Origin: Asterias rubens
Taxonomy: Eukaryota
NCBI RefSeq assembly: GCF_902459465.1
Contig: NC_047075.1
Coordinates: 2,604,001 to 2,668,000, forward strand
Length of the DNA: 64,000 bases
Direction: 5' to 3'
Both the position numbers and the translations under genes were made by a program. Positions 1 to 64,000 of the stretch are shown piece by piece. Below the pieces are notes generated by a model, which ran no database searches, was not told where the DNA came from, and was given only the letters and a program-made list of their open reading frames with translations. Numbering within the stretch: position 1 is the first letter of the stretch; the number at the start of each line of letters is the position of its first letter.

Positions 1-43
1 ATCAAAAGCTACTCAACTGTTGTTTATGTGAACAAGCACTTAA

Positions 44-428
44 AGGCAGTAGACACTATTGGTAATTGCTCAAAATAATTATTAGCATAAAACCTTTCTT
101 GGTGACGAGTAATGGGGAGAGGTTGATGGTATAAAACATTGTGAAAAACGGCTCCCTCTGAAGTGCCATAGTTTTCGAGAAAAAAATAATTTTCCACGAA
201 TTTGAATTCAAGACCTCAGATTTAGAACTTGAGGTCTCGAAATCAACCATCGAAACGTACACAACTTCGTGTGACAATGTTGTTGTTTTCTTCCATTGTT
301 AGTATCTCGCAACTTCGATGACCGATTGAGCTCAACATTTCACAGGTTTGTTATTTTTATGCATATGTTGAGATACACCAACTGTGAAGGCTATAGTCTT
401 TGACAATTACCAGTAGTGTCCAGTGCCT
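44..428. mobile_element. Kolobok-like non-autonomous MITE, family 1 (AGGCAGTGGACAC...GTGTCCACTGCCT)
   Basis: Terminal inverted repeats flanked by TTAA at 40-43 and 429-432. Purine-purine 5' terminus plus TTAA TSD is the Kolobok pattern (piggyBac would start CC). Many copies in the window. Confidence 0.8.
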
Positions 429-783
429 TTAATATTATACCTGTCTAGCACTGAGTAAGGAATTTGAGAGAAATATAAATATATAAACTTGTGGCAGGGG
501 ATTCTGTGGTGTCCCCCCCCCCGCCTTTCCCCTAGAGATTATGTGCCCCCCCCCCCCCCAATATGGCGAACTGTATACAAACTACTTCAGATAGCGGCAT
601 CTTTTGAATCATCATCCTTCAGCCCATATTAATTTCCCACTATAGGGGAAAGACTTCACTTGAACAAAGGCACTGGACACCTTTGGTAATTGTCAAAGAC
701 CAGTATCCTCACTTGGTGTATGCTAGCCCTATACATGACTCTTCCTATGTTGCTGTACACAGATACTGTAGTATAATACGAAA

Positions 784-1016
784 GTGTAAGGCCGCCAGGG
801 CTTGGCGTATCCCAACTTTATGCATAAGGTTACACAATAATCTGGGGTGGATTTCACAAAGGTAGTCCTAACTTAGGACTAGTCCTAGACAATGCTAAGA
901 GATAGGACCAGTCCTAAGTAAGGATGAGTTACTGGTCCTAACTTAGGACCAGTCCTATCTCTTAGCATTGCTTAGGACTAGTCCTAAGTTAGGACTACCT
1001 TTGTGAAATCCACCCC
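784..1016. mobile_element. MITE with GGGGTGGATTTCACAAAG TIRs and internal TAGTCCTAAG/TTAGGACTA repeats
   Basis: The TIR at 784 matches the reverse complement of CTTTGTGAAATCCACCCC ending at 1016. It sits inside a Kolobok-like element. Related copies occur near 19104-19260, 34805-34920 and 50978-51130. Confidence 0.7.
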
Positions 1017-1444
1017 TGTACAAATTAGGACTCAATTGGTCAAAGGAATAATGAAAGAAGAAAACAAACACCATCTGGTGCACATTAATGTGTGTGCTTT
1101 AAGATACCTAAAATAGGCTTCAGGCCTGAAGAATTTTACGTTTGAGAGAGAAATTACCTCCTCAAAAAATACGTTACTTCGGGGAGCCATTTCTCAGAAT
1201 GTTTTAAACTATCAACAGCTCTCCATTGCTCATCACCAAGTAAGTTTTTTAAGCTAAACATTATTTTGAGTAATTACCAATAGTGTCCACTGCCTTTAAA
1301 CTATCAACAGCTCTCCATTGCTCATCACCAAGTAAGTTTTTTAAGCTAAAACATTATTTTGAGTAATTACAAATAGTGTCCAGTGCCCTTAAGAAACCAC
1401 TAGTATTAGTATTATTATACACATTTTTGGTACTTTTTTCTCAC

Positions 1445-2165
1445 CTATAACTATAAAGGCAAAACCGGATTGTTGAGTCCTGGCCAACCCGAGTGAAAGC
1501 ACAACATGGCCGGTCGCTTTCACTTTGAAGTTTATCCGGAACTTGAAGGAGGTGCTCAGAGGCTTCAGGATGAATCTAAAACTGTTTGGTTTCGGCTCGG
1601 TGGCGAAGGAGCAAGCTAAAGATATTAAAGGTAAAATTAAATATATCAATAAGATGACGAGTTGTCCTAACCTTTTAGCACCAAGTCTACTTTCTATGTA
1701 TAATGTATCGACGTGTCTTCATAATCTGTATCACAAAGTCGCCTGAATGATTTTTTCACAAAAATATGACAACTCCTGGAGCTCTTTAGCATAAATCAAA
1801 TTAAAACTTACGTGTAGTTCGGCAAGCGTTTCTAAAAGGCTCGAAGGTGCCGTCTACCAACGATAAAACACATTAAAGGGTACCAATATTAAAATGGAGA
1901 ATGCACACAAAAGTATGACAATCAATAGAGTTTACAACTCCCAGCTCTGTACCAGCCATTCAAACAAAAACTTACGCGTCGTTCGGCAAGCGTTTCTGAA
2001 AGCCTCAACGGTTTGATCACCCAAAGACGCGGGGTCCTGCCGGTCTACGGTCCGGACGAGTACACCGCACGAGGCTGCCGTAACCCACAGCACTGCAAAG
2101 TACACGGCGAGACACAAAGTCAAAGCAATGGGTTTGGTAACCATGTAACCGTTTGTAGTAACCAT
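1445..2165 (-). CDS. Secreted Methyltransf_FA (FAMeT-like) domain protein, copy 1 (exons 1-3; exon 4 not in window)
   Basis: Exons 2165-1976 (190 nt, ATG with A at -3 and an upstream in-frame stop, hydrophobic signal PIALTLCLAVYFAVLWVTAASC), 1853-1812 (42 nt) and 1615-1445 (171 nt, CSFATEPKPNSFRF...INFKVKATGHVVLSL...FAFIVIG). All junctions are GT-AG and phase 1. Near-identical to copy 2, whose exon 4 carries the diagnostic domain motifs. Confidence 0.75.
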
Positions 2166-2814
2166 GATGCTTTAAACTCGTAAGTCAACCCTGCGGTGCC
2201 CAAAATCAAAAAGTGGGTTATTTGAGGCGCTCTCTGTCGCTGCAAAACCAACTTCTTGGTGTCGTCGATATGTTGCACTGATTGAGTATGTAGCTCTATT
2301 GCGTTCGACCATGAAGCTATTTATGATTCCACTCAATAAAGTTACCTTGTTGTTGAATTTGTTCCCAATTATCAGTTTGTTAAAGGCGCAGTCGCCATAT
2401 CATGTTGACTCTATAAACCGGCTCTTTTTCAGAGCCAGCACTACTCACAAGCATTCAGACACAAAAAAAACAATAATTGTTTGTATACGCACAATCCTTG
2501 ATAGTACCTTTAAGTCAACAACCTCGTATTAATTACTTGTTGTCCTCCAGCCCTTGCTCTACGAGGATCCAAGCTGATCGATGAAACTTGAGGACACTGC
2601 GTACGAGGTTGACATTGTTTCATATACTTCCCTCTCTACATTTTAAGTCAATATTGCCAAGGCATATTTGAATATAATTTGTTCCGTAAAGACTGTCGAC
2701 CTTTTCTGTCGTATACACCGTGTGCAACAGTAATATAGAAACGATGATTACCATTCGACGAAATGGGTGTCAGACTAATTCCTCCCCAGACCTCTAATGT
2801 TGGCCATTGGGGGA

Positions 2815-3015
2815 AAGAAACAAATTCCAAAAATTCAAAAACCAAGGCAAACAAACAAACAAACAAACATTCCGAACCCTTCTGGTGGCCAATAGGGGGA
2901 GGTAATATACAAACAAAAGCAAACAAACAGACAAGCAAAGTGTCTGAGGCCTATGGGCAGCCATTGGGGGACATACGTAACAAAAGCAAATAAACAAAGC
3001 AAAGGAACTAAACAG
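2815..3015 (+). repeat. Degenerate (CAAA)n low-complexity tract
   Basis: Runs of aaacaaacaaac, duplicated at about 12295-12470. Confidence 0.7.
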
Positions 3016-3228
3016 GTATAAAGTATTGCCATTGACTTTACCCAAGCGTATCTAAGATATCAACTTTCATTCGGATGTTACTTTTTTTTCTCCAAACACA
3101 TGATATTGTGAGGGTTTCCTCCGACCGCTTAGGGCGTCTAATAACTGGGCAACAACAGTAGCTCAAAGGTTTCCATTTTAGTTAATTAAGCGTTGTTGTT
3201 GTTTGTTAGTAAATGGAAGAGCCTTTAA

Positions 3229-3555
3229 AGGCAGTGGACACTTAGTAATTGCTCAAAATAATTATTAGCATAAAACCTTTCTTGGTGACGAGTTATGGGG
3301 AGAGGTTGATGGTATAAAACATTGTGAAAAACGGCTCCCTCTGAAGTGCCATAGTTTTCGAGAAAGAAGTAATTTTTCCACGAATTCAAGACCTCAGATT
3401 TAGAACTTGAGGTCTCGAAATCAACCATCGAAACGTACACAACTTCGTGTGACAATGTTGTTGTTTTCTTTCACTATTAGTATCCCGCAACTTCGATGAC
3501 CGATTGAGCTCAAAATGTCACTGGTTTGTTATTTTATGCATATGTTCAGATACAT
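3229..3555. mobile_element. Kolobok-like MITE family 1, 3'-truncated
   Basis: TTAA-AGGCAGTGGACAC start. The body matches 44-428 and 10387-10765. The right TIR is absent. Confidence 0.75.
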
Positions 3556-4194
3556 ATGTTTTTGAAAGAATAGAAATAATGTTGAATTGAGTTGAAAGTA
3601 CATTCACGGTGCACTTGTCAATGACAGCGCTAATGACGAAAACAAATGAACTGACCCAATCAACAACCGGAGGAACATTAGCTCTTGCCAACACGACGCT
3701 CATTTCGTAAACACAAAAAAACTAATCTTCTTTCATCATGATGATACCGCCAAACACTAATGACTTGGAGTTTAAAGGCACTGGACACTATTGGTAATTG
3801 TCAAATACCAGTATTCTCACGTAACTGCATAAGATAACAAACCTGTGAACATTTGGGCTCAATCGGTTATCGAAGTTGCGAGAAAATGATGAAAGAAAAA
3901 ACTCCCTTGTTGGACGAATTTGTGTGCTTTCAGATAGGAATAAAAGACTTCTAGCTAGAAAGTCTTGTATTATTTTAGAGGGAGTCGTTTGCCACAATGT
4001 TTTATAATATCAACAGCTCTCCAATGCTCGTTACCAAGTCAGTTTTTAAGTTGTTTTAAGTAATTACCAAACGTGTACCTTCCCTTTATAGACACTGAAC
4101 ACTATAGAATTGTCAAAGACCGGTATTCTCACGTGGTGTATCCCAATTGCATAAGATAACTAACCTGTGAAAATTTTGGCTCAATCTGGCAGAT

Positions 4195-4672
4195 TTTGTG
4201 CTTACTGTGCATTTTCTATTTCATAGCACTGCTAATCGTAAGCACACGAAAGGCATGCTAACCTTCCGGTGCTCACCGCACGAAAATGACGTCACAATGC
4301 AAATCTACGGTAAACACGCAATATGGCCGCCCAATTTTTCTGCTAACCTGTGGAATACGCTAAGGCTTAAGCATTTTTTTCTGCTACAGTAAGCACGCAA
4401 ATTTGCTTACCGTTAAGCTGCGCTATGAAATTGGGCCCTGACAGCTGCTTAAGCAAAAAAAATTTGCTTAAGCAAAAAAATCATTGCTTAGTAAAATCAA
4501 ATTACCGGCCAAGACTCCACTCAATTGTTATGCTAAGTAAACAACAGCTAAATACTAGTCATAAGCAATGTATATGGCATGAAATGTTGGCCAGTAACAT
4601 GTGTAAAATAAGCGAGCTATGTTCGTGCTTAAGCATACTTTTTGCTTAAGCAGCTCTATGAAATTGTGCCCA
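4195..4672. mobile_element. Two adjacent GGGCCCAATTTCATAG-type MITEs (putative PIF/Harbinger class)
   Basis: GCTATGAAATTGGGCCC termini at about 4421-4439 and 4655-4671. The paralogous copy at 15392-15902 retains the left TIR. Other family members lie at about 37618-37860, 45053-45290, 46717-46920 and 52989-53350. Confidence 0.65.
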
Positions 4673-5605
4673 GGTCTTGGCCATGGTGCCTCTTAAGTTG
4701 TTTTCCACAGCTTCAAGGCTTCGCAATGGAAATGAAATGGAAATGGCCTTGCCCTTTCAAGATAAATGAGTTGGGGTGGTTCTGTAAAAAAAAAGCACGT
4801 TGGTTTCAACTCGACGTTTCGCTCAGTAAATCGTCTTCTAAAGGAAAAAAAAAGAAAAACGACGATCTGAAAAGTCATATTTGTTGAGAAATAAAGTAAT
4901 CACCCATTTTGGAGTTTATCGCTCAGTGAGCGTTTTATTAATTTTTATTTTTGCATCGATGTCATGCAAACTGTGTACTTGTAATCGGCTTTTCACTTTT
5001 TCTCGTGACCCAGATGGTCGATCGACCTCAAACCTCTACAGGTTTTTCAGTTAATGTATGGTGGATTACATAAAGTGCTTACACTGTCATTAGCAATTTT
5101 TTTTTTTTTTTTTTTGCAAAAAATACTGCTGTAATGTTCCTTTAAATGAACTACAGGTTGTTAGGAGAAGGATAACAACTAAAATGGCTGCCGTGAGAAA
5201 ACGGAAAGGACTTCTGAGAAGCTGTCTTCTAATATGTTTGATGACCAGTCTTCCGATTAGGGGTGGGTAACAAAAAATATAACTTAAAGACAGTGGACAC
5301 CTTTGGTAATTATCAAAGACCAAATAATGCCAGAGATTTGCTATTTATTTATAGTTTCTTCTTATTTCACAAGTTTGTTATTATGTGCATAATATGTTTA
5401 TATCTACAAGTTAGAAGACTGGCCTTTGACAATTACCAATAGTGTCCGGGTATTTAAATAATCGGTAGGTCTCATGTCTTATGAAAGGCACCATTGTTTT
5501 CTACGCTTTTGTCACCAAATAACTATTCGCCATACAACTTGTCGCCAAGCTTATTATTATTATTTGGTGCTGTTTTGTTTTAATATCTCGTTGCTGTGGA
5601 AACGG

Positions 5606-5623
5606 TGACGTCATTGGGTGGAG
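5606..5623 (+). promoter_or_regulatory. CRE (TGACGTCA) plus GT/GC box (GGGTGGAG) upstream of FReD1
   Basis: The motif pair lies 184 nt before the ATG. The same pair, at the same spacing, lies upstream of FReD2 (21285, TGACGTAA) and FReD3 (23195). Confidence 0.45.
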
Positions 5624-5789
5624 CTGAATGCATGCAATTGCTTGCGAGCAAAGATTTGCTTCATTTGATCTGGGAGACTATAGTAACAACAAACTGCAGT
5701 ATCGGGACAGTTTTCCACCTACAGTTAATCGGGACAAAAACATTTTCTCTCAGGTACATTTTCGAAAAGAAAATCTTCAAACATTCATC

Positions 5790-6773
5790 ATGGAAGCTAC
5801 GATCATTATAATATTGGCTCTTAGTTTGATGGTACAAATCGACCAGAGTGCAAGTCAACAACGGTTCATCGAAACACTCTACTTGGCTGAAAACCGAGCC
5901 TTACTTAATCATGGGTTTCAGTGGAAGACTGTATCTTCTCCTGTGATCTGTGGGCGAGACTGCTCTATGGATCCACAGTGTGTATCATTTAACTATCACA
6001 TCATAAGAGGTATCTGTGTGTTGAATGATGCCAGCAGAGCTCACAGCCCTGATGACTTTGTTGCGAGTGAAGGGAGTGCCTACTATGATAACAACTTGGA
6101 CACTTCTTCATTTTCACTACCCAGCACTAGTAGTTGTCTGGAGTTGTATCAAGCTGGTTACCGCATTAATGGTTTATACACCATCTTTCCTACAAGTCTG
6201 ACCACCAGTGGGTTACAGGTTTACTGTGATATGAAGACAGATGGAGGCGGCTGGATCGTGTTCCAGAGGAGACAAGATGGCTCTGTTGACTTTTATCGTA
6301 ACTGGGCCGAATACCAATCTGGGTTTGGTGATCTGCAGAGTGAGTTCTGGTTGGGGAATGATATCATGCGTGACCTTACTGGGTCAGGTCAATGGCGACT
6401 CAGAGTAGATATGGAAGATTGGGAGTCCAACACAGCTTGGGCTTCTTATGATGAGTTCAGTGTTACCGGTAACAAGTACACTCTCCAGGTTGGTTCATAT
6501 GATGCTCAGAGCACAGCAGGTGATGCAATGACATATCATAATGGATTACCATTCACAACAAAGGATCAGGATAATGATGCAAGGTCTGGTTACAATTGTG
6601 CCGAGCGTTATGAAGGTGCCTGGTGGTTTAATGACTGCCTTCATTCTCATCTGAACGGTAAATATTATCCAAGCCAAGATGTCAGCCCATCACGGGGAAT
6701 ACAATGGTACGAGTGGAAAGGAGCTCACGACTCCCTGAAGAAATGCAGCATGAAAATACGGCAAGTTTTGTAA
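5790..6773 (+). CDS. Intronless secreted PAN/apple + fibrinogen C-terminal domain protein (FReD1), 327 aa
   Basis: Signal peptide MEATIIIILALSLMVQIDQSA. PAN-like C-x3-C-x5-C...C (CGRDCSMDPQCVSFNY...C). FBG motifs VYCDM-x-TDGGGWIVFQRR-x-DGSVDF, GFGDLQSEFWLGN, FTTKDQDND, WWFNDC and SMKIR. Confidence 0.93.
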   Translation: MEATIIIILALSLMVQIDQSASQQRFIETLYLAENRALLNHGFQWKTVSSPVICGRDCSMDPQCVSFNYHIIRGICVLNDASRAHSPDDFVASEGSAYYDNNLDTSSFSLPSTSSCLELYQAGYRINGLYTIFPTSLTTSGLQVYCDMKTDGGGWIVFQRRQDGSVDFYRNWAEYQSGFGDLQSEFWLGNDIMRDLTGSGQWRLRVDMEDWESNTAWASYDEFSVTGNKYTLQVGSYDAQSTAGDAMTYHNGLPFTTKDQDNDARSGYNCAERYEGAWWFNDCLHSHLNGKYYPSQDVSPSRGIQWYEWKGAHDSLKKCSMKIRQVL

Positions 6774-6798
6774 CTATCAACCCATTGACCGGGGACAG

Positions 6799-6883
6799 GG
6801 AATAAAATGGAATGACTGGAGTGGGGATTATTAATTACTCCCTCAAATAATGCAGCATGAAAATACGACAACTTAAACTCTAA
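6799..6883 (+). pseudogene. Orphan, degenerate FBG C-terminal fragment downstream of FReD1
   Basis: Reads GIKWNDWSGDY*..YSLK*CSMKIRQLKL*, homologous to the last ~28 codons of FReD1/2. Confidence 0.75.
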
Positions 6884-9029
6884 CCTTGGGATTACGGGAC
6901 AAGAATGATTGACTTGTTGAACTGGAAAGGTTATTTTTGCTGCAGCTGAGAAATGCCCCAAGATTCTCCTTACGAACACAGAGATCAACAACACATCTAC
7001 GGTATTATTTTTAATCGCGTTTAACATTATCAATGGGTTTGTTTTTAAGGAAGAAAAAAATGTTATCAAAAACTGCAACAAAAACAAATTCATATAAAGT
7101 CAACGTGGAAAGATGAACTTAAAAATCAAAAGGCTAGAATGTCTTTGACAAAGGAACTGCCAACTGTTTGTTGGTGGTAAAAGGGACAATACGAAGACTT
7201 TCACAGCGGTATATTTTTATAACCATCATTCTAAAGTTGATTTCCATTCAGTATACAAACATCGGTAATATAAATTCATTAAATATTAGATATGGACTGT
7301 TTGACTATTGCAGTGGGATAAAAAGTTATCACATATTGTAGAATGTTCTTCACTGTAATTTTGACATTTTATGATCATAGTAGCATAGTGTTGTGATTTG
7401 TGTTGTGAAGCAAACTTTAAGCAAAATGTGCCTTTAAGCAAATGGTCCAATGAAGTAGTATTTAAAATTGTCAAGTGTCGATAAATGTATTTTTGTAAAC
7501 GTTTTTTTAACAAAACATTGCAGTGTCTTTGCCGTGCGATCACACGGCAACGACACTGCCGGTTTTAAACGGCCGTTTAAGAACTCGTCGCTACCCTTTT
7601 ATTCCCTTCGTTATAATACAAAACATATCTGTGCGTACAAATATTGTGTAATTGTTTAGGTGCACAACAGCCGTTGGTAGTAGAGTGGTTCACAGTGGTA
7701 CTTCAGTGCTGTTATTGGTAGGACTTATAGAATTTAATTATTTACATTTTAAAACATTAATGTTAACTATTGTGGAATGTTGAGAAGAGAATTAGAAAAA
7801 CAGATTGTTGTAGTCCCACATACATTGCATGAAAATACTGATTGTTAAAGCGCCTTGAGTGTCAATGAGTGGCGCATATGAGCACTATAAGAAACCAATA
7901 TTATCATAAGAAATGATAAGAAACCGTCAACAAGATTTCCTCGATTGTTTTAGCGCTCTGTTAGAAAAAAACAACACCTGCAAACGACGCTTCATTGAGC
8001 ACTCCCTTTACACGGTCATTCTAATTCAATAGCAATTCTAACTGTGTACACATTCAACGGAATAAATAACTCAACGCTAACCCAATGAAACACGTATCCG
8101 GATCCCGCTAATAATCAAATCAGTCGAGATACGTCTGCACTTTTCCCGCCAAAATTGCTTCATTATGGCGGGAACTGATCCCCATCGCAGAGTGTCAGAT
8201 GTTTATACTGTACAATAGGGGGCGCTCTAATTTGTTGCAGGAGGCGTGTCCAACGGCACTTCCGTATCTTGATATGATAATTGACTCAGCAAATTTTCAG
8301 TTAATTTGCGAGAACGCATAGATAAAAACGTTGCCTGAACTTCAGACGTACGGGCAACTAAACATTTTCAAAATAAATGCAATGCTATCATCGTTTGTTT
8401 ACCGATTCTTATCGTGCATTAAATTTGTTTCCCTTTAAACATAACAACAATTTTCCGTAAACTTGAATTCTCACAATCGTTTTGATTTACTAGAATTCCC
8501 CCCCTAACAAAACCTTCACCCATTGTGCAGAAGTGACCCCCCCCCCCCCAATCTTGCTCAATGTGTGCTCTGACCTGTGTCCCTAAAATCCTACAAGGAA
8601 TTCCTGAAATTTCCAGAACACAATAGACAAACAATAGGAGGCGAGGGTTGTACATCAAGCCCATAGATGCACCAAATACAGGTTGAAAGCAACACTACGT
8701 GTGTCAAGCAGGAAATGTCCTCTGGACATGTCGTGTAAATCATGTATGTGGACACTATTTTTAAAAGGGAATGAAAGCACAGCCTACGACCTGTCATGTT
8801 GAGAATTGATCATGAAGGAATTGTCGGAGAGAGAACTGACAGAGGTGAGTTTCTTTTTTTTCTCGTGTTGTTTTGAGGCTTGCTTTTTGTGTTCTTCAAT
8901 AAGCTTGCCATCTTGTGTCTTGGTCCCTGTAGTATCCATGTGTGTATTCATGTACGACCCTGATAGCAACCAGCCTATTTTTTTTATTTACACGTTCGGT
9001 TGTGCTGTGGCATTGGGTTTCATACGTCG

Positions 9030-9640
9030 GGGAAAAGTTTCCTTATGGCGCCACCACTTTTTCTTCTTCTTCTTCCTCTTCCTTATAAAGTGCAGCCTTC
9101 AAAATGGTTGAAGATGTACGCACTGCGTGTGAGCGCATGTGTTGACTTAGGCAACAGGAATTTGTGTCAGGTGCAGGTAGAATTCGATATGAAATAATAC
9201 CTAATTTACCTCAATGAGACATCCCTTTTTGTAAAAATGAGTAAACAAAAGTGGTGGCGCCATACGGAAAGTAAGGCGTAATAAAACTGGGTCCAGAAAT
9301 AAGATACATTCAAGAAACAATGTTCTCCTTTGTTTTTGATCGTGAGCCTCAATTTAATTATATCTTTCGCGCGTTCGTGATTTATTTACACAACATTTAC
9401 AATAGATAATGCTAAATTGTTTATCAGTAGAATTTTAAACAACTTTTAGACTAACCCTGTTGGTGCTTTACATTTCTACTTACAATGTTTATGAGTGAAC
9501 ATTCATTATGGAAAAGTTTCCGTATGGCGCCACCACTTTTTCATTTGATATGAAATAATATAGTATCTAATTTACGTCATTGAGATATCCTTTTCGGTAA
9601 AAATGAGTGAAAAGGTGGTGGCGCCATACGGAAAGTTATC
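9030..9640. mobile_element. Two MITE copies with TTTCC(G/T)TATGGCGCCACCAC / GTGGTGGCGCCATACGGAAAG TIRs
   Basis: Inverted repeat pairs at about 9030-9275 and 9511-9640 with shared internal sequence. Confidence 0.65.
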
Positions 9641-10049
9641 CGGGGTGGTTATTCATTGGTGATTATATCTTCATTAGCAATCAATTTGTTGTTGAGGCAG
9701 TCAAAAAATTACTTCGTACTACTTTAGATCTTATAGATGAGGTATAATAAGAAAAGAGAATTTTCTGTTGATAAAAAAGAGGGCGCTGTTTGACTTTATT
9801 TGCAGGTGTGTTATGTTATGCTGTTTGCCCCCCTCCCCCCGACCTCGCTGTTTGTCAGCCAAAACTAAATACATCCAATAATTGGTTTGTTGTTTTCTGT
9901 CCAACGAATTATACACTATTGTTTAACAATAGTGTAACATTCTTAACCCTCTGCCTGTGTTGAGTTCCCATTATGGGGAACAAAATCTCCGGGAGACAAA
10001 CTCAGAAACGACTTCACTTACAGATTGGGGTCAATGGTGCTTATTATAG

Positions 10050-11632
10050 TTACTCACAATATTGATAAAACACCCAGTCCCCGTGGTATGTGCTCCAAGT
10101 AGAGATACCAACATGCACAAAATCAGGCGTTGCATTTAGATGTGCGGTGACGTCAGCCAGCGTGAAACCCTGACTCTGTCCCCCTTTGCCCACCGTGATA
10201 GCGCCCCCTATCCACTCGATCCAGAAGGGCCGATATTCATCACTAGAGACCAGTCCATCTTCATTGTGTGAGAACAGGAAAGTGGATGACGGGCATCCGT
10301 CATAGCATACCCCAATCCCGGCATTCATTTCCCCTGGACCGGATGATCCTACTCCTGAAAATAGTAATAAATGGAAGAGTCATTAAAGGCAGTGGACACT
10401 ATTAGTAATTGCTCAAAAGAATTATTAGCATAAAACCTTTCTTGGTTACGAGTAATGGGGAGAGGTTGATGGTATAAAACATTGTGAAAACGGCTCCCTC
10501 TAAGGTGCCATAGTTTTCGAGAAAGAAGTAATTTTTCCACGAATTTGAATTCAAGACCTCAGATTAAGAACTTGAGGTCTCGAAATCAACCATCTAAACG
10601 CACACAACTTCGTGTGACAATGATGTTTTTTTCTTTCATTATTATCTCGCAAGTTCGATCATCGATTGAGCTCAAATTTGCACAGGTTTGTTATTTTATA
10701 CATATGTTGAGATACACCAAGTGAGAAGGCTAGTCTTTGACAATTACCAATAGTGTCCACTGCCTTTAAACTATCAACAGCTCTCCATTGCTCATCACCA
10801 AGTAAGTATGTTAAGCTAAAACATTATTTTGAGTAATTACAAATAGTGTCCTGTGCCTTTAAGAAACCACTAGTATTAGTATTATCATACACATTTTTGG
10901 CACTTTTTTCTCACCTTATATCTATAAAGGCAAAACCGGATTGTTGAGTCCTGGCCAATCCGAGTGAAAGCACAACATGGCCGGCCGCTTTCACTTTGAA
11001 GTTAATCCGGAACTTGAAGGAGGTGCTCAGAGGCTTCAGGATGAATCTAAAACTGTTTGATTTCGGCTCGGAGGCGAAGGAGCAAGCTAAAGATATTAAA
11101 GGTAAAATTAAATAATATCAATACGATGACGAGTTGTCCTAACCTTTTAGCACCAAGTCTACTTTCTATGTATAATGTATCGACGTGTCTTAATAATCTG
11201 TATCACCAAGTCGCCTGTTGTTCACAAAAATATGACAACTCCTGGAGCTCTTTAGCATAAATCAAAATTAAAACTTACGTGTAGTTCGGCAGGCGTTTCT
11301 AAAAGGCTCGAAGGTGCCGTCTACCAACGATAAAACACATTAAATGGTACCAATATTAAAACGGAGAATGCACACAAAAGTATGACAATCAATAGAGTTT
11401 ACAACTCCCAGATCTGTACCAGCCATTCAAACAAAAACTTACGTGTCGTTCGGCAAGCGTTTCTGAAAGCCTCAACGGTTTGATCACCCAAAGACGCGGG
11501 GTCCTGCCGGTCTACGGTCCGGACGAGTACACCGCACGAGGCTGCCGTAACCCACAGCACTGCAAAGTACACGGCGACACACAAAGTTAAAGCAATGGGT
11601 TTGGTAACCATGTAACCGTTTGTAGTAACCAT
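10050..11632 (-). CDS. Secreted Methyltransf_FA (FAMeT-like) domain protein, copy 2 (4 exons; carries a +1 frameshift as assembled)
   Basis: Exons 11632-11443, 11320-11279, 11086-10915 (172 nt versus 171 in copy 1) and 10354-10050. Exon 4 encodes GLVSSDEYRPFWIEWIGGAITVGKGG...VHVGISTWSTYHGDWVF, the FWIxW-xx-GxIxVG and HVGxST-x4-GDW motifs of the Methyltransf_FA domain. The protein would be 235 aa if the extra base were removed. Confidence 0.75.
10387..10765. mobile_element. Kolobok-like MITE family 1 in intron 3 of FAMeT-like copy 2
   Basis: Both TIRs present, with TTAA at 10383-10386 and 10766-10769. Confidence 0.8.
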
Positions 11633-12904
11633 GATGCTTTAAACTCGTAAGTTAACCCTGCGGTGCCCAAAATCAAAAAGTGGGTTATTTGAGGCGCTCT
11701 CTGTCGCTGCAAAACCAACTTCTTGGTGTCGTCGATATGTTGCACTGATTGAGTATGTAGCTCTATTGCGTTCGACCATGAAGTTATTAGCTCCAGGATT
11801 CCACTCAATAAAGTTACCTTGTTGTTGAATTTGTTCCCAATTATCAGTTTGTTAAAGGCGCAGTCGCCATATCATGTTGACTCTATAAACCGGCTCTTTT
11901 CAGAGCCAGCACTACTCACAAGCTTTCAGACAAAAAAAAAACAATAATTGTTTGTATACGCACAATCCTTGATAGTACCTTTAAGTCAACAACCTCGTAT
12001 TAATTACTTGTTGTCCTCCAGCCCTTGCTCTACGAGGATCCAAGCTGATCGATGAAACTTGAGGACACTGCGTACGAGGTTGACATTGTTTCATATACTT
12101 CCCTCTCTACATTTTAAGTCAATATTGCCAAGGCATATTTGAATATAATTTGTTCAGTAAAGACTGTCGACCTTTTCTGTCGTATACACCGTGTGCAACA
12201 GTAATATAGAAACGATGATTACCATTCGACGAAATGGGTATCAGACTAATTCTAATGTTGGCCATTGGGGGAAAGAAACAAATTCCAAAAATTCAAAAAC
12301 CAAGGCAAACAAACAAACAAACAAACATTCCGAACCCTTCTGGTGGCCAATAGGGGGAGGTAATATACAAACAAAAGCAAACAAACAGACAAGCAAAGTG
12401 TCTGAGGCCTATGGGCAGCCATTGGGGGACATACGTAAACAAAAGCAAATAAACAAAGCAAAGGAACTAAACAGGTATAAAGTATTGCCATTGAATTTAC
12501 CAAAGCGTATCTTAGATATCAACTTTTATTTGGATGTTCCTTTTTTTTCTCCAAACACATGATATTGTGAGCGTTTCCTCCGACCGCTTATAGGGCGTCT
12601 AACTGGGCAACAACAGTAGCTCAAAGGTTTCCATTTTTAGTTAATTAAGCGTTGTTGTTGTTTGTTAGTTGTTTTGTTCGTATTCGTACGTCCTCTGTTT
12701 GTCCGTTTATCTTGTCTCTGTCTGTCTACGGGCTGATTACTGCAAGCCTCGGCTTATCAAACCGGCCTCCATACTGTTTCTTTTCTTTGTACTACACACT
12801 ACTATGTTTGCTATTACAATGTATACGCTTCTCTTAATATGCTAGCATGACGTCACCATTCTATATACCCAAAACGAGGCCATCGGCGCAGCCACATGCA
12901 ACTA

Positions 12905-13100
12905 GGGCACTTTTCGAAACCACGGCTTCGGCTCCAGATTCGGCTCCAGACCCCGTAACTCCAGATTCGGCTCAAGATTCGGCCCAGGCTAGCTTGGCCC
13001 GCGGTTGTTTTAACAACTGCGCGTGCTTTGCGTACACGTTCAGGGCTTCAGACGAGAAAAAGGAGCCTGAAACCGAAGCCGTGGTTTCGAAAAGGGCATA
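12905..13100. mobile_element. MITE with GGGCACTTTTCGAAACCACGGCTTCGG TIRs and internal CCAGATTCGGCT repeats
   Basis: Inverted match CCGAAGCCGTGGTTTCGAAAAGGGC at about 13074-13098. A half copy lies at about 27900-27930. Confidence 0.65.
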
Positions 13101-13971
13101 TGATATCGAGTGGCTGGTATTGGTGGTGGCGTGGTGTGCGCCGATGGCGTCATTTTGGGTTTGAAAGATCATCATGCATGAATATTAAGAGAGGCAATGC
13201 ACTCTGTAATGCTGTGTTTTTGAAAGAATAGAAATAATGTTGAATTGAATTGAAAGTACATTCACGGTTCACTTGTCAATGACAGCACTAATGACGATGA
13301 AACAATTAACCTATTAGCCATATTATAACGACAATCATTTTGTAAACCGAAAATATAGTTTTCTTTCATCATGATTAAAAGCACTGGACCTTATGGTAAT
13401 TACTCAAAATAGTTGTTAGCCAAAAGAACTTACATTGTATTGAGCATTGGAGAGGCTTTGATAGTAAAAACTATTGAATTGAACTGAAAGTACTATTGAA
13501 TTGAATTGAAAGTACGTTCACGGTTCACTTGTCAATGACAGCGCTAATGACGATAAAAAATAATAAACCTATTAGCCATATAACGACAATCATTTTGTAA
13601 ACCGAAAATACAGTTTTCTTTCATCATGATTAAAGACACTGGACCTTATTGGAAATTACTCAAATTAGTTGTTAGCCAAAAGAACTTACATTGTATTGAG
13701 CATTGGAGAGGCTTTGATAGTAAAAAAAAAAAAAAAAAAAAAAAAAACATCGTGAGAAACGGCTTTCCTGTAGTTCTTGTTGAGATAGAGGTAATTTCTC
13801 ACTCAAATAATAAAATACTTCAGCTGAAGCCTTTTAAGCACACAAAGTTGTGCAACACGGATGTTTCTTCTTGCAACTTCGGTGACCAATTGAGCCATAC
13901 TTTTGTTGGGATACACCAAGAAAGAACACTGGTCTTTGACGGATTTAACCAAACGTGTCCGGTGCCTTTAA

Positions 13972-14356
13972 AGGGTCTATGTAACTTTTGTAGGACAAAA
14001 AACACAATATCCACAGATTTACACTAAACTTACACAGTTTGAAGATAATGATAGTAGAAAGCTTCCCTGAAAACATTACGTGCTGAGGTGCTTTAGTTTT
14101 GGGGAAATTAGTAAAACAATGCCATGAAAATAATTTTCATCTCAAAATAGTTGAAAATAATTTTCATCTCATGAGACGAAAATTATTTTAATCATTTTTA
14201 CAAACGTATTTTCATGACATTGTTTTACTCATTTCTCAAAAACTACAGCACCTCAGTAAGTAATATTTGAAGGGAAGCTTTCCACTCTCATTATCTTCAA
14301 ACCCTGTAAGTTTAATGTAAATCTATGGACATTTTGAAAAGGTACCCAAAAATCCT
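13972..14356. mobile_element. Kolobok-like MITE family 3 (TTAA-AGGGTCTATGTAAC...AATCCT-TTAA)
   Basis: TTAA flanks. Copies at about 23965-24330 (inverted) and 62763-63140. Confidence 0.7.
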
Positions 14357-17010
14357 TTAACTGTCAAATACTAATGACTATAGCAATTAATCAATGTGGG
14401 CAGACCGCAGCAATACTTTAATGATTAAAATGAATAATTCAGCTCTTGCCAACACGACGCTCATTTTGTAAACACAAAAATTAATCTTCTTTCATCATGA
14501 TGATACCGCCAAACACTAATGACTTGGAGTTTAAAGGCACTGGACACTATTGGTAATTGTCAAATACCAGTATTCTCACGTAACTGCATAAGATAACAAA
14601 CCTGTGAACATTTGGGTTCAATCGGTTATCGAAGTTGCGAGAAAATGATGAAAGAAAAAACACCCTTTTTGGACGAATTTGTGTGCTTTCAGATAGGAAT
14701 AAAAGACTTCTAGCTAGAAAGTCTTTCATTATTTTAGAGGGAGTCGTTTGCCACAATGTTTTATACTATCAACAGCTCTCCAATGCTCGTTACCAAGTCA
14801 GTTTTTAAGTTGTTTTAAGTAATTACCAAACGTGTACCTTCCCTTTAAAGACACTGAACACTAATTGTAATTGTCAAAGACCAGTATTCTCACGTGGTGT
14901 ATCCCAATTGCATAAAATAACTAACCTGTGAACATTTTGGCTCAATCGGTTATCGAATTTGCGATCATCTTTGTATGCTTTTAGATGTATAATAAAAGGC
15001 TTCAGCTGAGAAGTATTTTATTTGAGTGAGAAATTACTTTTCTCAAAAATTACGTTACTTCAGAGTGAGCCGTTCCTCACAATGTTTTATGTTATAAACA
15101 GCTCTCCATTGCTCGTTACCAAGTAAGCTTTTATGCTAACAATTATTTTGAGTAATAACCAATAGTATCCATAATCGGTATAATCATGTTGATGCCTGGT
15201 AAAAGGCTTTAAAAAGTATTAAAATAATCCTTGTTAAAAGTCATCACCATTAAAAAATACCTGTACCCATTTCCGAGAAGCACTAATTGTTCCCTGGGGA
15301 ATCATAATATCCAACTCCCTGTTATTAAAAGTCATTTTACTGTCAAATTTCATGCCTGGAATTACATGGTAGGCATGACCTATGTTGCCCCGGGCCCAAT
15401 TTCATAGCGCTGCTTAGCGGCCGATTTTGTGCTTACTGTGCAATTTCTATTTCATAGCACTGCTAACCGTAAGCACACGAAAGGCATGCTAACCTTCCGG
15501 TGCTCACCGCACGAAAATGACGTCACAATGCAAATCTACGGTAAACACGCAATATGGCCGCCCAATTTTTCTGCTAACCTGTGGAATACGCTAAGGCTTA
15601 AGCATTTTTTTCTGCTACAGTAAGCACGCAAATTTGCTTACCGTTAAGCAGCGCTATGAAATTGGGCCCTGAGAGCTGCTTTAGCAAAAACATTTGCTTA
15701 AGCAAAAAATTAATTGCTTGTAAAATCAAATTACCGGCCAAGACTCCACTCAATTGTTATGCTAAGTAAACAACAGCTAAATACTAGTCATAAGCAATGT
15801 ATATGGCATGAAATGTTGGCCAGTAACATGTGTAAAATAAGCGAGCTATTTTATTGCTTAAGCATACTTTTTGCTTAAGCAGCTCTATGAAATTGTGCCC
15901 AGGTCTTGGCCATGGTGCCTCTTAAGTAGTTTTCCACAGCTTCAAGACTTCGCAATGGAAATGAAATGGAAATGGCCTTGCCCTTTCAACAAAGATGAAA
16001 GGCCAGATGTCATATAATTTGAATAATCATGAAAAAGACGAAAGCTATAAGTAAATTACAAGCTTTTGTAACAATGTGGGAAAATAGCTTCTTTAAGTGC
16101 ATGGCTAATAGTTAATGTGCATTGTTATAGGCATAACATGCGACGGGCCATTGTTTGACCGTTTAAAATCTAACATATTAATAAAATTCAAATGTTGATG
16201 TTGTTTGTAGTTGCTGGGCACCTCTGAAAAAAACAGTGTTTCACTAAGAGGTCTCCCCAGGGTTAATAAGGAATAAATACAAATATATTTTGAAATTTTA
16301 ACCACGATTCTATCAATTTTAATACTGCAATGTTGTAAGGTTTTTGAACACTACACTCGGGTCAAAATTTACCCGGATTTGGGTCCCAGCGGGCCAGACC
16401 CATTTCTGGGTTGGTTTGACCCTGAATCCGTGTCAATGTGACCCGGACTCATTGTTACCAGAAATTTGGTTAAAAGCGTGGATTTTGACTCGGATTTCAG
16501 GACACGTTGACACAGATTCCGGGTCAAACTGACCCTTAAATGGGTCTGGCCCCCCTGGGACCCAAATCTGGGTTAATTGGCGAGGCATTTCACTTTTGTG
16601 CTGAGATTTACAAATTCTATGCTTGTGAAGCTTCTACGTGTAAAATAAATGACATACATCTTCATTCAGAGTGAGTAGGGATTCATGTAATAGCCAAATA
16701 CTTGATCTACAAAAGGTATCAAAGTCATATTATTAAGGGCATTGGGGATGGACACTATTGGTATACATTCAAAGAAAATAACTGTTAGCATACAAACTTA
16801 CTTGGTAACGAGCAATGGAGAGCTGTATAAAACATTGTTAGAAGCGACTCCCTCTAAAGTAACGTAGTTTCTGAGGAAGGGGGTAATTTCTCTTTCACAT
16901 ATTAAACAGACTTCAGGCCTGAAGCCTATTATTAGGCTTTTGAAAGCACAGATGTGCAACAAGGGTGTGTTTTCTTTCATTCATTTTTTGCAACTTCGGG
17001 GACCAATTAA

Positions 17011-17368
17011 AGACACTGGACACTGTTGGTAATTGTCAAATACCAGTCTTCTCACTTAGTGTATCTCAACATAAGCATAAATAAACAAACCTGTGAAAAA
17101 TTGAGCTCAATTGGTCGTCGAGGTTGCGAGATAAATGAAAGATAAAAACAAACCTGTCACACGACGTTATGGTTTTCACATGCTTGATTTTGAGACCTCA
17201 AATTCTAAATCTGAGGTCTTGAAATCAAATTCGTGGAAAATTATTTCTTTCTGGAAAACTATGTCACTTCATGTTTTATACCATCAACCTCTCCCTATTA
17301 TTGTTACCAAGTAAGGTTTTATGCTAATAATTATTTTGAGTAATTACCAATAATAGTGTCTACTGCCT
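17011..17368. mobile_element. Kolobok-like MITE family 1 (inverted)
   Basis: TTAA-AGACACTGGACAC ... GTGTCTACTGCCT-TTAA. Confidence 0.75.
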
Positions 17369-17949
17369 TTAAGTTCAAATTTTCACAGACCTTTTATTTT
17401 TAAGCATAATGTTGAGACACACTAAGTGAGAACTGGGCCCAATTTCAAAGAGGTGCTTAAGCAAAAGATACTGCTTAAAACTCCAGTTATGAGCAGGATA
17501 CCAATCACAAATTGTACATGTGACAATGTGTGCTTGTGCAGCTCTATGAAATTTGGCCGTGGTCTTTGACAATATCCAGAACTGTAAAGTGTCTTTAAGA
17601 AACACACACACATTCTTGTAAATGAAGACGGACGGTCCCAAACCAATCGATATGTTGTTTGTGTTTAGCTGTGCCGTTGTCAGAGTGCCCTGTTGCAGTG
17701 CCGTTAATCTCAGATCGATCCAAAATGGCCGATCAGCGAGAGTATTGACTGGCGCTTATAAGCCAAATACTCTAAGCACAACATTGCATTGTGACCAACT
17801 GCAGTCAACGATGACCGATTGAGAACATTATACATTATTGCCGGTATTACAATGTTACAGTGGTAACCATAAACCTTAAACCAATGCATTAACACGAGCT
17901 CCAAACGCTTCGAAACTTTTTTATTTTTATTTTTTATGAACAAGCCATC

Positions 17950-18300
17950 TCATCTTACTTATCTGTCTAGCCTATTTCACTCCACTGCTGGAGGAAAGCC
18001 TCTTCACAAATTATCCATCTCACTCTATCCTGCGCTGTTTGTTGCAAAGCAATGCCCCTGTATGTACTTAGTTTATCTCTCCACCTTCTATTTCGTCTCC
18101 CTCTTTTTCTTGTCCAGTTTCTTGGAGTCCAATTGGTTGTTTTGCGTGCCCCCCTGTTGTCATACCTCCTTGCTAGGTGACCTGCCCATCTCCACTTCTT
18201 TGAGTTAATGGTCTTATTAATTTCATGCACTCTTGATTTCTTTCTAAGGTCTTGTTTATTATGCTTATCAAACACATCTGTGAAAGCCGTCACCAATTGG
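17950..18300 (-). mobile_element. RTE-clade LINE 3' fragment
   Basis: Translation KKWRWAGHLARRYDNRG...WTPRNWTRKRGRRNRRWRD...AQDRVRW...EEAFLQQW is the typical RTE ORF C-terminus. Confidence 0.85.
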
Positions 18301-21300
18301 GAATAATTCTTAACTAGGCAAAGTGAAAGAGTGTGGCACCCGGTGCACGAAGTGTCTGGCTTTTAGCACCAGCCTCAAAACGTTACGCAACCAAGCCCAG
18401 TCTTAACTATCGATATATCTCAAATGTTTTGTCAAGTACCCTTCTTGTTTCACTTTATACACAGCTTGGGGTGTATTTTGACGCTGGACCAAACCCTTGG
18501 ATATCGTGCGGAATCTTAAAGAAACATTACAGAATTGGTAAGCAACAAAACTCGTTTAAGATCACAGATTTACATGGAACTAACAGGGTCAAATGATGTT
18601 TTAGTTTAGTTCATTTGGTTTGACTCTTTTCAGCGCTTTGATCTCAATGAAAAGACGCTTTACAAATGCACTGTTGTAATGTATGTATTTCTGTAAGTAT
18701 ATTTGATGAGAAATTTTATTTTTAATAAAACTAATGTCCCGTTTGAAGTTTACAGCCCAGTGAGCGTTTTAATCATTTGTTTTGAATCGATGTCATGCAA
18801 TGGGTTTTTCACTATTTTCTCGTGACCTAGATGGCTGATCGATCTCAAACTTCTCCTGGTGGTTTGTCAGTTTATGTAAACGGTGGATTACATAAAGTAC
18901 TTACACTGTCAGCAACTTTTTTTTTTAGCAAGCAAATTCTGTAATGTTCCTTTAAATGAACTACAGGTTGTTAGGAGAAGGATAACAACTACAATGGCTG
19001 TCGGGAGAAAACGGAAGGGACTTTTGAGAATCTGTCTTCTCATGTGTTTGATGATCAGTCTTCCGATTGGGGGTGAGTAACAAAAAATATAACTTAAAGG
19101 CACTGCCGTCAATTTCACAAAACTCTTCCTGACTTAGGATTAATCTTATGACTTAGGACGAGTCCCAACCCTGCAGTGTAGCATGCAGACCTTAAGATTA
19201 ATCCTAAGTTAGGCTAACTCGGGATAAGACGAGTCCTAACTCTTTATGAAATCGACGGCTGTTGTATCCCCACTTATACATTAAATAACAAACATGTGAA
19301 AATTAGGGCTCAATTGGTCCACGAAGTTACAAAAGAATAATGAAAGAAAAAACACCCTTGTTGCATTACTTTGTGCTTTCAGATGCATAATAAAAAACTT
19401 CAACTGAATAATTTTATTATTTGAGTGGAAAAAGACATCTTTCTCAAATACTACGTCACTTCAGAGGGAGCTGTTAGTCACAGTGTCCGGTGCATTTAAA
19501 GGCATGCACTGGACACTATTGGTAACACTCAAAATAATTGTTAGCATAACACCATACTTTGTAATGGGTAGTGGAGAGCTGTTTGTAGTATAAAACATTG
19601 TGAGAAACGACTCCCACTGAAGTAACGTAGTTTTTACGAAAGAAGTGATTTTACACGAATTTGATTTCGAGAACTCAGGTTTAGAATTTGAGGTCTCAAA
19701 ATCAAGCATCTGAAAGCACACAACTTTAAGACACATTGTCATAAATTTAAAGGCAGGGTCATACTTAACGTATTTTTTTTAGAGAGGTCATTACTCACTC
19801 ACATGTTAAAAGACTTCAGGCCTGAAGCCTTTTTAGGCATCTCAAAGCACACACATTGTGCAACAAGGGTGTTTTTTTATTATTCTCATTTAAATTAGTC
19901 AACATTTTCACAGATTTGTTACTTTATGCCTATGTTGGGGTACACCAAGTGAGAATACTTGTCTTTGACATTTACCAAAGGTGTCCAGTGCATTTAAACC
20001 TTTGTCGTGCAAGGAGTTTTTTGGGTAAGCCATTTTTGAGGCAACCGTTTGCACTACTTAGAGTAGCATTGCGAAGTCAATTGGCAATTGTTGTAACAGT
20101 GTCTTTACTTAAAAGTAATGTATACCTTTGGTATTTGGAACCAGTCGACTGTTTTAATCCTATATAAATGTACGGAACAAAGTCAACCTGCGTTCGAAAG
20201 TTGGTCGCGTTTTCGAGATATGTCAACGCAAGAAGAAAAACCCAGAAATAATTAATCATGAAATAATTTAGCTCTTGCCAACTACCACACGATCAATTTG
20301 TAAATACACAAGTGCTGTTATGTAACCATAGTGATACTGTCGAATACTAATTCCTTTGGCGATTAATCAGTTTGAGCATTTTGATGCCGGGTAAAAGGCT
20401 TCCAAATCTATTAAAGGAACATTAAAAAAAAAAAAAAAAATGAATATTATTAATATAACATAATTTGTTAAAAAAAACAAAAATCGTCTAAGATCACAGA
20501 TTAACATCGGTCTAATGATGATGATAGAAATATTTCTGTCTGAAATGTCAAATTTGTTGAGAAATAAATAAAAACAATTTCCCATTTGGAGTTTATCACT
20601 CAGTGAGCGTTTTATTAAATTTTGGTTAATCGATGTCGTGCAAAATGTGTAATCGGTTTTTCACTATTTTCTCGTGACCCGCAGGGCTGATCAATCTCAA
20701 ACTTATACAGGTTTGTTTATGTACATGGTGGATTACATGAAGTGCTTACACAGCCAGCAACTGTTTTATTAGCAACAACCAATTCGTAATGTTCCTTTAA
20801 TTTCATCCTAATGAAATAATCATCACCACAACAATTATTGGTAGCCGGTTGACGAGAGGCACTTAATGTTCCCTGGGGACATCTCGCTTCTGAACATGAA
20901 ATTGTATGCTAATCATTGCCAATATTAGCAACGGTTCACCAAAATCATCCTAGCTTAGGATTAATTTTATGACTTGGGATGAGTAAAGTTCCCTATCCGA
21001 CGACGTAGGACGTAGACTTGTGGACAAGTCGTTAAATCGGCCCCACGCGCTGAGATAGTAGTCTCGCGAGATCACTGCTCTCGCGCGAACTGATGGCTCC
21101 TCGATTTCGACTCTTAATGAGCCAACACTCACCCTAAGAGATTTACTATTTATTTATAGTTTCTTCTTATTTCACAAGTTTGTTATTATATGCATAATAT
21201 GTTTATATCTACAAGTTAGAAGACTGGCCTTATTATTTTTATTTGGTGCTGTTTTGTTTTAATATCTCGTTGCTGTGGAAACGGTGACGTAATTGGGTGG

Positions 21301-21468
21301 AGCTGAATGCATGCAATTGTTTGCGAACAAAGATTTGGTTCATTTGATCTGGGAGACTATAGTAACAACAAACTGCAGTATCGGGACAGTTTTCCACCTA
21401 CAGTTAATGGGGACAAAAACATTTTCTCTCTGGTACATTTTCGAAAAGAAAATCTTCAAACATTCATC

Positions 21469-22437
21469 ATGGAAGTTACGATCATTATAATATTGGCTCT
21501 TAGTTTGATGGTACAAATCGACCAGAGTGCAAGTCAACGACGGTTTATCGAAACGTTCTACTTGGCCGAAAACCGAGCCTTACTGAATCATGGGTTTCAG
21601 TGGAAGACTGTATCTACTCCTGTGATCTGTGGGCGAGACTGCTCTATGGATCCACAGTGTGCATCATTCAACTATCATACAAATAATGTTTGTATGTTAA
21701 ATAATGCCAGCAGAGCTCACAACCCTGATGACTTTGTTGCGATTCAAGGGAGTGCCTACTATGATGACAACTTGGACACTTCTTCGTTTTCACTACCCAG
21801 CACTAGAAGTTGTTTGGAGTTGTATCAAGCTGATTACCGCATCAATGGTTTATACACCATCTTTCCTACAAGTCTGACCACCAGTGGGTTACAGGTTTAC
21901 TGTGATATGGAGACAGATGGAGGCGGCTGGATCGTGTTCCAGAGGAGACAAAATGGCTCTGTCAACTTTGACCGTACCTGGGCTGAATACCAATCTGGGT
22001 TTGGTGATCTGCAGAATGAGTTCTGGTTAGGGAATGATATCCTGCGTGACCTTACTGGATCGGGTCAATGGCGACTCAGAGTAGATATGGAAGATTGGAA
22101 GTCCAATAAATCTTGGTCTTCTTATGGTGAGTTCAATGTTACAGGTGACAAGTACACTCTCCATGTTGGTTCATATGATGCTCAGAGTCCAGCAGGTGAC
22201 TCAATGGCATTTCATAATGGGCGTCAATTCAGTACAAAGGACAATGGCAATGCTCAAAACTGTGCGGTGAGATACAAGGGTGGCTGGTGGTATGCCAGTT
22301 GCTTTTATGCTAATCTGAACGGTGAATACTACCCGCATGGTTATGTGTCTGTTAGTCAGGGAATACAGTGGACACACTGGAGAGGACACTTCTACTCCCT
22401 CAAGAAATGCAGCATGAAAATACGGCAAGTAAAATAA
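21469..22437 (+). CDS. Intronless secreted PAN/apple + fibrinogen C-terminal domain protein (FReD2), 322 aa
   Basis: Paralogue of FReD1 with the same signal, PAN and FBG motifs. The 3' quarter is strongly diverged (FSTKDNGNAQNC, WWYASCFYANLNG). Confidence 0.93.
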   Translation: MEVTIIIILALSLMVQIDQSASQRRFIETFYLAENRALLNHGFQWKTVSTPVICGRDCSMDPQCASFNYHTNNVCMLNNASRAHNPDDFVAIQGSAYYDDNLDTSSFSLPSTRSCLELYQADYRINGLYTIFPTSLTTSGLQVYCDMETDGGGWIVFQRRQNGSVNFDRTWAEYQSGFGDLQNEFWLGNDILRDLTGSGQWRLRVDMEDWKSNKSWSSYGEFNVTGDKYTLHVGSYDAQSPAGDSMAFHNGRQFSTKDNGNAQNCAVRYKGGWWYASCFYANLNGEYYPHGYVSVSQGIQWTHWRGHFYSLKKCSMKIRQVK

Positions 22438-22489
22438 ACTCAAACTCTTACCCAGAGTTGGGCCATGGTTGGATTGAACAGAATGTTCC

Positions 22490-22695
22490 CGTGGCGTGTT
22501 GTGGCCGTTAGGGTTAGATCACCGGATTCAAGCTCGGGTACGACGTTTCTGATCAGCAGGATGTGGGTTCGAGTCCCGGTCATGACTCTCGTGTCCTTAA
22601 GCAAGCCACTTAACCAGTATTATTAACTCGTCCTTCGGAGGGGACGTTAAGCTGTTGGTCCCGTGCGTTGTGTGATGCACGTTAAATATCCCGGT
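22490..22695 (+). mobile_element. tRNA-derived SINE, 3'-truncated
   Basis: A-box-like GTGGCCGTTAGGG and B-box GGTTCGAGTCCC, followed by the non-tRNA body GTGTCCTTAAGCAAG-CACTTAACC. A partial copy lies at about 47500-47620. Confidence 0.75.
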
Positions 22696-23377
22696 AACCC
22701 ACATTTTCACAGGTTTGTTATTTTATGCAAATGTTGGGATAAACCAAGTGAAAACAAAGGTCTTTGACAACTAACTATCAAACAGGTCCAGTGCCTTTGA
22801 GATAGACAACCGGGACAAAACTAAAGTTGTTTTTACATGTTTTGTGGGTAGCTTCTGCGTTTTGGTATTATGGGTTTTTTTTTCATGTTGGCAGGGGTAG
22901 TTGAACATAAAAAGTGACAATAAAACCTGTTGACACATTAGTCCATAACAAATGATTTTCTAAAGCAGGGAACCGCGAAGATATTTTTCTCACAAATATA
23001 CTCTGTTGTATAGCAGTAATACGTTCTCGCACCTTTTGGCAATCATCAGATGTGTGTGGGTGGTTATAAATTAATCAGTAGGTTCCATGACTTACTGTTT
23101 TCTATGATTTTGTTAGCATGATCTGTCGCCAAGGTTATTACGTGGTCGGGTGGTTTTGCTGTGTTTTGCTAATATTTCATTGCTGTGGGAATGATGACGT
23201 CAGTGGGTGGAGCTTATTGCATTAAAAGTGTTGGCGACCAAAGATTTGGTTCATTTGATCCGTCTGTGTCAAGGAGTAGCTGTCAGTGTCAGGACAACTT
23301 TCAACCAACAGTAAAGAGGGAAAGAAAATTACAATTTTCTCTCTGATACTTGAAAATAGATTCCAGGAATATTCATC

Positions 23378-23766
23378 ATGGAAGTTATGATCACAATCTT
23401 GGTTCTGATTTTGGTGGTACAAATCTGCCAGAGTGCAAGTCAACAACGGTTCATCGAAACACTCTACTTGGCTGAAAACCGAGCCTTACTTAATCATGGG
23501 TTTCAGTGGAAGACTGTATCTTCTCCTGTGATCTGTGGGCGAGACTGCTCTATGGATCCACAGTGTGCATCATTCAACTATCACATCATAAGAGGTATTT
23601 GTGAGTTGAATAATGCCAGCAGAGCTCATAGCCCTGATGACTTTGTTGCGAGTCAAGGAGTCCACAGGGAGAGGTGACATATGGACTGGGAATACAATGG
23701 TTCAGCTGGAAAGGACATAAATACTCCCTGAAGAAATGCAGCATGAAAATACGGCAAGTTGTGTAA
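23378..23766 (+). pseudogene. FReD3: signal + PAN domain fused out of frame to the last 34 FBG codons (about 600-nt internal deletion)
   Basis: Codons 1-94 match the FReD1 N-terminus. From 23662 a shifted frame reads PQGEVTYGLGIQWFSWKGHKYSLKKCSMKIRQVV*. As assembled, the ORF stops at 23677 (99 aa). Confidence 0.8.
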
Positions 23767-23790
23767 CTATCAACCCATTGACCAGGGACA

Positions 23791-23871
23791 CTAATAAAGT
23801 GGAATGACTGGAGTGGGGATTATTACTCCCTCAAGAAATGTAGCATGAAAATACGACAACTCGAACTCTAA
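23791..23871 (+). pseudogene. Orphan, stop-free FBG C-terminal fragment downstream of FReD3
   Basis: Reads LIKWNDWSGDYYSLKKCSMKIRQLEL*, preceded by an in-frame TGA at 23779. Confidence 0.75.
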
Positions 23872-24680
23872 CCTAGGGTTCATGGGACATGAATTGACTG
23901 ACTTGTTGAACTGGAAAGGTTATTGATTGTGCTGCTGAAAGAAATAACCGGAGACTCTCCTTAAAGGATTTGGGTGCTTTTTGTAACACAAAACACATCG
24001 CCATAGATTTACATTAAACTTACACCATTTGAAGATAGTGATAATATAAAGCTAACCTTGAAGAATTAGATGCTGAGGTGCTGTAGTTTTTGAGAAATTA
24101 GTAAAACAATATCATGAAAATACGTTTTTACATGCTAAATAATTTTCGTCTCTTGATCAGTGAGGCGAAAATTATTTTCATGATATTGTTTTACTCATTT
24201 CTCAAAAACTACAGCATCTCAGCAACTGATATTTTCAGGGAAGCTTTCTGCTATCATTATCTTCAAACTGTGTAAGCTTGGTATAAATCTGTGGACATGG
24301 GGTTTTAGTCCAACAAAAGTACATAGATCAACAACTCATCAACGGTGGGATTTTTAATTGCGTTTAACATTATCAATGTTTAAAAAATAAAATAAAAAAA
24401 AACTGCACCAAAAACAACCTCCTATATAAAGTGAACGTGAAAAACTTAAAAATCAAAAGGCTAAAATGTCTTTGACAAAGGAACTGCCAACTGTTTGTTG
24501 GTGGTAAAAGGGACAATACGAAAACCTTCACAGTGGTATATTTTTAAAATCATCATTCTAAAGTTGATTTTCATTCAGTATACGAACGTCGGAAATATAA
24601 AATCATTAGATAAAGACTGTTTTATTATCATTGTAGAATGTTCTTCACTAGAATTTGTCATTTGACATTTTATGATCATA

Positions 24681-25200
24681 GTATACAAATATTGACTGCT
24701 TCGAGTGCTATGGTTAAAACTATGACTCCCGAGGTGATCCCCGGAGCGTTCTATTTTCCCGAGGCGAAGCCGAGGGAAAATAGAACGCTCCGGGGATCAC
24801 CGAGGGAGTCATCGTTTTGACCATTGCACGAGTAAAAGCAGTCAATATTTGTTTTATAACACCCCAAACATTTCTAAATACTGTACTATTATTATTAAGT
24901 TACAGACCTGAATGCTACAATCCACGGACGACGCGAATACAGATTGCAAAAACTTTTACTGTGCTGCATGTAGTGTCGTGCAATCCGAAATGGTTACAGA
25001 CTATGTTTTCATATTAATTATCATTCTCGTACACGCAACGGGCGTCTGGGTACTGCACGCCGTGTGTTAGTCTTCGGACTAGCGCACGGCAAACCGACGC
25101 ACTATCACACGGCCGTCGTCTAGCAAAACTAAGACATGTCATGTGACGCGCTCTTAACCAATGAGCAGGCAGAATACTTGTAATGGGTGTTATAGCTTTA
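24681..25200. mobile_element. Insertion with a palindromic CCGAGGCGAAGCCGAGG core (class uncertain)
   Basis: Absent from the paralogous sequence at about 7380, where TATGATCATAG runs almost directly into GTGTTGTGATTTG. Contains an inverted repeat CCCCGGAGCGTTCTATTTTCCC...GGGAAAATAGAACGCTCCGGGG. Confidence 0.55.
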
Positions 25201-25543
25201 CCAAGTGTTGTGATTTGTGTTGTGAAGCAAATTTAGGTAGAAGTTTGTTTCAAACCTTTCAAGCGGTCAGCGATTTTGTTTTGAATTTTGAAAACTTTTA
25301 TCTGCTTAATTGTTGAATGGAAGATCGAACATGCTTTTTGTAGATCTCAAAATTGCTTGTGCTATTTAAAGCATTGGACACCTTTGGTAATTGTCAAAGT
25401 TGACTCAATTGTTTATCGAAGTTGCAAGAGAATAGTTAAAGAAAAAACACCAACGCTGCACAATGTGTGTGCTTTCAGATGCATAATAAAGGGCTTCAGG
25501 CCTAAAGAATTGTCTTATTTGATTGAGAAATTACCTCTTTTAA

Positions 25544-25924
25544 AGGCAGTGGACACTATTGGTAATTACTCAAAATATTTATTAGCATAAAACCTTACTT
25601 GGTAACGAGTAATGGGGAGAGGTTGATGGTATAAAACATTGTGAGAAACGGCTCCATCTGAAGTGCCATAGTTTTCGAGAAAGAAGTAATTTTCCATGAT
25701 TTTGATTTCGAGACCTCAGATTTAGAACTTGAGGTCTCGAAATCAACCATCTAAACGCACACAACTTCGTGTGACAAGGGTGTTTTTTCTTTTTTCATTA
25801 GTATCTCGCAAGTTCGATGACCGATTGAGCTCAAATTTTCACAGGTTTGTTATTTTATGTATATGTTGAGATACACCAACTGTGAAGGCTAGTCTTTGAC
25901 AATTACCAATAGTGTCCACTGCCA
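25544..25924. mobile_element. Kolobok-like MITE family 1
   Basis: Full length, with TIRs and TTAA flanks. Confidence 0.8.
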
Positions 25925-26756
25925 TTAAAAGAAACTACGTTACTTCAGAGGAGCCTTTTCTAACACCGTTTCATATCAACAGTAGCTCGTTACCAAGTAA
26001 GTTTTTATGCTAAAAATCATTTTGAGTTTTGTGTCCAGTGCCTTTAAGCAAATGATCACATATTGTAGAATGTTCTTCACTGTAATTTTGACATTTTATG
26101 ATCATAGTAGCATAGTGTTGTGATTTGTGTTGTGAAGCAAACTTTAAGCAAATGTGCCTTTAAGCAAATGGTCCAATGAAGTAGTATTTAAAATTGTCAA
26201 AGTGTCGATAAATGTATTTTTGTAAACTTTTTTTAACAAAACATTGCAGTGTCTTTGCCGTGCGATCACACGGCAACGACACTGCCGGTTTTAAACGGCC
26301 GTTTAAGAACTCGTCGGTACCCTTTTATTCCCTTCGTTATAATACAAAACATATCTGTGCGTACAAATATTGTGTAATTGTTTAGGTGCACAACAGCCGT
26401 TGGTAGCTTCATTAGGCTGACATTCTAAGATATGAGTTTGAAGATCAGTCGAACAGCAACATTGTTTTCTGAAATATTGAATTTATGAAGTGTTAAATCT
26501 GAGGACTGGAAACTCCAGTGAATTGTTGTTTTTATCTGATTGGCCAAAAAATTACCAGAAAAAAAATCAACATGAGCGTGTTTAAGAAAAGACTTTTTGA
26601 AATTGTATTTTCTCTTTTAATTCACATTTTTTTCTTGGTATTGATGTATGTAAACCTTAGATTAGTAAATAAAATAGAAATTACCTTCAGAAGGACAATT
26701 CTTACTTTCACCTGGTACCTTTTAGTGTTGACAATGTAAACATCGTTGTGTATAAT

Positions 26757-26898
26757 AGGAGACTTTAGGACGCTAGGTGGCAGCAGACTAACTAGGTAAA
26801 TGTCCATTGTTTACGTAGTTCTGAGCGTGCGCACATGACCGAATACAATGGATTTTTCCTGGTTAGTCTGCTGCCACCAAGCGTCCCAAAAGTCTCCC
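26757..26898. mobile_element. MITE family AGGAGACTTT-GGACGCTAGGTGGCAGCAGAC
   Basis: TIRs GGAGACTTT / AAAGTCTCC. Copies at about 28710-28880, 30078-30172, 44708-44850 and 62008-62140. Confidence 0.7.
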
Positions 26899-27487
26899 AT
26901 TAGCATCGTGTGCGCCCATTGGGATTCCGGTGCTGCATACTCCAAAGGGGTTGACATGGTTGTAGGAATACCTAAAGCTCAAAAAGGGTACCGATAAGAT
27001 AACCCACGACGCCTTGATGCAATTTAATGCAACTTGAAATACGCGTAACAAAATCATAATTACTATTCAACACCAAGATACTTTGAATCCTTGATTGGGA
27101 GAATGATCATCTTGTCACGTTCATAAAGAGATATGTACAGCTTTGAATGCCTATGGCCGATTGGGAATCCGAACTTGGGCTTTGTAAATGAGTCTGACAC
27201 CATTCTTGATTGGGGAATTATTCTGGTCCCGTTCATATAGTTAATTTGTGCAGCTTTGAATGCCTATAAAGACCGATTGGGAATCCGTAAGGCTTTGTAA
27301 AAGAGTCAGACACTTTTACACAACAAAATACTGTCTCAAATTTGAAGTCGCTAAGATACTCCTTGCATGTGACGTCACACGCTCAAAAAGCGCCCTCACT
27401 TGGGTAAAAAAGCGCCCTCACTTGGGTCAAAGGAGGCAAATGATTGGTGTTCTTTGTGCGTGAAAACGTGCGCGTCAGTGTAGCGTT

Positions 27488-27625
27488 AAGGCCGGTTTAT
27501 AGTCGGTCGCGCGACGGAATTCTTGCGCGCAATCCTAAGACTGAGGCCTAAAAACCGTGTCTTTTTATGATCGCGCGTCCAGATTTCCGACGCCCGACCA
27601 TCGCGCGACCGACTATAACTCGGCC
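27488..27625. mobile_element. MITE with GGCCGGTTTATAGTCGGTCGCGCGA TIRs
   Basis: Inverted copy TCGCGCGACCGACTATAACTCGGCC at about 27601-27625. Confidence 0.65.
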
Positions 27626-28434
27626 TATATGCAAGGGGTCTATCCTAGCGGGTTCGACTAATGCCCAATTTATTATAGTATCAGAGCTTGTGGTGTTTTT
27701 TTTTTTCATCCGGGGAACAAAAACTCTTGGACCATTGAAGTAGGGGGCTATTCCTGCATCCATGCTATTTTTGGTGTCACGGGGAAATCTCCCAGTAGTA
27801 TGGGAAGGTAACATGCGCTGATAGAGGAGGATTCAAAAGAGGGCGCTATCCAAAAAAGGTTTGTATATAGTTCTGTCCCCGGAGATTATGGCCTTTTTAT
27901 GGAGCCGAAGCCGTGGTTTCGAAAAGGGCTTATGTTTCACATGCGCTGTAGGAGAATCAAAAGAGGGCGCTATTTAAGAAGAGTTTTGTAAACCGTTTGC
28001 CAAACGGGGGGGGGGGGGCAAAAGATCTCCTGCCACACAAATTTCTTGGCTCTGCTTATCGTAAGCAAAGAATTTCCGCTTACGAAGGCAGGATGGTTCC
28101 ACGCTTACGTCAAGCATATTTTTAAAGACACCGGACACTATTGGTAACTGTCTAAGACCAGTCTTCTCACTTGGTATATCTCAACATAGGCATAAAATAA
28201 CAAACCTGTGAAAATTTAAGCTCAATTGGTCGTCGAAGTTGCGAGATAATCTAAGGGAAAAAAAACACTTTTGTCGCACGAAGTTGTGTGAGCTTTCAGA
28301 TGCTTGATTTCGAGACCTCAAAATCTAATTTTGAGGTCTCGAAATTAAATTACTGCAAACATTCATTTATGTACTGTGCGATACTTCTGAATGGTGTTTT
28401 GAAGTGTGTTTTGTGCTTTTTCTTTATTTTACAG

Positions 28435-31271
28435 TTCTGTCGACAACATGTCCAATCGACCCAGAATTAGAAGTCGGTGCAGCCGGCAACAGTTACGATT
28501 GTCCCGACACCCTACCGGACGGCACGGTGAATACGTATAACTCATGCTGCGTGAACGACAGAGCCGATGAGAATGGAGACTACCATACCTGCTGCCAAGA
28601 TCCTGAAGTTGCTAAAGGCGAGAGGTGAGAACTGAGAACCGTTTCACACAAAAACTTACTAAGCACAAGGAAATATTGCTTAACAGAAAAAGGTTACCAG
28701 CCAAAATTATATTAAGTTTACACTATTGTGACTGGTGGCCCACTTAATAGGAGACTTTGGAACGCTGTGTGGCTGCGGACCTACCAGGTAAATTTCCACT
28801 GTTCATTGTTTACGTAGCTCTTAGCATGCGCACACTGCCGTGAACAATGGAATTTACCTGGTAAGTCTGCTGCCACCAAGCGTCCCAAAAGTCCCCTACA
28901 GCTTTATGAAATTTGGCTTGGGGTCGATATCACAAAGAGCTAAGATTTATCTTTAACTTTTGTGCTTAAGCAGCTCCATTGCTTTGCTAAGTAAACAAAA
29001 TGAATGGGCACTGATACACAAATGTAAACATTGTGTTTCGGCTGGGAACCAGTTTCTGGTTTGATAGCAATAATTGTTTGTGCTTAGCAAGTTTTCTAAG
29101 ACCCGGAACCGGTCAATTCTGACCCGGTGTTTCGTTTTTAGTTTTTTTTTTAGAATGTACTGACATTGTAAAATTTAATGGTGGGCAAGTTCTAGCCCTG
29201 GCGGCCTTACACTTTCCGTTTTGTACTACAGTGACTCTGTTCCTGTGTACAGAGAAAGAGTCCTATATAGGGCTAGGCAAGTTCAAGCTTTAACATTGGC
29301 AGATACCTGCGCGAGTATTCATTATTATCATTTGTTTAAATGCGCTAAACAAGAACTAGTTTAAACTATCATAGTTATTTACACATATGCTCACTTTGCA
29401 GCGTGGGCAAGGGCAAGTTTTACGAACAATAGGGGGAGTGACCACAGGAATAATCTTTTCCTAACATATTGGGAGCCATTTATGGTACGAAAAACCAGAC
29501 TGCGCATTACATTGCCGTTGATCTCGTGGGTGTTCTTTTGAGTGAAATCGCTCAGAGAGCTTTGACATTCGAAGATCTGCACCAATTAATGTCAATTACA
29601 TGTTCCTGTATTCCTTTTTTGCAGCATGGGCAAGTTTTACGCCCTCTGCGGTACAATAGGGGGAGTGACCGCAGGAATAATGCTCCTAGTTTTCGTCAAG
29701 ACGTACTGCCAAGACGACACCTTTAAGTGTCTTAGGCCAATCAAGAAGGAGTTGAACAAGTGGTTTGCTTTGATCAGCGATGCTCTGTGTTTCTGTGGCT
29801 GCTGCCCCAAGTGAGTATTTGGGGGGGGGGGGTACAGTTTAAAATCTTGGGATGAAAGTTACGTAATAACTGGTTTTATGACAAGACTCCGACTCCTACT
29901 CATGTGGAAGTGTCATGGCCAAGCGGTGTCTCAGGGAAATCTGCCGCCGGAGATTCGGTCCCCCAATGGGAAATTAACATGGGCTGAGGAGGAGGATTCA
30001 AAAGAGGGGGCCATCAGAGGTAGTTTGTACACAGTTTGTCAAATATTGGGGGCAGAATCTCCTGTCACACAGACACATTTGGAGACTTTGAAACGCTAGG
30101 TGGCAGCAGACTTACTAGGTAAGGAATTTACCTGGTAAGTCTGCTGCCACCAAGCGTTCCGAAAGTCCCCTATTGACCACAAAAATGACATGAAATTTCT
30201 GTATACTTTATTGTTGAAAATTATGTGGCATCCATCTTTTAACATTTTACTCATTGTTATTCGTTTCAACTGTATGTTTAATTGTCATTGTCATTAGGCA
30301 AAATAATTATATACACTTAAATATTTGTGTATTTTGTACTATCACTTAATAAATTGTGTATATAATCTTAAGCCTGTTAATGACCCCCTTATATAGGCCA
30401 ACATCTTTCCCCCAAAGGTTTTAGTAGGCCTGGCCTTTTTTTAGGACTCGATGTTAAACCTCTATACCTTTCATTGTTGAATTATGTGGCATATTTTCAT
30501 ACCCATTGTTATTCGTTTCAACTGTATGTTTAGTTGTCATTGTCAACATGAAACATAATAATGTGCGTTGAATTGAATTGTGCTAACCACCATTATAAGG
30601 TCACCTTTATCACGGTACAGCCATCTTTAATTTCTCCCCTTGATATCAATGTTACCCAACCGAGGCTGGAATAACAAAATAGTGTGGTTCCTATTTGCAA
30701 AATGATTGGTGGTATTCATTATTGTTATTCGATACGAGGAACATGACCAAGATGTAGGCAGTATGATAAAGGTATATAGAGAATGGACTGTGCTGCAGCG
30801 CTCTTTATACTAAACTTACTACAGCATCTAAATATTATTTTATAATCTTCACAATGCAGAGGAACTTATAGAGATAGGAGTATAATTTAATTTTTATTTG
30901 CCCTTCGGGACTGTTTTCTAATTAAGTATTGTGGGTGTTTAGTAGAGTCAGTAATATAGACTGGTTAGTTCTCCATCACTCATAGTCTTAAAAAACGTAC
31001 TACAGTAGGCCTATCTAAGTTGAAGTTGAAGTTGTTTTATCATCTTCACACCTATAAGACTGAAAAACTACTTCCCATTTTTCGGCAAAAGTAAAAGGGT
31101 TTGTGGTTTGTGCTCCAGCAATTACTTACTAAACATTTTCTCATGATTTCTTCATAATGTAGAAAACTTCGCCGGAAGACAAAGAATGACACCAACGAGA
31201 AAGGGTCAAAGGTCAACAAATCCGGTGACCCGTCAACCACGGAGGTCAATATGGATGACTTCTGGATGTAA
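28435..31271 (+). CDS. Shisa-like (six-cysteine C-C-CC-CC) single-pass membrane protein; first (signal) exon not located
   Basis: Exons 28435-28624 (phase 1 to 2; TTCPID...YDCPD...NSCC...HTCCQDP), 29625-29810 (TM FYALCGTIGGVTAGIMLLVFV, then CFCGCCP) and 31163-31271 (KLRRK...DDFWM*). All are GT-AG with compatible phases. Confidence 0.75.
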
Positions 31272-31841
31272 AGGTCATCTTTAAAGGTCATTCTTTGGAA
31301 AGTGTTTTTTAAATAATTTTTAAACACATAAGTATTTATTTCATTTTATTAAAATGTTGATCAAATAATCAGAAATAATATGTACACTCATGTCATTTAA
31401 AATGTGAAACAAATAATGTACATTATATAAATCTACCTTTGAATTAGCCGCAAGAGGGCACTGTTTAAAAAATTCAAGAATGGAGTCAATAAACAGATCA
31501 ATTACCGGATTTTTGTGATTTTTTTAAAGAAAATAAACACTTTCATCAACTGGTTTTATAACATATTGTCAGATTTTTTCCAAATTCTTACTATGTTTAA
31601 TAAAAGGTTTTACTTTTACGTGACGTTCAACCAATCAGTCATAGCTCTAAACTTCTTATAGCTGCCTTTTTTTTTATTAAAAGTTGCTAAAATGTAGACT
31701 GATCTAGTTTTGTTTTGAAACGAGGTACAAATTTGTGCCAAATTGTTAATTTTGTAGAGTGAAAAGTTTATTAATAACCAATTGAATATATATATTTTAA
31801 AAAACTATTATGAATTTACAAATCTTAAAACACGTGTTTAA

Positions 31842-32167
31842 AGCCATTGGACACTTTCGGTAAACAGTATTGTCCAAAGCCCCACACTTCGTGTATCACA
31901 ACTTATATATAAAACAACAAACCTGTGAAAATTTAGGCTCAATTGGTCATCGGAGCCGGGAGAAAATGACGGGAAAACCCACCCTTGTTTCTGCACATAA
32001 ATCCGTAATTCTCGCTATCGAGAATTTATATTGTTTTAATGTTTTCTCAAAAAGTAAAGCGTTTCATGGAACAGTATTTCAAGAGAAGTCTTTCACCATT
32101 ACCTTCTGTAAACCCTAAAAATTATTTGTAAAACTTTTTTTTCTGTACCGAAGGTGTATAATGGCTT
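31842..32167. mobile_element. Kolobok-like MITE family 4 (TTAA-AGCCATTGGACACTTTCGG)
   Basis: A second, complete copy lies at 36113-36471 with TTAA flanks. Confidence 0.7.
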
Positions 32168-32989
32168 TCATTGTTTTTGATCAGCGTAGTGCTGATTTAC
32201 AGGCACTATCAAGAAAGATACAATAAAATTCACATGTGAAAGTTTCAGCTGTATACAATATATCTGGGGCTACATTTAGGTCAGGTATACATTTAGGGCT
32301 CGGGCTACATTACGGTGCCGCATAGGTTAATGGGTACAAACTGAACATCTAGCCGCAGCATTCACAAAATTCAAATTTGCCGTAATACACTTAAACTGAC
32401 CCAATCAACTCCGGAGGAACATTTCGTTCACAGGATACTTACTTCCATATCAAATTATTATTCATAATTCTTTTTAACAAAGAAGGATTTCGCAGAAATT
32501 TTTTAAAAGAAATGTCGATGTCATTAGTACGACCTAGCCTTTAAACGTACATCTTTCGGAGTTAAAATGGAGCGCCCCCATTAGTCTAGATCTTCAAAAA
32601 ACACCAAACTAATTATTAAGCCTGGAACACGATTCCACTTAGTTACAGTAATTACATGTGTGTATAAGAATGGAAGACATTTTGGCAAAATGAATAAGTC
32701 CAAATCCAGATTCGATGTGCTGTGAGTCAAGTATTTACAAAATAAGTTTCAACAATTTTTCGATGACGTATTTTTCTACGAGATGACTTCCTCAGATTTA
32801 AATATTTAATTGAAAAATTACCTCTTTTTCAAAAACTACGTTACAACCAAATAGGTTGTCATGTTATTTTAAAGTTTGAGTAATAACCAAACGTGTCCAG
32901 TGTTTTTAAAGAGTCTTAATTAAACAATTAAGCCCACGAATGAAATGATTTTCATGAATGAAGTTGACGACCAAAACAATCTTTCTTAA

Positions 32990-33269
32990 AGGCAGTGGAC
33001 ACAATTGGTAATTGGTAAAAGACTAGCCTTTACCCTTGTCACACCAAGTTGCGTGCGTTTAGATGGTTGATTTCGAGACCTCAAGTTCTAAATTTGAGGT
33101 CTCGAAATCAAATTCGTGGAAAATTAATTCTTTCTCGAAAATTATGGCACTTCAGAGGGAGCCGTTTCTCACAATGTTTTATACCATCAACCTCTCCCCA
33201 TTACTCGTCACCAGGAAAGTTTTTATGCTAATAATTATTTTGAGCAATTACCAATAGTGTCCACTGCCT
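32990..33269. mobile_element. Kolobok-like MITE family 1, internally deleted
   Basis: Both TIRs and TTAA flanks are present; the body is shortened. Confidence 0.7.
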
Positions 33270-33726
33270 TTAACCCAAACTCTTGTTATGTTTTCAATAA
33301 AGCTAAAGGCTGATCCCTTTTAATTCGTACAGAAACCAAAGGAGTGTAACATACGTAGCTAAAGCACATCTAACTACTGCTTTTTAGTGAATAAAAAATG
33401 TACACGTGTAAAAATGCGTCCGAAAACTAGAAAAGTAGAGCAAAGATGACGGCTTCAACAAAGATAGTTCAGGCTGGGCCAAATTCATAAAGCCGCTATG
33501 CTGCTTGGCATTTATGTTTCTGCTGAGCAAAAGATGATAGGGCACCAGTACGTCACAACAATGTAAACTTAATTTTATTTTGGCTGGTAACTATTGATGT
33601 TCAGCAATTCTTTTCTGTGTTTAGGTAGTTTTTTGTTGTGTTTACGGGCTTAATGAACTGCGCCCTTGGTTTGACCGCCTTTTTTACTCCATTTATCACT
33701 ACACAGTCTGGAACTGCATCCGGAAA

Positions 33727-35398
33727 CTAGACCAGCAGAGCAAAGATGGCGGCCGCAGCGAAGACAGCCAAGCTAGTAGTCGCCTTGGTTGCGCCGTTGC
33801 ACAACTCCGTGAATTCACAGCAGTATTTCTGAACCCCCCCTACCGTGCCGTCTTTGCAGTCGTTCCCGGCGCAGCCTCTGGTTGTGACGCGTCTCTTTGT
33901 CAGCTCATCCGTGCCGATCTCTTTCTGTAAAAAGTACATTATTCATTTATTTATTTTATTAATCTGTAGACTTAAACACAATGATACAAGCTGGACAGGA
34001 GCTGTCAAGGTTAATACAAATGAGTATAACAACTGTCATATTGAGATGTGTAAAACCAGACCCCAATGATAAAAATATAACAATACCATATTTTAAAAAA
34101 GGAGACCGCACTCCGAAAACCTAGGATTCGAACTGCCTCCAGCTGCCAGACATTCTCGGTGGTATAGTTGATATGACACCACTCTGAATTGTAAAGGTCG
34201 TGGTTTCAAATCCCACCCGAGTATTTTATGCAAGTGATTTTTGTTTTCACAGAACTCAGGAAGGTAGCTAAACACACATCGGTGTATATGGGTAAAACCA
34301 AAAAGAATAATGTTGATAAGCTTAAAGGAACACGTTGCCTTGGATCGGACGAGTTGGTCTATAAAAATGCGTTTGTAACCGTTTGTTATAAAATGCATAT
34401 GGTTGGAAAGATGTTTTTAAAGTAGAATACAATGATCCACACAAGTTTGCCTCGAAATTGCGTGGTTTTCCTTTTCAACGTGTTCCTTTAAAAACAATCT
34501 CACTAGGGGTCGGGAGCCATCAGGCTACACTTACCACGCAGAATCTTGGGCATTCTGTCTTTCCAACTCGTGGGTCTTCTCCCCAGAACGTCGTGCTCCC
34601 ACAGGATGAGCCATCAAACCCAGTACAGGAGTAGCAGAACTTAGCCTGACAGTAACCTAAAGTATTTAAAATTAAAAACAATTCAGCTTAAATGCAGTGG
34701 ACACGTTTGGTTTTTACTAAAGTGTATCAAATCTTAGCCTGGCATAACTTAACCCGGTCGTAACCTATAACTTTTAAATCAAATCAAGTCAATTTAAATG
34801 CACTGGGGGATTTCACAAAGGGTTAATTCTAGTCTTATCTAGCCGTACGGTTTTAACATCTTCTAGGACTAGTCCTAAGTTAGGACTATACATTCCTAAC
34901 TCTCTGTAAAATCGCCCCCTGGACACGTTAGGTAATTACTCAAAATACACATCAGGCAAGCATAAAAACTTACAGGTAACAAGCAATAGAGAACTATCGG
35001 TATAGTGTAAAAACAATTTGAGAATACCCTCGCTGCGTAGCTTTCTAACAAAGAGGTTGTTTCTCACTACAATAATTTGAATCTGAGAAAGACTTCCGGT
35101 CCGAAGCCTTTCTCTAGCTAGCATCTGGGTGTTTTTCTTTCACTATTTTTTCTTGTACTTCGATGACCAATTGAGCCGAAATGTTCACAGAGTGTTGTTA
35201 TTTTATGCAATATGTTAAGATCACCAGGAGATAAACAATTTTGCGTTGACAATTTACCAAAGGTGTGCAGTGCCTTTAGTGACTATATCACATTATATCT
35301 TCCTTTTTCATTAAAATTATAAACAAGAAAACAATTTATTATTTGAATAACTTACCCACACATATCAACAAGAAAACAAGAATGCATAAATTCTTCAT
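33727..35398 (-). CDS. Ly6/uPAR three-finger protein A, 120 aa, predicted GPI anchor
   Basis: Exons 35398-35356 (MKNLCILVFLLICVG), 34656-34535 (YCQAKFCYSC...SSC...ECPRFCV) and 33924-33727 (RGC...DC...CCEFTELCN followed by hydrophobic ATTSLAVFAAAAIFALLV*). It has the 10 canonical LU cysteines, and the intron phases are 1 and 0. Confidence 0.9.
34120..34230 (+). mobile_element. tRNA-derived SINE-like repeat (second family)
   Basis: A-box-like GGTAGTCTAGTTGG and B-box GGTTCGAATCCC are seen in related copies at about 43770-43880 and 50045-50110. Confidence 0.5.
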
Positions 35399-37998
35399 GT
35401 TGCTGCTTGGTGTCTCAGCCCCCAAAAATACCACTACATAGCAAAAAAAAAAGATGGCGGAACGAAGCTGAACTTTGACCGCTTCAACGCTGTAACAACC
35501 ACAGCCAGTAACCAGTAAGTTAATGGTTAACTTTTAATTTGTTTATTATCGCCCGCCCTTTTGTGCTTGTGTGTGACGAGGATGTCGTCTGCTGAATGGA
35601 ATTTGAAAGCAAACAAAGACAACAAACTGTACGGGCCTACATTCTCACCGTTGGCTAAATTTCAGCCTGCTTTTAATGTTTTAAATCATAATCCTGGACA
35701 TGTAATTAATAAAACATTGTACAGTTGAAGATTAAGGGACCGGTTTGCTTTCAGAGCTATGATTGGAATGCGTTACAACTTGAAAAATTCCAAGGTTTTG
35801 CGAATTGTTTGCAAATACACCCTAAATCAAGGGACCGCCTGCAAATGTCACCTTTTTAAAGGTTTACGTATTGGGAGCATCTTTAACATTCCCCTCCATT
35901 CAAATACAAAGCTTCTTTTACACCCCCCCCCCCCCCACCACCACCACCACCACCACCGATAAACAACAACAATATCAATATAAATTATTCATATCCATCG
36001 GTCGTGTTTAAAGTGGGGAGGTGTTATTAGGGGAGATTGTGTCTTTAATGACTCAACCATGGAATTTGGCACAAAGTCAACTCATAGAACAGATATTTTG
36101 CTATAGCCTTAAAGCCATTGGACACTTTCGGTAAACAGTATTTTCCAAAGGCCCACACTTCGTGTATCACAAATATAAAATAAGAAACCTGCGAAAATTT
36201 AGGCTCAATCGGTCATCGGAGTCGGGAGAAAATAACGGGAAAACCCACTCCCTTGTTTCCGCATGTTTCGCCTTGTCATGATTGTGTTTAAAATAAATCC
36301 GTAAATCTCGATATCGAGAATTGATAATATTGTTTTAATGTTTTCTCAAAAAGTAAAGAATTTCATGGAATAATATTTCAAAAGAAGTCTTTCACTATTA
36401 CCTTCTGTAAACCCTGTAGGTTATTTGTAAATCTGTGAACTTTTTTTCTGTTCCGAAAGTGTCCAATGGCTTTAAACAGTAATCGGTTTGATTTTAGAAA
36501 CAAAAATATCCAGGTAAAATATCAAGACAGTTTCAAAATGGCACGCCACACTGTTTTGATTTTAGTTTTTGTTATGTTGGGTGACCTTCCCATTGACCCT
36601 TTGTTACGTATACTTTGCGAATCGTGTGAAGCCAAAATACACAGGAATGCTCGGGTGGGATTCAAACCCACGACCCCCAAATTCAGAAAATATGTACTTC
36701 ATGTTTTCTTGTTTATATTTACTTCAGAAGAGGCTGGTGCATAGGAAGAAATATTTAAATTGTAAACAAACAACACAACACAATTTCAAATTTGTTTAAA
36801 ACCTGGTATCAAAGTTTAATCACATTTGGAAAAAAAAAAAAACATTCCCCAATCATGCATATAAACACCCCCTCCGCCCCCCCGCCCCATCCCCCATTCC
36901 ATTTGATATAATAATGGAGTTTTTAGTTTAAAAATCACCAGAATAATAAGTTACAACTAATTTTCCATTTGCACGCGTAGACAAAGTAATGCTTTTTACA
37001 CACAAGTCACATCATCATTTTATAACAAACCATTAAAATACGTTCAAGGGAAAACTTTTAGATTTGTATTCTTATTTTTTACAAAGCTTTTTTTTTTTTC
37101 ACCGGTCTGGTAAAATGCTAGTTGCTGATTCTATGCTAACTGATGGTCCAAGAAAGATGACAACTAAATCAAATCTACAAGCTGTAGCCTATCGTTAATC
37201 ATAAGTATTTACATAATCAAAGTATAATGTTGAAGATTATAACTTTTGCAAGCTAAGGATCGAAATAACTTTGTGATAAGCAAACTGAAGAGTGTGGACA
37301 ACCCGTCACATTAAAGGCGACGGGAAAAAAGAGAAACACTTCAATGTGTAACTCTAAAATAAAAGCAAAGCTAATAAAAGTTACACCACTATATAAAAAA
37401 CTATTTAAAAAACAACATAATATAGTACGTGATTAACCTATAGACGCCTGGTACCCCCCCCCCCCAAAAAAAAGTAAAATTATTTTACGCGGTACTTGTG
37501 TGACTTTTGCGCCAGGTGGCAGCAGACTTACAGGTAAATCCATTGTTTTTGGTTATGTGCTCGTGATCAGAACGATGGAAACAATAGAAATTACTTGGCA
37601 ATTGATCCACCCAACCAGGGCCCAATGTCATAGCGCTGCTAAGCACACAAATTTGCTGAGCATGAAATGTCTTCCTTGATAAAAACAGGATTACCAACCA
37701 CATTTCCATTTGTTGCATATTACTTGTTAATTGTATTCAGCTGTTGTTTGTTTATCCTAAAAACCACGTGGAAATTTGGTTGGCAATTCTGTTTTTATCG
37801 AGGCCAACATTTCATGCTAAGCAAATTTGTGTGCTTAGCTGCGCTATGAAATTGGCCCCTGAACGATTTAGCCTAAAACTCAAAGAGTTTTAACTCTTTG
37901 CGGTAAACCACGTGTAACATTGTTCGCTCACCGCCATGTTCACTGTTATTTGTGTAGTTTTCATAGTTTACGAATATTATTTTAAAGTTCTGATTTCA

Positions 37999-39489
37999 TC
38001 ACTGGCGGCAAAGTTTAGACGCCACCCAACACAGGAGAACAACTGGAAGACTAAAGGTCACGGCGCGTGCACTGTTGCACATGTTTTTGTTGCAGCATCT
38101 GACGCAATCCTGGTGTTCGGGGTTACCAAAGCAACCAGGGACGCAGTCGGTTTCCCTCTCGTAGCAGCCGCGATAGACCAGCGTCTCACCGTAGACCGTG
38201 TGCCTCAGGCGACGATCCTGGGGAATATGAAAATATTTTGAGAGTGAGCAAACAATAGTTACCGTCAACAGATTTGGGATGTAGTCTAAGATACGGGCAG
38301 GCTTTTAAGAGAAATGGGCAGAGCCGTGTATATGGAGTAGACTTTTAGTCAAGGCCCAGTCTGGCTTGGACAGCTTCGTAGAGTTGCGATCCCGAACGAC
38401 TAGAAGGGTAGACCACTCTCGCGAGTCGGGTGGTGATGAAGCCACGAGGGTGCGTGGTCTCCCCTTCCAGTCGCTTGAGAAGGGGGCTCTATGAAGCTGC
38501 CCAAGTCAAGAACCCCTTGTCAAAAGGATGTATTAAGAGAGTTGCGACATGCATGTAGGGACCAGATTTCTTTGGTCACATGATTTATGGACACACATCG
38601 GTCCAAACTAAGCACAATTCAATGTGTAGTAGTCTGGCATTCTGTTTGCGCCGCAACTCATGCATTATTATCCTTGGATCACAAATTACTTCAAATCACA
38701 AGTTGTCGCAACTCTTTCAAAAATGTACGGCTCTGGAAATGGGTATAAAACTTACATAGCAAATTCCTTTGCACTTCACGAGGTAGACACCTTCGCTCTC
38801 TGACGTCACTGACATGACTTTGGACGGATCCGATGGGTCTCTGGGTTCACAGTAAGGGTTGGCGGCACAGTGGTAGCAGTATAGATCATGCTGAGGTTCG
38901 ACCCCCTCAACTGTATACATTCAAATAAAGAGAATACATGAAAAGAATGTTAGTGGACAACCTCGTTCTCATCGGTGCACGATCTCGACGCGCCATTTTG
39001 TTTTCTTTCCCGGGATGGTTGCTTGATCGCGGATGCAGCGGGTGATACGGCGCACTGTCAATGGTATACGATAATACGAGGCTGGTTATAGTGGAAATTG
39101 AAACTGTGCACGATGTATATTTTAAGTGTAGAACCATGAAGTTATTTCTCATGGTAGCATCGGGTCGGGAAGAAGTTTCAACTTTTTACAATTAAATAAA
39201 GGACGATATTTGTATGTTGGTAGAGTTTAAAACTTTCTTATCACTGCAGTGCTAATGGTTTTGTGTTTATGTTTTTAGACCAATGTTTATACTGTGAAGC
39301 GCTCAGCGACTGGTTGATGTTTTTTGAATGAATAAACACTGCTTCTATTCTTGGAGGCAGTGGTGAGGTTCAAGGCCCCTCAACTGATTACATTTAAATC
39401 CAAAGTTGTTGTTCTTTTACTTCAGCATGACTAGGCTACTTACCGACGACTGAAAACAATAAAATAACGGCAGCAATCCAGCGCAACAT
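37999..39489 (-). CDS. Ly6/uPAR three-finger protein B, 139 aa, 12-Cys variant, probable GPI anchor
   Basis: Exons 39489-39444 (MLRWIAAVILLFSVV), 38910-38756 (LYCYHC...YC...KCKGICY) and 38217-37999 (RGC...DCVPGC...DCVRCCNKNMCN plus a hydrophobic tail). Same phases (1, 0) as gene A. Confidence 0.9.
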
Positions 39490-40747
39490 GGCTGCCTCTT
39501 TAGTATAACCTGCCGGGGGAAAAAACCAAAGATGTTTTTTGTATGCAAGCTTATTGATATCAAATCAATGTGTCCCTAATCTAATACCCTTCCATTTGTT
39601 TTCCTATAATAGTGCTAGCCAAGCAACAACAACAAGACTTAAATATCATAGATTAAAGGGGGGGGGGTATACTCCCGACCAGTCATTGACCATTAACTAA
39701 TTTGTACAGAGCACTGGGGAGCTACTGACTATAAAACATACGAAACCATTTGAAGTAATGTACTTATAGAGAAAGAGTTAATTTTCACCTCAAAGTTTGA
39801 GGGCATGAAACCTAAAACTTAAGTGTTTTTTTTTCTTCTTTGTTTCCTTGCAACTTCGATTTAAAATTGAGCCCAAATATTGCACATGTTAGTTTTGTAT
39901 GCATAGCCTATGTTGGGACACATCAAGTGAGGATACGGCATTAGACAATATAACAAAAAGTGAGTGCCTTTAAACCTGGAGGGACATTGTTCATGTTAAA
40001 CAGCTCACTATTTTGTAAAATCATGAGTCATCAATTGGACATTAAGGACAGCCCTAAACGCGACTGCACGCTAGGCTTCATTCGGCGGCTACACTTAAAC
40101 AGATCTTGTTACCAAGTAATAATTTTGAACAAACTATATTTGAACACGATCCCTGAATAACCGCAATATTGTTGGCTAAGTTTGTTTGTGATACCAGTCT
40201 GCACTTGGCGCGAAGTCCATAACACACTGAAGTCTATACGCGCTATGAATGTTTGCTTGTGTAATTCAACAACTCGGTTACTGATTAACACTATAAAGAA
40301 CTTAACGGCATGGCACTTATCGTTGTTATTGTTTTCTTGTGTAATCAAACTGCACGACTTCATAAAAAGAAATTATGTATGGCTACTATTTTGTTATTCT
40401 GTGTGCTTTCTGACTATTACGACTTAAAGGCAAAGCATAGACATACCTTTGATTTTGTTTAACCGTTGGGTTGTTTTAATCTTATTTAAATGTAGATGGA
40501 TATAATAAAACTAACTTGTGAAGAATCATATCCTTAAAATGAAGACCCAATCTGAAAAGCGTTACTGCTGATACTTCTACATAAACCACATTGCTTCAAA
40601 AAGAAATGTTTTTCAAAATGATCAATACTAACGAAAGCTGCTGTTAGGCTTCTAACCAAACGTTTTGATTGCCATTAATTTTAAGAGTGATTATCTAAAG
40701 TAGGATGGTGCATTTTCCTTTTAGATTTCACCTCGATCTCCTTTTAA

Positions 40748-41123
40748 AGGAACACGTTGCCTTGGGCCGGTCGAGTTGGTCTATAAAAAGCGTTTTTAAC
40801 CGTTTGTTATAAAATGCATATGGTTAGAAAGATATTTTAAAAGTAGAACACAATGATCCAAACAAACATGCCTCGAAATTGCACGGTTTTCTTTTTACCT
40901 CGTCGACTAACACGGTCGGCCATTTATGGGAGTCAAATTTTTGACTCCCATAAATGGCCGACCGTGTTAGTTCGCAAATAAAAACCACGCAATTTCGAGG
41001 CAGATTTGTGTGGATCATTGTATTCTACTTTTAAAATATATTTCTAACCACATGCATTTTGTAACAAACGGTTACAAACGCTTTTTATAGACCAACTCGA
41101 CCGATCCAAGGCAACGTGTTCCT
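40748..41123. mobile_element. Kolobok-like MITE family 2 (TTAA-AGGAACACGTTGCC), near-palindromic with a central hairpin
   Basis: TTAA flanks and an internal GGTCGGCCATTTATGGGAGTCAAA inverted repeat. Copies at 57892-58257 and 34326-34487. Confidence 0.8.
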
Positions 41124-42899
41124 TTAAGTTAGTTTGATTTTATGCCTAGTATAAATTTATTTTATACAACATGTATAAAGAGGCTGTGTGTTGGTTCGAT
41201 GCATATGAAAAAAAAAAAAAATCAAGTTGTTATTTATTTGCATCATAGCATTCCTTGACCTAAATGAAAATCGACTAAAGCCCTTTTTTTTTTAACTCAG
41301 TGCAACAAAATGTTGCTCAACAAGGTTACCAGCGAAACTACCGTGCCCCACTGTACAACTTACGACTGGCATCCTGCTTAATTCTGCTTGCTAACAGAAA
41401 GGTGTTAAGCAATATTTTCCGCTTAACCATCTCTATAAAACGAGGCTGAGATCAATCTTAATTATAAAACTCATCATCTTAATTGATAAAAAGTGTGGTG
41501 TCACAATTGCTGGTAAGAACTCATCCTTATGAGTATTATTGCTTAGTGGAATCCAGCCTATGATACCAACTTTACAACATGTAGGCCTAGCCTACATGAA
41601 ATAAGAAACATGTTAGATGCTCAATCGGTCATCGGAGCCAAGAGAATGAACCATTTCTCTCTTTTTTCAAACTTCGAGTTCTGGATTAACTAACTGTTTT
41701 ACTCAATTCACAAATCCATATTATTATAAGATCAATATTACATCAAAAACTAATTCAACGGGTTATCGATATAAAGCGTTGAGAGATAACTTCATATTAA
41801 GCGCTATATAAAACGAATAAAATAATATTTATCAAATGTAGATAGTATTATTTCCAGGGAAGTTTTCCAGCATAATCATCGTAATACCTTTAGCATGTTG
41901 TTCCGAAATCTGTGAACATATTTTCTTACATGCTATGCACAACCTTTTATAAAACAATCACACAAATCCTAATTGATTATAAAAAACAAAGACATTATTA
42001 TCTCTTTTATGTCTATCGCATCCATCTTTATTTTTAAAATAACATATGAAATCGCCCGTTTTTTCAAAACTTGTTCATGACTCGAGTGCACAAGAATTTG
42101 TATTTTAAACCAACAGTCGGTTAGTAGCCTTGAAATAATTAACTAGTTCAACTTACCGGTTCTCGAATAAAATAAAAAATCACCAACCAGAAGTGTCTTC
42201 ACATTCTCCTGGACACAATACTTGTAGAAAATGCGAACATTAATTTACGAGTTGAATTTTGGTTAAAGATTGTAATGGCGGACAACGGGACGCGGAATGT
42301 ACACAGCCGCTCAAAGTCCAATCTGATAAGATAAGGTCGACAGAGGGGGTAATAGGTCTAGAGCAGTTCGGTGTAATTTTTGCCGAAATTACCAATGTCG
42401 TAGTGCTTTTCAATGGGGAAATATGTTTTCTTAATCGATTCAAAAAGACCACAAAACAAGGTTACATTGATCCACAGAGGCAGTGTTGTAACTGGGGGCC
42501 AATTTCATAGAGCTGCTTAAGCAAAAATTGTGCTTAAGCACGAAAAACAGCTCGCTTATTTTACACATGTTACTGGCCAAAATGTTATGCCATATACATT
42601 GATTGTGACTGGTAATTAGTTTTCTTTTTTTCTCCCAAATAAATTACTACATAAAGCAACGTATTAGAGAAGTTCAGTTGTGTTGTATATTTTATATCCA
42701 TGAAACGATTGTTAAGTTTTATTTCATCAATATATGTTCACAATTTAAAACCACTTTTTTATTTACACATTTTTTATTCAAACTTGCACATAATTTTGTT
42801 AATTGTATTTCATTTGGTACAGCGAGACATGACAAAAGCTACAGTACTGAATACAGGGTACATTACTAATCATCGATATACTCTTTACATAAAATACAG

Positions 42900-43268
42900 T
42901 GGTACACTCCTATGTTCCAACACCCCTGTTTCGACACTCCTATTTGCCGACACCCCTATGACCCAATACCCCTATGTTCCGACATTCTATGCTCCAACAC
43001 TCATATTTTCTGAACCCCTATGTTCCAACACCCCAACGTTCTGACACCCCTATATTCAACATCCCTATGTTCCGCCACCCCTATGTTCCGACATCCCTTA
43101 TGTTCCAACAGCCAAACATTCTGACACCCCTATGTTCCGACACCCTTATGTTCCGATATGTTCCGACACCCCCATGTTCCGACACCCTTATGTTCCGATA
43201 TGTTCCGACACCCCCATGTTCCGACACCCTTATGTTCCGATATGTTCCTACACTCCATGTTCTGACAT
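42900..43268 (+). repeat. Minisatellite of CCCCTATGTTCCGACA-like units with a higher-order 42-bp period at the 3' end
   Basis: Repeated TATGTTCCGAC cores. The unit CACCCTTATGTTCCGATATGTTCCGACACCCCCATGTTCCGA recurs at 43141, 43183 and (partially) 43225. Confidence 0.85.
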
Positions 43269-44249
43269 AGGATCGTCCAAACACAGGGGTAACGGAATAT
43301 AGAGTTGTCATCATTACAGTACAGACGCGTAAAAGTACAACCACGTTTTGGACCAATTACTCAATAATTAACTTAAAAATGGCTTCTCACTGGTAACCTT
43401 GAGACTGCGACATCAGGGCTATGGCTCAGTTGGTAGATCGCAATGTGAATTATTTTTTTTCATCGTAATAAATTTCAAAAAACTCTCCATTGGTCTTTTT
43501 AATTAAAACATAATTATACAAATAATCAAGGTGATAATATTACATGAAGGTGAAAACTCAACTGCTTACATTTCTTATATTCATTAAAAAATTATAATAA
43601 TTCATAAATCTGTCTGCACCTGAACAATGTTTGTTGTGGCGTTAAAAAAACAGGCAGGTTTGTCATCAGGCCATTTCTCCAAACACATTTTCATCTGATG
43701 CGCAATCGGTATGTAAATCACGCAACAAATAAACAATAAAATGTCAAGATATTTTAACCATTTGGCAACATAGGATTCGAACTGCCCCTAGCTGCCGGGC
43801 AATCTCGGTAGTCTAGTTGGTAACATGCTGCTCTAGAATTACAAGGGGAGTGGGTTCGAATCCCACCCAAGTGATATGCCTGTGATATTTTTTTCACAGT
43901 ACTCAGGGAAAGTACTGATTATATATAGTGCTAACACACATCAGTGTATAGGTAAAAACCAAAGTTAACATTTGGCAAACACTTATCGATCTAAAGAAAT
44001 ATCAATTGATCGATCATTGATCAAGTAATGGATCTACAATCAATCAATTAATCAATTATTAAATTTAAGTTGGGAAGGTAGTGCATCAATTCTGCTCTAC
44101 TAAGCAGGTTGATGGTATCAATGCCTACATGCTTACAGCTGAAGTGCAGAATTCTGCAGAAAGCAGAGCCATTAAGTGCGCCATTTTGTTGTTGATTCGT
44201 CCTGCACAGTTTTAATCGACATTCTGTCACTTTTGTTGCACCGTAGTTT

Positions 44250-44375
44250 GAAGTTGCTTTAGAGGTGGATTATAACGGCTCCTTTAAAAGTCTTATTGTC
44301 TGTGATGGATTAGATGTCTGTGGTGGTAATGTGTTCCAGTCTTTAATAACTGTTTTGGGTATGAATGAATATACC
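44250..44375 (-). mobile_element. CR1/L2-clade LINE 3' end remnant
   Basis: Minus-strand YSFIPKTVIKDWNTLPP matches the SFFPRTxxxWNxLP C-terminal motif. Confidence 0.6.
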
Positions 44376-45456
44376 CCTGAAAGTATACAAACATGATTTA
44401 GAGCGCCCTCAGCGGTAAAAAATATGGCGCCTTGGGGTCAGCTTATAGACAGTGTGACCTCTGACGTCACTCAAAAACCATAACATGATTCGCGCGCATA
44501 CCGCTGCACAAAACCTTTGTGTTTTGGCAGCAAGCTAGAAAGTACAGGCGAAACATATGTGTACAGTGTTTTGTCAACAGAGGGCGGTTTGAAGGTAAAC
44601 ATCGGTCACATTGTCTATAAATTGCGAGGTGGACACTTGCAGACTCAGATTTGCATTGATACCTGACAATAGATCTATCAACAGTCAGCCACACACAAAC
44701 ATGCCCAATAGGAGACTTTCCAACGCTAGGTGGCAGCAGACATACCGGGTAAATTTCCATTGTTTACGTAGTTCTGAACATGCGCATAATTCTGAGAACA
44801 ATGGATTTACCCGGTAAGTCTGCTGCCCTCTATCGTCCCAGAAAGTCTCCCAATTAAAAAAAATTAAAAAGAAACTAAAAGCACAATGCAAGATCTAAAA
44901 GACTCAATCTACAAGTTACAAATGTAAAGGCATTATGAGAGACAAAACATTGAGGTATCATATTGAAAAACACAAGACTGTCGGACTTGCTTACTGGCCC
45001 AGGACTAAAATCACTTGCCTTTGTCCTGCGGTCCAGAGTCAAATTCAACCCCAGGGCCCAATTTATTAGAGCTGCTAAGCACAAAAATTTGCTTAGCATG
45101 AAAATTCTTCATTGATAAAAACAGGATTACCAACCAAATTTCGATTTGGTGCATATTGCTTGTTACTGGTATTCAGCTGTTGTTTGCTGAAAATCTCGTG
45201 GACATTTGGTTGGTAATCCTGTTTTTATCAAGGCAAACATTTCATGCTAAGCAAATTTTTGTGCTTAGCAGCCTTATGAAAAGGGGCCCTGGCATTGCAA
45301 CAAATGCCTCCGCTGTCTCAGTGAAATATCAACCCCGCAGAGGAGTATGAAACTTCCACTGAATGGGTATGGTCACCTTGTCCAGAGTAGCGACCGTTAA
45401 AAAATATTTAAAATCCTCTAAAAGGCTTACAAGTCAAAGGCCTGAATATACTTTGT

Positions 45457-48400
45457 TCACATGGCCATCTGTGTTTCTACAAGGTTCTTCCATCCATCCA
45501 GCGCCTGGGTGCCTTCCTCCGGGCTCTGGGGCAGGTAGACGATCGAATCGCCGATGAGCGGTTGGGCCACTTCTTGACATTTCTGGGCCGTGTTGGCGCC
45601 AGCAAATTCGAGACCTACCACTGGACCTGTGATAAAAGGGGAACAAATCTTGTTAGAACATAATGGGCCCAAATTCAATGCTGGAGTCAGTGCTCGTCAT
45701 TGAAATCTTCTTTGTAAATGATCTTTATTTGATCTCTCTATTGGTTATTTTGTTAAACTTATTAATGATTAATGAAGACTGACTGGTGCTCTAACACTAG
45801 CGGGAAAGTCTGTTTCATACTCACCATTTGTGGCAGCAGAGATGTACCTGTTATCCTCACCAAAGAGTCTGGTTACCATACCAGCATCCATGTTGACCTC
45901 TGTAGTCCGCACTAAGCTGCAACTCCCCTGATTGACCAAAACACATCAGTGAAACAACAATAAATGATAATAGGCATTATACAATAACCCGCAGCTGCTG
46001 TGTAGACCATTTGCATGTGATGTCACACGCTCAAAAACACCCTCACTGGGGTAAAGAAGTGTCATCACTGGGGTAAAAGGAGGCAAATGATTGGCGATAG
46101 CTGTTCTTTGTGCATAAGAACGTGCCTTTAACCATAAGAGACTGCCCATCCAGGGCAAAAGAGGCCGTCCCAGGTCAAAATTCCAGTTGAACCTAGTTAA
46201 CTGGGGTCAACTGGTTCAACTGGATAGTGATCAAACTCGTCCATTTTCCATATTAACCAACTGGTTTGGACTAGGTTTAACTGTGTTTAACTAGGTTGAA
46301 ATTATAAACCAGTTGGTTTCTGTCCATTTTCCATATTAGACCAACTGGTCTTAACTGTGTTTTACTAGTTTATCAACTGGTTTCAACTAGTTCCAGTTAA
46401 ACCCAGTTTAAACTAGGTTCAACTGGAATTTTGACCTGGGGTGACCTTTGACATTTAATCCTAGGTCTGGTACCAAGGCCCAGACCAGGGCAAGAGAAGC
46501 TGTGCGGCCTTTAATTTGTGGCCTTTGTTTAATTCTAGTCCTGGTTTTACTTACCTCATTTCTCATCTCATTTATGAACTTCCTTAGTCTTTGGTCTGAT
46601 GAAGGGTCTTTAAAGAAGGCGACAAGTGATGACTGAAACCAAAAATCAAAGAGACTTCTTATTTATTAGGAACGCAAGACTGGTACTCATTGCTCAACCA
46701 TTTGTCAGGCAGACATTGGCCCAATATCATAGAGCTGCTAAGCACAAAACAGTACTTAGCAAGAAATTTCTTCCTTGAAAAAAAAACAGTACTAACCAAA
46801 TTTCCATTTGTTGCATATTGCGTGTTACTGGTGTTCAGCAGTTGTCTGCTTATCCTGAAGACCATGTGGAAATTTGGTTGGTAATCCTGTTTTTATCAGG
46901 GCAAAAATGTCATGCTAATTTTGTAAGTTGAACAAACAGCATCGCGTGAGCAGTCAATAAAAAGAAAATCAACTGTGTATTTCATATTCAACGCGCATAC
47001 AGAATGGCGCGCTTGTCATCTTACGGTCCCGTCGCGTTTGTGCAAGCAGCATCACCAGTGCGCCCTCTAGTTCTTACATGTATATATATAACTCTATGAC
47101 TTCCAATCAACAAAAGGTCAAAGAAAAGGTCTAGTCCTGAATTGACATTTTCCAATGTTTCCCCCCTGTAGAAATAGTATCTATGTTTCTGAAACAAAAC
47201 TGAATGTCTGTTTCATATTATTTTTTCAGACACTTTTATAAGAAAACATTTGTGTCAAACACTGACCTTTGACCCTTTATGTTTCTTGCCACCGAGGGTC
47301 AGCGGTACAACGCTGTCATCTGCTGATGTTGAGATTGTCATGCTCTGAAATTGTTCTGTCGTTGGTAGCGGTAGGTAGTCAGATACCTCCGCACTCTGAA
47401 ACGTAAAAAGATAATCCGTCAATAAAGGAGTCGCTCCTTGAATAGAAAAAACTGTGGTCTTGCGTTTTCAAACGACTAACTATAAATCATATGTACAATT
47501 TTGTAATTGTGTTGAACTTGTCCCGGGCTTGACTTGAACATTTGTGTCCTTAAGCAAGACACTTTACCATTAATGCTTCAAAGGATGGGATGTAAAGCCC
47601 TTGATCCTGTGTTATGCCTAGCGTTCATGGTTTGATTGGGCGGCATATTGTGCCACAGCAACTTGTAAACCAATTAATAGATCTCATACTTCAAAACGTA
47701 GCTCCACATACCCTGCGCTTAGATACGCCCCTTAGGGAAGTAATAAAGAGCTCTTGAAGTCGTTCAGACACAGTACTAAAGTCGGTTTAACTCCAGGTTC
47801 AACCAGATCGAGTTCAACTCTGTGTGTCTGAACGATACTAAAGTTAGTCCGAATTGGGATAAAACCCATAAAAAATAGACCATCCAGCGAGGGGGTTTAT
47901 CTTTAAACCGCTTTGGGTTTATCTTTTAACACTGTGTGTGGACAGAATAAAAAAGACCACATCCGGTTTAACTCACAACAGACGACCCATTGACCTCCAT
48001 AATCATTACCTAAACACACGGTGACCAATGAACAGGACAATAAACCGGATGTTAGAATAACGGGGTCGCATTTGCTTTGACCTCTTAAAACCAAAGATAA
48101 ACCATATCGGGTTTAACTCAGTGCTGTCTGAACGCAAGGGGAGCAACTTTTTACAACCACCTCAAAAGTTAACCGGTTCGGGTCTAACTTAGTACTCTGT
48201 CTGAGCATACCCATGATAAGAACTTAGTAGGATTATTTGTAAAGGCGGAGTGCTTTTACTCTTTACTTGTCTTTGCATCCTCTTACCTCTGGTAACTGAG
48301 ACCAATTCTGCTCATCTGGCATAGGTGAGAAGTCATGTATCGTGTCCCATGTATTGCAGTAAGGGCTGAGGTTGCTTTTTGCAAACTGATCTGATGGAGG

Positions 48401-51400
48401 AAAACAGAAAACAAATCTTTAAAACTCATGTATTCGCTACGAAAATGTTTAAGGGCACTGTGGTCGTGATAGAATGGTCAGACAGTAGGAGGGTTGACTG
48501 TGTACTGTATAGATGAATTCACAACATGATAACTATTGCAGGCTCTCATTCAAAACTACAGTGGATGATATTGAATGGTAAGACAGTAGGAGGGTTGACT
48601 GTGTACTGTGTAGATATATTTACCACCCAATTCTAAATCTGCTGTGAGAAGACCTATCGAACTTGACAATGTTTTCGCGGAGGGTGATAGTCTTGAATTA
48701 ATTCCTGGAGATAGTCTGGTGCTGATCTCACTGTGAACGGCCTGGATGTGTGATTTCTCTACAGACATGACAGAAATCATTGTATTTGTACAGAAATCAC
48801 ATCCAGGCCGTTCACAGTGTCTGTGTTAGTCTGTGTGGGTGAGTGTTAGGACTTTGAAAACTATCTGTGATACCATACCATACGTTTCTGACCTGTGAGC
48901 TCCCGGTAGTTGAACCGCTCACCCTTAATAATAATAATAATAAAATTTTTGGGGGCTAATGATCCTTACTCGCAGATAAGAGCTGAATTGCGAAGGACGC
49001 GGCTACAACATGTTCAAGAAGCAGGCACGCAAGAGTGCATTTAGCTGCCAGCCACATCAACCTATTATGACCTTTGAGCACAGCCAAGATCGAAAGTGTT
49101 TGGTTTTTCCCGAGGGAGGAAAACCGGATAGTCTGGAAAACCCTTGTGGCACAGCAGAGAACCAATGCACAACTCAACTCACATATGGCCCTGGCCGGGA
49201 ATCGAACCGGGTCACCTTGGTGAGTGGTGAGCGCTTTACGCACAAGCCAACTATGTCACCCAGTGAGCTAAATTGGATTGAGAGCCCACCACTAAAAACA
49301 ATCAAGCTACAACAGTAACCTCACCATGCCATTGCCTTCGTTGCCGCTGGTCTTGGCCTTGGTGCCCATCAAAAGTTTCCCATTGACTTTAAGGCTGGAC
49401 CGATACATGTACTTCACGGAGGCAACGAAGGTGATTGCCTCCATGCCCGCTGGTCATTGCCTTGGTGCCCCTTGAAATGCTCCAGTAGAAATTGAAAGGG
49501 TGCCCTTTACTATGGAGAAAATGCCTTGGTGCCCTTGCCCTTTCAAAAACGAAGCATAGAGATTGTATTTCATCCTTTTGCTAAGCAACTTTTTTCTTAC
49601 CTGCAAGTTCCGGGTAGTGATACTGGAAGCATCCGAATCGTATCTTGGTAGATGTCTCTATGATTGGCTGGGAGCTGCAGTGAAGAAAGACGTCGATTGA
49701 CTTGCAATCTCGAGTACGGAACTGCTGGCAGGCGATGACCGCTTTGCAATTCGTACAGTTGCGCAGAAATATGCTGCAGAACACACATAATAAAAGAAGA
49801 ATTATAAATCGAGTGTTGTGAGAATGGACACACTAAAACAAATCCACACCCAAGAAAAAAATATGCATCTGTGATGCCAAAATCAGGCATTTCTCTGAAA
49901 TTTTCAAATGTGAATTTTTTTTCACAGGACTTTGTATGGGTAAAACAAAATAATATTTTCTTTCTCCGATGCAAACAAATTTGTTGTTGCAGTACCTGCT
50001 GCTAAAGTATAGGATAACTGCCTGTACACCTGATTACCTGGCAATTTCGACGGTCTAGTGAGACGCAGCTCTAGAATGCAAATGTTGTGGGTTCGAATCC
50101 CCAGGATACAGGACTCGCGTGCTTTTTGCACTAATACAAACAAACAGTTGGTAGAGTGCTGGAACCTTAATGCAGAGGCGACAGGTTCTAGTCAACCAGA
50201 TATTTCTCATCCTGCACCTTTTGACTTACCTTCCTTTTATGGGACCCAGGAATATGTTGCAGTCTTGGCACTTGTCGATTGTGATCGTCGCTGAGTGGTC
50301 AAAGATGTAGATGTTACAGTTCTGGGTTAGGGAAACAAATGAGAGTCTATTTGTCAAAGACTAGCCTTCAGTTTTGGTGTATCTCAACATATGCATAAAA
50401 TAACTAACGTGTGAAAATTTGAGCTCAATCGGTCATCGAAGTTGCGAGATAATAATGAAAGAAAAAAACACCATTGTCACACAAAGTTGTGTGCGTTTAC
50501 AATGTAGATGGTTGATTTCGAGACCTCAAGTTCTAAATCTGAGGTCTCGAAATCAGATTCGTGGAAATTTAGTTCTTTCTCGAAAACTATGGCACTTCAG
50601 AAGGAGCCATTTCTCACAATGTTTTATACCATCAACCTCTCCCCATTAATCGTCACCAAGAAAGGTTTTTATGCTAATAATTATTTTGGGTAATTACCAA
50701 TAGTGTCCATTGCCTTTTAATCATACAGCAGCACAAACAAGTTACAAAGTGGCAAAGACAAATTGGGCGGTCGGTTTTGTGTAGTGGTATCTTTCCTCTT
50801 GGACCCTGGTTCGAATCCTGCTGGGGGCAGTATGTGGAATTTGGTTTCAGTCCCTACCCGACTGCATAGGTTTTCCCGGGAATTATTTTGGGGGGGTTTC
50901 CACCCACATTCACGTCTATTTATAACCGGAAGTCCCTTTTCTGCTTTTAGAGGAGCTACATTCCTGCATGCTGGACCAGCCGTCGATTTCACCAAACTCT
51001 TCCTTCCTAAAACTTAGGATAAATCTAAGGACTTAGGACGAGTTAAGTTCCGTATCCATAAATGTTAGGACGCATCGAACACATCTCATTCTAACTCGAG
51101 ATAGGATTAATCGTAGCATTTTGAAATTGGCTGCAGGCCATCTGGAACAAGACCACTAGGCAGATGAAATCAGTGGTTGGTTGCATGTAGCGTGGCCAAG
51201 ATCAAGATCACTCGAAATGCCGCTTGGCTTAGACTCGATTGAGTACATTAAATGGCCCACTGGATAACGCCAGGACAAATCTGTCTTAACTGCACAGTAA
51301 GAAAGTTGTGCGACTAAATACATTAGAACTAACAGATGTGCACACCAACCTGACAATTCTTAATAATGAACTGCTGGCCGTCCACTTTGCCTGGTACCCG

Positions 51401-54400
51401 GCCTACTGTCTCCCCGTTGAGGTCTTCAATTTTGTAGTCTTTCGGGTCTGGACGATCTTTACGGTCCCTGGACATAACAAACAAGAATCAAAACAAAAAG
51501 TCAGTTAGCAGTTAGCATTGTTTATCATCTTCATGTCGGAAGGACTGTCTGCAAAATTTTAAACAGCGCGCCCACTCACAATTTCAAACTTATATGACCA
51601 ATGTTATTTATGTTTAACACTTTCAAAGTCGTCTTCAAGCCTTGTAATTTATGTTTTTGTTAAGTATGAGGTGCCACTTCAAAATGTTCCTATAGACTTC
51701 AAGAATTTATAATGAAACCGCCCTTTGTTAAATAGATGGCCTGGCCCTGCCCTCTCATCAAAGTTGAAATTCAAGGCTTGAACATTTTTAATGTACACAC
51801 CTCTGATTGCACACAACACCCCAGCAGCTACGTAGTGACATATCCACAGCAACTTCTCAATACACACTGACTGGATTGTCATAAACTGGTTTTGGGGTCA
51901 TGTCCCATTTTCCACGGAATTGGCCAGCGTATTTTGTTATATTTTGGCGGTGAACGATTTCCCTTGGAGAGCAGAGCAAAATGCTATGCAAAATGTGTCA
52001 TTTGCTACTCAAAGCATTCACTGTGCACAAAATCTGTTCAGTCAAAATGTTTTCCTATATATATATATATGCAAAATTGCCAGATGAAATTGTTCCCTGT
52101 ATGGCATGTATTTTGTTATTGCACTTGTAGAAAAAAAAGAGGCAATCAGTAAATCAGCTGAGCCATCTCATGCTTGAAGACAATTGTGTGGTCTTGATCC
52201 TCGCCTTGGAACAGAAAGACTTTAAGACGATGTCAGGATAAGCAAAACAAAGTTGTTTCCTTCTTCATCGACTCCTTGGCATTGTTGATGAGTTGGGTGT
52301 GGAAACGAGAAAACCAGCAAAAGATGCAAAGGAACGTGAAGATTGACATTTCGTTGTACACCAAGTTGATCTTCAATTCTTCATGAGAATGTTTAGTGCC
52401 ACTCCAAAATATATCCAAACGAAAATGGGCTATACTCTGTTCTATCCCAATTCTTAGCCATCAGCAGAACTCAAAGAGAATTTGAAGAAAATACATGTTT
52501 CTGCCTGTACAAATAGGCCTATAGATGTATGACAACCGAGAGTAGCAAGAGTATTTTTCTTGGCCAATAAAATGAGAACAGACTGAAATGCTGAATACTA
52601 CTTGTAGCATGCTTGTAGTAACAGTACTAATACTGTTCTACAATCTGCGATTCCCTGCCGTCAACCGGCTTCCAAATACATGTATGAGCCTGTACAAATT
52701 TGTTTATGACAACCGACACGCAGCCAGTGAATCATGTAATGTACATGTAGCCGTACATACAATGAAATCTGCTTTGTAACGCCAGGGTTGTCAAGATTCA
52801 TTATAAAAGCTTTTCCACTTCAATGACTTTGCTTTGCTTTTGACTTGAGCATCTAATCAAATATCCTGCGAGGGACCACTTTCTTTGTGTGTTTATGTAC
52901 ACATGATGTATGGAGACCATGCTTTAATCAAATCCCCATTGTTTGACTGTCAACAAAATGTTTGCATAGAGTTCAATGCAGTAGTCTTGGGTCCAATTTC
53001 ATAGAGACCTCTGCTTAAAGCATAAAGTATTGCTTAAAATAGTGGGTGAGTTCGATAAGCTTCCCTGGGTCGACCCCGCAGTGCTCACTCGGGTGAGCCC
53101 CTGACAAGAGCTAATCGAACGATCACACTCGCCCACTCGTGGTGACGGCATGCTTCTCAGGTCACCCCAAAGTGACCCACTCCACAAGCAGGGCACTGGG
53201 GGCTTACCCGGGTGAGCCCCGTCAAAGCTATTCGAACGTACCGGGGAAGACCGGGGTCAACCCAGGGAAGCTAAACGAATGCACACAGTATAGTCAATGT
53301 TTTTTTTGCTGCTAAGCAGAAATGAGCAGTTACCAGCCACAAATTGTACATGTGACATGGTAGTTTGGCTGGTTACCTTATATATTCTGTTTAACATAAT
53401 TTTGTTGTGATAGGCCATTAGGCCTATGTGTATCCAAGGTCAAGTCCTAGACCCAATTGGATGGATCATAGAGTGGACATACAACATGTAGTGAGTTAAA
53501 CCAACGGTTCATTAGAGACAGTTATTACATGCCGCAAACCTGCCCATATCGTATTTCCACCATGCAAAGTTTCAAATCCTACTTACATGTAGCTGCCTTC
53601 AAGCAGAGTTGAAGTATTGCTTACATTGTAAATGTGTTTTGCTAAGCAGGAATAAGCAGAGTACCAGTCAAAATTGTTTATACATGTGACATGATATTTT
53701 GCCTGATAACCTTATTCTGATACTAAGCATTGGTGCGCTGAGCTACTTTTTTTTCAGAAGGGCCTATTTTCAAGTTACATTATTTCATGTGGTCATTTCA
53801 TTCCTGCACCTGAACAAAGAACCCCAAGTTAAAGGCAGCAGACACTACTGGTAATTACTCAAAATAGTTATTAGCATAAAACCTCACGGGTAATGGGGGG
53901 AGGTTGATAGTATAAAACATTGTGAGAAACGGCTCCCTCTGAAGTGAAGTAGTTTTCGAGAAAGAAGTAATTTTATATGAATTTGTTTTTGAGACCTCAG
54001 ATTTAGAATTTGAGGTCTCGAAAGCACACAACTTCGTGTGACAAGGGTGATTTTTCTTACATTATTATCTCGCAACTTCAAAGACCAATCGAGCTCAAAT
54101 TTTCACAGGCTTGTTATTTTATGCATATGTTGAGATACACCAAGTGAGAAGACTGGTCTTTGACAATTACCAATAGTGTCCATTGTCTTTAAGAATAAAT
54201 CCTACCCATGAAGACCCCTCATTTCACCACTGTGACAAAAACCATGACCCTGCCTTTAGAAGGGGGGAACTGTGCACATTTCATTTTGATAACACATGCA
54301 TCAAATCAAGAAAGTAGGCAGCACACGTAGCCTATGTAATTTATGTGTAAACGACAAAACCCTATTTAAAGCAATTGAAGCCACTTGCTTACACTGAACC

Positions 54401-57400
54401 TCATTTCCCGTATCCCATTCTGAGCCAGTTCATGGGAATTTCAGTCGAGCAGCAACAGCTGTTTCTATGGAAACAAAGTAGTTTTTTTCATCAGTGTTCC
54501 CTGAAGGGAAATTCGAAACACACCGGCCAGTGTACATGGAGTATTAGGCCAAGTAAAAAAAAATACCAGATGATCATCCAGGTTTTTCAAAAAAAGAGAA
54601 GGAAAGCCTTTTTTTATTTGTTATTTCTTTTAAAGGTGGCTGCCAAGTTAATTCAAATTGGCCACCAGTTCTTCAAATTGGCCACCAGTTCTTCAGCCTA
54701 AAGTCACCCCTTACATTTGTAGTGTTACAAAGTTTAAAAGATTAGTGAGTTTATGAAAAATACACAGAAATGTCTTTTTGGAGAAAAAATAAAAAAATGA
54801 TGCGGCCTCAAAAATGGATGAGGTAGGGGACGATCAACTGGCATTTTTTTTATATTTGGCCTTTAATGGTGAGAATAACAAGAACTGGAACTGACAACTG
54901 AAGGGAAATGGCTATTCATGCAGGCTGTCATTTTAAATTTCATGCGTGGTCTTTGAATGTCTCTTTTCAAACTGTCCCGTAGCTCTGTGTGTACTAAGGA
55001 ATATTGTCTTGGGCATAGTGATAGCGAAAGGGGTGTCTGTGTGTCTTTTTAAAGGCAGTGGACACTTTTGGTAATTACTCAAAATAATTTACTGGCATTT
55101 AAAACCTTTCTTGGTGGCGAGTAATGGGGAGAGGTTGATGGTATAAAACATTGTGAGAAACGGCTCCCTCTGAAGTGCCATAGTTTTTGAGAAAGAAGTA
55201 ATTTTCCACGAATTTGATTTCGAGACCTCAGATTTAGAACTTGAGGTCTCGAAATCAACAATCTAAACGCACACAACTTCGTTTGACAAGTGTTATTTTT
55301 CTTTCATTATTAACTCGCAACTTCGATGACCGATTGAGCTCAAATTGTCACAGGTTTGTTATTTTATGCATATGTTGAGATACACCAACTGTGAAGGCTA
55401 GTCTTTGACAATTACCAATAGTGTCTACTGCCTTTAACACCCCGTTTTACATTTGGACACCCTGTTAGTGTGTTGACACCCTGTTTTATCTGTAATTAGG
55501 ATAATGTAGTATTGTAAACAATTTGGACACCCAGTTTTGGGATTTCCAACACATTCAGACACCCTTTCAGGCCTGTATGCTTCATTTTTGAAAGGGCAAG
55601 GGCACCAAGGCATTTTCTTCTTGGCAAAGGGCACCCTATGAGGAAATTGTGAATTTCTACTGGAGCATTTCAAGTGCACCAAGGCAAGGCAATCGCCTCC
55701 GTTGCCTCCGTGAACTATCAGGCCTGCCCTCTTACAAAATCATTTACACATGTCACACAAAGGACTGCTGCCTCTTTGTGCCCTGGCTTTTGCATTGGTG
55801 CCCCTTTGAAATTTAGAAAAATTACAAAAATATTCTATTAGGAAAAGGGCCATGCCTTTTATATAAAACTGGTCCGCTTCAGGATTAAAAACCCTTCATG
55901 TTACCCATGCAGATTATTTTCAGTCAAAAAGTAACCTTTTCAAGCCATTTTGTTTTTTATGAATGTTTGGACACCCATACATGCCATAGAAATAACTTTG
56001 AAGCATTTAGCTTTTGTCAAGTTTGTGCCAATAAATGCAATTTACTAAAGCGGATGAAATACATACCCTATTGTCCCATGTCATACCAGTTCTGACAAAG
56101 TCTGAGTATAATGTAGCTTGTTTTACAGCTATCTCATCAGGGTGTTGGTTTTACAGTCTACATTCCAAAATAGTAATAGTTTGAACTAACAAATATTATG
56201 CATTATTAAAATTCCTACACTGGGATCACTATCATCCCATGCTAAGCTTGGGCAATATCACGATATTATCGAATATCGCGATATTAATTTGGAAACGATT
56301 TCAATATCGGATGGATTTGGTTTTAATCGAAATATCGATATATCCTATATATCGCGATATATCGCGATATCGATTAAATATTGCGATGTATTTGCTAGCT
56401 TAGACATCTTGCACCCCATGGGTTTGGAGTAAAACCAGAAGAATAGGTCATTAGAACAACTCTCTTATGCTATGACTGTCTCTTCTACAACTTTCACTTG
56501 GAGTTTGAAGACTGATGATGTCAAATTTAATTAATCGCGATTATATCGAATATCGCGATATATTGTCGGCGATACATCGTGAATAAAATAAATCGATATC
56601 GCCCAAGCTTACATCCCATGCACATTAAGCCAAACTGTGTAATCTGGGGCATTCTGAACAATATTATCTTTATGATATTGTGAATTTGATCTGAACGGAA
56701 CAAAAACAGTTTGTTTACGTATTAGCCCTGATTCACACTTATCGGCTCGATCACTGTAGCTTACAAGTGCATGGAGAGAAACATGAGGTGCCCTTTTAGA
56801 CATGTAAGAAAGGAAAAGAAACGCCTCGCCCAAAAAGAACAAAGTATGAGTTCTGGGAACATACAGTTGACACATTTTCTGAAATTTATTTCACTTCAAG
56901 TTTTAACTTAATTTTGTTGAAGAACAATTTTTACTTTCTAAATATCTACTGCATGGATCCACTGCAAACTGCACCCTTATTTTTTATCTTTTTCTTTTTT
57001 CTGTTGAAATCTGACAATATGTTTAGGCCTGCTACAAATTTGACATGAAAATAAATAACCAAGCACACAGACTTTGAAAGTGTTTTTGGTGAGGCCAAGA
57101 CAAGGGCAACAACAGAGTCCATGGGCTCTGTAATTTTGTGCGCTGTTCAATGACTGCTTTTTGGAGCTTCCTCTTGATGAAGAGAATGCAATTGTCCAGG
57201 CAGGGGTCCAGGGGGGCAGGGCTGGATTTCACATAGTTCCGATAACATCGAAGCCGGAGGGTTACAATCAGGTTTTGTCGCAAAATAGGAATTTTGCCAC
57301 ACAATGACCTGCACGCAGCGCTACGATCATTGGGCAAGCACAGGCCTGTATGCTTCGTTTTTGTAAGGGCAAGGGCACCAAGGCATTTACTCTTTGGCAA

Positions 57401-58863
57401 AGGGCACCCTATGAGGAAATTGTAAATTTCTACTGGAGCATTTCAAGGGCACCAAGGCAATGGCAAGGGGCAACGGAGGCAATCGCCTTCGTTGCTTCCT
57501 TGAAGTATCAGGCCTGCAAGCAAACACAAAGCTCCGCCCACTCAGGTTTATAATGGCAACTATGGAAATTTGTGACAACTTCGATCCGGGCTCTGGCATG
57601 TCTGGTAAGTCTTTGTCCATTTTCTTCCAAATATTTCCTCAATGGTGTTTTGAGTGTTATGGAAGGATTCCTTAGACATTGAGGATCAAGCTCGAGTTCT
57701 TAGAATTTTAATCATGGTTTTCGGAAGTGGTAAAAATGGGGCAAATCTGGTCTGTTGAAATTGTACATGTTGACCCAAATTCCTGTTTTGCGACAAAACC
57801 TGCTTGTAAACCTTTGGCTTCACCGTCGGGAAGAGGGTTATGTTATCGCAACTAGATTTCACAAAGCACTTGACTTTATTCATCTGATTAAAGGAACACG
57901 TTGCCGAGGATCGGTCGAGTTGGTCTTTGAAAAGCATTTGGAACCGTTCGTTATAAAATGCATAGTTAAAAAGATGTTTTAATAGTAGAATACAATGATC
58001 CACACAAACACGCCTCGAAATTGCACGGTTTTCCTTTTACCTCGTCGATGAACAAGGTCGGCCTTTTATGGAAGTCAAATTTTTGACTCCCATAAATGGC
58101 CGACCACCTTAGTTCGCAAAGTAAAATGAAAACTACGCAATTTCGATGCAAAATTGTGTGGATCATTGTATTCTACTTTTAAAAAATCTTTCCATCCATG
58201 CATTTTATAACACGCTTTTTATAGACCAACTCGTCCGATCCAAGGCAATGTGTTCCTTTAATAAAAATGTCTCTGTAATACTAGTGATTTGTTCTGTGAG
58301 TGTGACATCAACATCTTGCCTCCATGAAATGGCAATAATAATGTTGAATTATGATTATTCTGTAAATTAATTAAGAATAAGATTAATCATGCATAATCAT
58401 AAAGAAAGTAGCTCTAGTCTTTGTGACTTTTAAACTTAAAAACAAAACTTCTTCATTGTGTTATTGTGAAGTTGTGACTGGAGAAACCCAGGCAGGCCAC
58501 ACCCACCTCCTTCTCGTTCTTTTTGCAATGCAAGCAAATAAATTAATAACTATAAAATACCAAAATAGGCTAAAAATAAAATCAGCACAACATAATTCAA
58601 AAAGTCATAGTTTGATTCTTAATAATCCTAGAACCAACAGGTGACTTTCTTCATCCAGTTTTCTTAATCCAGAGTCAATCTTGTCAATTTCTACAAAGAA
58701 AAAGCGCCCTCTATTCTTAGAAATAGGTGATCAAGAAAGGAAAAACCGTGTAAAGTGATCATCATGATTTAAAAAAAATAAGAATTTCAGTCACTCACCA
58801 GCTGTAGACTTTCGGTGTTTCTTCCTCTTTCTTGTCCTCAGTTTTGGAACAGGGACAACCCAT
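45457..58863 (-). CDS. RP2: Retinitis pigmentosa 2 / XRP2 orthologue (ARL3 GAP; TBCC domain + NDK-like domain), 343 aa
   Basis: Nine GT-AG exons with compatible phases: 58863-58799, 51467-51350, 50321-50230, 49773-49601, 48390-48287, 47395-47267, 46632-46555, 45927-45825 and 45626-45457 (1032 nt). Motifs: N-terminal [56 protein letters not shown] and [10 protein letters not shown], collinear with vertebrate RP2. Confidence 0.96.
46168..46441. mobile_element. MITE with CCCAGGTCAAAATTCCAGTTGAACC TIRs
   Basis: Inverted GGTTCAACTGGAATTTTGACCTGGG at about 46416-46440, with internal AACTAG/AACTGG repeats. Located in an RP2 intron. Confidence 0.75.
48928..49250 (-). mobile_element. tRNA-derived SINE with (TTA)n tail
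   Basis: Minus-strand head with B-box GGTTCGATTCCC, central GGTTTTCCTCCCTCGGGAAAAACC and a 3' (TTA)n tail at about 48928-48945. Confidence 0.75.
55053..55433. mobile_element. Kolobok-like MITE family 1 in RP2 intron 1
   Basis: Full length with TTAA flanks. Another copy lies at 53833-54188. Confidence 0.8.
56243..56611. mobile_element. MITE with TAAGCTTGGGC(A/G)ATATC TIRs, ATATCG-rich body and a 10-bp flanking direct repeat
   Basis: CATCCCATGC at 56233-56242 and 56612-56621. TIRs match at 16 of 17 positions. Confidence 0.8.
57342..57516. mobile_element. CAGGCCTG-ended MITE family (GGGCAAGGGCACCAAGGCATTT body)
   Basis: Copies at about 49320-49560, 55568-55728, 60608-60783 and 63530-63708. 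Confidence 0.7.
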
Positions 58864-59717
58864 TTCGACCTTAACTACTTCCACAACTTCTAATCAAGTA
58901 AAAAGGAAATCGGTCAACGAAAAATGAAGAAATTTGATGTTTTCCTTTTTTGACAGTAGTCGAAAATGATAAAGCAGCGTCTTTTTCCAAGGGCACCATC
59001 AACAACATTAATTACGTCTGGTGCCCCGTCGTCGTCATATTTCAACAGACATGATATTCAGGGGAACAGGTTAAACAAATCGTATGGCACATACCATTTT
59101 AATTGAGGGTAAACATTTATTATTCCTAAATTTGATTTGGATAAAAAATTATTTTTCACACTAGAAAACACGCCAAATTTACTTCGTAATAATCAATTAA
59201 GATTATTTATTACAAATGATAACTTTTAAAAAAATATTTTTTCAAGAACATTTACCGACAAATTAAATACTATATTCGACATTTTCTGTCAAAAACAATG
59301 AAATATCCCGAGGGTGATGTAGTTTTTACACGGGTACTCGGCCACTCGTCATGATGTACGTTATACAATGAAAAGGGGTTTGGTGACCAGGGAAAGTGGG
59401 AGCCGTATGTTTACATCATGAAAAGAAATTCATTTCGTTCGTGCAGCAAAGTGAAAGAGGAACTAGTGCATGTATGATGATGATTTGAAAGGTAAATATT
59501 GCAATAAAATAACTCATTTTCTCACATATTTTGTCCCCGTTTATGACACAGAAAGGAATTTTGTCATCCTTGTTTATCAGGTTATAATTCGGATGAAATC
59601 AAGAAAGTGGCAGCGTGTGCATTTTTATGTTTGTAAATCTTTTATTTTTTTTTAATCTTGTTTTTTCTCGTCACGTGAATTTTGTTTCAGTTCAGCAGTC
59701 CGGTTTTCACTTTCTTA

Positions 59718-60834
59718 AGCCCTGTTCGCACTGGACTTAATTTGGGCAAACTAACCGAGCCAATGGGTAACTTACCCATTTTAAGTCCAGTGTGAACAGC
59801 CTGGGTAGCTTTCCTGACAGGTAACTTACCCACGCCGCGCGGTTAGTTTAACCGAGCCAAAGGTGCCCAGGATCAGGAAGATTGACCGAGTGCCCAGGAA
59901 GATTGATCGAGTCAGTTTAACCGAGCCAGAAAGTCCAGTGCGGACGCAACGTCTCGGTTTAATCTTCCTGACACGAGGAAGCTGACATGTTTTGTCATGG
60001 AAGAATAAGATTTTCGTGATTATCGAACTATTCAATGTAGCATAAATCAGGAATGCAACTCGTAAGCTGAAAAACGCGGAATAATTTTTCCGTACACGGA
60101 TTTATAAGTTTGAGAAATGACCCGTTCAGAAGTTGCGATCAAAAGTTTCAATTTGACGGTGATTTGTACAGCAGTAATAGGCAAATGCAGTCAACAACCA
60201 CTAGATCGCGTCCTAAAGCTAGCCGAGTATTGGTCCCTACATGTCTTTATGCACAACACAAACACAACGGAGCCAGGCCGTGCAGAAAAAAGTGTAGAAG
60301 GTATTCCTAGCCGCGTAATGGGCCCTTTGTGTCGGAGCATGCCTCATTGGCAGGCGGTGTTGTGCATGCTCTTTTGCCTAGCAAGTCTTTCGTCTTTCCA
60401 AGTTGTAAAAAAAAGAAAAGAGAAGCGGTGAATTTGATATCGAATCGTTTTTGCGAAAGATCAAGCCGAAAACCAAAAAGTGCGGTCAAAGGTTACGCAG
60501 GGAGCCAGCTCGGTTAGTTTACCCACGGTCTTGGTAAGTTTACCCGAGTCAAATAAATCCAAGTGCGGACGGTGGGAAAGTTAACCCGTCGAAATGTTAC
60601 CCAGCGCAGGCCTGATACTTCATGGAGGCAACAAAGGCGATTGCCTCCGTGTCCCCTGGTCATTGCCTTGGTGCCCTTGAAATGCTCGAGTACAAATTTG
60701 CAATTTCATCATAGGGTGCCCTTTACCAAGAAGAAAATGCCTTGGTGCCCTTGCCCCTTTCAAAAACGAAGCATACAGGCCTGCCAGCGTCATGGTTAAG
60801 TTACCCAAAATATTAATCCAGTGCGAACACGGCT
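59718..60834. mobile_element. Non-autonomous DNA transposon with AGCC(C/G)TGTTCGCACTGG TIRs, internal TTAACCGAGCC repeats and a nested CAGGCCTG MITE
   Basis: Left TIR at 59718 and right TIR ending at 60834. No ORF with recognisable transposase motifs. Confidence 0.65.
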
Positions 60835-61479
60835 TTTAAAAGCTTTTTTGTTTACATTATTAAAACAAAAAATATTATTTAAACTCTGATGCGATGCGGG
60901 TATCCGTTTTTATTTAAGTATAATAAGATCCAGATCCAGATCCAGAAATCATGATTACAGGACATGTTTTTTTTTAGGGGGAGCTACAAAAAAAATACAA
61001 CAATACCACAGGGTAGACCCAGTAACTGGGGTGCTGTACTCCTTTTTTTGAAATTTTGACATTCTCAGTCTAACTAGGAATGTCAAAATTTCGAGAATTT
61101 TTTTGTACAGCGCCCCAGTTACTGGGTCTAACGATTTAGAATTTGAGGTCTCAACTTCGTGTTACAAGAGGGTTTTTTTCTTTCATTATTATCTCGTAAC
61201 TTCTTCTACCAATTGAGCTAAAATTTTCACAGGTTTTTTATTTTATGTATATGTTGCGATACACCAACCAAGTGAGAAGACTGGTCTTTGAGTTTGACAA
61301 TTAGCAAACGTGTCCACTGCCTTTAAAAAAACACCATTGCATGCATGCAAATTTTAATTTTAAAAACTCAAAATGTGTTTTTGTTTGAGCGTGTTTATCT
61401 AGGAAGTAAGTAAAACTAATAAAACTAGTGAACTCATTGTTAAAACCATTATTTTTAAATAACTTTTCTCATTTGGGAG

Positions 61480-61670
61480 GAGTGTTGGCTCTAGCTCTGA
61501 AGTGAAAAGAGCCAGTTGAGTAAGCATTTTGGTAACACTGGAGTGGCGGCTGAAGTCATTGGAAACAAATCTTGCAGCATGTCTTTGTACTTTTTCAATG
61601 GTGTCTATGTTTGATTGTTGGTGCGGATCCCAGATTGTGCGCCAATATTCCACGAGTGGCAATATTCCTT
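61480..61670 (-). mobile_element. CR1/L2-clade LINE reverse-transcriptase C-terminal fragment
   Basis: PLVEYWRTIWDPHQQSNIDTIEKVQRHAARFVSNDFSRHSSVTKMLTQL matches the LEY-xxx-VW-xP...LExVQRRAAR motif. Confidence 0.8.
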
Positions 61671-64000
61671 CTTATTCTTCTTCCTTTCAAGTGCTGCTTC
61701 AATAATTGAAGATTACCGCACTGCGGCTGGGCGCATGCATGAAATTATGAGACCGTGGGCCAAATCAGGTGCAAAAATGGTGCAAGTAAAAACTGGCCAG
61801 CAAGATAACTGACTAGGTGAGACCGTCAGTGCATTCTTAAATGCATCCAGGGAGGGTGAGAGGGCAGGGTCCATCTTCAAGCAGTCCCTAATTCCACGAG
61901 TGGACGAGAGATTCCATATGAGTATACTCTGCTCTGCAGCTTCTCAGGAGAATCAAGAATCCTCTTAGAGTATGCCACAGCACTCGACCCTCCAGAAAAT
62001 AATCTCCAATAGGAGACTTTCTGGGTGACGGCAGACTTACTGGGTAAAAGCCATTGTTCTCAGAATTATGCGCATGTTCAGAACTACGTACGTATGTAAA
62101 CAATCAAATTTACCCGGTATTAGTCTGCTGCCACCTACCAGTGGAAATCAGGTTAATTGAGAAGGAGGGATGCACAATAGGGCCAGAAGTATCTGACCTG
62201 TTCTTGCCCAGTGATGCGTGCACTTACATTATCTGCTCGTTTTTGTAAATCGGCTGTATCACTATCAGACAGTCACACAACATATTTGTAAATGTAAGTC
62301 CCCACTCCACCGCCACACCCTAAACAAAAATCACTATTGAAGAACATGGATTGCTACATGTAACTGGTTATTTTGCCAACTTGGAATAGAAGGAAAACAC
62401 ATTTTCTTGTTGTAAACTATGTGTAGTACATGTACATGTAAACTACATTGAGATGTACCTGTCCAGCTGTTTTTACAGTCTTGCGGAACAGAATCTGAAC
62501 AAAATAAAGTGTCTCTTGGAAAGATCTATTGATTTTTTTTTCAGCAAGTGTGTTTCCGTTTGCCATCATGTCTGTCTTGGGTAGAAAGTAGGCCATCCTC
62601 CCCTACAGGCACGACAGCTTTCCAGAGTGATTTACAAGGTGTGAGGCACTGTGCAATGTTCCTGCATGTCCTGATGCGTGTAGTGCCTTCAGAGTGCAAG
62701 ATGCTTACCAGTGGTGACAGAGTTTTTATTAGTCTACATTCGGCTCATGAATGTACATTTAAAGGGTCTATGTACTTTTTGTAGGACAAAACACACAATG
62801 TCCACAGATTTACGGTGTACATTAAACTTACGCAGTTTGAAGATGATGATAGTAGAAAGCTTCTCTGGAAATATTATTTGCCGAGGTGCTGTAGTTTTTG
62901 AGAAAGGAGTGAAACAATGGCATGAAAATAATTTTCGTCTCGGTGATCATGAGACGAAAATTATTTTAGCATGTAAAACTGTATTTTTTCATGACATTGT
63001 TTTACTCTTTTCACATATTACTGCACCTCATCAACTAATATTTTAAGGTACGCTTTCTACTATCATTATCTTCAAACCATGTAAGTTGAATGTAAATCTG
63101 TGGACATTGTGTTTTGTGTTACAAAAAGTACCCAAATCCTTTAAAGGGAAGGTTGTGTTTGGTAATCACTCTTTAAATTAATGCAAATATACAAAACTCA
63201 CTCAGCATATTACACTCGGCTTTCGATAAAAAATTAGCATTTTGAGAATCAAATAATAATAATGACGATAATATAGGTATTTATATAGTGCCTTTAACAC
63301 AGATCAAAGCGCTGAACAATAAAAAAAAAACAAGAACAAAGCAAAGAAAGAAAGATAAACAAAACAACAAAGGATTAATGACGAGGCTGACTGAAAAAGT
63401 AGGTCTTGAGGTTTTTTTTTAATTTCAGGGATTTCACTTCACTTCAGTAATGTGGTTTTAATGGAAAAATGTAATTTTTTATCCAACAAAATTCGGTTCT
63501 GCGACAGATTCCTGTATGTTTCTAGGATTGATACATGTGTACTTCACGTAGGCAACAAAGGCGATTTGGCTCCATGTCCCCTGATCATTGCCTTGGACCC
63601 CCTTGAAATGCTCCGGTAGAAACTTACAATGTCCTCGTAGGGTGCCCTTTAATAAGGAGAAAATGCCTTGGTGCCCTTGCCCTTTCAAAAAACGAAGTGG
63701 ACAGGCATGTTTCACTTGTCTAACACAATCTGAGAAATGTTCTGACACTGACAGTACGTTTCTAAAACTGAAACCTTGGGGGATAAAAATTGATCTCTCT
63801 TTCCATAAAACCAAAGTGAAACGATTCTCAAAATGCTTTGATACGCTGTACTATCAAAAGCTGAGCTGTACTGCCAACCAAGTCAGTTTTTGTTGCCATT
63901 AATTTCAGGAGTAGTTGCCAAACGCCCTTAAAGTTTCCCTTTAAGGGATGGTGTATGTCTGCTGTGTGTATAGTTTGTAGGTCATCCTCGCTGAGAGTGT

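Follow-up and report, generated by a model that had tools for sequence, protein, structure and literature searches.

A tandem array of PAN-fibrinogen lectin-type genes in Asterias rubens with probably decayed FAMeT-type neighbours

In the sea star Asterias rubens, a gene of the FAMeT (Methyltransf_FA) type and a gene for a PAN-fibrinogen (FReD) protein lie side by side and have been duplicated as one unit. Do the two form a functional module, or did one merely travel with the other? The window analysed here comprises 64,000 nucleotides of contig C15 (NC_047075.1), and it was searched by self-BLAST together with its 40 kb left flank. A unit holding both genes recurs in tandem three to four times with a period of ~10.3 kb, and the units A to D start at window positions -19981, -12837, -2517, and 7810. 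Aligning A+B with B+C gives an unbroken 16.7 kb match of 98.4% identity at an offset of 10342 bp. The units run head to tail with a constant period and junctions in common, as in a tandem segmental duplication. Every unit places a plus-strand single-exon PAN+fibrinogen gene head to head with a minus-strand three-exon FAMeT-type gene. The FA exon matches, all minus, lie at C15:2586254, 2593385, 2603786, and 2614068, and the FReD copies, all plus, at C15:2588981, 2599329, 2609628, and 2625307. The first-pass annotation had described a secreted pair duplicated once, with collinear blocks between its units 1 and 2 (here C and D). Self-BLAST bears out the blocks far beyond chance (Table 1), and the co-copying of the pair stands; the number of units does not, as there are two more to the left. 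Units A and B lie left of unit C, outside the window.

Table 1. Features of the array (window positions unless a contig coordinate is given; block identities from self-BLAST).
Feature	Position	Strand	Remark
Unit C (earlier unit 1), part in window	1..7810	.	left edge 2517 bases outside window
Unit D (earlier unit 2)	7811..26406	.	repeat-expanded, mosaic in age
FAMeT-type exon 1, unit C	1976..2165	-	ATG at 2165, hydrophobic signal-peptide-like start, GTAAGT donor, phase 1
FAMeT-type exon 2, unit C	1445..1615	-	N-terminal half of FA domain, phase 1 end
FAMeT-type exon 3, unit C	C15:2603691-2603979	-	just off-window; 22-nt and 1-nt deletions
PAN+FBG (FReD) gene, unit C	5790..6773	+	one coding exon, 327 aa from Met55, frame open from 5628
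FAMeT-type exon 1, unit D	11443..11632	-	ATG at 11632
FAMeT-type exon 2, unit D	10915..11086	-	extra A at 10916/10917
FAMeT-type exon 3, unit D	10053..10354	-	C-terminal half of FA domain, stop 10053-10055
PAN+FBG (FReD) gene, unit D	21469..22437	+	frame open from 21307 (376 aa)
Second PAN-FBG copy with internal deletion, unit D	23369..23763	+	PAN_1 E 4e-7 (Pfam); tblastn
Further C-terminal fragment	23782-23865		tblastn, after the deleted copy
Block C~D	1272-3210 ~ 10742-12669		96.3%
Block C~D	3680-4186 ~ 14441-14947		96.5%
Block C~D	4188-4769 ~ 15419-15998		96.7%
Block C~D	5550-6766 ~ 21229-22430		88.4%
Block C~D	6692-6972 ~ 23685-23963		84.5%
Block C~D	6978-7382 ~ 24321-24683		77.7%
Block C~D	7328-7680 ~ 26055-26406		98.9%
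High-copy repeat, ~390 bp, in FAMeT intron 2, unit D	10383..10769	.	self-BLAST, depth
Other copies of ~390-bp repeat (1)	40-432, 3225-3554, 17007-17372, 25540-25928
Other copies of ~390-bp repeat (2)	50348-50717, 53829-54192, 55049-55437
Intergenic insertion, unit D only	12670..14440	.	repeat-rich
Repeat-rich stretch 5' of FReD gene, unit D only	15999..21228	.	old diverged matches to 4866-5295

Units B and C could be one real unit assembled twice, from two haplotypes or through a mis-stitched repeat, which would leave a true array of three units. We regard this as possible but rather doubtful. Over their 10.3 kb the substitution difference between the two is only 0.33%, but there are 46 one-base indels, a pattern suggestive of faulty assembly or false duplication. 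The indels concentrate from about C15:2598160 to 2603480, so that ~5 kb across the B/C junction carry many of them and almost no substitutions. Between the FReD copies of B and C there are 8 small indels against 2 substitutions, a spectrum that resembles error, and all FReD frameshifts of unit B fall in this unreliable stretch. However, the 104 kb examined hold no Ns or gaps, the A/B and B/C junctions are structurally identical, and a very young true duplicate that defeated polishing would look alike. An artefact of this kind does not apply to C versus D: their repeat insertions and FAMeT lesions are not the same, and their FReD genes are 11% diverged.

Unit D combines young segments with old ones. 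Compared with the other units, it shows 2.3-3.6% substitutions over 7810-15998, 11-24% divergence over 18728-24683, and 1.1% over 26055-26406. Measured against unit C, its FAMeT side is 2-3% divergent and its FReD side 11%. The unit is expanded by repeats, with extra repeat-rich stretches unique to it; no Pfam domains were found in the insertion at 12670..14440. The ATGs of the two genes are 3625 bp apart in unit C (2165 to 5790) and 9837 bp apart in unit D (11632 to 21469), reproducing the spacings of 3.6 and 9.8 kb given before. The ~390-bp repeat reaches a depth of ~1e6 in public runs versus ~10 for unique sequence. Dispersed repeats are seen both at the unit boundary and within the unit.

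The FReD genes appear intact. The PAN+Fibrinogen_C ORFs at 5628-6770 and 21307-22434 are confirmed by Pfam, and both domains score above their cut-offs (PF00147, 22 bits; PAN/apple PF00024, 21.4 bits). In unit C, Fibrinogen_C gives E 1.4e-72 (244.6 bits) and PAN_1 E 2.4e-7 (30.9 bits); in unit D the values are E 2e-69 (234.1 bits) and, for PAN, E 2e-6 (27.8 bits). The Fibrinogen_C matches are near full length (HMM 2-219 of 221), and a protein identical to the 327-aa product of unit C is already on record (P0001). The second copy in unit D fuses residues 52-149 straight to residues 348-381. The D and C proteins share ~81% identity (dS 0.24, dN/dS 0.46), with 11% nucleotide difference between the ORFs. 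Between copies A and C, a single residue differs over residues 1-322, against 29 non-synonymous changes within the last 58 codons. Variation among the copies is concentrated at the C-terminal end, in the P subdomain predicted to bind the ligand. Judging from their family, the products are most likely soluble carbohydrate-recognition proteins. A genome-wide search of 418 Mb yielded 502 FBG candidates, dense on C15. In four sea stars, members of the PAN-FReD family bear ryncolin-, ficolin-, techylectin- or MFAP4-like annotations; since PAN_1 and not Collagen lies N-terminal to FBG (Pfam), 'ficolin-like' is an automatic name only. No paper describing a sea-star PAN-FBG family was found.

The FAMeT-type genes present a different picture. 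When exons 1-2 of unit C are joined to exon 3 of unit D, the composite ORF is 220 aa long and can be aligned over its whole length with small FAMeT-domain proteins of asteroids; exon 1 of unit C aligns with their N-termini. In Pfam, Methyltransf_FA (PF12248, cut-off 24.2 bits) is matched by exon 3 only, with E 1.2e-8, 35.2 bits, and HMM 71-136 of 140 in unit D, and 37.3 bits in unit A. Exon 2 alone receives no Pfam score; its alignment with asteroid homologues falls in the N-terminal half of their FA domain. A C12 paralogue and Patiria likewise have the phase-1 intron at HMM position ~50. Exon 3 of unit D lies to the left of the block reported in the first-pass annotation.

No intact ORF across the FA domain was found in any of the four copies of this assembly. 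Unit A has lost exons 1-2, and it holds one hybrid copy of the ~390-bp repeat versus two in unit C, flanking 433-3224, which points to a repeat-mediated deletion. Exon 3 has lost the same 22 nt at its start in units B and C, which throws it out of frame, and the exon 1-2 end of unit B is that of unit C. In unit D, exon 3 itself is intact and requires a phase-1 donor. Exon 2 has one A more than its counterparts in B, C, and metagenome scaffold L009, so that its donor falls in phase 2 instead of phase 1. Once spliced, both the C and the D copy run into premature stops. Three of the lesions are robust, and that of unit D, a single base, is less certain; 1-nt lesions near the B/C junction are unreliable, including the extra deletion in exon 3 of unit C. 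In scaffold L009, an independent sequence 98% identical, a short intron separates the phase-1 end of exon 2 from an intact exon 3. Unless this scaffold is chimeric, the population may therefore harbour an undamaged copy or allele. The FAMeT-type genes of the array are probably pseudogenes. Their domain would have a structural or binding role rather than an enzymatic one, given the presumed secreted location and the adhesive-protein context in sea stars (PMC9382459).

We consider it probable that a recent tandem segmental duplication within lectin-rich C15 sequence gave rise to the locus, and that the decaying FAMeT copies are hitch-hikers in the duplicated segment rather than half of a selected two-gene module. 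An ancestral unit of ~10.3 kb would by chance have held two unrelated neighbours, a FReD lectin-type gene and a FAMeT-type gene, and unequal crossing-over would have amplified it to three or four copies. The FReD copies would have remained open and kept diversifying, above all in the last ~58 codons, while the FAMeT-type passengers decayed. In unit A, recombination between two 390-bp repeat copies would have removed exons 1-2, and in unit D the single base inserted where exon 2 ends would break the conserved phase-1 splice. The huge expansion of PAN-FReD genes makes one chance adjacency unsurprising; with >500 FBG candidates in 418 Mb, we estimate a prior of ~30% for one among ~30 FAMeT loci.

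The first-pass annotation had instead suggested a co-regulated secreted pair serving defence, mucus or adhesion, which would have been amplified since the two genes were useful jointly. The divergent orientation is indeed preserved in all units, and both products begin with signal-peptide-like segments. In the same species, the tube-foot footprint adhesives Sfp1, Sfp3, Sfp4a, Sfp5, Sfp7, and Sfp8 carry extracellular FAMeT domains (PMC9382459). PAN domains join both FBG and FA domains in the A. rubens genome, and scaffold L009 hints at an intact FAMeT-type version somewhere. Nevertheless, the FAMeT partner is damaged in four of four copies, and the wide ATG spacing with repeats between leaves no compact shared promoter. 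The unequal divergence of the two sides of unit D indicates that they do not evolve as one conserved cassette. Moreover, the pairing was not recovered elsewhere. No FBG domain was found within ~10 kb of the other FAMeT loci tested (~10 of ~30 in the genome, with less than ~10 kb of flank at three); close copies of the array's FAMeT gene are lacking elsewhere, the nearest paralogue beyond it reaching just 40-47% identity. Nor does the pairing occur at three loci of relatives, the FReD cluster and a FAMeT locus of Asterias amurensis and the FAMeT cluster of Patiria miniata (L008, L030, L031), whose syntenic equivalence to the array is not certain. A functional pair is improbable on this evidence. 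It is very improbable that an intact FAMeT gene in some haplotypes forms with its PAN-FReD neighbour a lineage-specific secreted cassette of varying copy number; if it did, the FA-domain partner could present or modulate the lectin in mucus, adhesion or defence. Hardly tenable is the notion that C and D represent haplotypes of a single locus left uncollapsed; the high identity of some blocks and nothing else favours it, against their tandem placement on one gapless contig with more units to the left, FReD ORFs 11% apart in nucleotides (dS 0.24), differing FAMeT lesions, and, in unit D, a second FReD with an internal deletion as well as extra repeats amounting to kilobases.

Read as a segmental duplication with a hitch-hiking FAMeT gene, the array is a further instance of birth-and-death evolution, here in a very large family of invertebrate lectins. 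As a small case study, it shows amplification and gene loss both driven by repeats, and otherwise identical FReD copies that differ sharply at the ligand-binding end. For annotation, the adjacent FAMeT-type genes should be treated as probable pseudogenes; for assembly, the consensus of units B/C at roughly C15:2.598-2.6035 Mb is of doubtful quality. The locus would gain importance only if the FAMeT-FReD pairing were functional and conserved, and the present evidence speaks against this.

For bidirectional head-to-head pairs, the usual definition asks for start sites within ~1 kb of each other. The array pair resembles them in its divergent orientation, but differs in its ATG gap of 3.6 or 9.8 kb, which contains transposon-like repeats; no such adjacency was found at the A. 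amurensis and Patiria loci. The Sfps share with the array gene the Methyltransf_FA domain, in extracellular use and in the same species, but are large multidomain proteins (PMC9382459). Most are assigned '6' in a table, probably the chromosome, and no fibrinogen domain is reported in or beside them; the word 'fibrinogen' is absent from that paper (PMC9382459). Small asteroid FAMeT proteins, such as those of Patiria miniata (XP_038066315/XP_038067281), Acanthaster (XP_022100078), and Asterias amurensis (XP_071797213), share with the array gene the three-exon layout, the hydrophobic signal-peptide-like start, a length of ~190-245 aa, and the motifs FRxxCR, EYRPFW, VGKGGQ, and WVFY..C. Some of these proteins are automatically named 'CPAMD8'. 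Unlike them, the array gene carries an insertion of 4 residues around the IGGW motif and is disrupted in every copy of this assembly, and its relatives form FAMeT-only clusters without FBG neighbours. The array FReDs have the C-terminal Fibrinogen_C domain of the invertebrate FReD/FREP families, such as tachylectin-5A/5B of the horseshoe crab, snail FREPs, and the ryncolin/ficolin/techylectin-5-like proteins of sea stars. Their N-terminal partner is PAN/apple, unlike the collagen of ficolins, the IgSF domains of snail FREPs, and the coiled-coil types. In their secreted-type N-terminus, tandem clustering, and variation at the C-terminal, ligand-binding end, they resemble the other expanded FReD/FREP families.

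The locus is best read as a recent tandem amplification within a fast-evolving lectin cluster; it includes a passenger gene in decay and a stretch whose assembly is doubtful. The first-pass annotation had described a FAMeT-type (Methyltransf_FA) gene and a divergent PAN+fibrinogen (FReD) gene duplicated together. All the collinear blocks that it listed were recovered by self-BLAST (77-99% identity, in alignments hundreds to thousands of bases long), and the two PAN+FBG genes were confirmed as long plus-strand ORFs (5628-6770 and 21307-22434), each encoding a complete Fibrinogen_C domain preceded by a PAN domain. The duplication is real, and the array is bigger than described: genome searches and self-comparison of the left flank revealed four units (A to D) rather than two, of which C and D correspond to units 1 and 2 of the first-pass annotation. 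A whole-genome search with PF12248 gave four minus-strand matches on the contig NC_047075.1 (C15), at 2586254, 2593385, 2603786, and 2614068. The FReD protein search located plus-strand copies at C15:2588981 (95% amino acid identity), C15:2599329-2600447 (containing stops), C15:2609628 (within the window), and C15:2625307 (82% amino acid identity). The self-comparison was repeated with 40 kb of left flank added. It placed the unit starts at window coordinates -19981 (A), -12837 (B), -2517 (C), and 7810 (D), negative values lying left of the window, and yielded one 16.7 kb alignment (98.4%) at an offset of 10,342 bp. The window has a GC content of ~39% and zero Ns. The reading of units C and D as uncollapsed haplotypes was rejected. 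The tandem-unit boundary (window 7500-7810) coincides with a moderately repeated element, with a depth of ~3300 in bin 7500-7699 and ~10 nearby; it may have served as a substrate for the unequal crossing-over that gave rise to the array.

The idea that the pair evolves as a unit holds for A, B, and C, which are 0.3-4% apart, but not for D, which is a mosaic. Unit D differs from the other units by 2.3-3.6% substitutions across 7810-15998 and by 1.1% across 26055-26406, and its inner part with the FReD gene and surroundings (18728-24683) diverges by 11-24%. The FReD dS is 0.24 for C versus D and 0.02 for A versus C. Unit D could be an old duplicate whose FAMeT side was later homogenised, or else an older FReD paralogue could have received a young FAMeT-side copy as its neighbour. 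It also contains a second, internally deleted FReD copy at 23369-23763 (partial PAN match 23360-23674) and kilobases of repeats, and a Pfam search of ORFs in the unit D-specific insertions found no domains. A dispersed ~390-bp repeat is present in more than 10 copies in the window (see table). In public runs labelled with two different organisms, its depth reaches ~1e6, compared with ~10 for unique DNA. The Rfam search of window 1-27000 returned no match, and the repeat is thus not recognised as a tRNA- or 7SL-derived family.

Coordinates of the FAMeT-type exons of unit D and of ~390-bp repeat copies (window positions)
Feature	Position	Strand	Remarks
FAMeT-type exon 1, unit D	11632-11443	-	Met and hydrophobic signal-like segment; GTAAGT donor, phase 1
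FAMeT-type exon 2, unit D	11086-10915	-	Preceded by pyrimidine-rich acceptor
FAMeT-type exon 3, unit D	10354-10053	-	Stop at end; within ORF 10053-10379, matching Methyltransf_FA (Pfam)
~390-bp repeat copies	40-432, 3225-3554, 10383-10769, 17007-17372, 25540-25928, 33036-33273, 50348-50717, 53829-54192, 55049-55437		

Judged by sequence comparison, the three-exon model of the FAMeT-type gene is sound. The intron between exons 2 and 3 falls at HMM position ~50, where most genomic FA matches start; its phase is 1 in the paralogue C12:1672890-1673570 on another A. rubens contig, and Patiria FAMeT genes have the same three-exon layout. A composite of unit C exons 1-2 and unit D exon 3 forms a 220-residue ORF that can be aligned in its entirety to small FAMeT-domain proteins of asteroids (190-245 aa), sharing the motifs FRxxCR, EYRPFW, VGKGGQ, and WVFY..C. 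Intron 1 contains a 42-nt copy of the end of exon 1 (minus strand, window 1812-1853 and 11279-11320), with its own AG acceptor and GTAAGT donor, whose inclusion would preserve phase 1. It could represent an alternative exon or a mini-exon that arose by duplication.

As assembled, the FAMeT-type copies are disrupted in different ways. Unit A retains exon 3 only. In unit C, two copies of the 390-bp repeat (40-432 and 3225-3554) flank 2.8 kb including exons 1-2, whereas unit A has a single hybrid copy, the signature of a repeat-mediated deletion. Units B and C have in common a 22-nt deletion right behind the exon 3 acceptor, equivalent to unit D 10327-10348, so that their exon 3 would require a phase-2 donor whereas their exon 2 ends in phase 1. 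An additional 1-nt deletion is found in exon 3 of unit C, at about C15:2603790. In unit D, exon 3 is intact, and one additional A (10916/10917) at the exon 2 end leads to phase 2 where phase 1 is required. The spliced readings of units C and D reach stops soon past the junction, and the same outcome is expected for unit B because it has the exon 1, the exon 2 end, and the 22-nt deletion of C. Two of these lesions are treated as robust, the 2.8 kb loss in unit A and the 22-nt deletion shared by B and C. The single-base lesion of unit D, whose indel-to-substitution ratio versus B and C is ordinary, is probably real, though unconfirmed. The best reading of the FAMeT-type gene from these lesions would be that of a decaying passenger.

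The quality of the consensus bears on units B and C. They differ by 34 substitutions in 10,296 aligned bases, yet by 46 one-base indels, a spectrum that resembles consensus error within a near-identical repeat. When unit A is taken as the reference, the indels fall in the right part of B and the left part of C, forming a contiguous stretch over the B/C junction from about -5840 to -520 (~C15:2598160-2603480; DNA piece L004) with almost no substitutions relative to the sister units. Probably the consensus is poor there, or a near-identical repeat has been mis-assembled. Given the few substitutions and many one-base indels, B and C may also be one unit assembled twice. The reading of the FReD gene of B as a true pseudogene was set aside, since its 8 small indels and only 2 substitutions relative to C resemble consensus errors. 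Given this error-like spectrum, both the FReD 'pseudogene' of B and the extra 1-nt deletion of C are treated as unreliable.

Relatives of the FAMeT-type gene are distant within the genome, where the closest paralogue outside the array has 40-47% identity. A word-index protein search with exon 3 matched a single ENA cluster, and an exhaustive search found 62 relatives, the best below the ENA near-copy having 45% identity. Among 1.8 billion representative proteins, the sole close match is this ENA metagenome ORF. The exon 3 protein searches revealed no annotated orthologue in A. amurensis, Patiria, or Acanthaster. The metagenome scaffold (L009) is 98% identical; its exon 2 end is of the B/C type (phase 1) and its exon 3 is intact, the two being separated by a 365 bp intron without the 390-bp repeat. 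This structure suggests that another animal may have an intact copy or allele, unless the scaffold is chimeric.

A functional FAMeT/FReD module, as had been proposed, is unsupported on present evidence, given the disrupted FAMeT copies, the wide ATG spacing, and a pairing not found at the other loci examined. The divergent ATGs are separated by 3625 bp in unit C and by 9837 bp in unit D, as annotated, and 390-bp repeat copies and other repeats intervene between them; this geometry is unlike that of a shared bidirectional promoter. By tblastn, no FBG domain was detected near any of about 10 other FAMeT loci, out of roughly 30 in A. rubens, covering the full ±10 kb at eight or nine loci and smaller or one-sided DNA on contigs C12, C17, and C18. 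In A. amurensis, 23.6 kb at the locus with the best FReD match contain four PAN-FBG copies but lack a FAMeT exon. The closest FAMeT-type proteins in Patiria and A. amurensis are encoded beside other FAMeT genes and no FBG. These loci may or may not be syntenic with the array. PF00147 has 502 candidates in 418 Mb, many of them on C15, and we estimate a chance of roughly 30% that an FBG gene is located 5 kb or less from at least one of ~30 FAMeT loci. In public runs guessed to be RNA, contigs on 5700-11699 also covered intergenic DNA and showed no splice joints across the FAMeT introns, indicating that those runs are probably DNA.

The FReD genes likely start at Met55 (5790 and 21469), followed by a hydrophobic signal-like segment. 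They belong to a large asteroid PAN+FBG family with automatic names such as ryncolin-, ficolin-, techylectin-5- or MFAP4-like, and from family knowledge we take the proteins here to be probably soluble recognition proteins of the acetyl-sugar type. The copies of A (C15:2588981-2590123; DNA piece L003:4981-6123) and C (window 5628-6770) show one difference in residues 1-322, while 29 non-synonymous and about 4 synonymous differences fall in their last 58 codons (P subdomain). The C-terminal segment of unit A is 93% identical to the paralogue at C15:3281740 and 86% to unit C. This pattern resembles cassette exchange through gene conversion, and very strong selection acting on the binding end would fit as well. 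Short orphan FBG C-terminal-like fragments lie directly past the FReD stops (window 6793-6874 and 23782-23865; C15:2590146-2590227 and 2600470-2600551), and a tandem run of such fragments, ~84 bp each, occurs on another contig (C26:487019-487799).

PAN exons also closely precede Methyltransf_FA exons in the same orientation, at C15:3569001-3571375 (DNA pieces L021/L022) and C2:3847802-3849233 (L023/L024), and further such pairs occur at C23:3522695-3524117 and 3533989-3535446 (L017/L018). This suggests a putative PAN+FAMeT-domain gene family in A. rubens, in which case both FBG and FA domains would have PAN as a partner in this species. No fibrinogen-domain link to FAMeT adhesive proteins is reported in PMC9382459, according to which extracellular adhesive proteins of A. 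rubens contain FAMeT domains.

Follow-up and report, generated by a model that had tools for sequence, protein, structure and literature searches.

Two genes with one scaffold and different ends

Two genes of Asterias rubens, F1 (5790-6773) and F2 (21469-22437), lie on the plus strand of the 64,000-nucleotide stretch of DNA analysed here (the window). They are closely alike along most of their length and differ strongly at the end, which raises the question of whether selection has reshaped the end of a duplicate or whether the two ends have different histories. Both genes are intronless and consist of one uninterrupted ORF each. A Pfam scan revealed PAN_1 (PF00024; 30.9 bits in F1 and 27.8 bits in F2, cut-off 21.4) and Fibrinogen_C (PF00147; 244.6 and 234.1 bits, cut-off 22) in both, and these were the only domains found, with no collagen repeat and no IgSF domain. 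F1 and F2 are members of a large family whose intronless genes encode secreted, lectin-like proteins with PAN and a fibrinogen-related domain (FReD); a genome search returned at least 126 family matches in A. rubens, and about 80 among the matches listed are full-length and uninterrupted. Literature searches found no paper on a starfish PAN + FReD family. The names of public homologues, 'ficolin-like' and 'ryncolin-like', are automatic.

Residues are numbered from the signal-peptide Met (5790 in F1, 21469 in F2). The F1 scaffold (5790-6509) comprises the signal peptide (residues 1-22), the PAN/Apple domain (residues 23-105) and the FReD A and B subdomains (residues 106-240), and is followed by the P subdomain (residues 241-327) and stop codon at 6510-6773. 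In F2, the scaffold (residues 1-239) lies at 21469-22185 and the P subdomain (residues 240-322) with the stop codon at 22186-22437. The two proteins share 207 of 240 amino acids (86%) over residues 1-240, where nucleotide identity is 92.6%, and 49 of 87 (56%) over residues 241-327, or 59% of the 83 aligned positions (Fisher p = 4e-8 for the drop). The 240 nt 5' of the ATG, probable 5' UTRs at 5550-5789 (F1) and 21229-21468 (F2), are 97.1% identical, and homology ends at the stop codon. These values agree with the first-pass annotation, which had estimated about 85% identity over the first ~240 aa with a similar 5' flank, and about 55% over the last ~85 aa. Both pairs of pocket motifs that it quoted (WWFNDCLHSH/WWYASCFYAN and QWYEWKGAHD/QWTHWRGHFY) were found in F1 and F2, and the change it described in the calcium loop was likewise borne out. 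The F1 loop at 6561-6599 (KDQDND...) reads KDQDNDARSGYNC, whereas the F2 loop at 22237-22263 reads KDNGNAQNC and is 4 aa shorter. F1 has D261 and D263 as equivalents of the FIBCD1 calcium ligands Asp393 and Asp395; F2 has Gly and a deletion there, so that both aspartates are gone. The other 26 paralogues carry D, N or E at the Asp393 equivalent in 25 of 26 cases and D at the Asp395 equivalent in all 26, and loss of the two ligands was observed in F2 alone among 27 paralogues.

The surroundings of the two genes also differ. Directly past the F1 stop codon lies a degenerate second copy of its last ~30 codons (6793-6884); no such copy was found behind the stop codon of F2. The 3' flank of F2 (22438-23123) is unrelated to that of F1 and, compared with paralogue flanks, matched nothing except a ~100-bp dispersed repeat (about 22698-22800). 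It is followed by F3 (23124-23865, plus strand), a broken paralogue with an internal deletion, in which a 5' flank and a PAN domain (23378-23659; PAN_1 30.4 bits) are fused straight to the last ~34 codons (23662-23763), with a second end cassette at 23782-23865. The 3' flank of F1 resembles that of F3, not that of F2.

Fold and fate of F2

A model of the F2 FReD made with 112 sequences reached pLDDT 95 and superposed on L-ficolin, tenascin-R, FIBCD1 and TL5A with TM 0.91-0.92 and rmsd 1.3-1.6 Å. Structure prediction against ficolin/tachylectin-5, which had been proposed as a check, thus returned the same fold. A full-length F2 model from 48 close relatives was discarded (pLDDT 58). F1 matches solved FReDs by sequence with E down to 5e-65. 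Of 32 framework positions, 30 are conserved in F2; across the family, the number of deviations ranges from 0 to 5. F2 is predicted to fold as a normal FReD and to have lost canonical calcium binding, which makes it a natural test case. At the acetyl-pocket columns (FIBCD1 Y405/H415/Y431/A432/W443; residues 274, 284, 300, 301 and 312 of F1), F1 has Y/L/P/S/A and F2 has Y/F/V/S/H, and four of these five S1 columns rank among the most variable of the family. The canonical S1 set of Tyr405, His415, Tyr431, Ala432 and Trp/Tyr443 is not retained in F1 or F2, and both appear to lack the canonical acetyl-binding side chains.

F2 might instead be a non-functional chimera that is turning into a pseudogene, so that its divergent P part would be irrelevant to specificity. 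The loss of both calcium ligands in F2 alone among the 27 paralogues and its position next to a repeat and the broken F3 fit this idea, as does the finding that three RNA runs had no reads on the coding sequence of F2, although the tissue and condition of these runs are unstated. However, the 322-codon ORF is intact, the framework is kept within the family range and the FReD model is confident. We consider decay of F2 unlikely.

Recombination among the paralogues

The PHI test revealed recombination over the whole gene (z = -7.3, p <= 0.001), in the N part (z = -7.4) and at third codon positions (z = -5.8); the P part by itself gave no significant signal (z = +2.3). The best match of the F2 scaffold, taken per 90-nt window, alternates between F0/F1, L011, L004, L003 and others. 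F0, the 99.7%-identical neighbour of F1 (G000:C15:2589143), differs from F1 at only 2 positions in the first 240 codons versus 32 in a 135-nt pocket tract (6597-6731; residues 270-314), out of 34 nucleotide differences in all. Silent differences in codons for identical residues are also concentrated there (3 of 27 inside the tract versus 1 of 281 outside, p = 0.002), and one of them is a three-nucleotide serine codon swap, AGC to TCA. Whole patches are common to otherwise distant genes: PQGEVSY occurs in F0, L003, L008 and L010, and PSQDV in F1 and L006. The same mosaic pattern as in F0/F1 was observed in the pairs L003/L011, L006/L008 and L014/L015. A run-length (GENECONV-like) pair test was dropped; its many minimal p-values fell mainly in stretches that every member conserves, and it was not relied on because conservation is confounded with conversion. 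Exchange between paralogues, by ectopic recombination or gene conversion, maintains both the similarity and the patchwork structure of the 5' flank, the PAN domain and FReD A/B, and the P subdomain coalesces much deeper than this scaffold. Thus, the scaffold is not 'constant', as had been suggested, but is itself a patchwork that is held similar by recombination.

Searches of the rest of the assembly for donor DNA gave a best match of 89% for the F0 P-core, 85% for the F1 P-core, setting aside a broken near-copy, Fpsi (99%), and 82% over 93 nt for the F2 P-core. Since no donor was found in the assembly, conversion events are inferred rather than caught directly. The lack of close donors would also suit a local hypermutation hot spot that raises both kinds of change, silent and replacement, within the P-core with no exchange between paralogues. 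Such a hot spot would agree with the joint climb of pS and pN, with a family-wide piS in the P part about 1.5 times that in A/B, and with the PHI result inside the P part. It does not account for the clustering of the F2 P part with specific paralogues (93/98), for the sharing of whole patches by otherwise distant genes or for the three-nucleotide codon swap between F0 and F1, and we regard it as very unlikely. An equally slim chance is given to the idea that pocket patches are exchanged by templated, cassette-like conversion from broken copies and orphan 3'-end fragments. Candidate cassettes include the end copies behind F1 and F3, past their stop codons, and, on contig C26, an 85-bp P-core tandem array. 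If true, echinoderm lectins would have a counterpart, in the germline or even in somatic cells, to pseudogene-templated immunoglobulin diversification.

Mosaic ancestry of F2

Silent sites show how the contrast between F1 and F2 arose. Between the two genes, pS is 0.127 before the boundary and 0.566 after it, a 4.5-fold increase; pN is 0.060 before and 0.268 after. The ratio pN/pS is therefore 0.47 in both parts. Codons for the same amino acid differ in 17 of 207 cases before residue 241 and in 17 of 49 after it (Fisher p = 1e-5), and the silent-site change point is at residue 241 (permutation p = 4e-4). The trees of the two parts conflict. In the N part, the tree is (F2,(F1,F0)) with support 100/99; in the P part, F2 clusters with L024, L021 and L028 (93/98), and grouping of F0, F1 and F2 is rejected by the AU test (p = 0.0018). 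Because pS rises as much as pN and the part trees conflict, recombination explains the contrast between F1 and F2: it reflects mosaic ancestry, not selection on a duplicate. F2 is a chimera: the 5' flank and the initial ~240 codons belong with the local F0/F1 lineage, which the scaffold resembles overall in spite of its patchwork, and its last ~85 codons derive from a distant lineage of which no close relative survives; a search of the genome and 5.8 billion public proteins found no relative above 67% identity.

Of the two causes that the first-pass annotation had proposed, diversifying selection and segmental gene conversion, recombination holds for the F1/F2 pair and selection on the pair does not. 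A plain duplicate of F1, in which positive selection on point mutations then reshaped only the P subdomain, would concentrate amino-acid divergence in the P part, as is observed, and the family does have sites with omega > 1 there. Nevertheless, this scenario is contradicted by the silent-site change point, as silent divergence goes up alongside replacement with the same pN/pS on either side; the AU test excludes the grouping it needs, and the end branch of F2 in the P-part tree is not long (0.18, the median). It is highly improbable. In paralogue contrasts of this sort, silent sites should be checked before selection is read into a pair. Scarcely credible is an assembly artefact, with paralogues collapsed or mis-joined at the boundary of scaffold and P subdomain: the family is large, its members are alike and short-read contigs of run X7 join paralogous places, but 22170-22430 is reproduced with one difference in a contig from a run that is not among the three RNA runs, read depth is continuous over 21649-22611 (X7 may share the source sample of the assembly), and the mosaic pattern is repeated in F0/F1 and the three further pairs named above.

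Diversifying selection across the family

Selection was analysed in 27 of the about 80 intact paralogues. In the P part, M2a was preferred over M1a with an LRT of 137 (p = 2e-30) and 20% of sites at omega 3.7; the same comparison gave an LRT of 0.00 in the PAN and A/B controls. Recombination can inflate such site-model tests. The two halves of the P part, each on its own tree, gave LRTs of 53 and 72. For the codon fits, branch lengths were held in their M0 proportions and scaled by a single factor, and the M0 log-likelihood agrees with that of IQ-TREE. Pooled pN/pS for five close independent P-core pairs was 1.29, not significantly above 1 (p = 0.19). The selected sites number 17 and cover 4 of 5 equivalents of the acetyl-pocket side chains of FIBCD1/TL5A, and they include 5 of the 10 equivalents of ligand-site residues (p = 0.02); the pocket was mapped by sequence equivalence, with a ficolin-2 alignment and FIBCD1 papers. 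Sites 265, 266 and 268 fall in the indel-prone calcium loop. Between F1 and F2, 13 of the 17 selected sites differ, versus 25 of the 70 remaining P-part sites (p = 0.005). Diversifying selection thus acts on about 17 codons, which surround the FReD ligand pocket (S1) or lie in the variable stretch of the calcium loop, and selection at the level of the family, as distinct from the pair, holds from the earlier proposal. That proposal had named a combination of outcomes that would speak against it: a synonymous divergence rising equally in the 3' part and going back to a single old recombination event, together with no excess of non-synonymous change at the pocket. The equal rise occurs between F1 and F2; the patchwork scaffold does not go back to a single old event; and omega is about 3.7 family-wide at 17 P-subdomain codons. 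As targets for glycan arrays and structural work, positions 248-249, 265-268, 273-274, 282, 285, 299-302, 307-308 and 312-313 (F1 numbering) can be suggested.

We think it probable that these observations form one account, with a recombining scaffold, a deep and selected pocket region, F2 as a chimera and a germline recognition repertoire. Ectopic recombination or conversion would homogenise the 5' flank, the PAN domain and FReD A/B across paralogues, and diversifying selection would drive the codons of the pocket and calcium loop apart. The family may then supply, in the germline, a range of recognition specificities built on one fold. A large, unstudied starfish family would thus act like such a repertoire, with a recombined scaffold and ~17 diverging pocket positions.

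Comparison with known systems

The mechanism is of a known kind, in a new family. MHC, immunoglobulin V and plant R-gene LRRs combine a homogenised framework with selected binding sites. They likewise have scaffold recombination, a deeper-coalescing binding region and omega > 1 only at contacts, but they belong to another fold and lineage, and the starfish genes are intronless, single-exon and compared as paralogues.

Diversification of the FREPs of Biomphalaria glabrata is said to have been described by Zhang et al. in 2004. The FREPs are likewise an expanded, clustered invertebrate FReD family diversified by recombination between members. FREPs, in which IgSF and fibrinogen domains are combined, vary by point mutation and gene conversion (review PMC12074976; mentioned in PMC4346834). 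On the N-terminal side of the FReD they carry one or two IgSF domains, whereas the starfish genes have none, and reports place their diversification in the IgSF region and describe it as partly somatic, whereas that of the starfish genes lies between germline paralogues and in the FReD P subdomain. Sp185/333 (SpTransformer) of sea urchins is a clustered, diversified immune family of echinoderms in which recombination and repeats have been implicated (PMC5103432, PMC3091723). It is an unrelated protein whose diversity arises via element patterns and repeats, in contrast to the pocket residues of a lectin fold that vary in the starfish family.

The acetyl-binding FReD lectins (tachylectin 5A, M-, L- and H-ficolin, FIBCD1) have the fold of the F2 model in common, and sequence matches of the F1 FReD to them have E values of 1e-50 to 1e-58. 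F1 also has a disulfide of the Cys401-Cys414 type and a KDxDxD calcium loop. These lectins carry a collagen-like, coiled-coil or membrane segment at the N-terminus where the starfish genes have PAN/Apple; the collagen-like region N-terminal to the FReD of ficolin is absent from F1 and F2 by Pfam. Their pocket side chains are not conserved in F1 or F2, and F2 is without the calcium ligands. The variable sites of the starfish family coincide with ligand-binding positions of FReD lectins (PMC3908420, PMC10825690).

Recombination between paralogues and the F1/F2 contrast

F1 (5790-6773) and F2 (21469-22437) are intronless genes, each an uninterrupted ORF (327 aa, counted from the Met opening a signal-peptide-like stretch, and 322 aa, respectively) with Pfam matches to PAN_1 and then Fibrinogen_C. 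The first-pass annotation claimed that identity drops over the P subdomain of the fibrinogen-related domain (FReD), and this was borne out. The proteins are identical at 207 of 240 residues (86%) in the scaffold (residues 1-240, F1 numbering; signal peptide, PAN and FReD A/B subdomains) and at 49 of 87 (56%) in the P part (residues 241-327; Fisher p = 4e-8). Nucleotide identity is 97.1% in the 240 nt before the ATG, confirming the claimed similarity of the 5' flanks, 92.6% in coding nt 1-720 and 67.5% in the remaining coding sequence; the 3' flanks are unrelated. The calcium-loop and pocket motifs were all found in F1 and F2 as quoted.

The same annotation suggested diversifying selection or segmental gene conversion as the cause of the contrast. 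A burst of change specific to F2 is not seen, since its terminal branch in the P-part tree (0.18) is of median length. Nei-Gojobori estimates of pS and pN are 0.127 and 0.060 in codons 1-240, and 0.566 and 0.268 in codons 241-327. Both are higher past codon 240, and pN/pS is 0.47 in both parts, which argues against selection as the cause of the difference between this pair. Silent differences at codons for the same residue amount to 17/207 before residue 241 and 17/49 after it (Fisher p = 1e-5), and the best change point at silent sites is residue 241 (permutation p = 4e-4).

Recombination, the other half of the proposal, does explain the pair. For codons 1-240, 27 intact paralogues yield a tree with (F2,(F1,F0)) at support of 100/99, where F0 is a neighbour upstream of the window, whereas over the last 87 codons F2 groups with the paralogues L024, L021 and L028 (support 93/98). 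A clade of F0, F1 and F2 in the P part was rejected by the AU test (delta lnL 31.4, p = 0.0018). By the PHI test, recombination was significant over the entire gene (z = -7.3), in the N part (z = -7.4) and when third codon positions were taken alone (z = -5.8); restricted to the P part, the test gave no significant signal. The F2 scaffold is a patchwork: the top match per 90-nt window alternates between F0/F1, L011, L004 and L003, and its identity reaches 99-100%. No close relative of the F2 P part was found in the genome or in a set of 5.8 billion public proteins that covers A. amurensis (best 66-67% amino-acid identity in each); its best DNA match is L024, 82% over 93 nt. The F1/F2 contrast is thus one of mosaic ancestry via recombination between paralogues.

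A younger pair with the same pattern is formed by F1 and F0 (C15:2589143-2590123), which are 94% identical. Two nucleotide differences fall in codons 1-240, against 32 inside a 135-nt tract (residues 270-314, window 6597-6731). Of the codons for identical residues, 3/27 within the tract carry a silent difference vs 1/281 outside (p = 0.002), and one of these differences is a serine codon swap, AGC to TCA. Tract patches also occur in otherwise distant paralogues. Replacement of a patch fits these sequences better than stepwise mutation does; no donor of either tract above 89% identity was found in this assembly. In F0, moreover, the P-domain disulfide has its first Cys replaced by Trp (NCA to NWA) and an extra Cys beside the second (HCC), both unique among 27 paralogues.

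Diversifying selection at the ligand pocket

We asked about DIVERSIFYING selection in the family with our own codon-likelihood program, whose M0 log-likelihood (-4462.734) equals the IQ-TREE value on the same tree. The fits covered 27 paralogues, with M0 branch proportions held fixed. In the P part, M2a was preferred over M1a (LRT 137, p = 2e-30), with 20% of sites at omega = 3.7. The halves of the P part, each on its own tree, gave LRTs of 53 and 72 and the same sites. Used as controls, neither the PAN domain nor the FReD A/B subdomains showed an omega > 1 signal (LRT 0.00 each). These controls are demonstrably recombinant, and therefore recombination alone does not create the P-part signal. 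Pooled pN/pS of close pairs was 1.29, not significantly above 1.

Seventeen sites had a posterior > 0.8 (F1 residues 248, 249, 265, 266, 268, 273, 274, 282, 285, 299-302, 307, 308, 312 and 313), three of them in an indel-prone loop. We placed them by sequence equivalence, using an ungapped alignment to ficolin-2 and the residues reported for the acetyl-binding lectin FIBCD1. In FIBCD1, Asp393 and Asp395 are calcium ligands, Cys401-Cys414 is a disulfide, the S1 pocket comprises Tyr405, His415, Tyr431, Ala432 and Trp443, and the extended site comprises His382, His396, Arg412 and Asn413 (PMC3908420; PMC10825690). The S1 equivalents in F1 are residues 274, 284, 300, 301 and 312. Half of the ten ligand-site equivalents belong to the selected set (hypergeometric p = 0.02), and 15 of the 17 selected sites are no more than two residues away from the equivalent of a ligand-site residue or a calcium ligand. 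F1 and F2 carry different residues at 13/17 selected sites vs 25/70 of the remaining P-part sites (p = 0.005). Superimposed on recombination is diversifying selection that acts on pocket residues across the family. This combination is a known evolutionary mode, here in another gene family; our literature searches found no paper on the starfish PAN + FReD family.

Fold and expression of F2

The F2 P part keeps 30 of 32 framework positions. Structure prediction, proposed at first reading, gave an F2 FReD model with pLDDT 95 and TM 0.91-0.92 to ficolins, FIBCD1 and TL5A. Both calcium-ligand aspartates are missing in F2 only, among 27 paralogues, and canonical acetyl-pocket side chains are absent from F1 and F2. 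F1 and F2 are not ficolins because, unlike ficolins, they have no collagen region; by sequence, they are predicted FReD lectin-like proteins outside the acetyl-binding group.

No RNA reads fell on the F2 coding sequence in three RNA runs. A contig of a distinct run, X7, which may share the assembly's source sample, reproduced 22170-22430 with one difference. RNA read depth is high on dispersed repeats at 22612-22825, 21007-21220 and 23896-24100; these reads map only partly and continue into unlike sequence, so they stem from other repeat copies.

Other copies and neighbouring sequences

A six-frame search of the 417.6-Mb assembly, in which the window is G000:C15:2604001-2668000, scored 126 matches to F1, its counts being lower bounds. 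By our own tally of these matches, about 80 are single ORFs that are full-length and free of stops. A frameshifted near-copy of F1 lies upstream of the window (C15:2599308-2600447). In the broken third copy F3 (23124-23865), the 5' flank and PAN domain are fused directly to the last ~34 codons. X7 contigs contain the joints 23652 to 21744 and 22209 to 23661, and in this run F3-type PAN sequence runs on into an A domain 96% like that of F2. These joints could reflect polymorphism of the F3 deletion or the involvement of a different paralogue.

A degenerate repeat of the last ~30 codons is present ~20 nt 3' of the F1 stop codon (6793-6884) and ~20 nt past that of the F3 remnant (23782-23865); it is absent at F2. 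Between F1 and F2, a 92-aa ORF on the minus strand (10050-10328) matches Pfam Methyltransf_FA, the farnesoic acid O-methyltransferase domain (E = 8e-9), and is probably an exon of a minus-strand gene. Elsewhere in the genome, several tandem FReDs occur in single ORFs of 1198 aa (C18:5017079-5019829) and 780 aa (C18:2885302-2886630), an architecture distinct from PAN + FReD. An 85-bp unit is repeated in tandem (9.6 copies, 93% matches) at L048:1369-2186 (G000:C26:486869-487686), ~2.4 kb upstream of the intact paralogue L013. This unit, whose length is not a multiple of three, is derived from the FReD P-core, the stretch NCA..GAWWF..C..HLNG.
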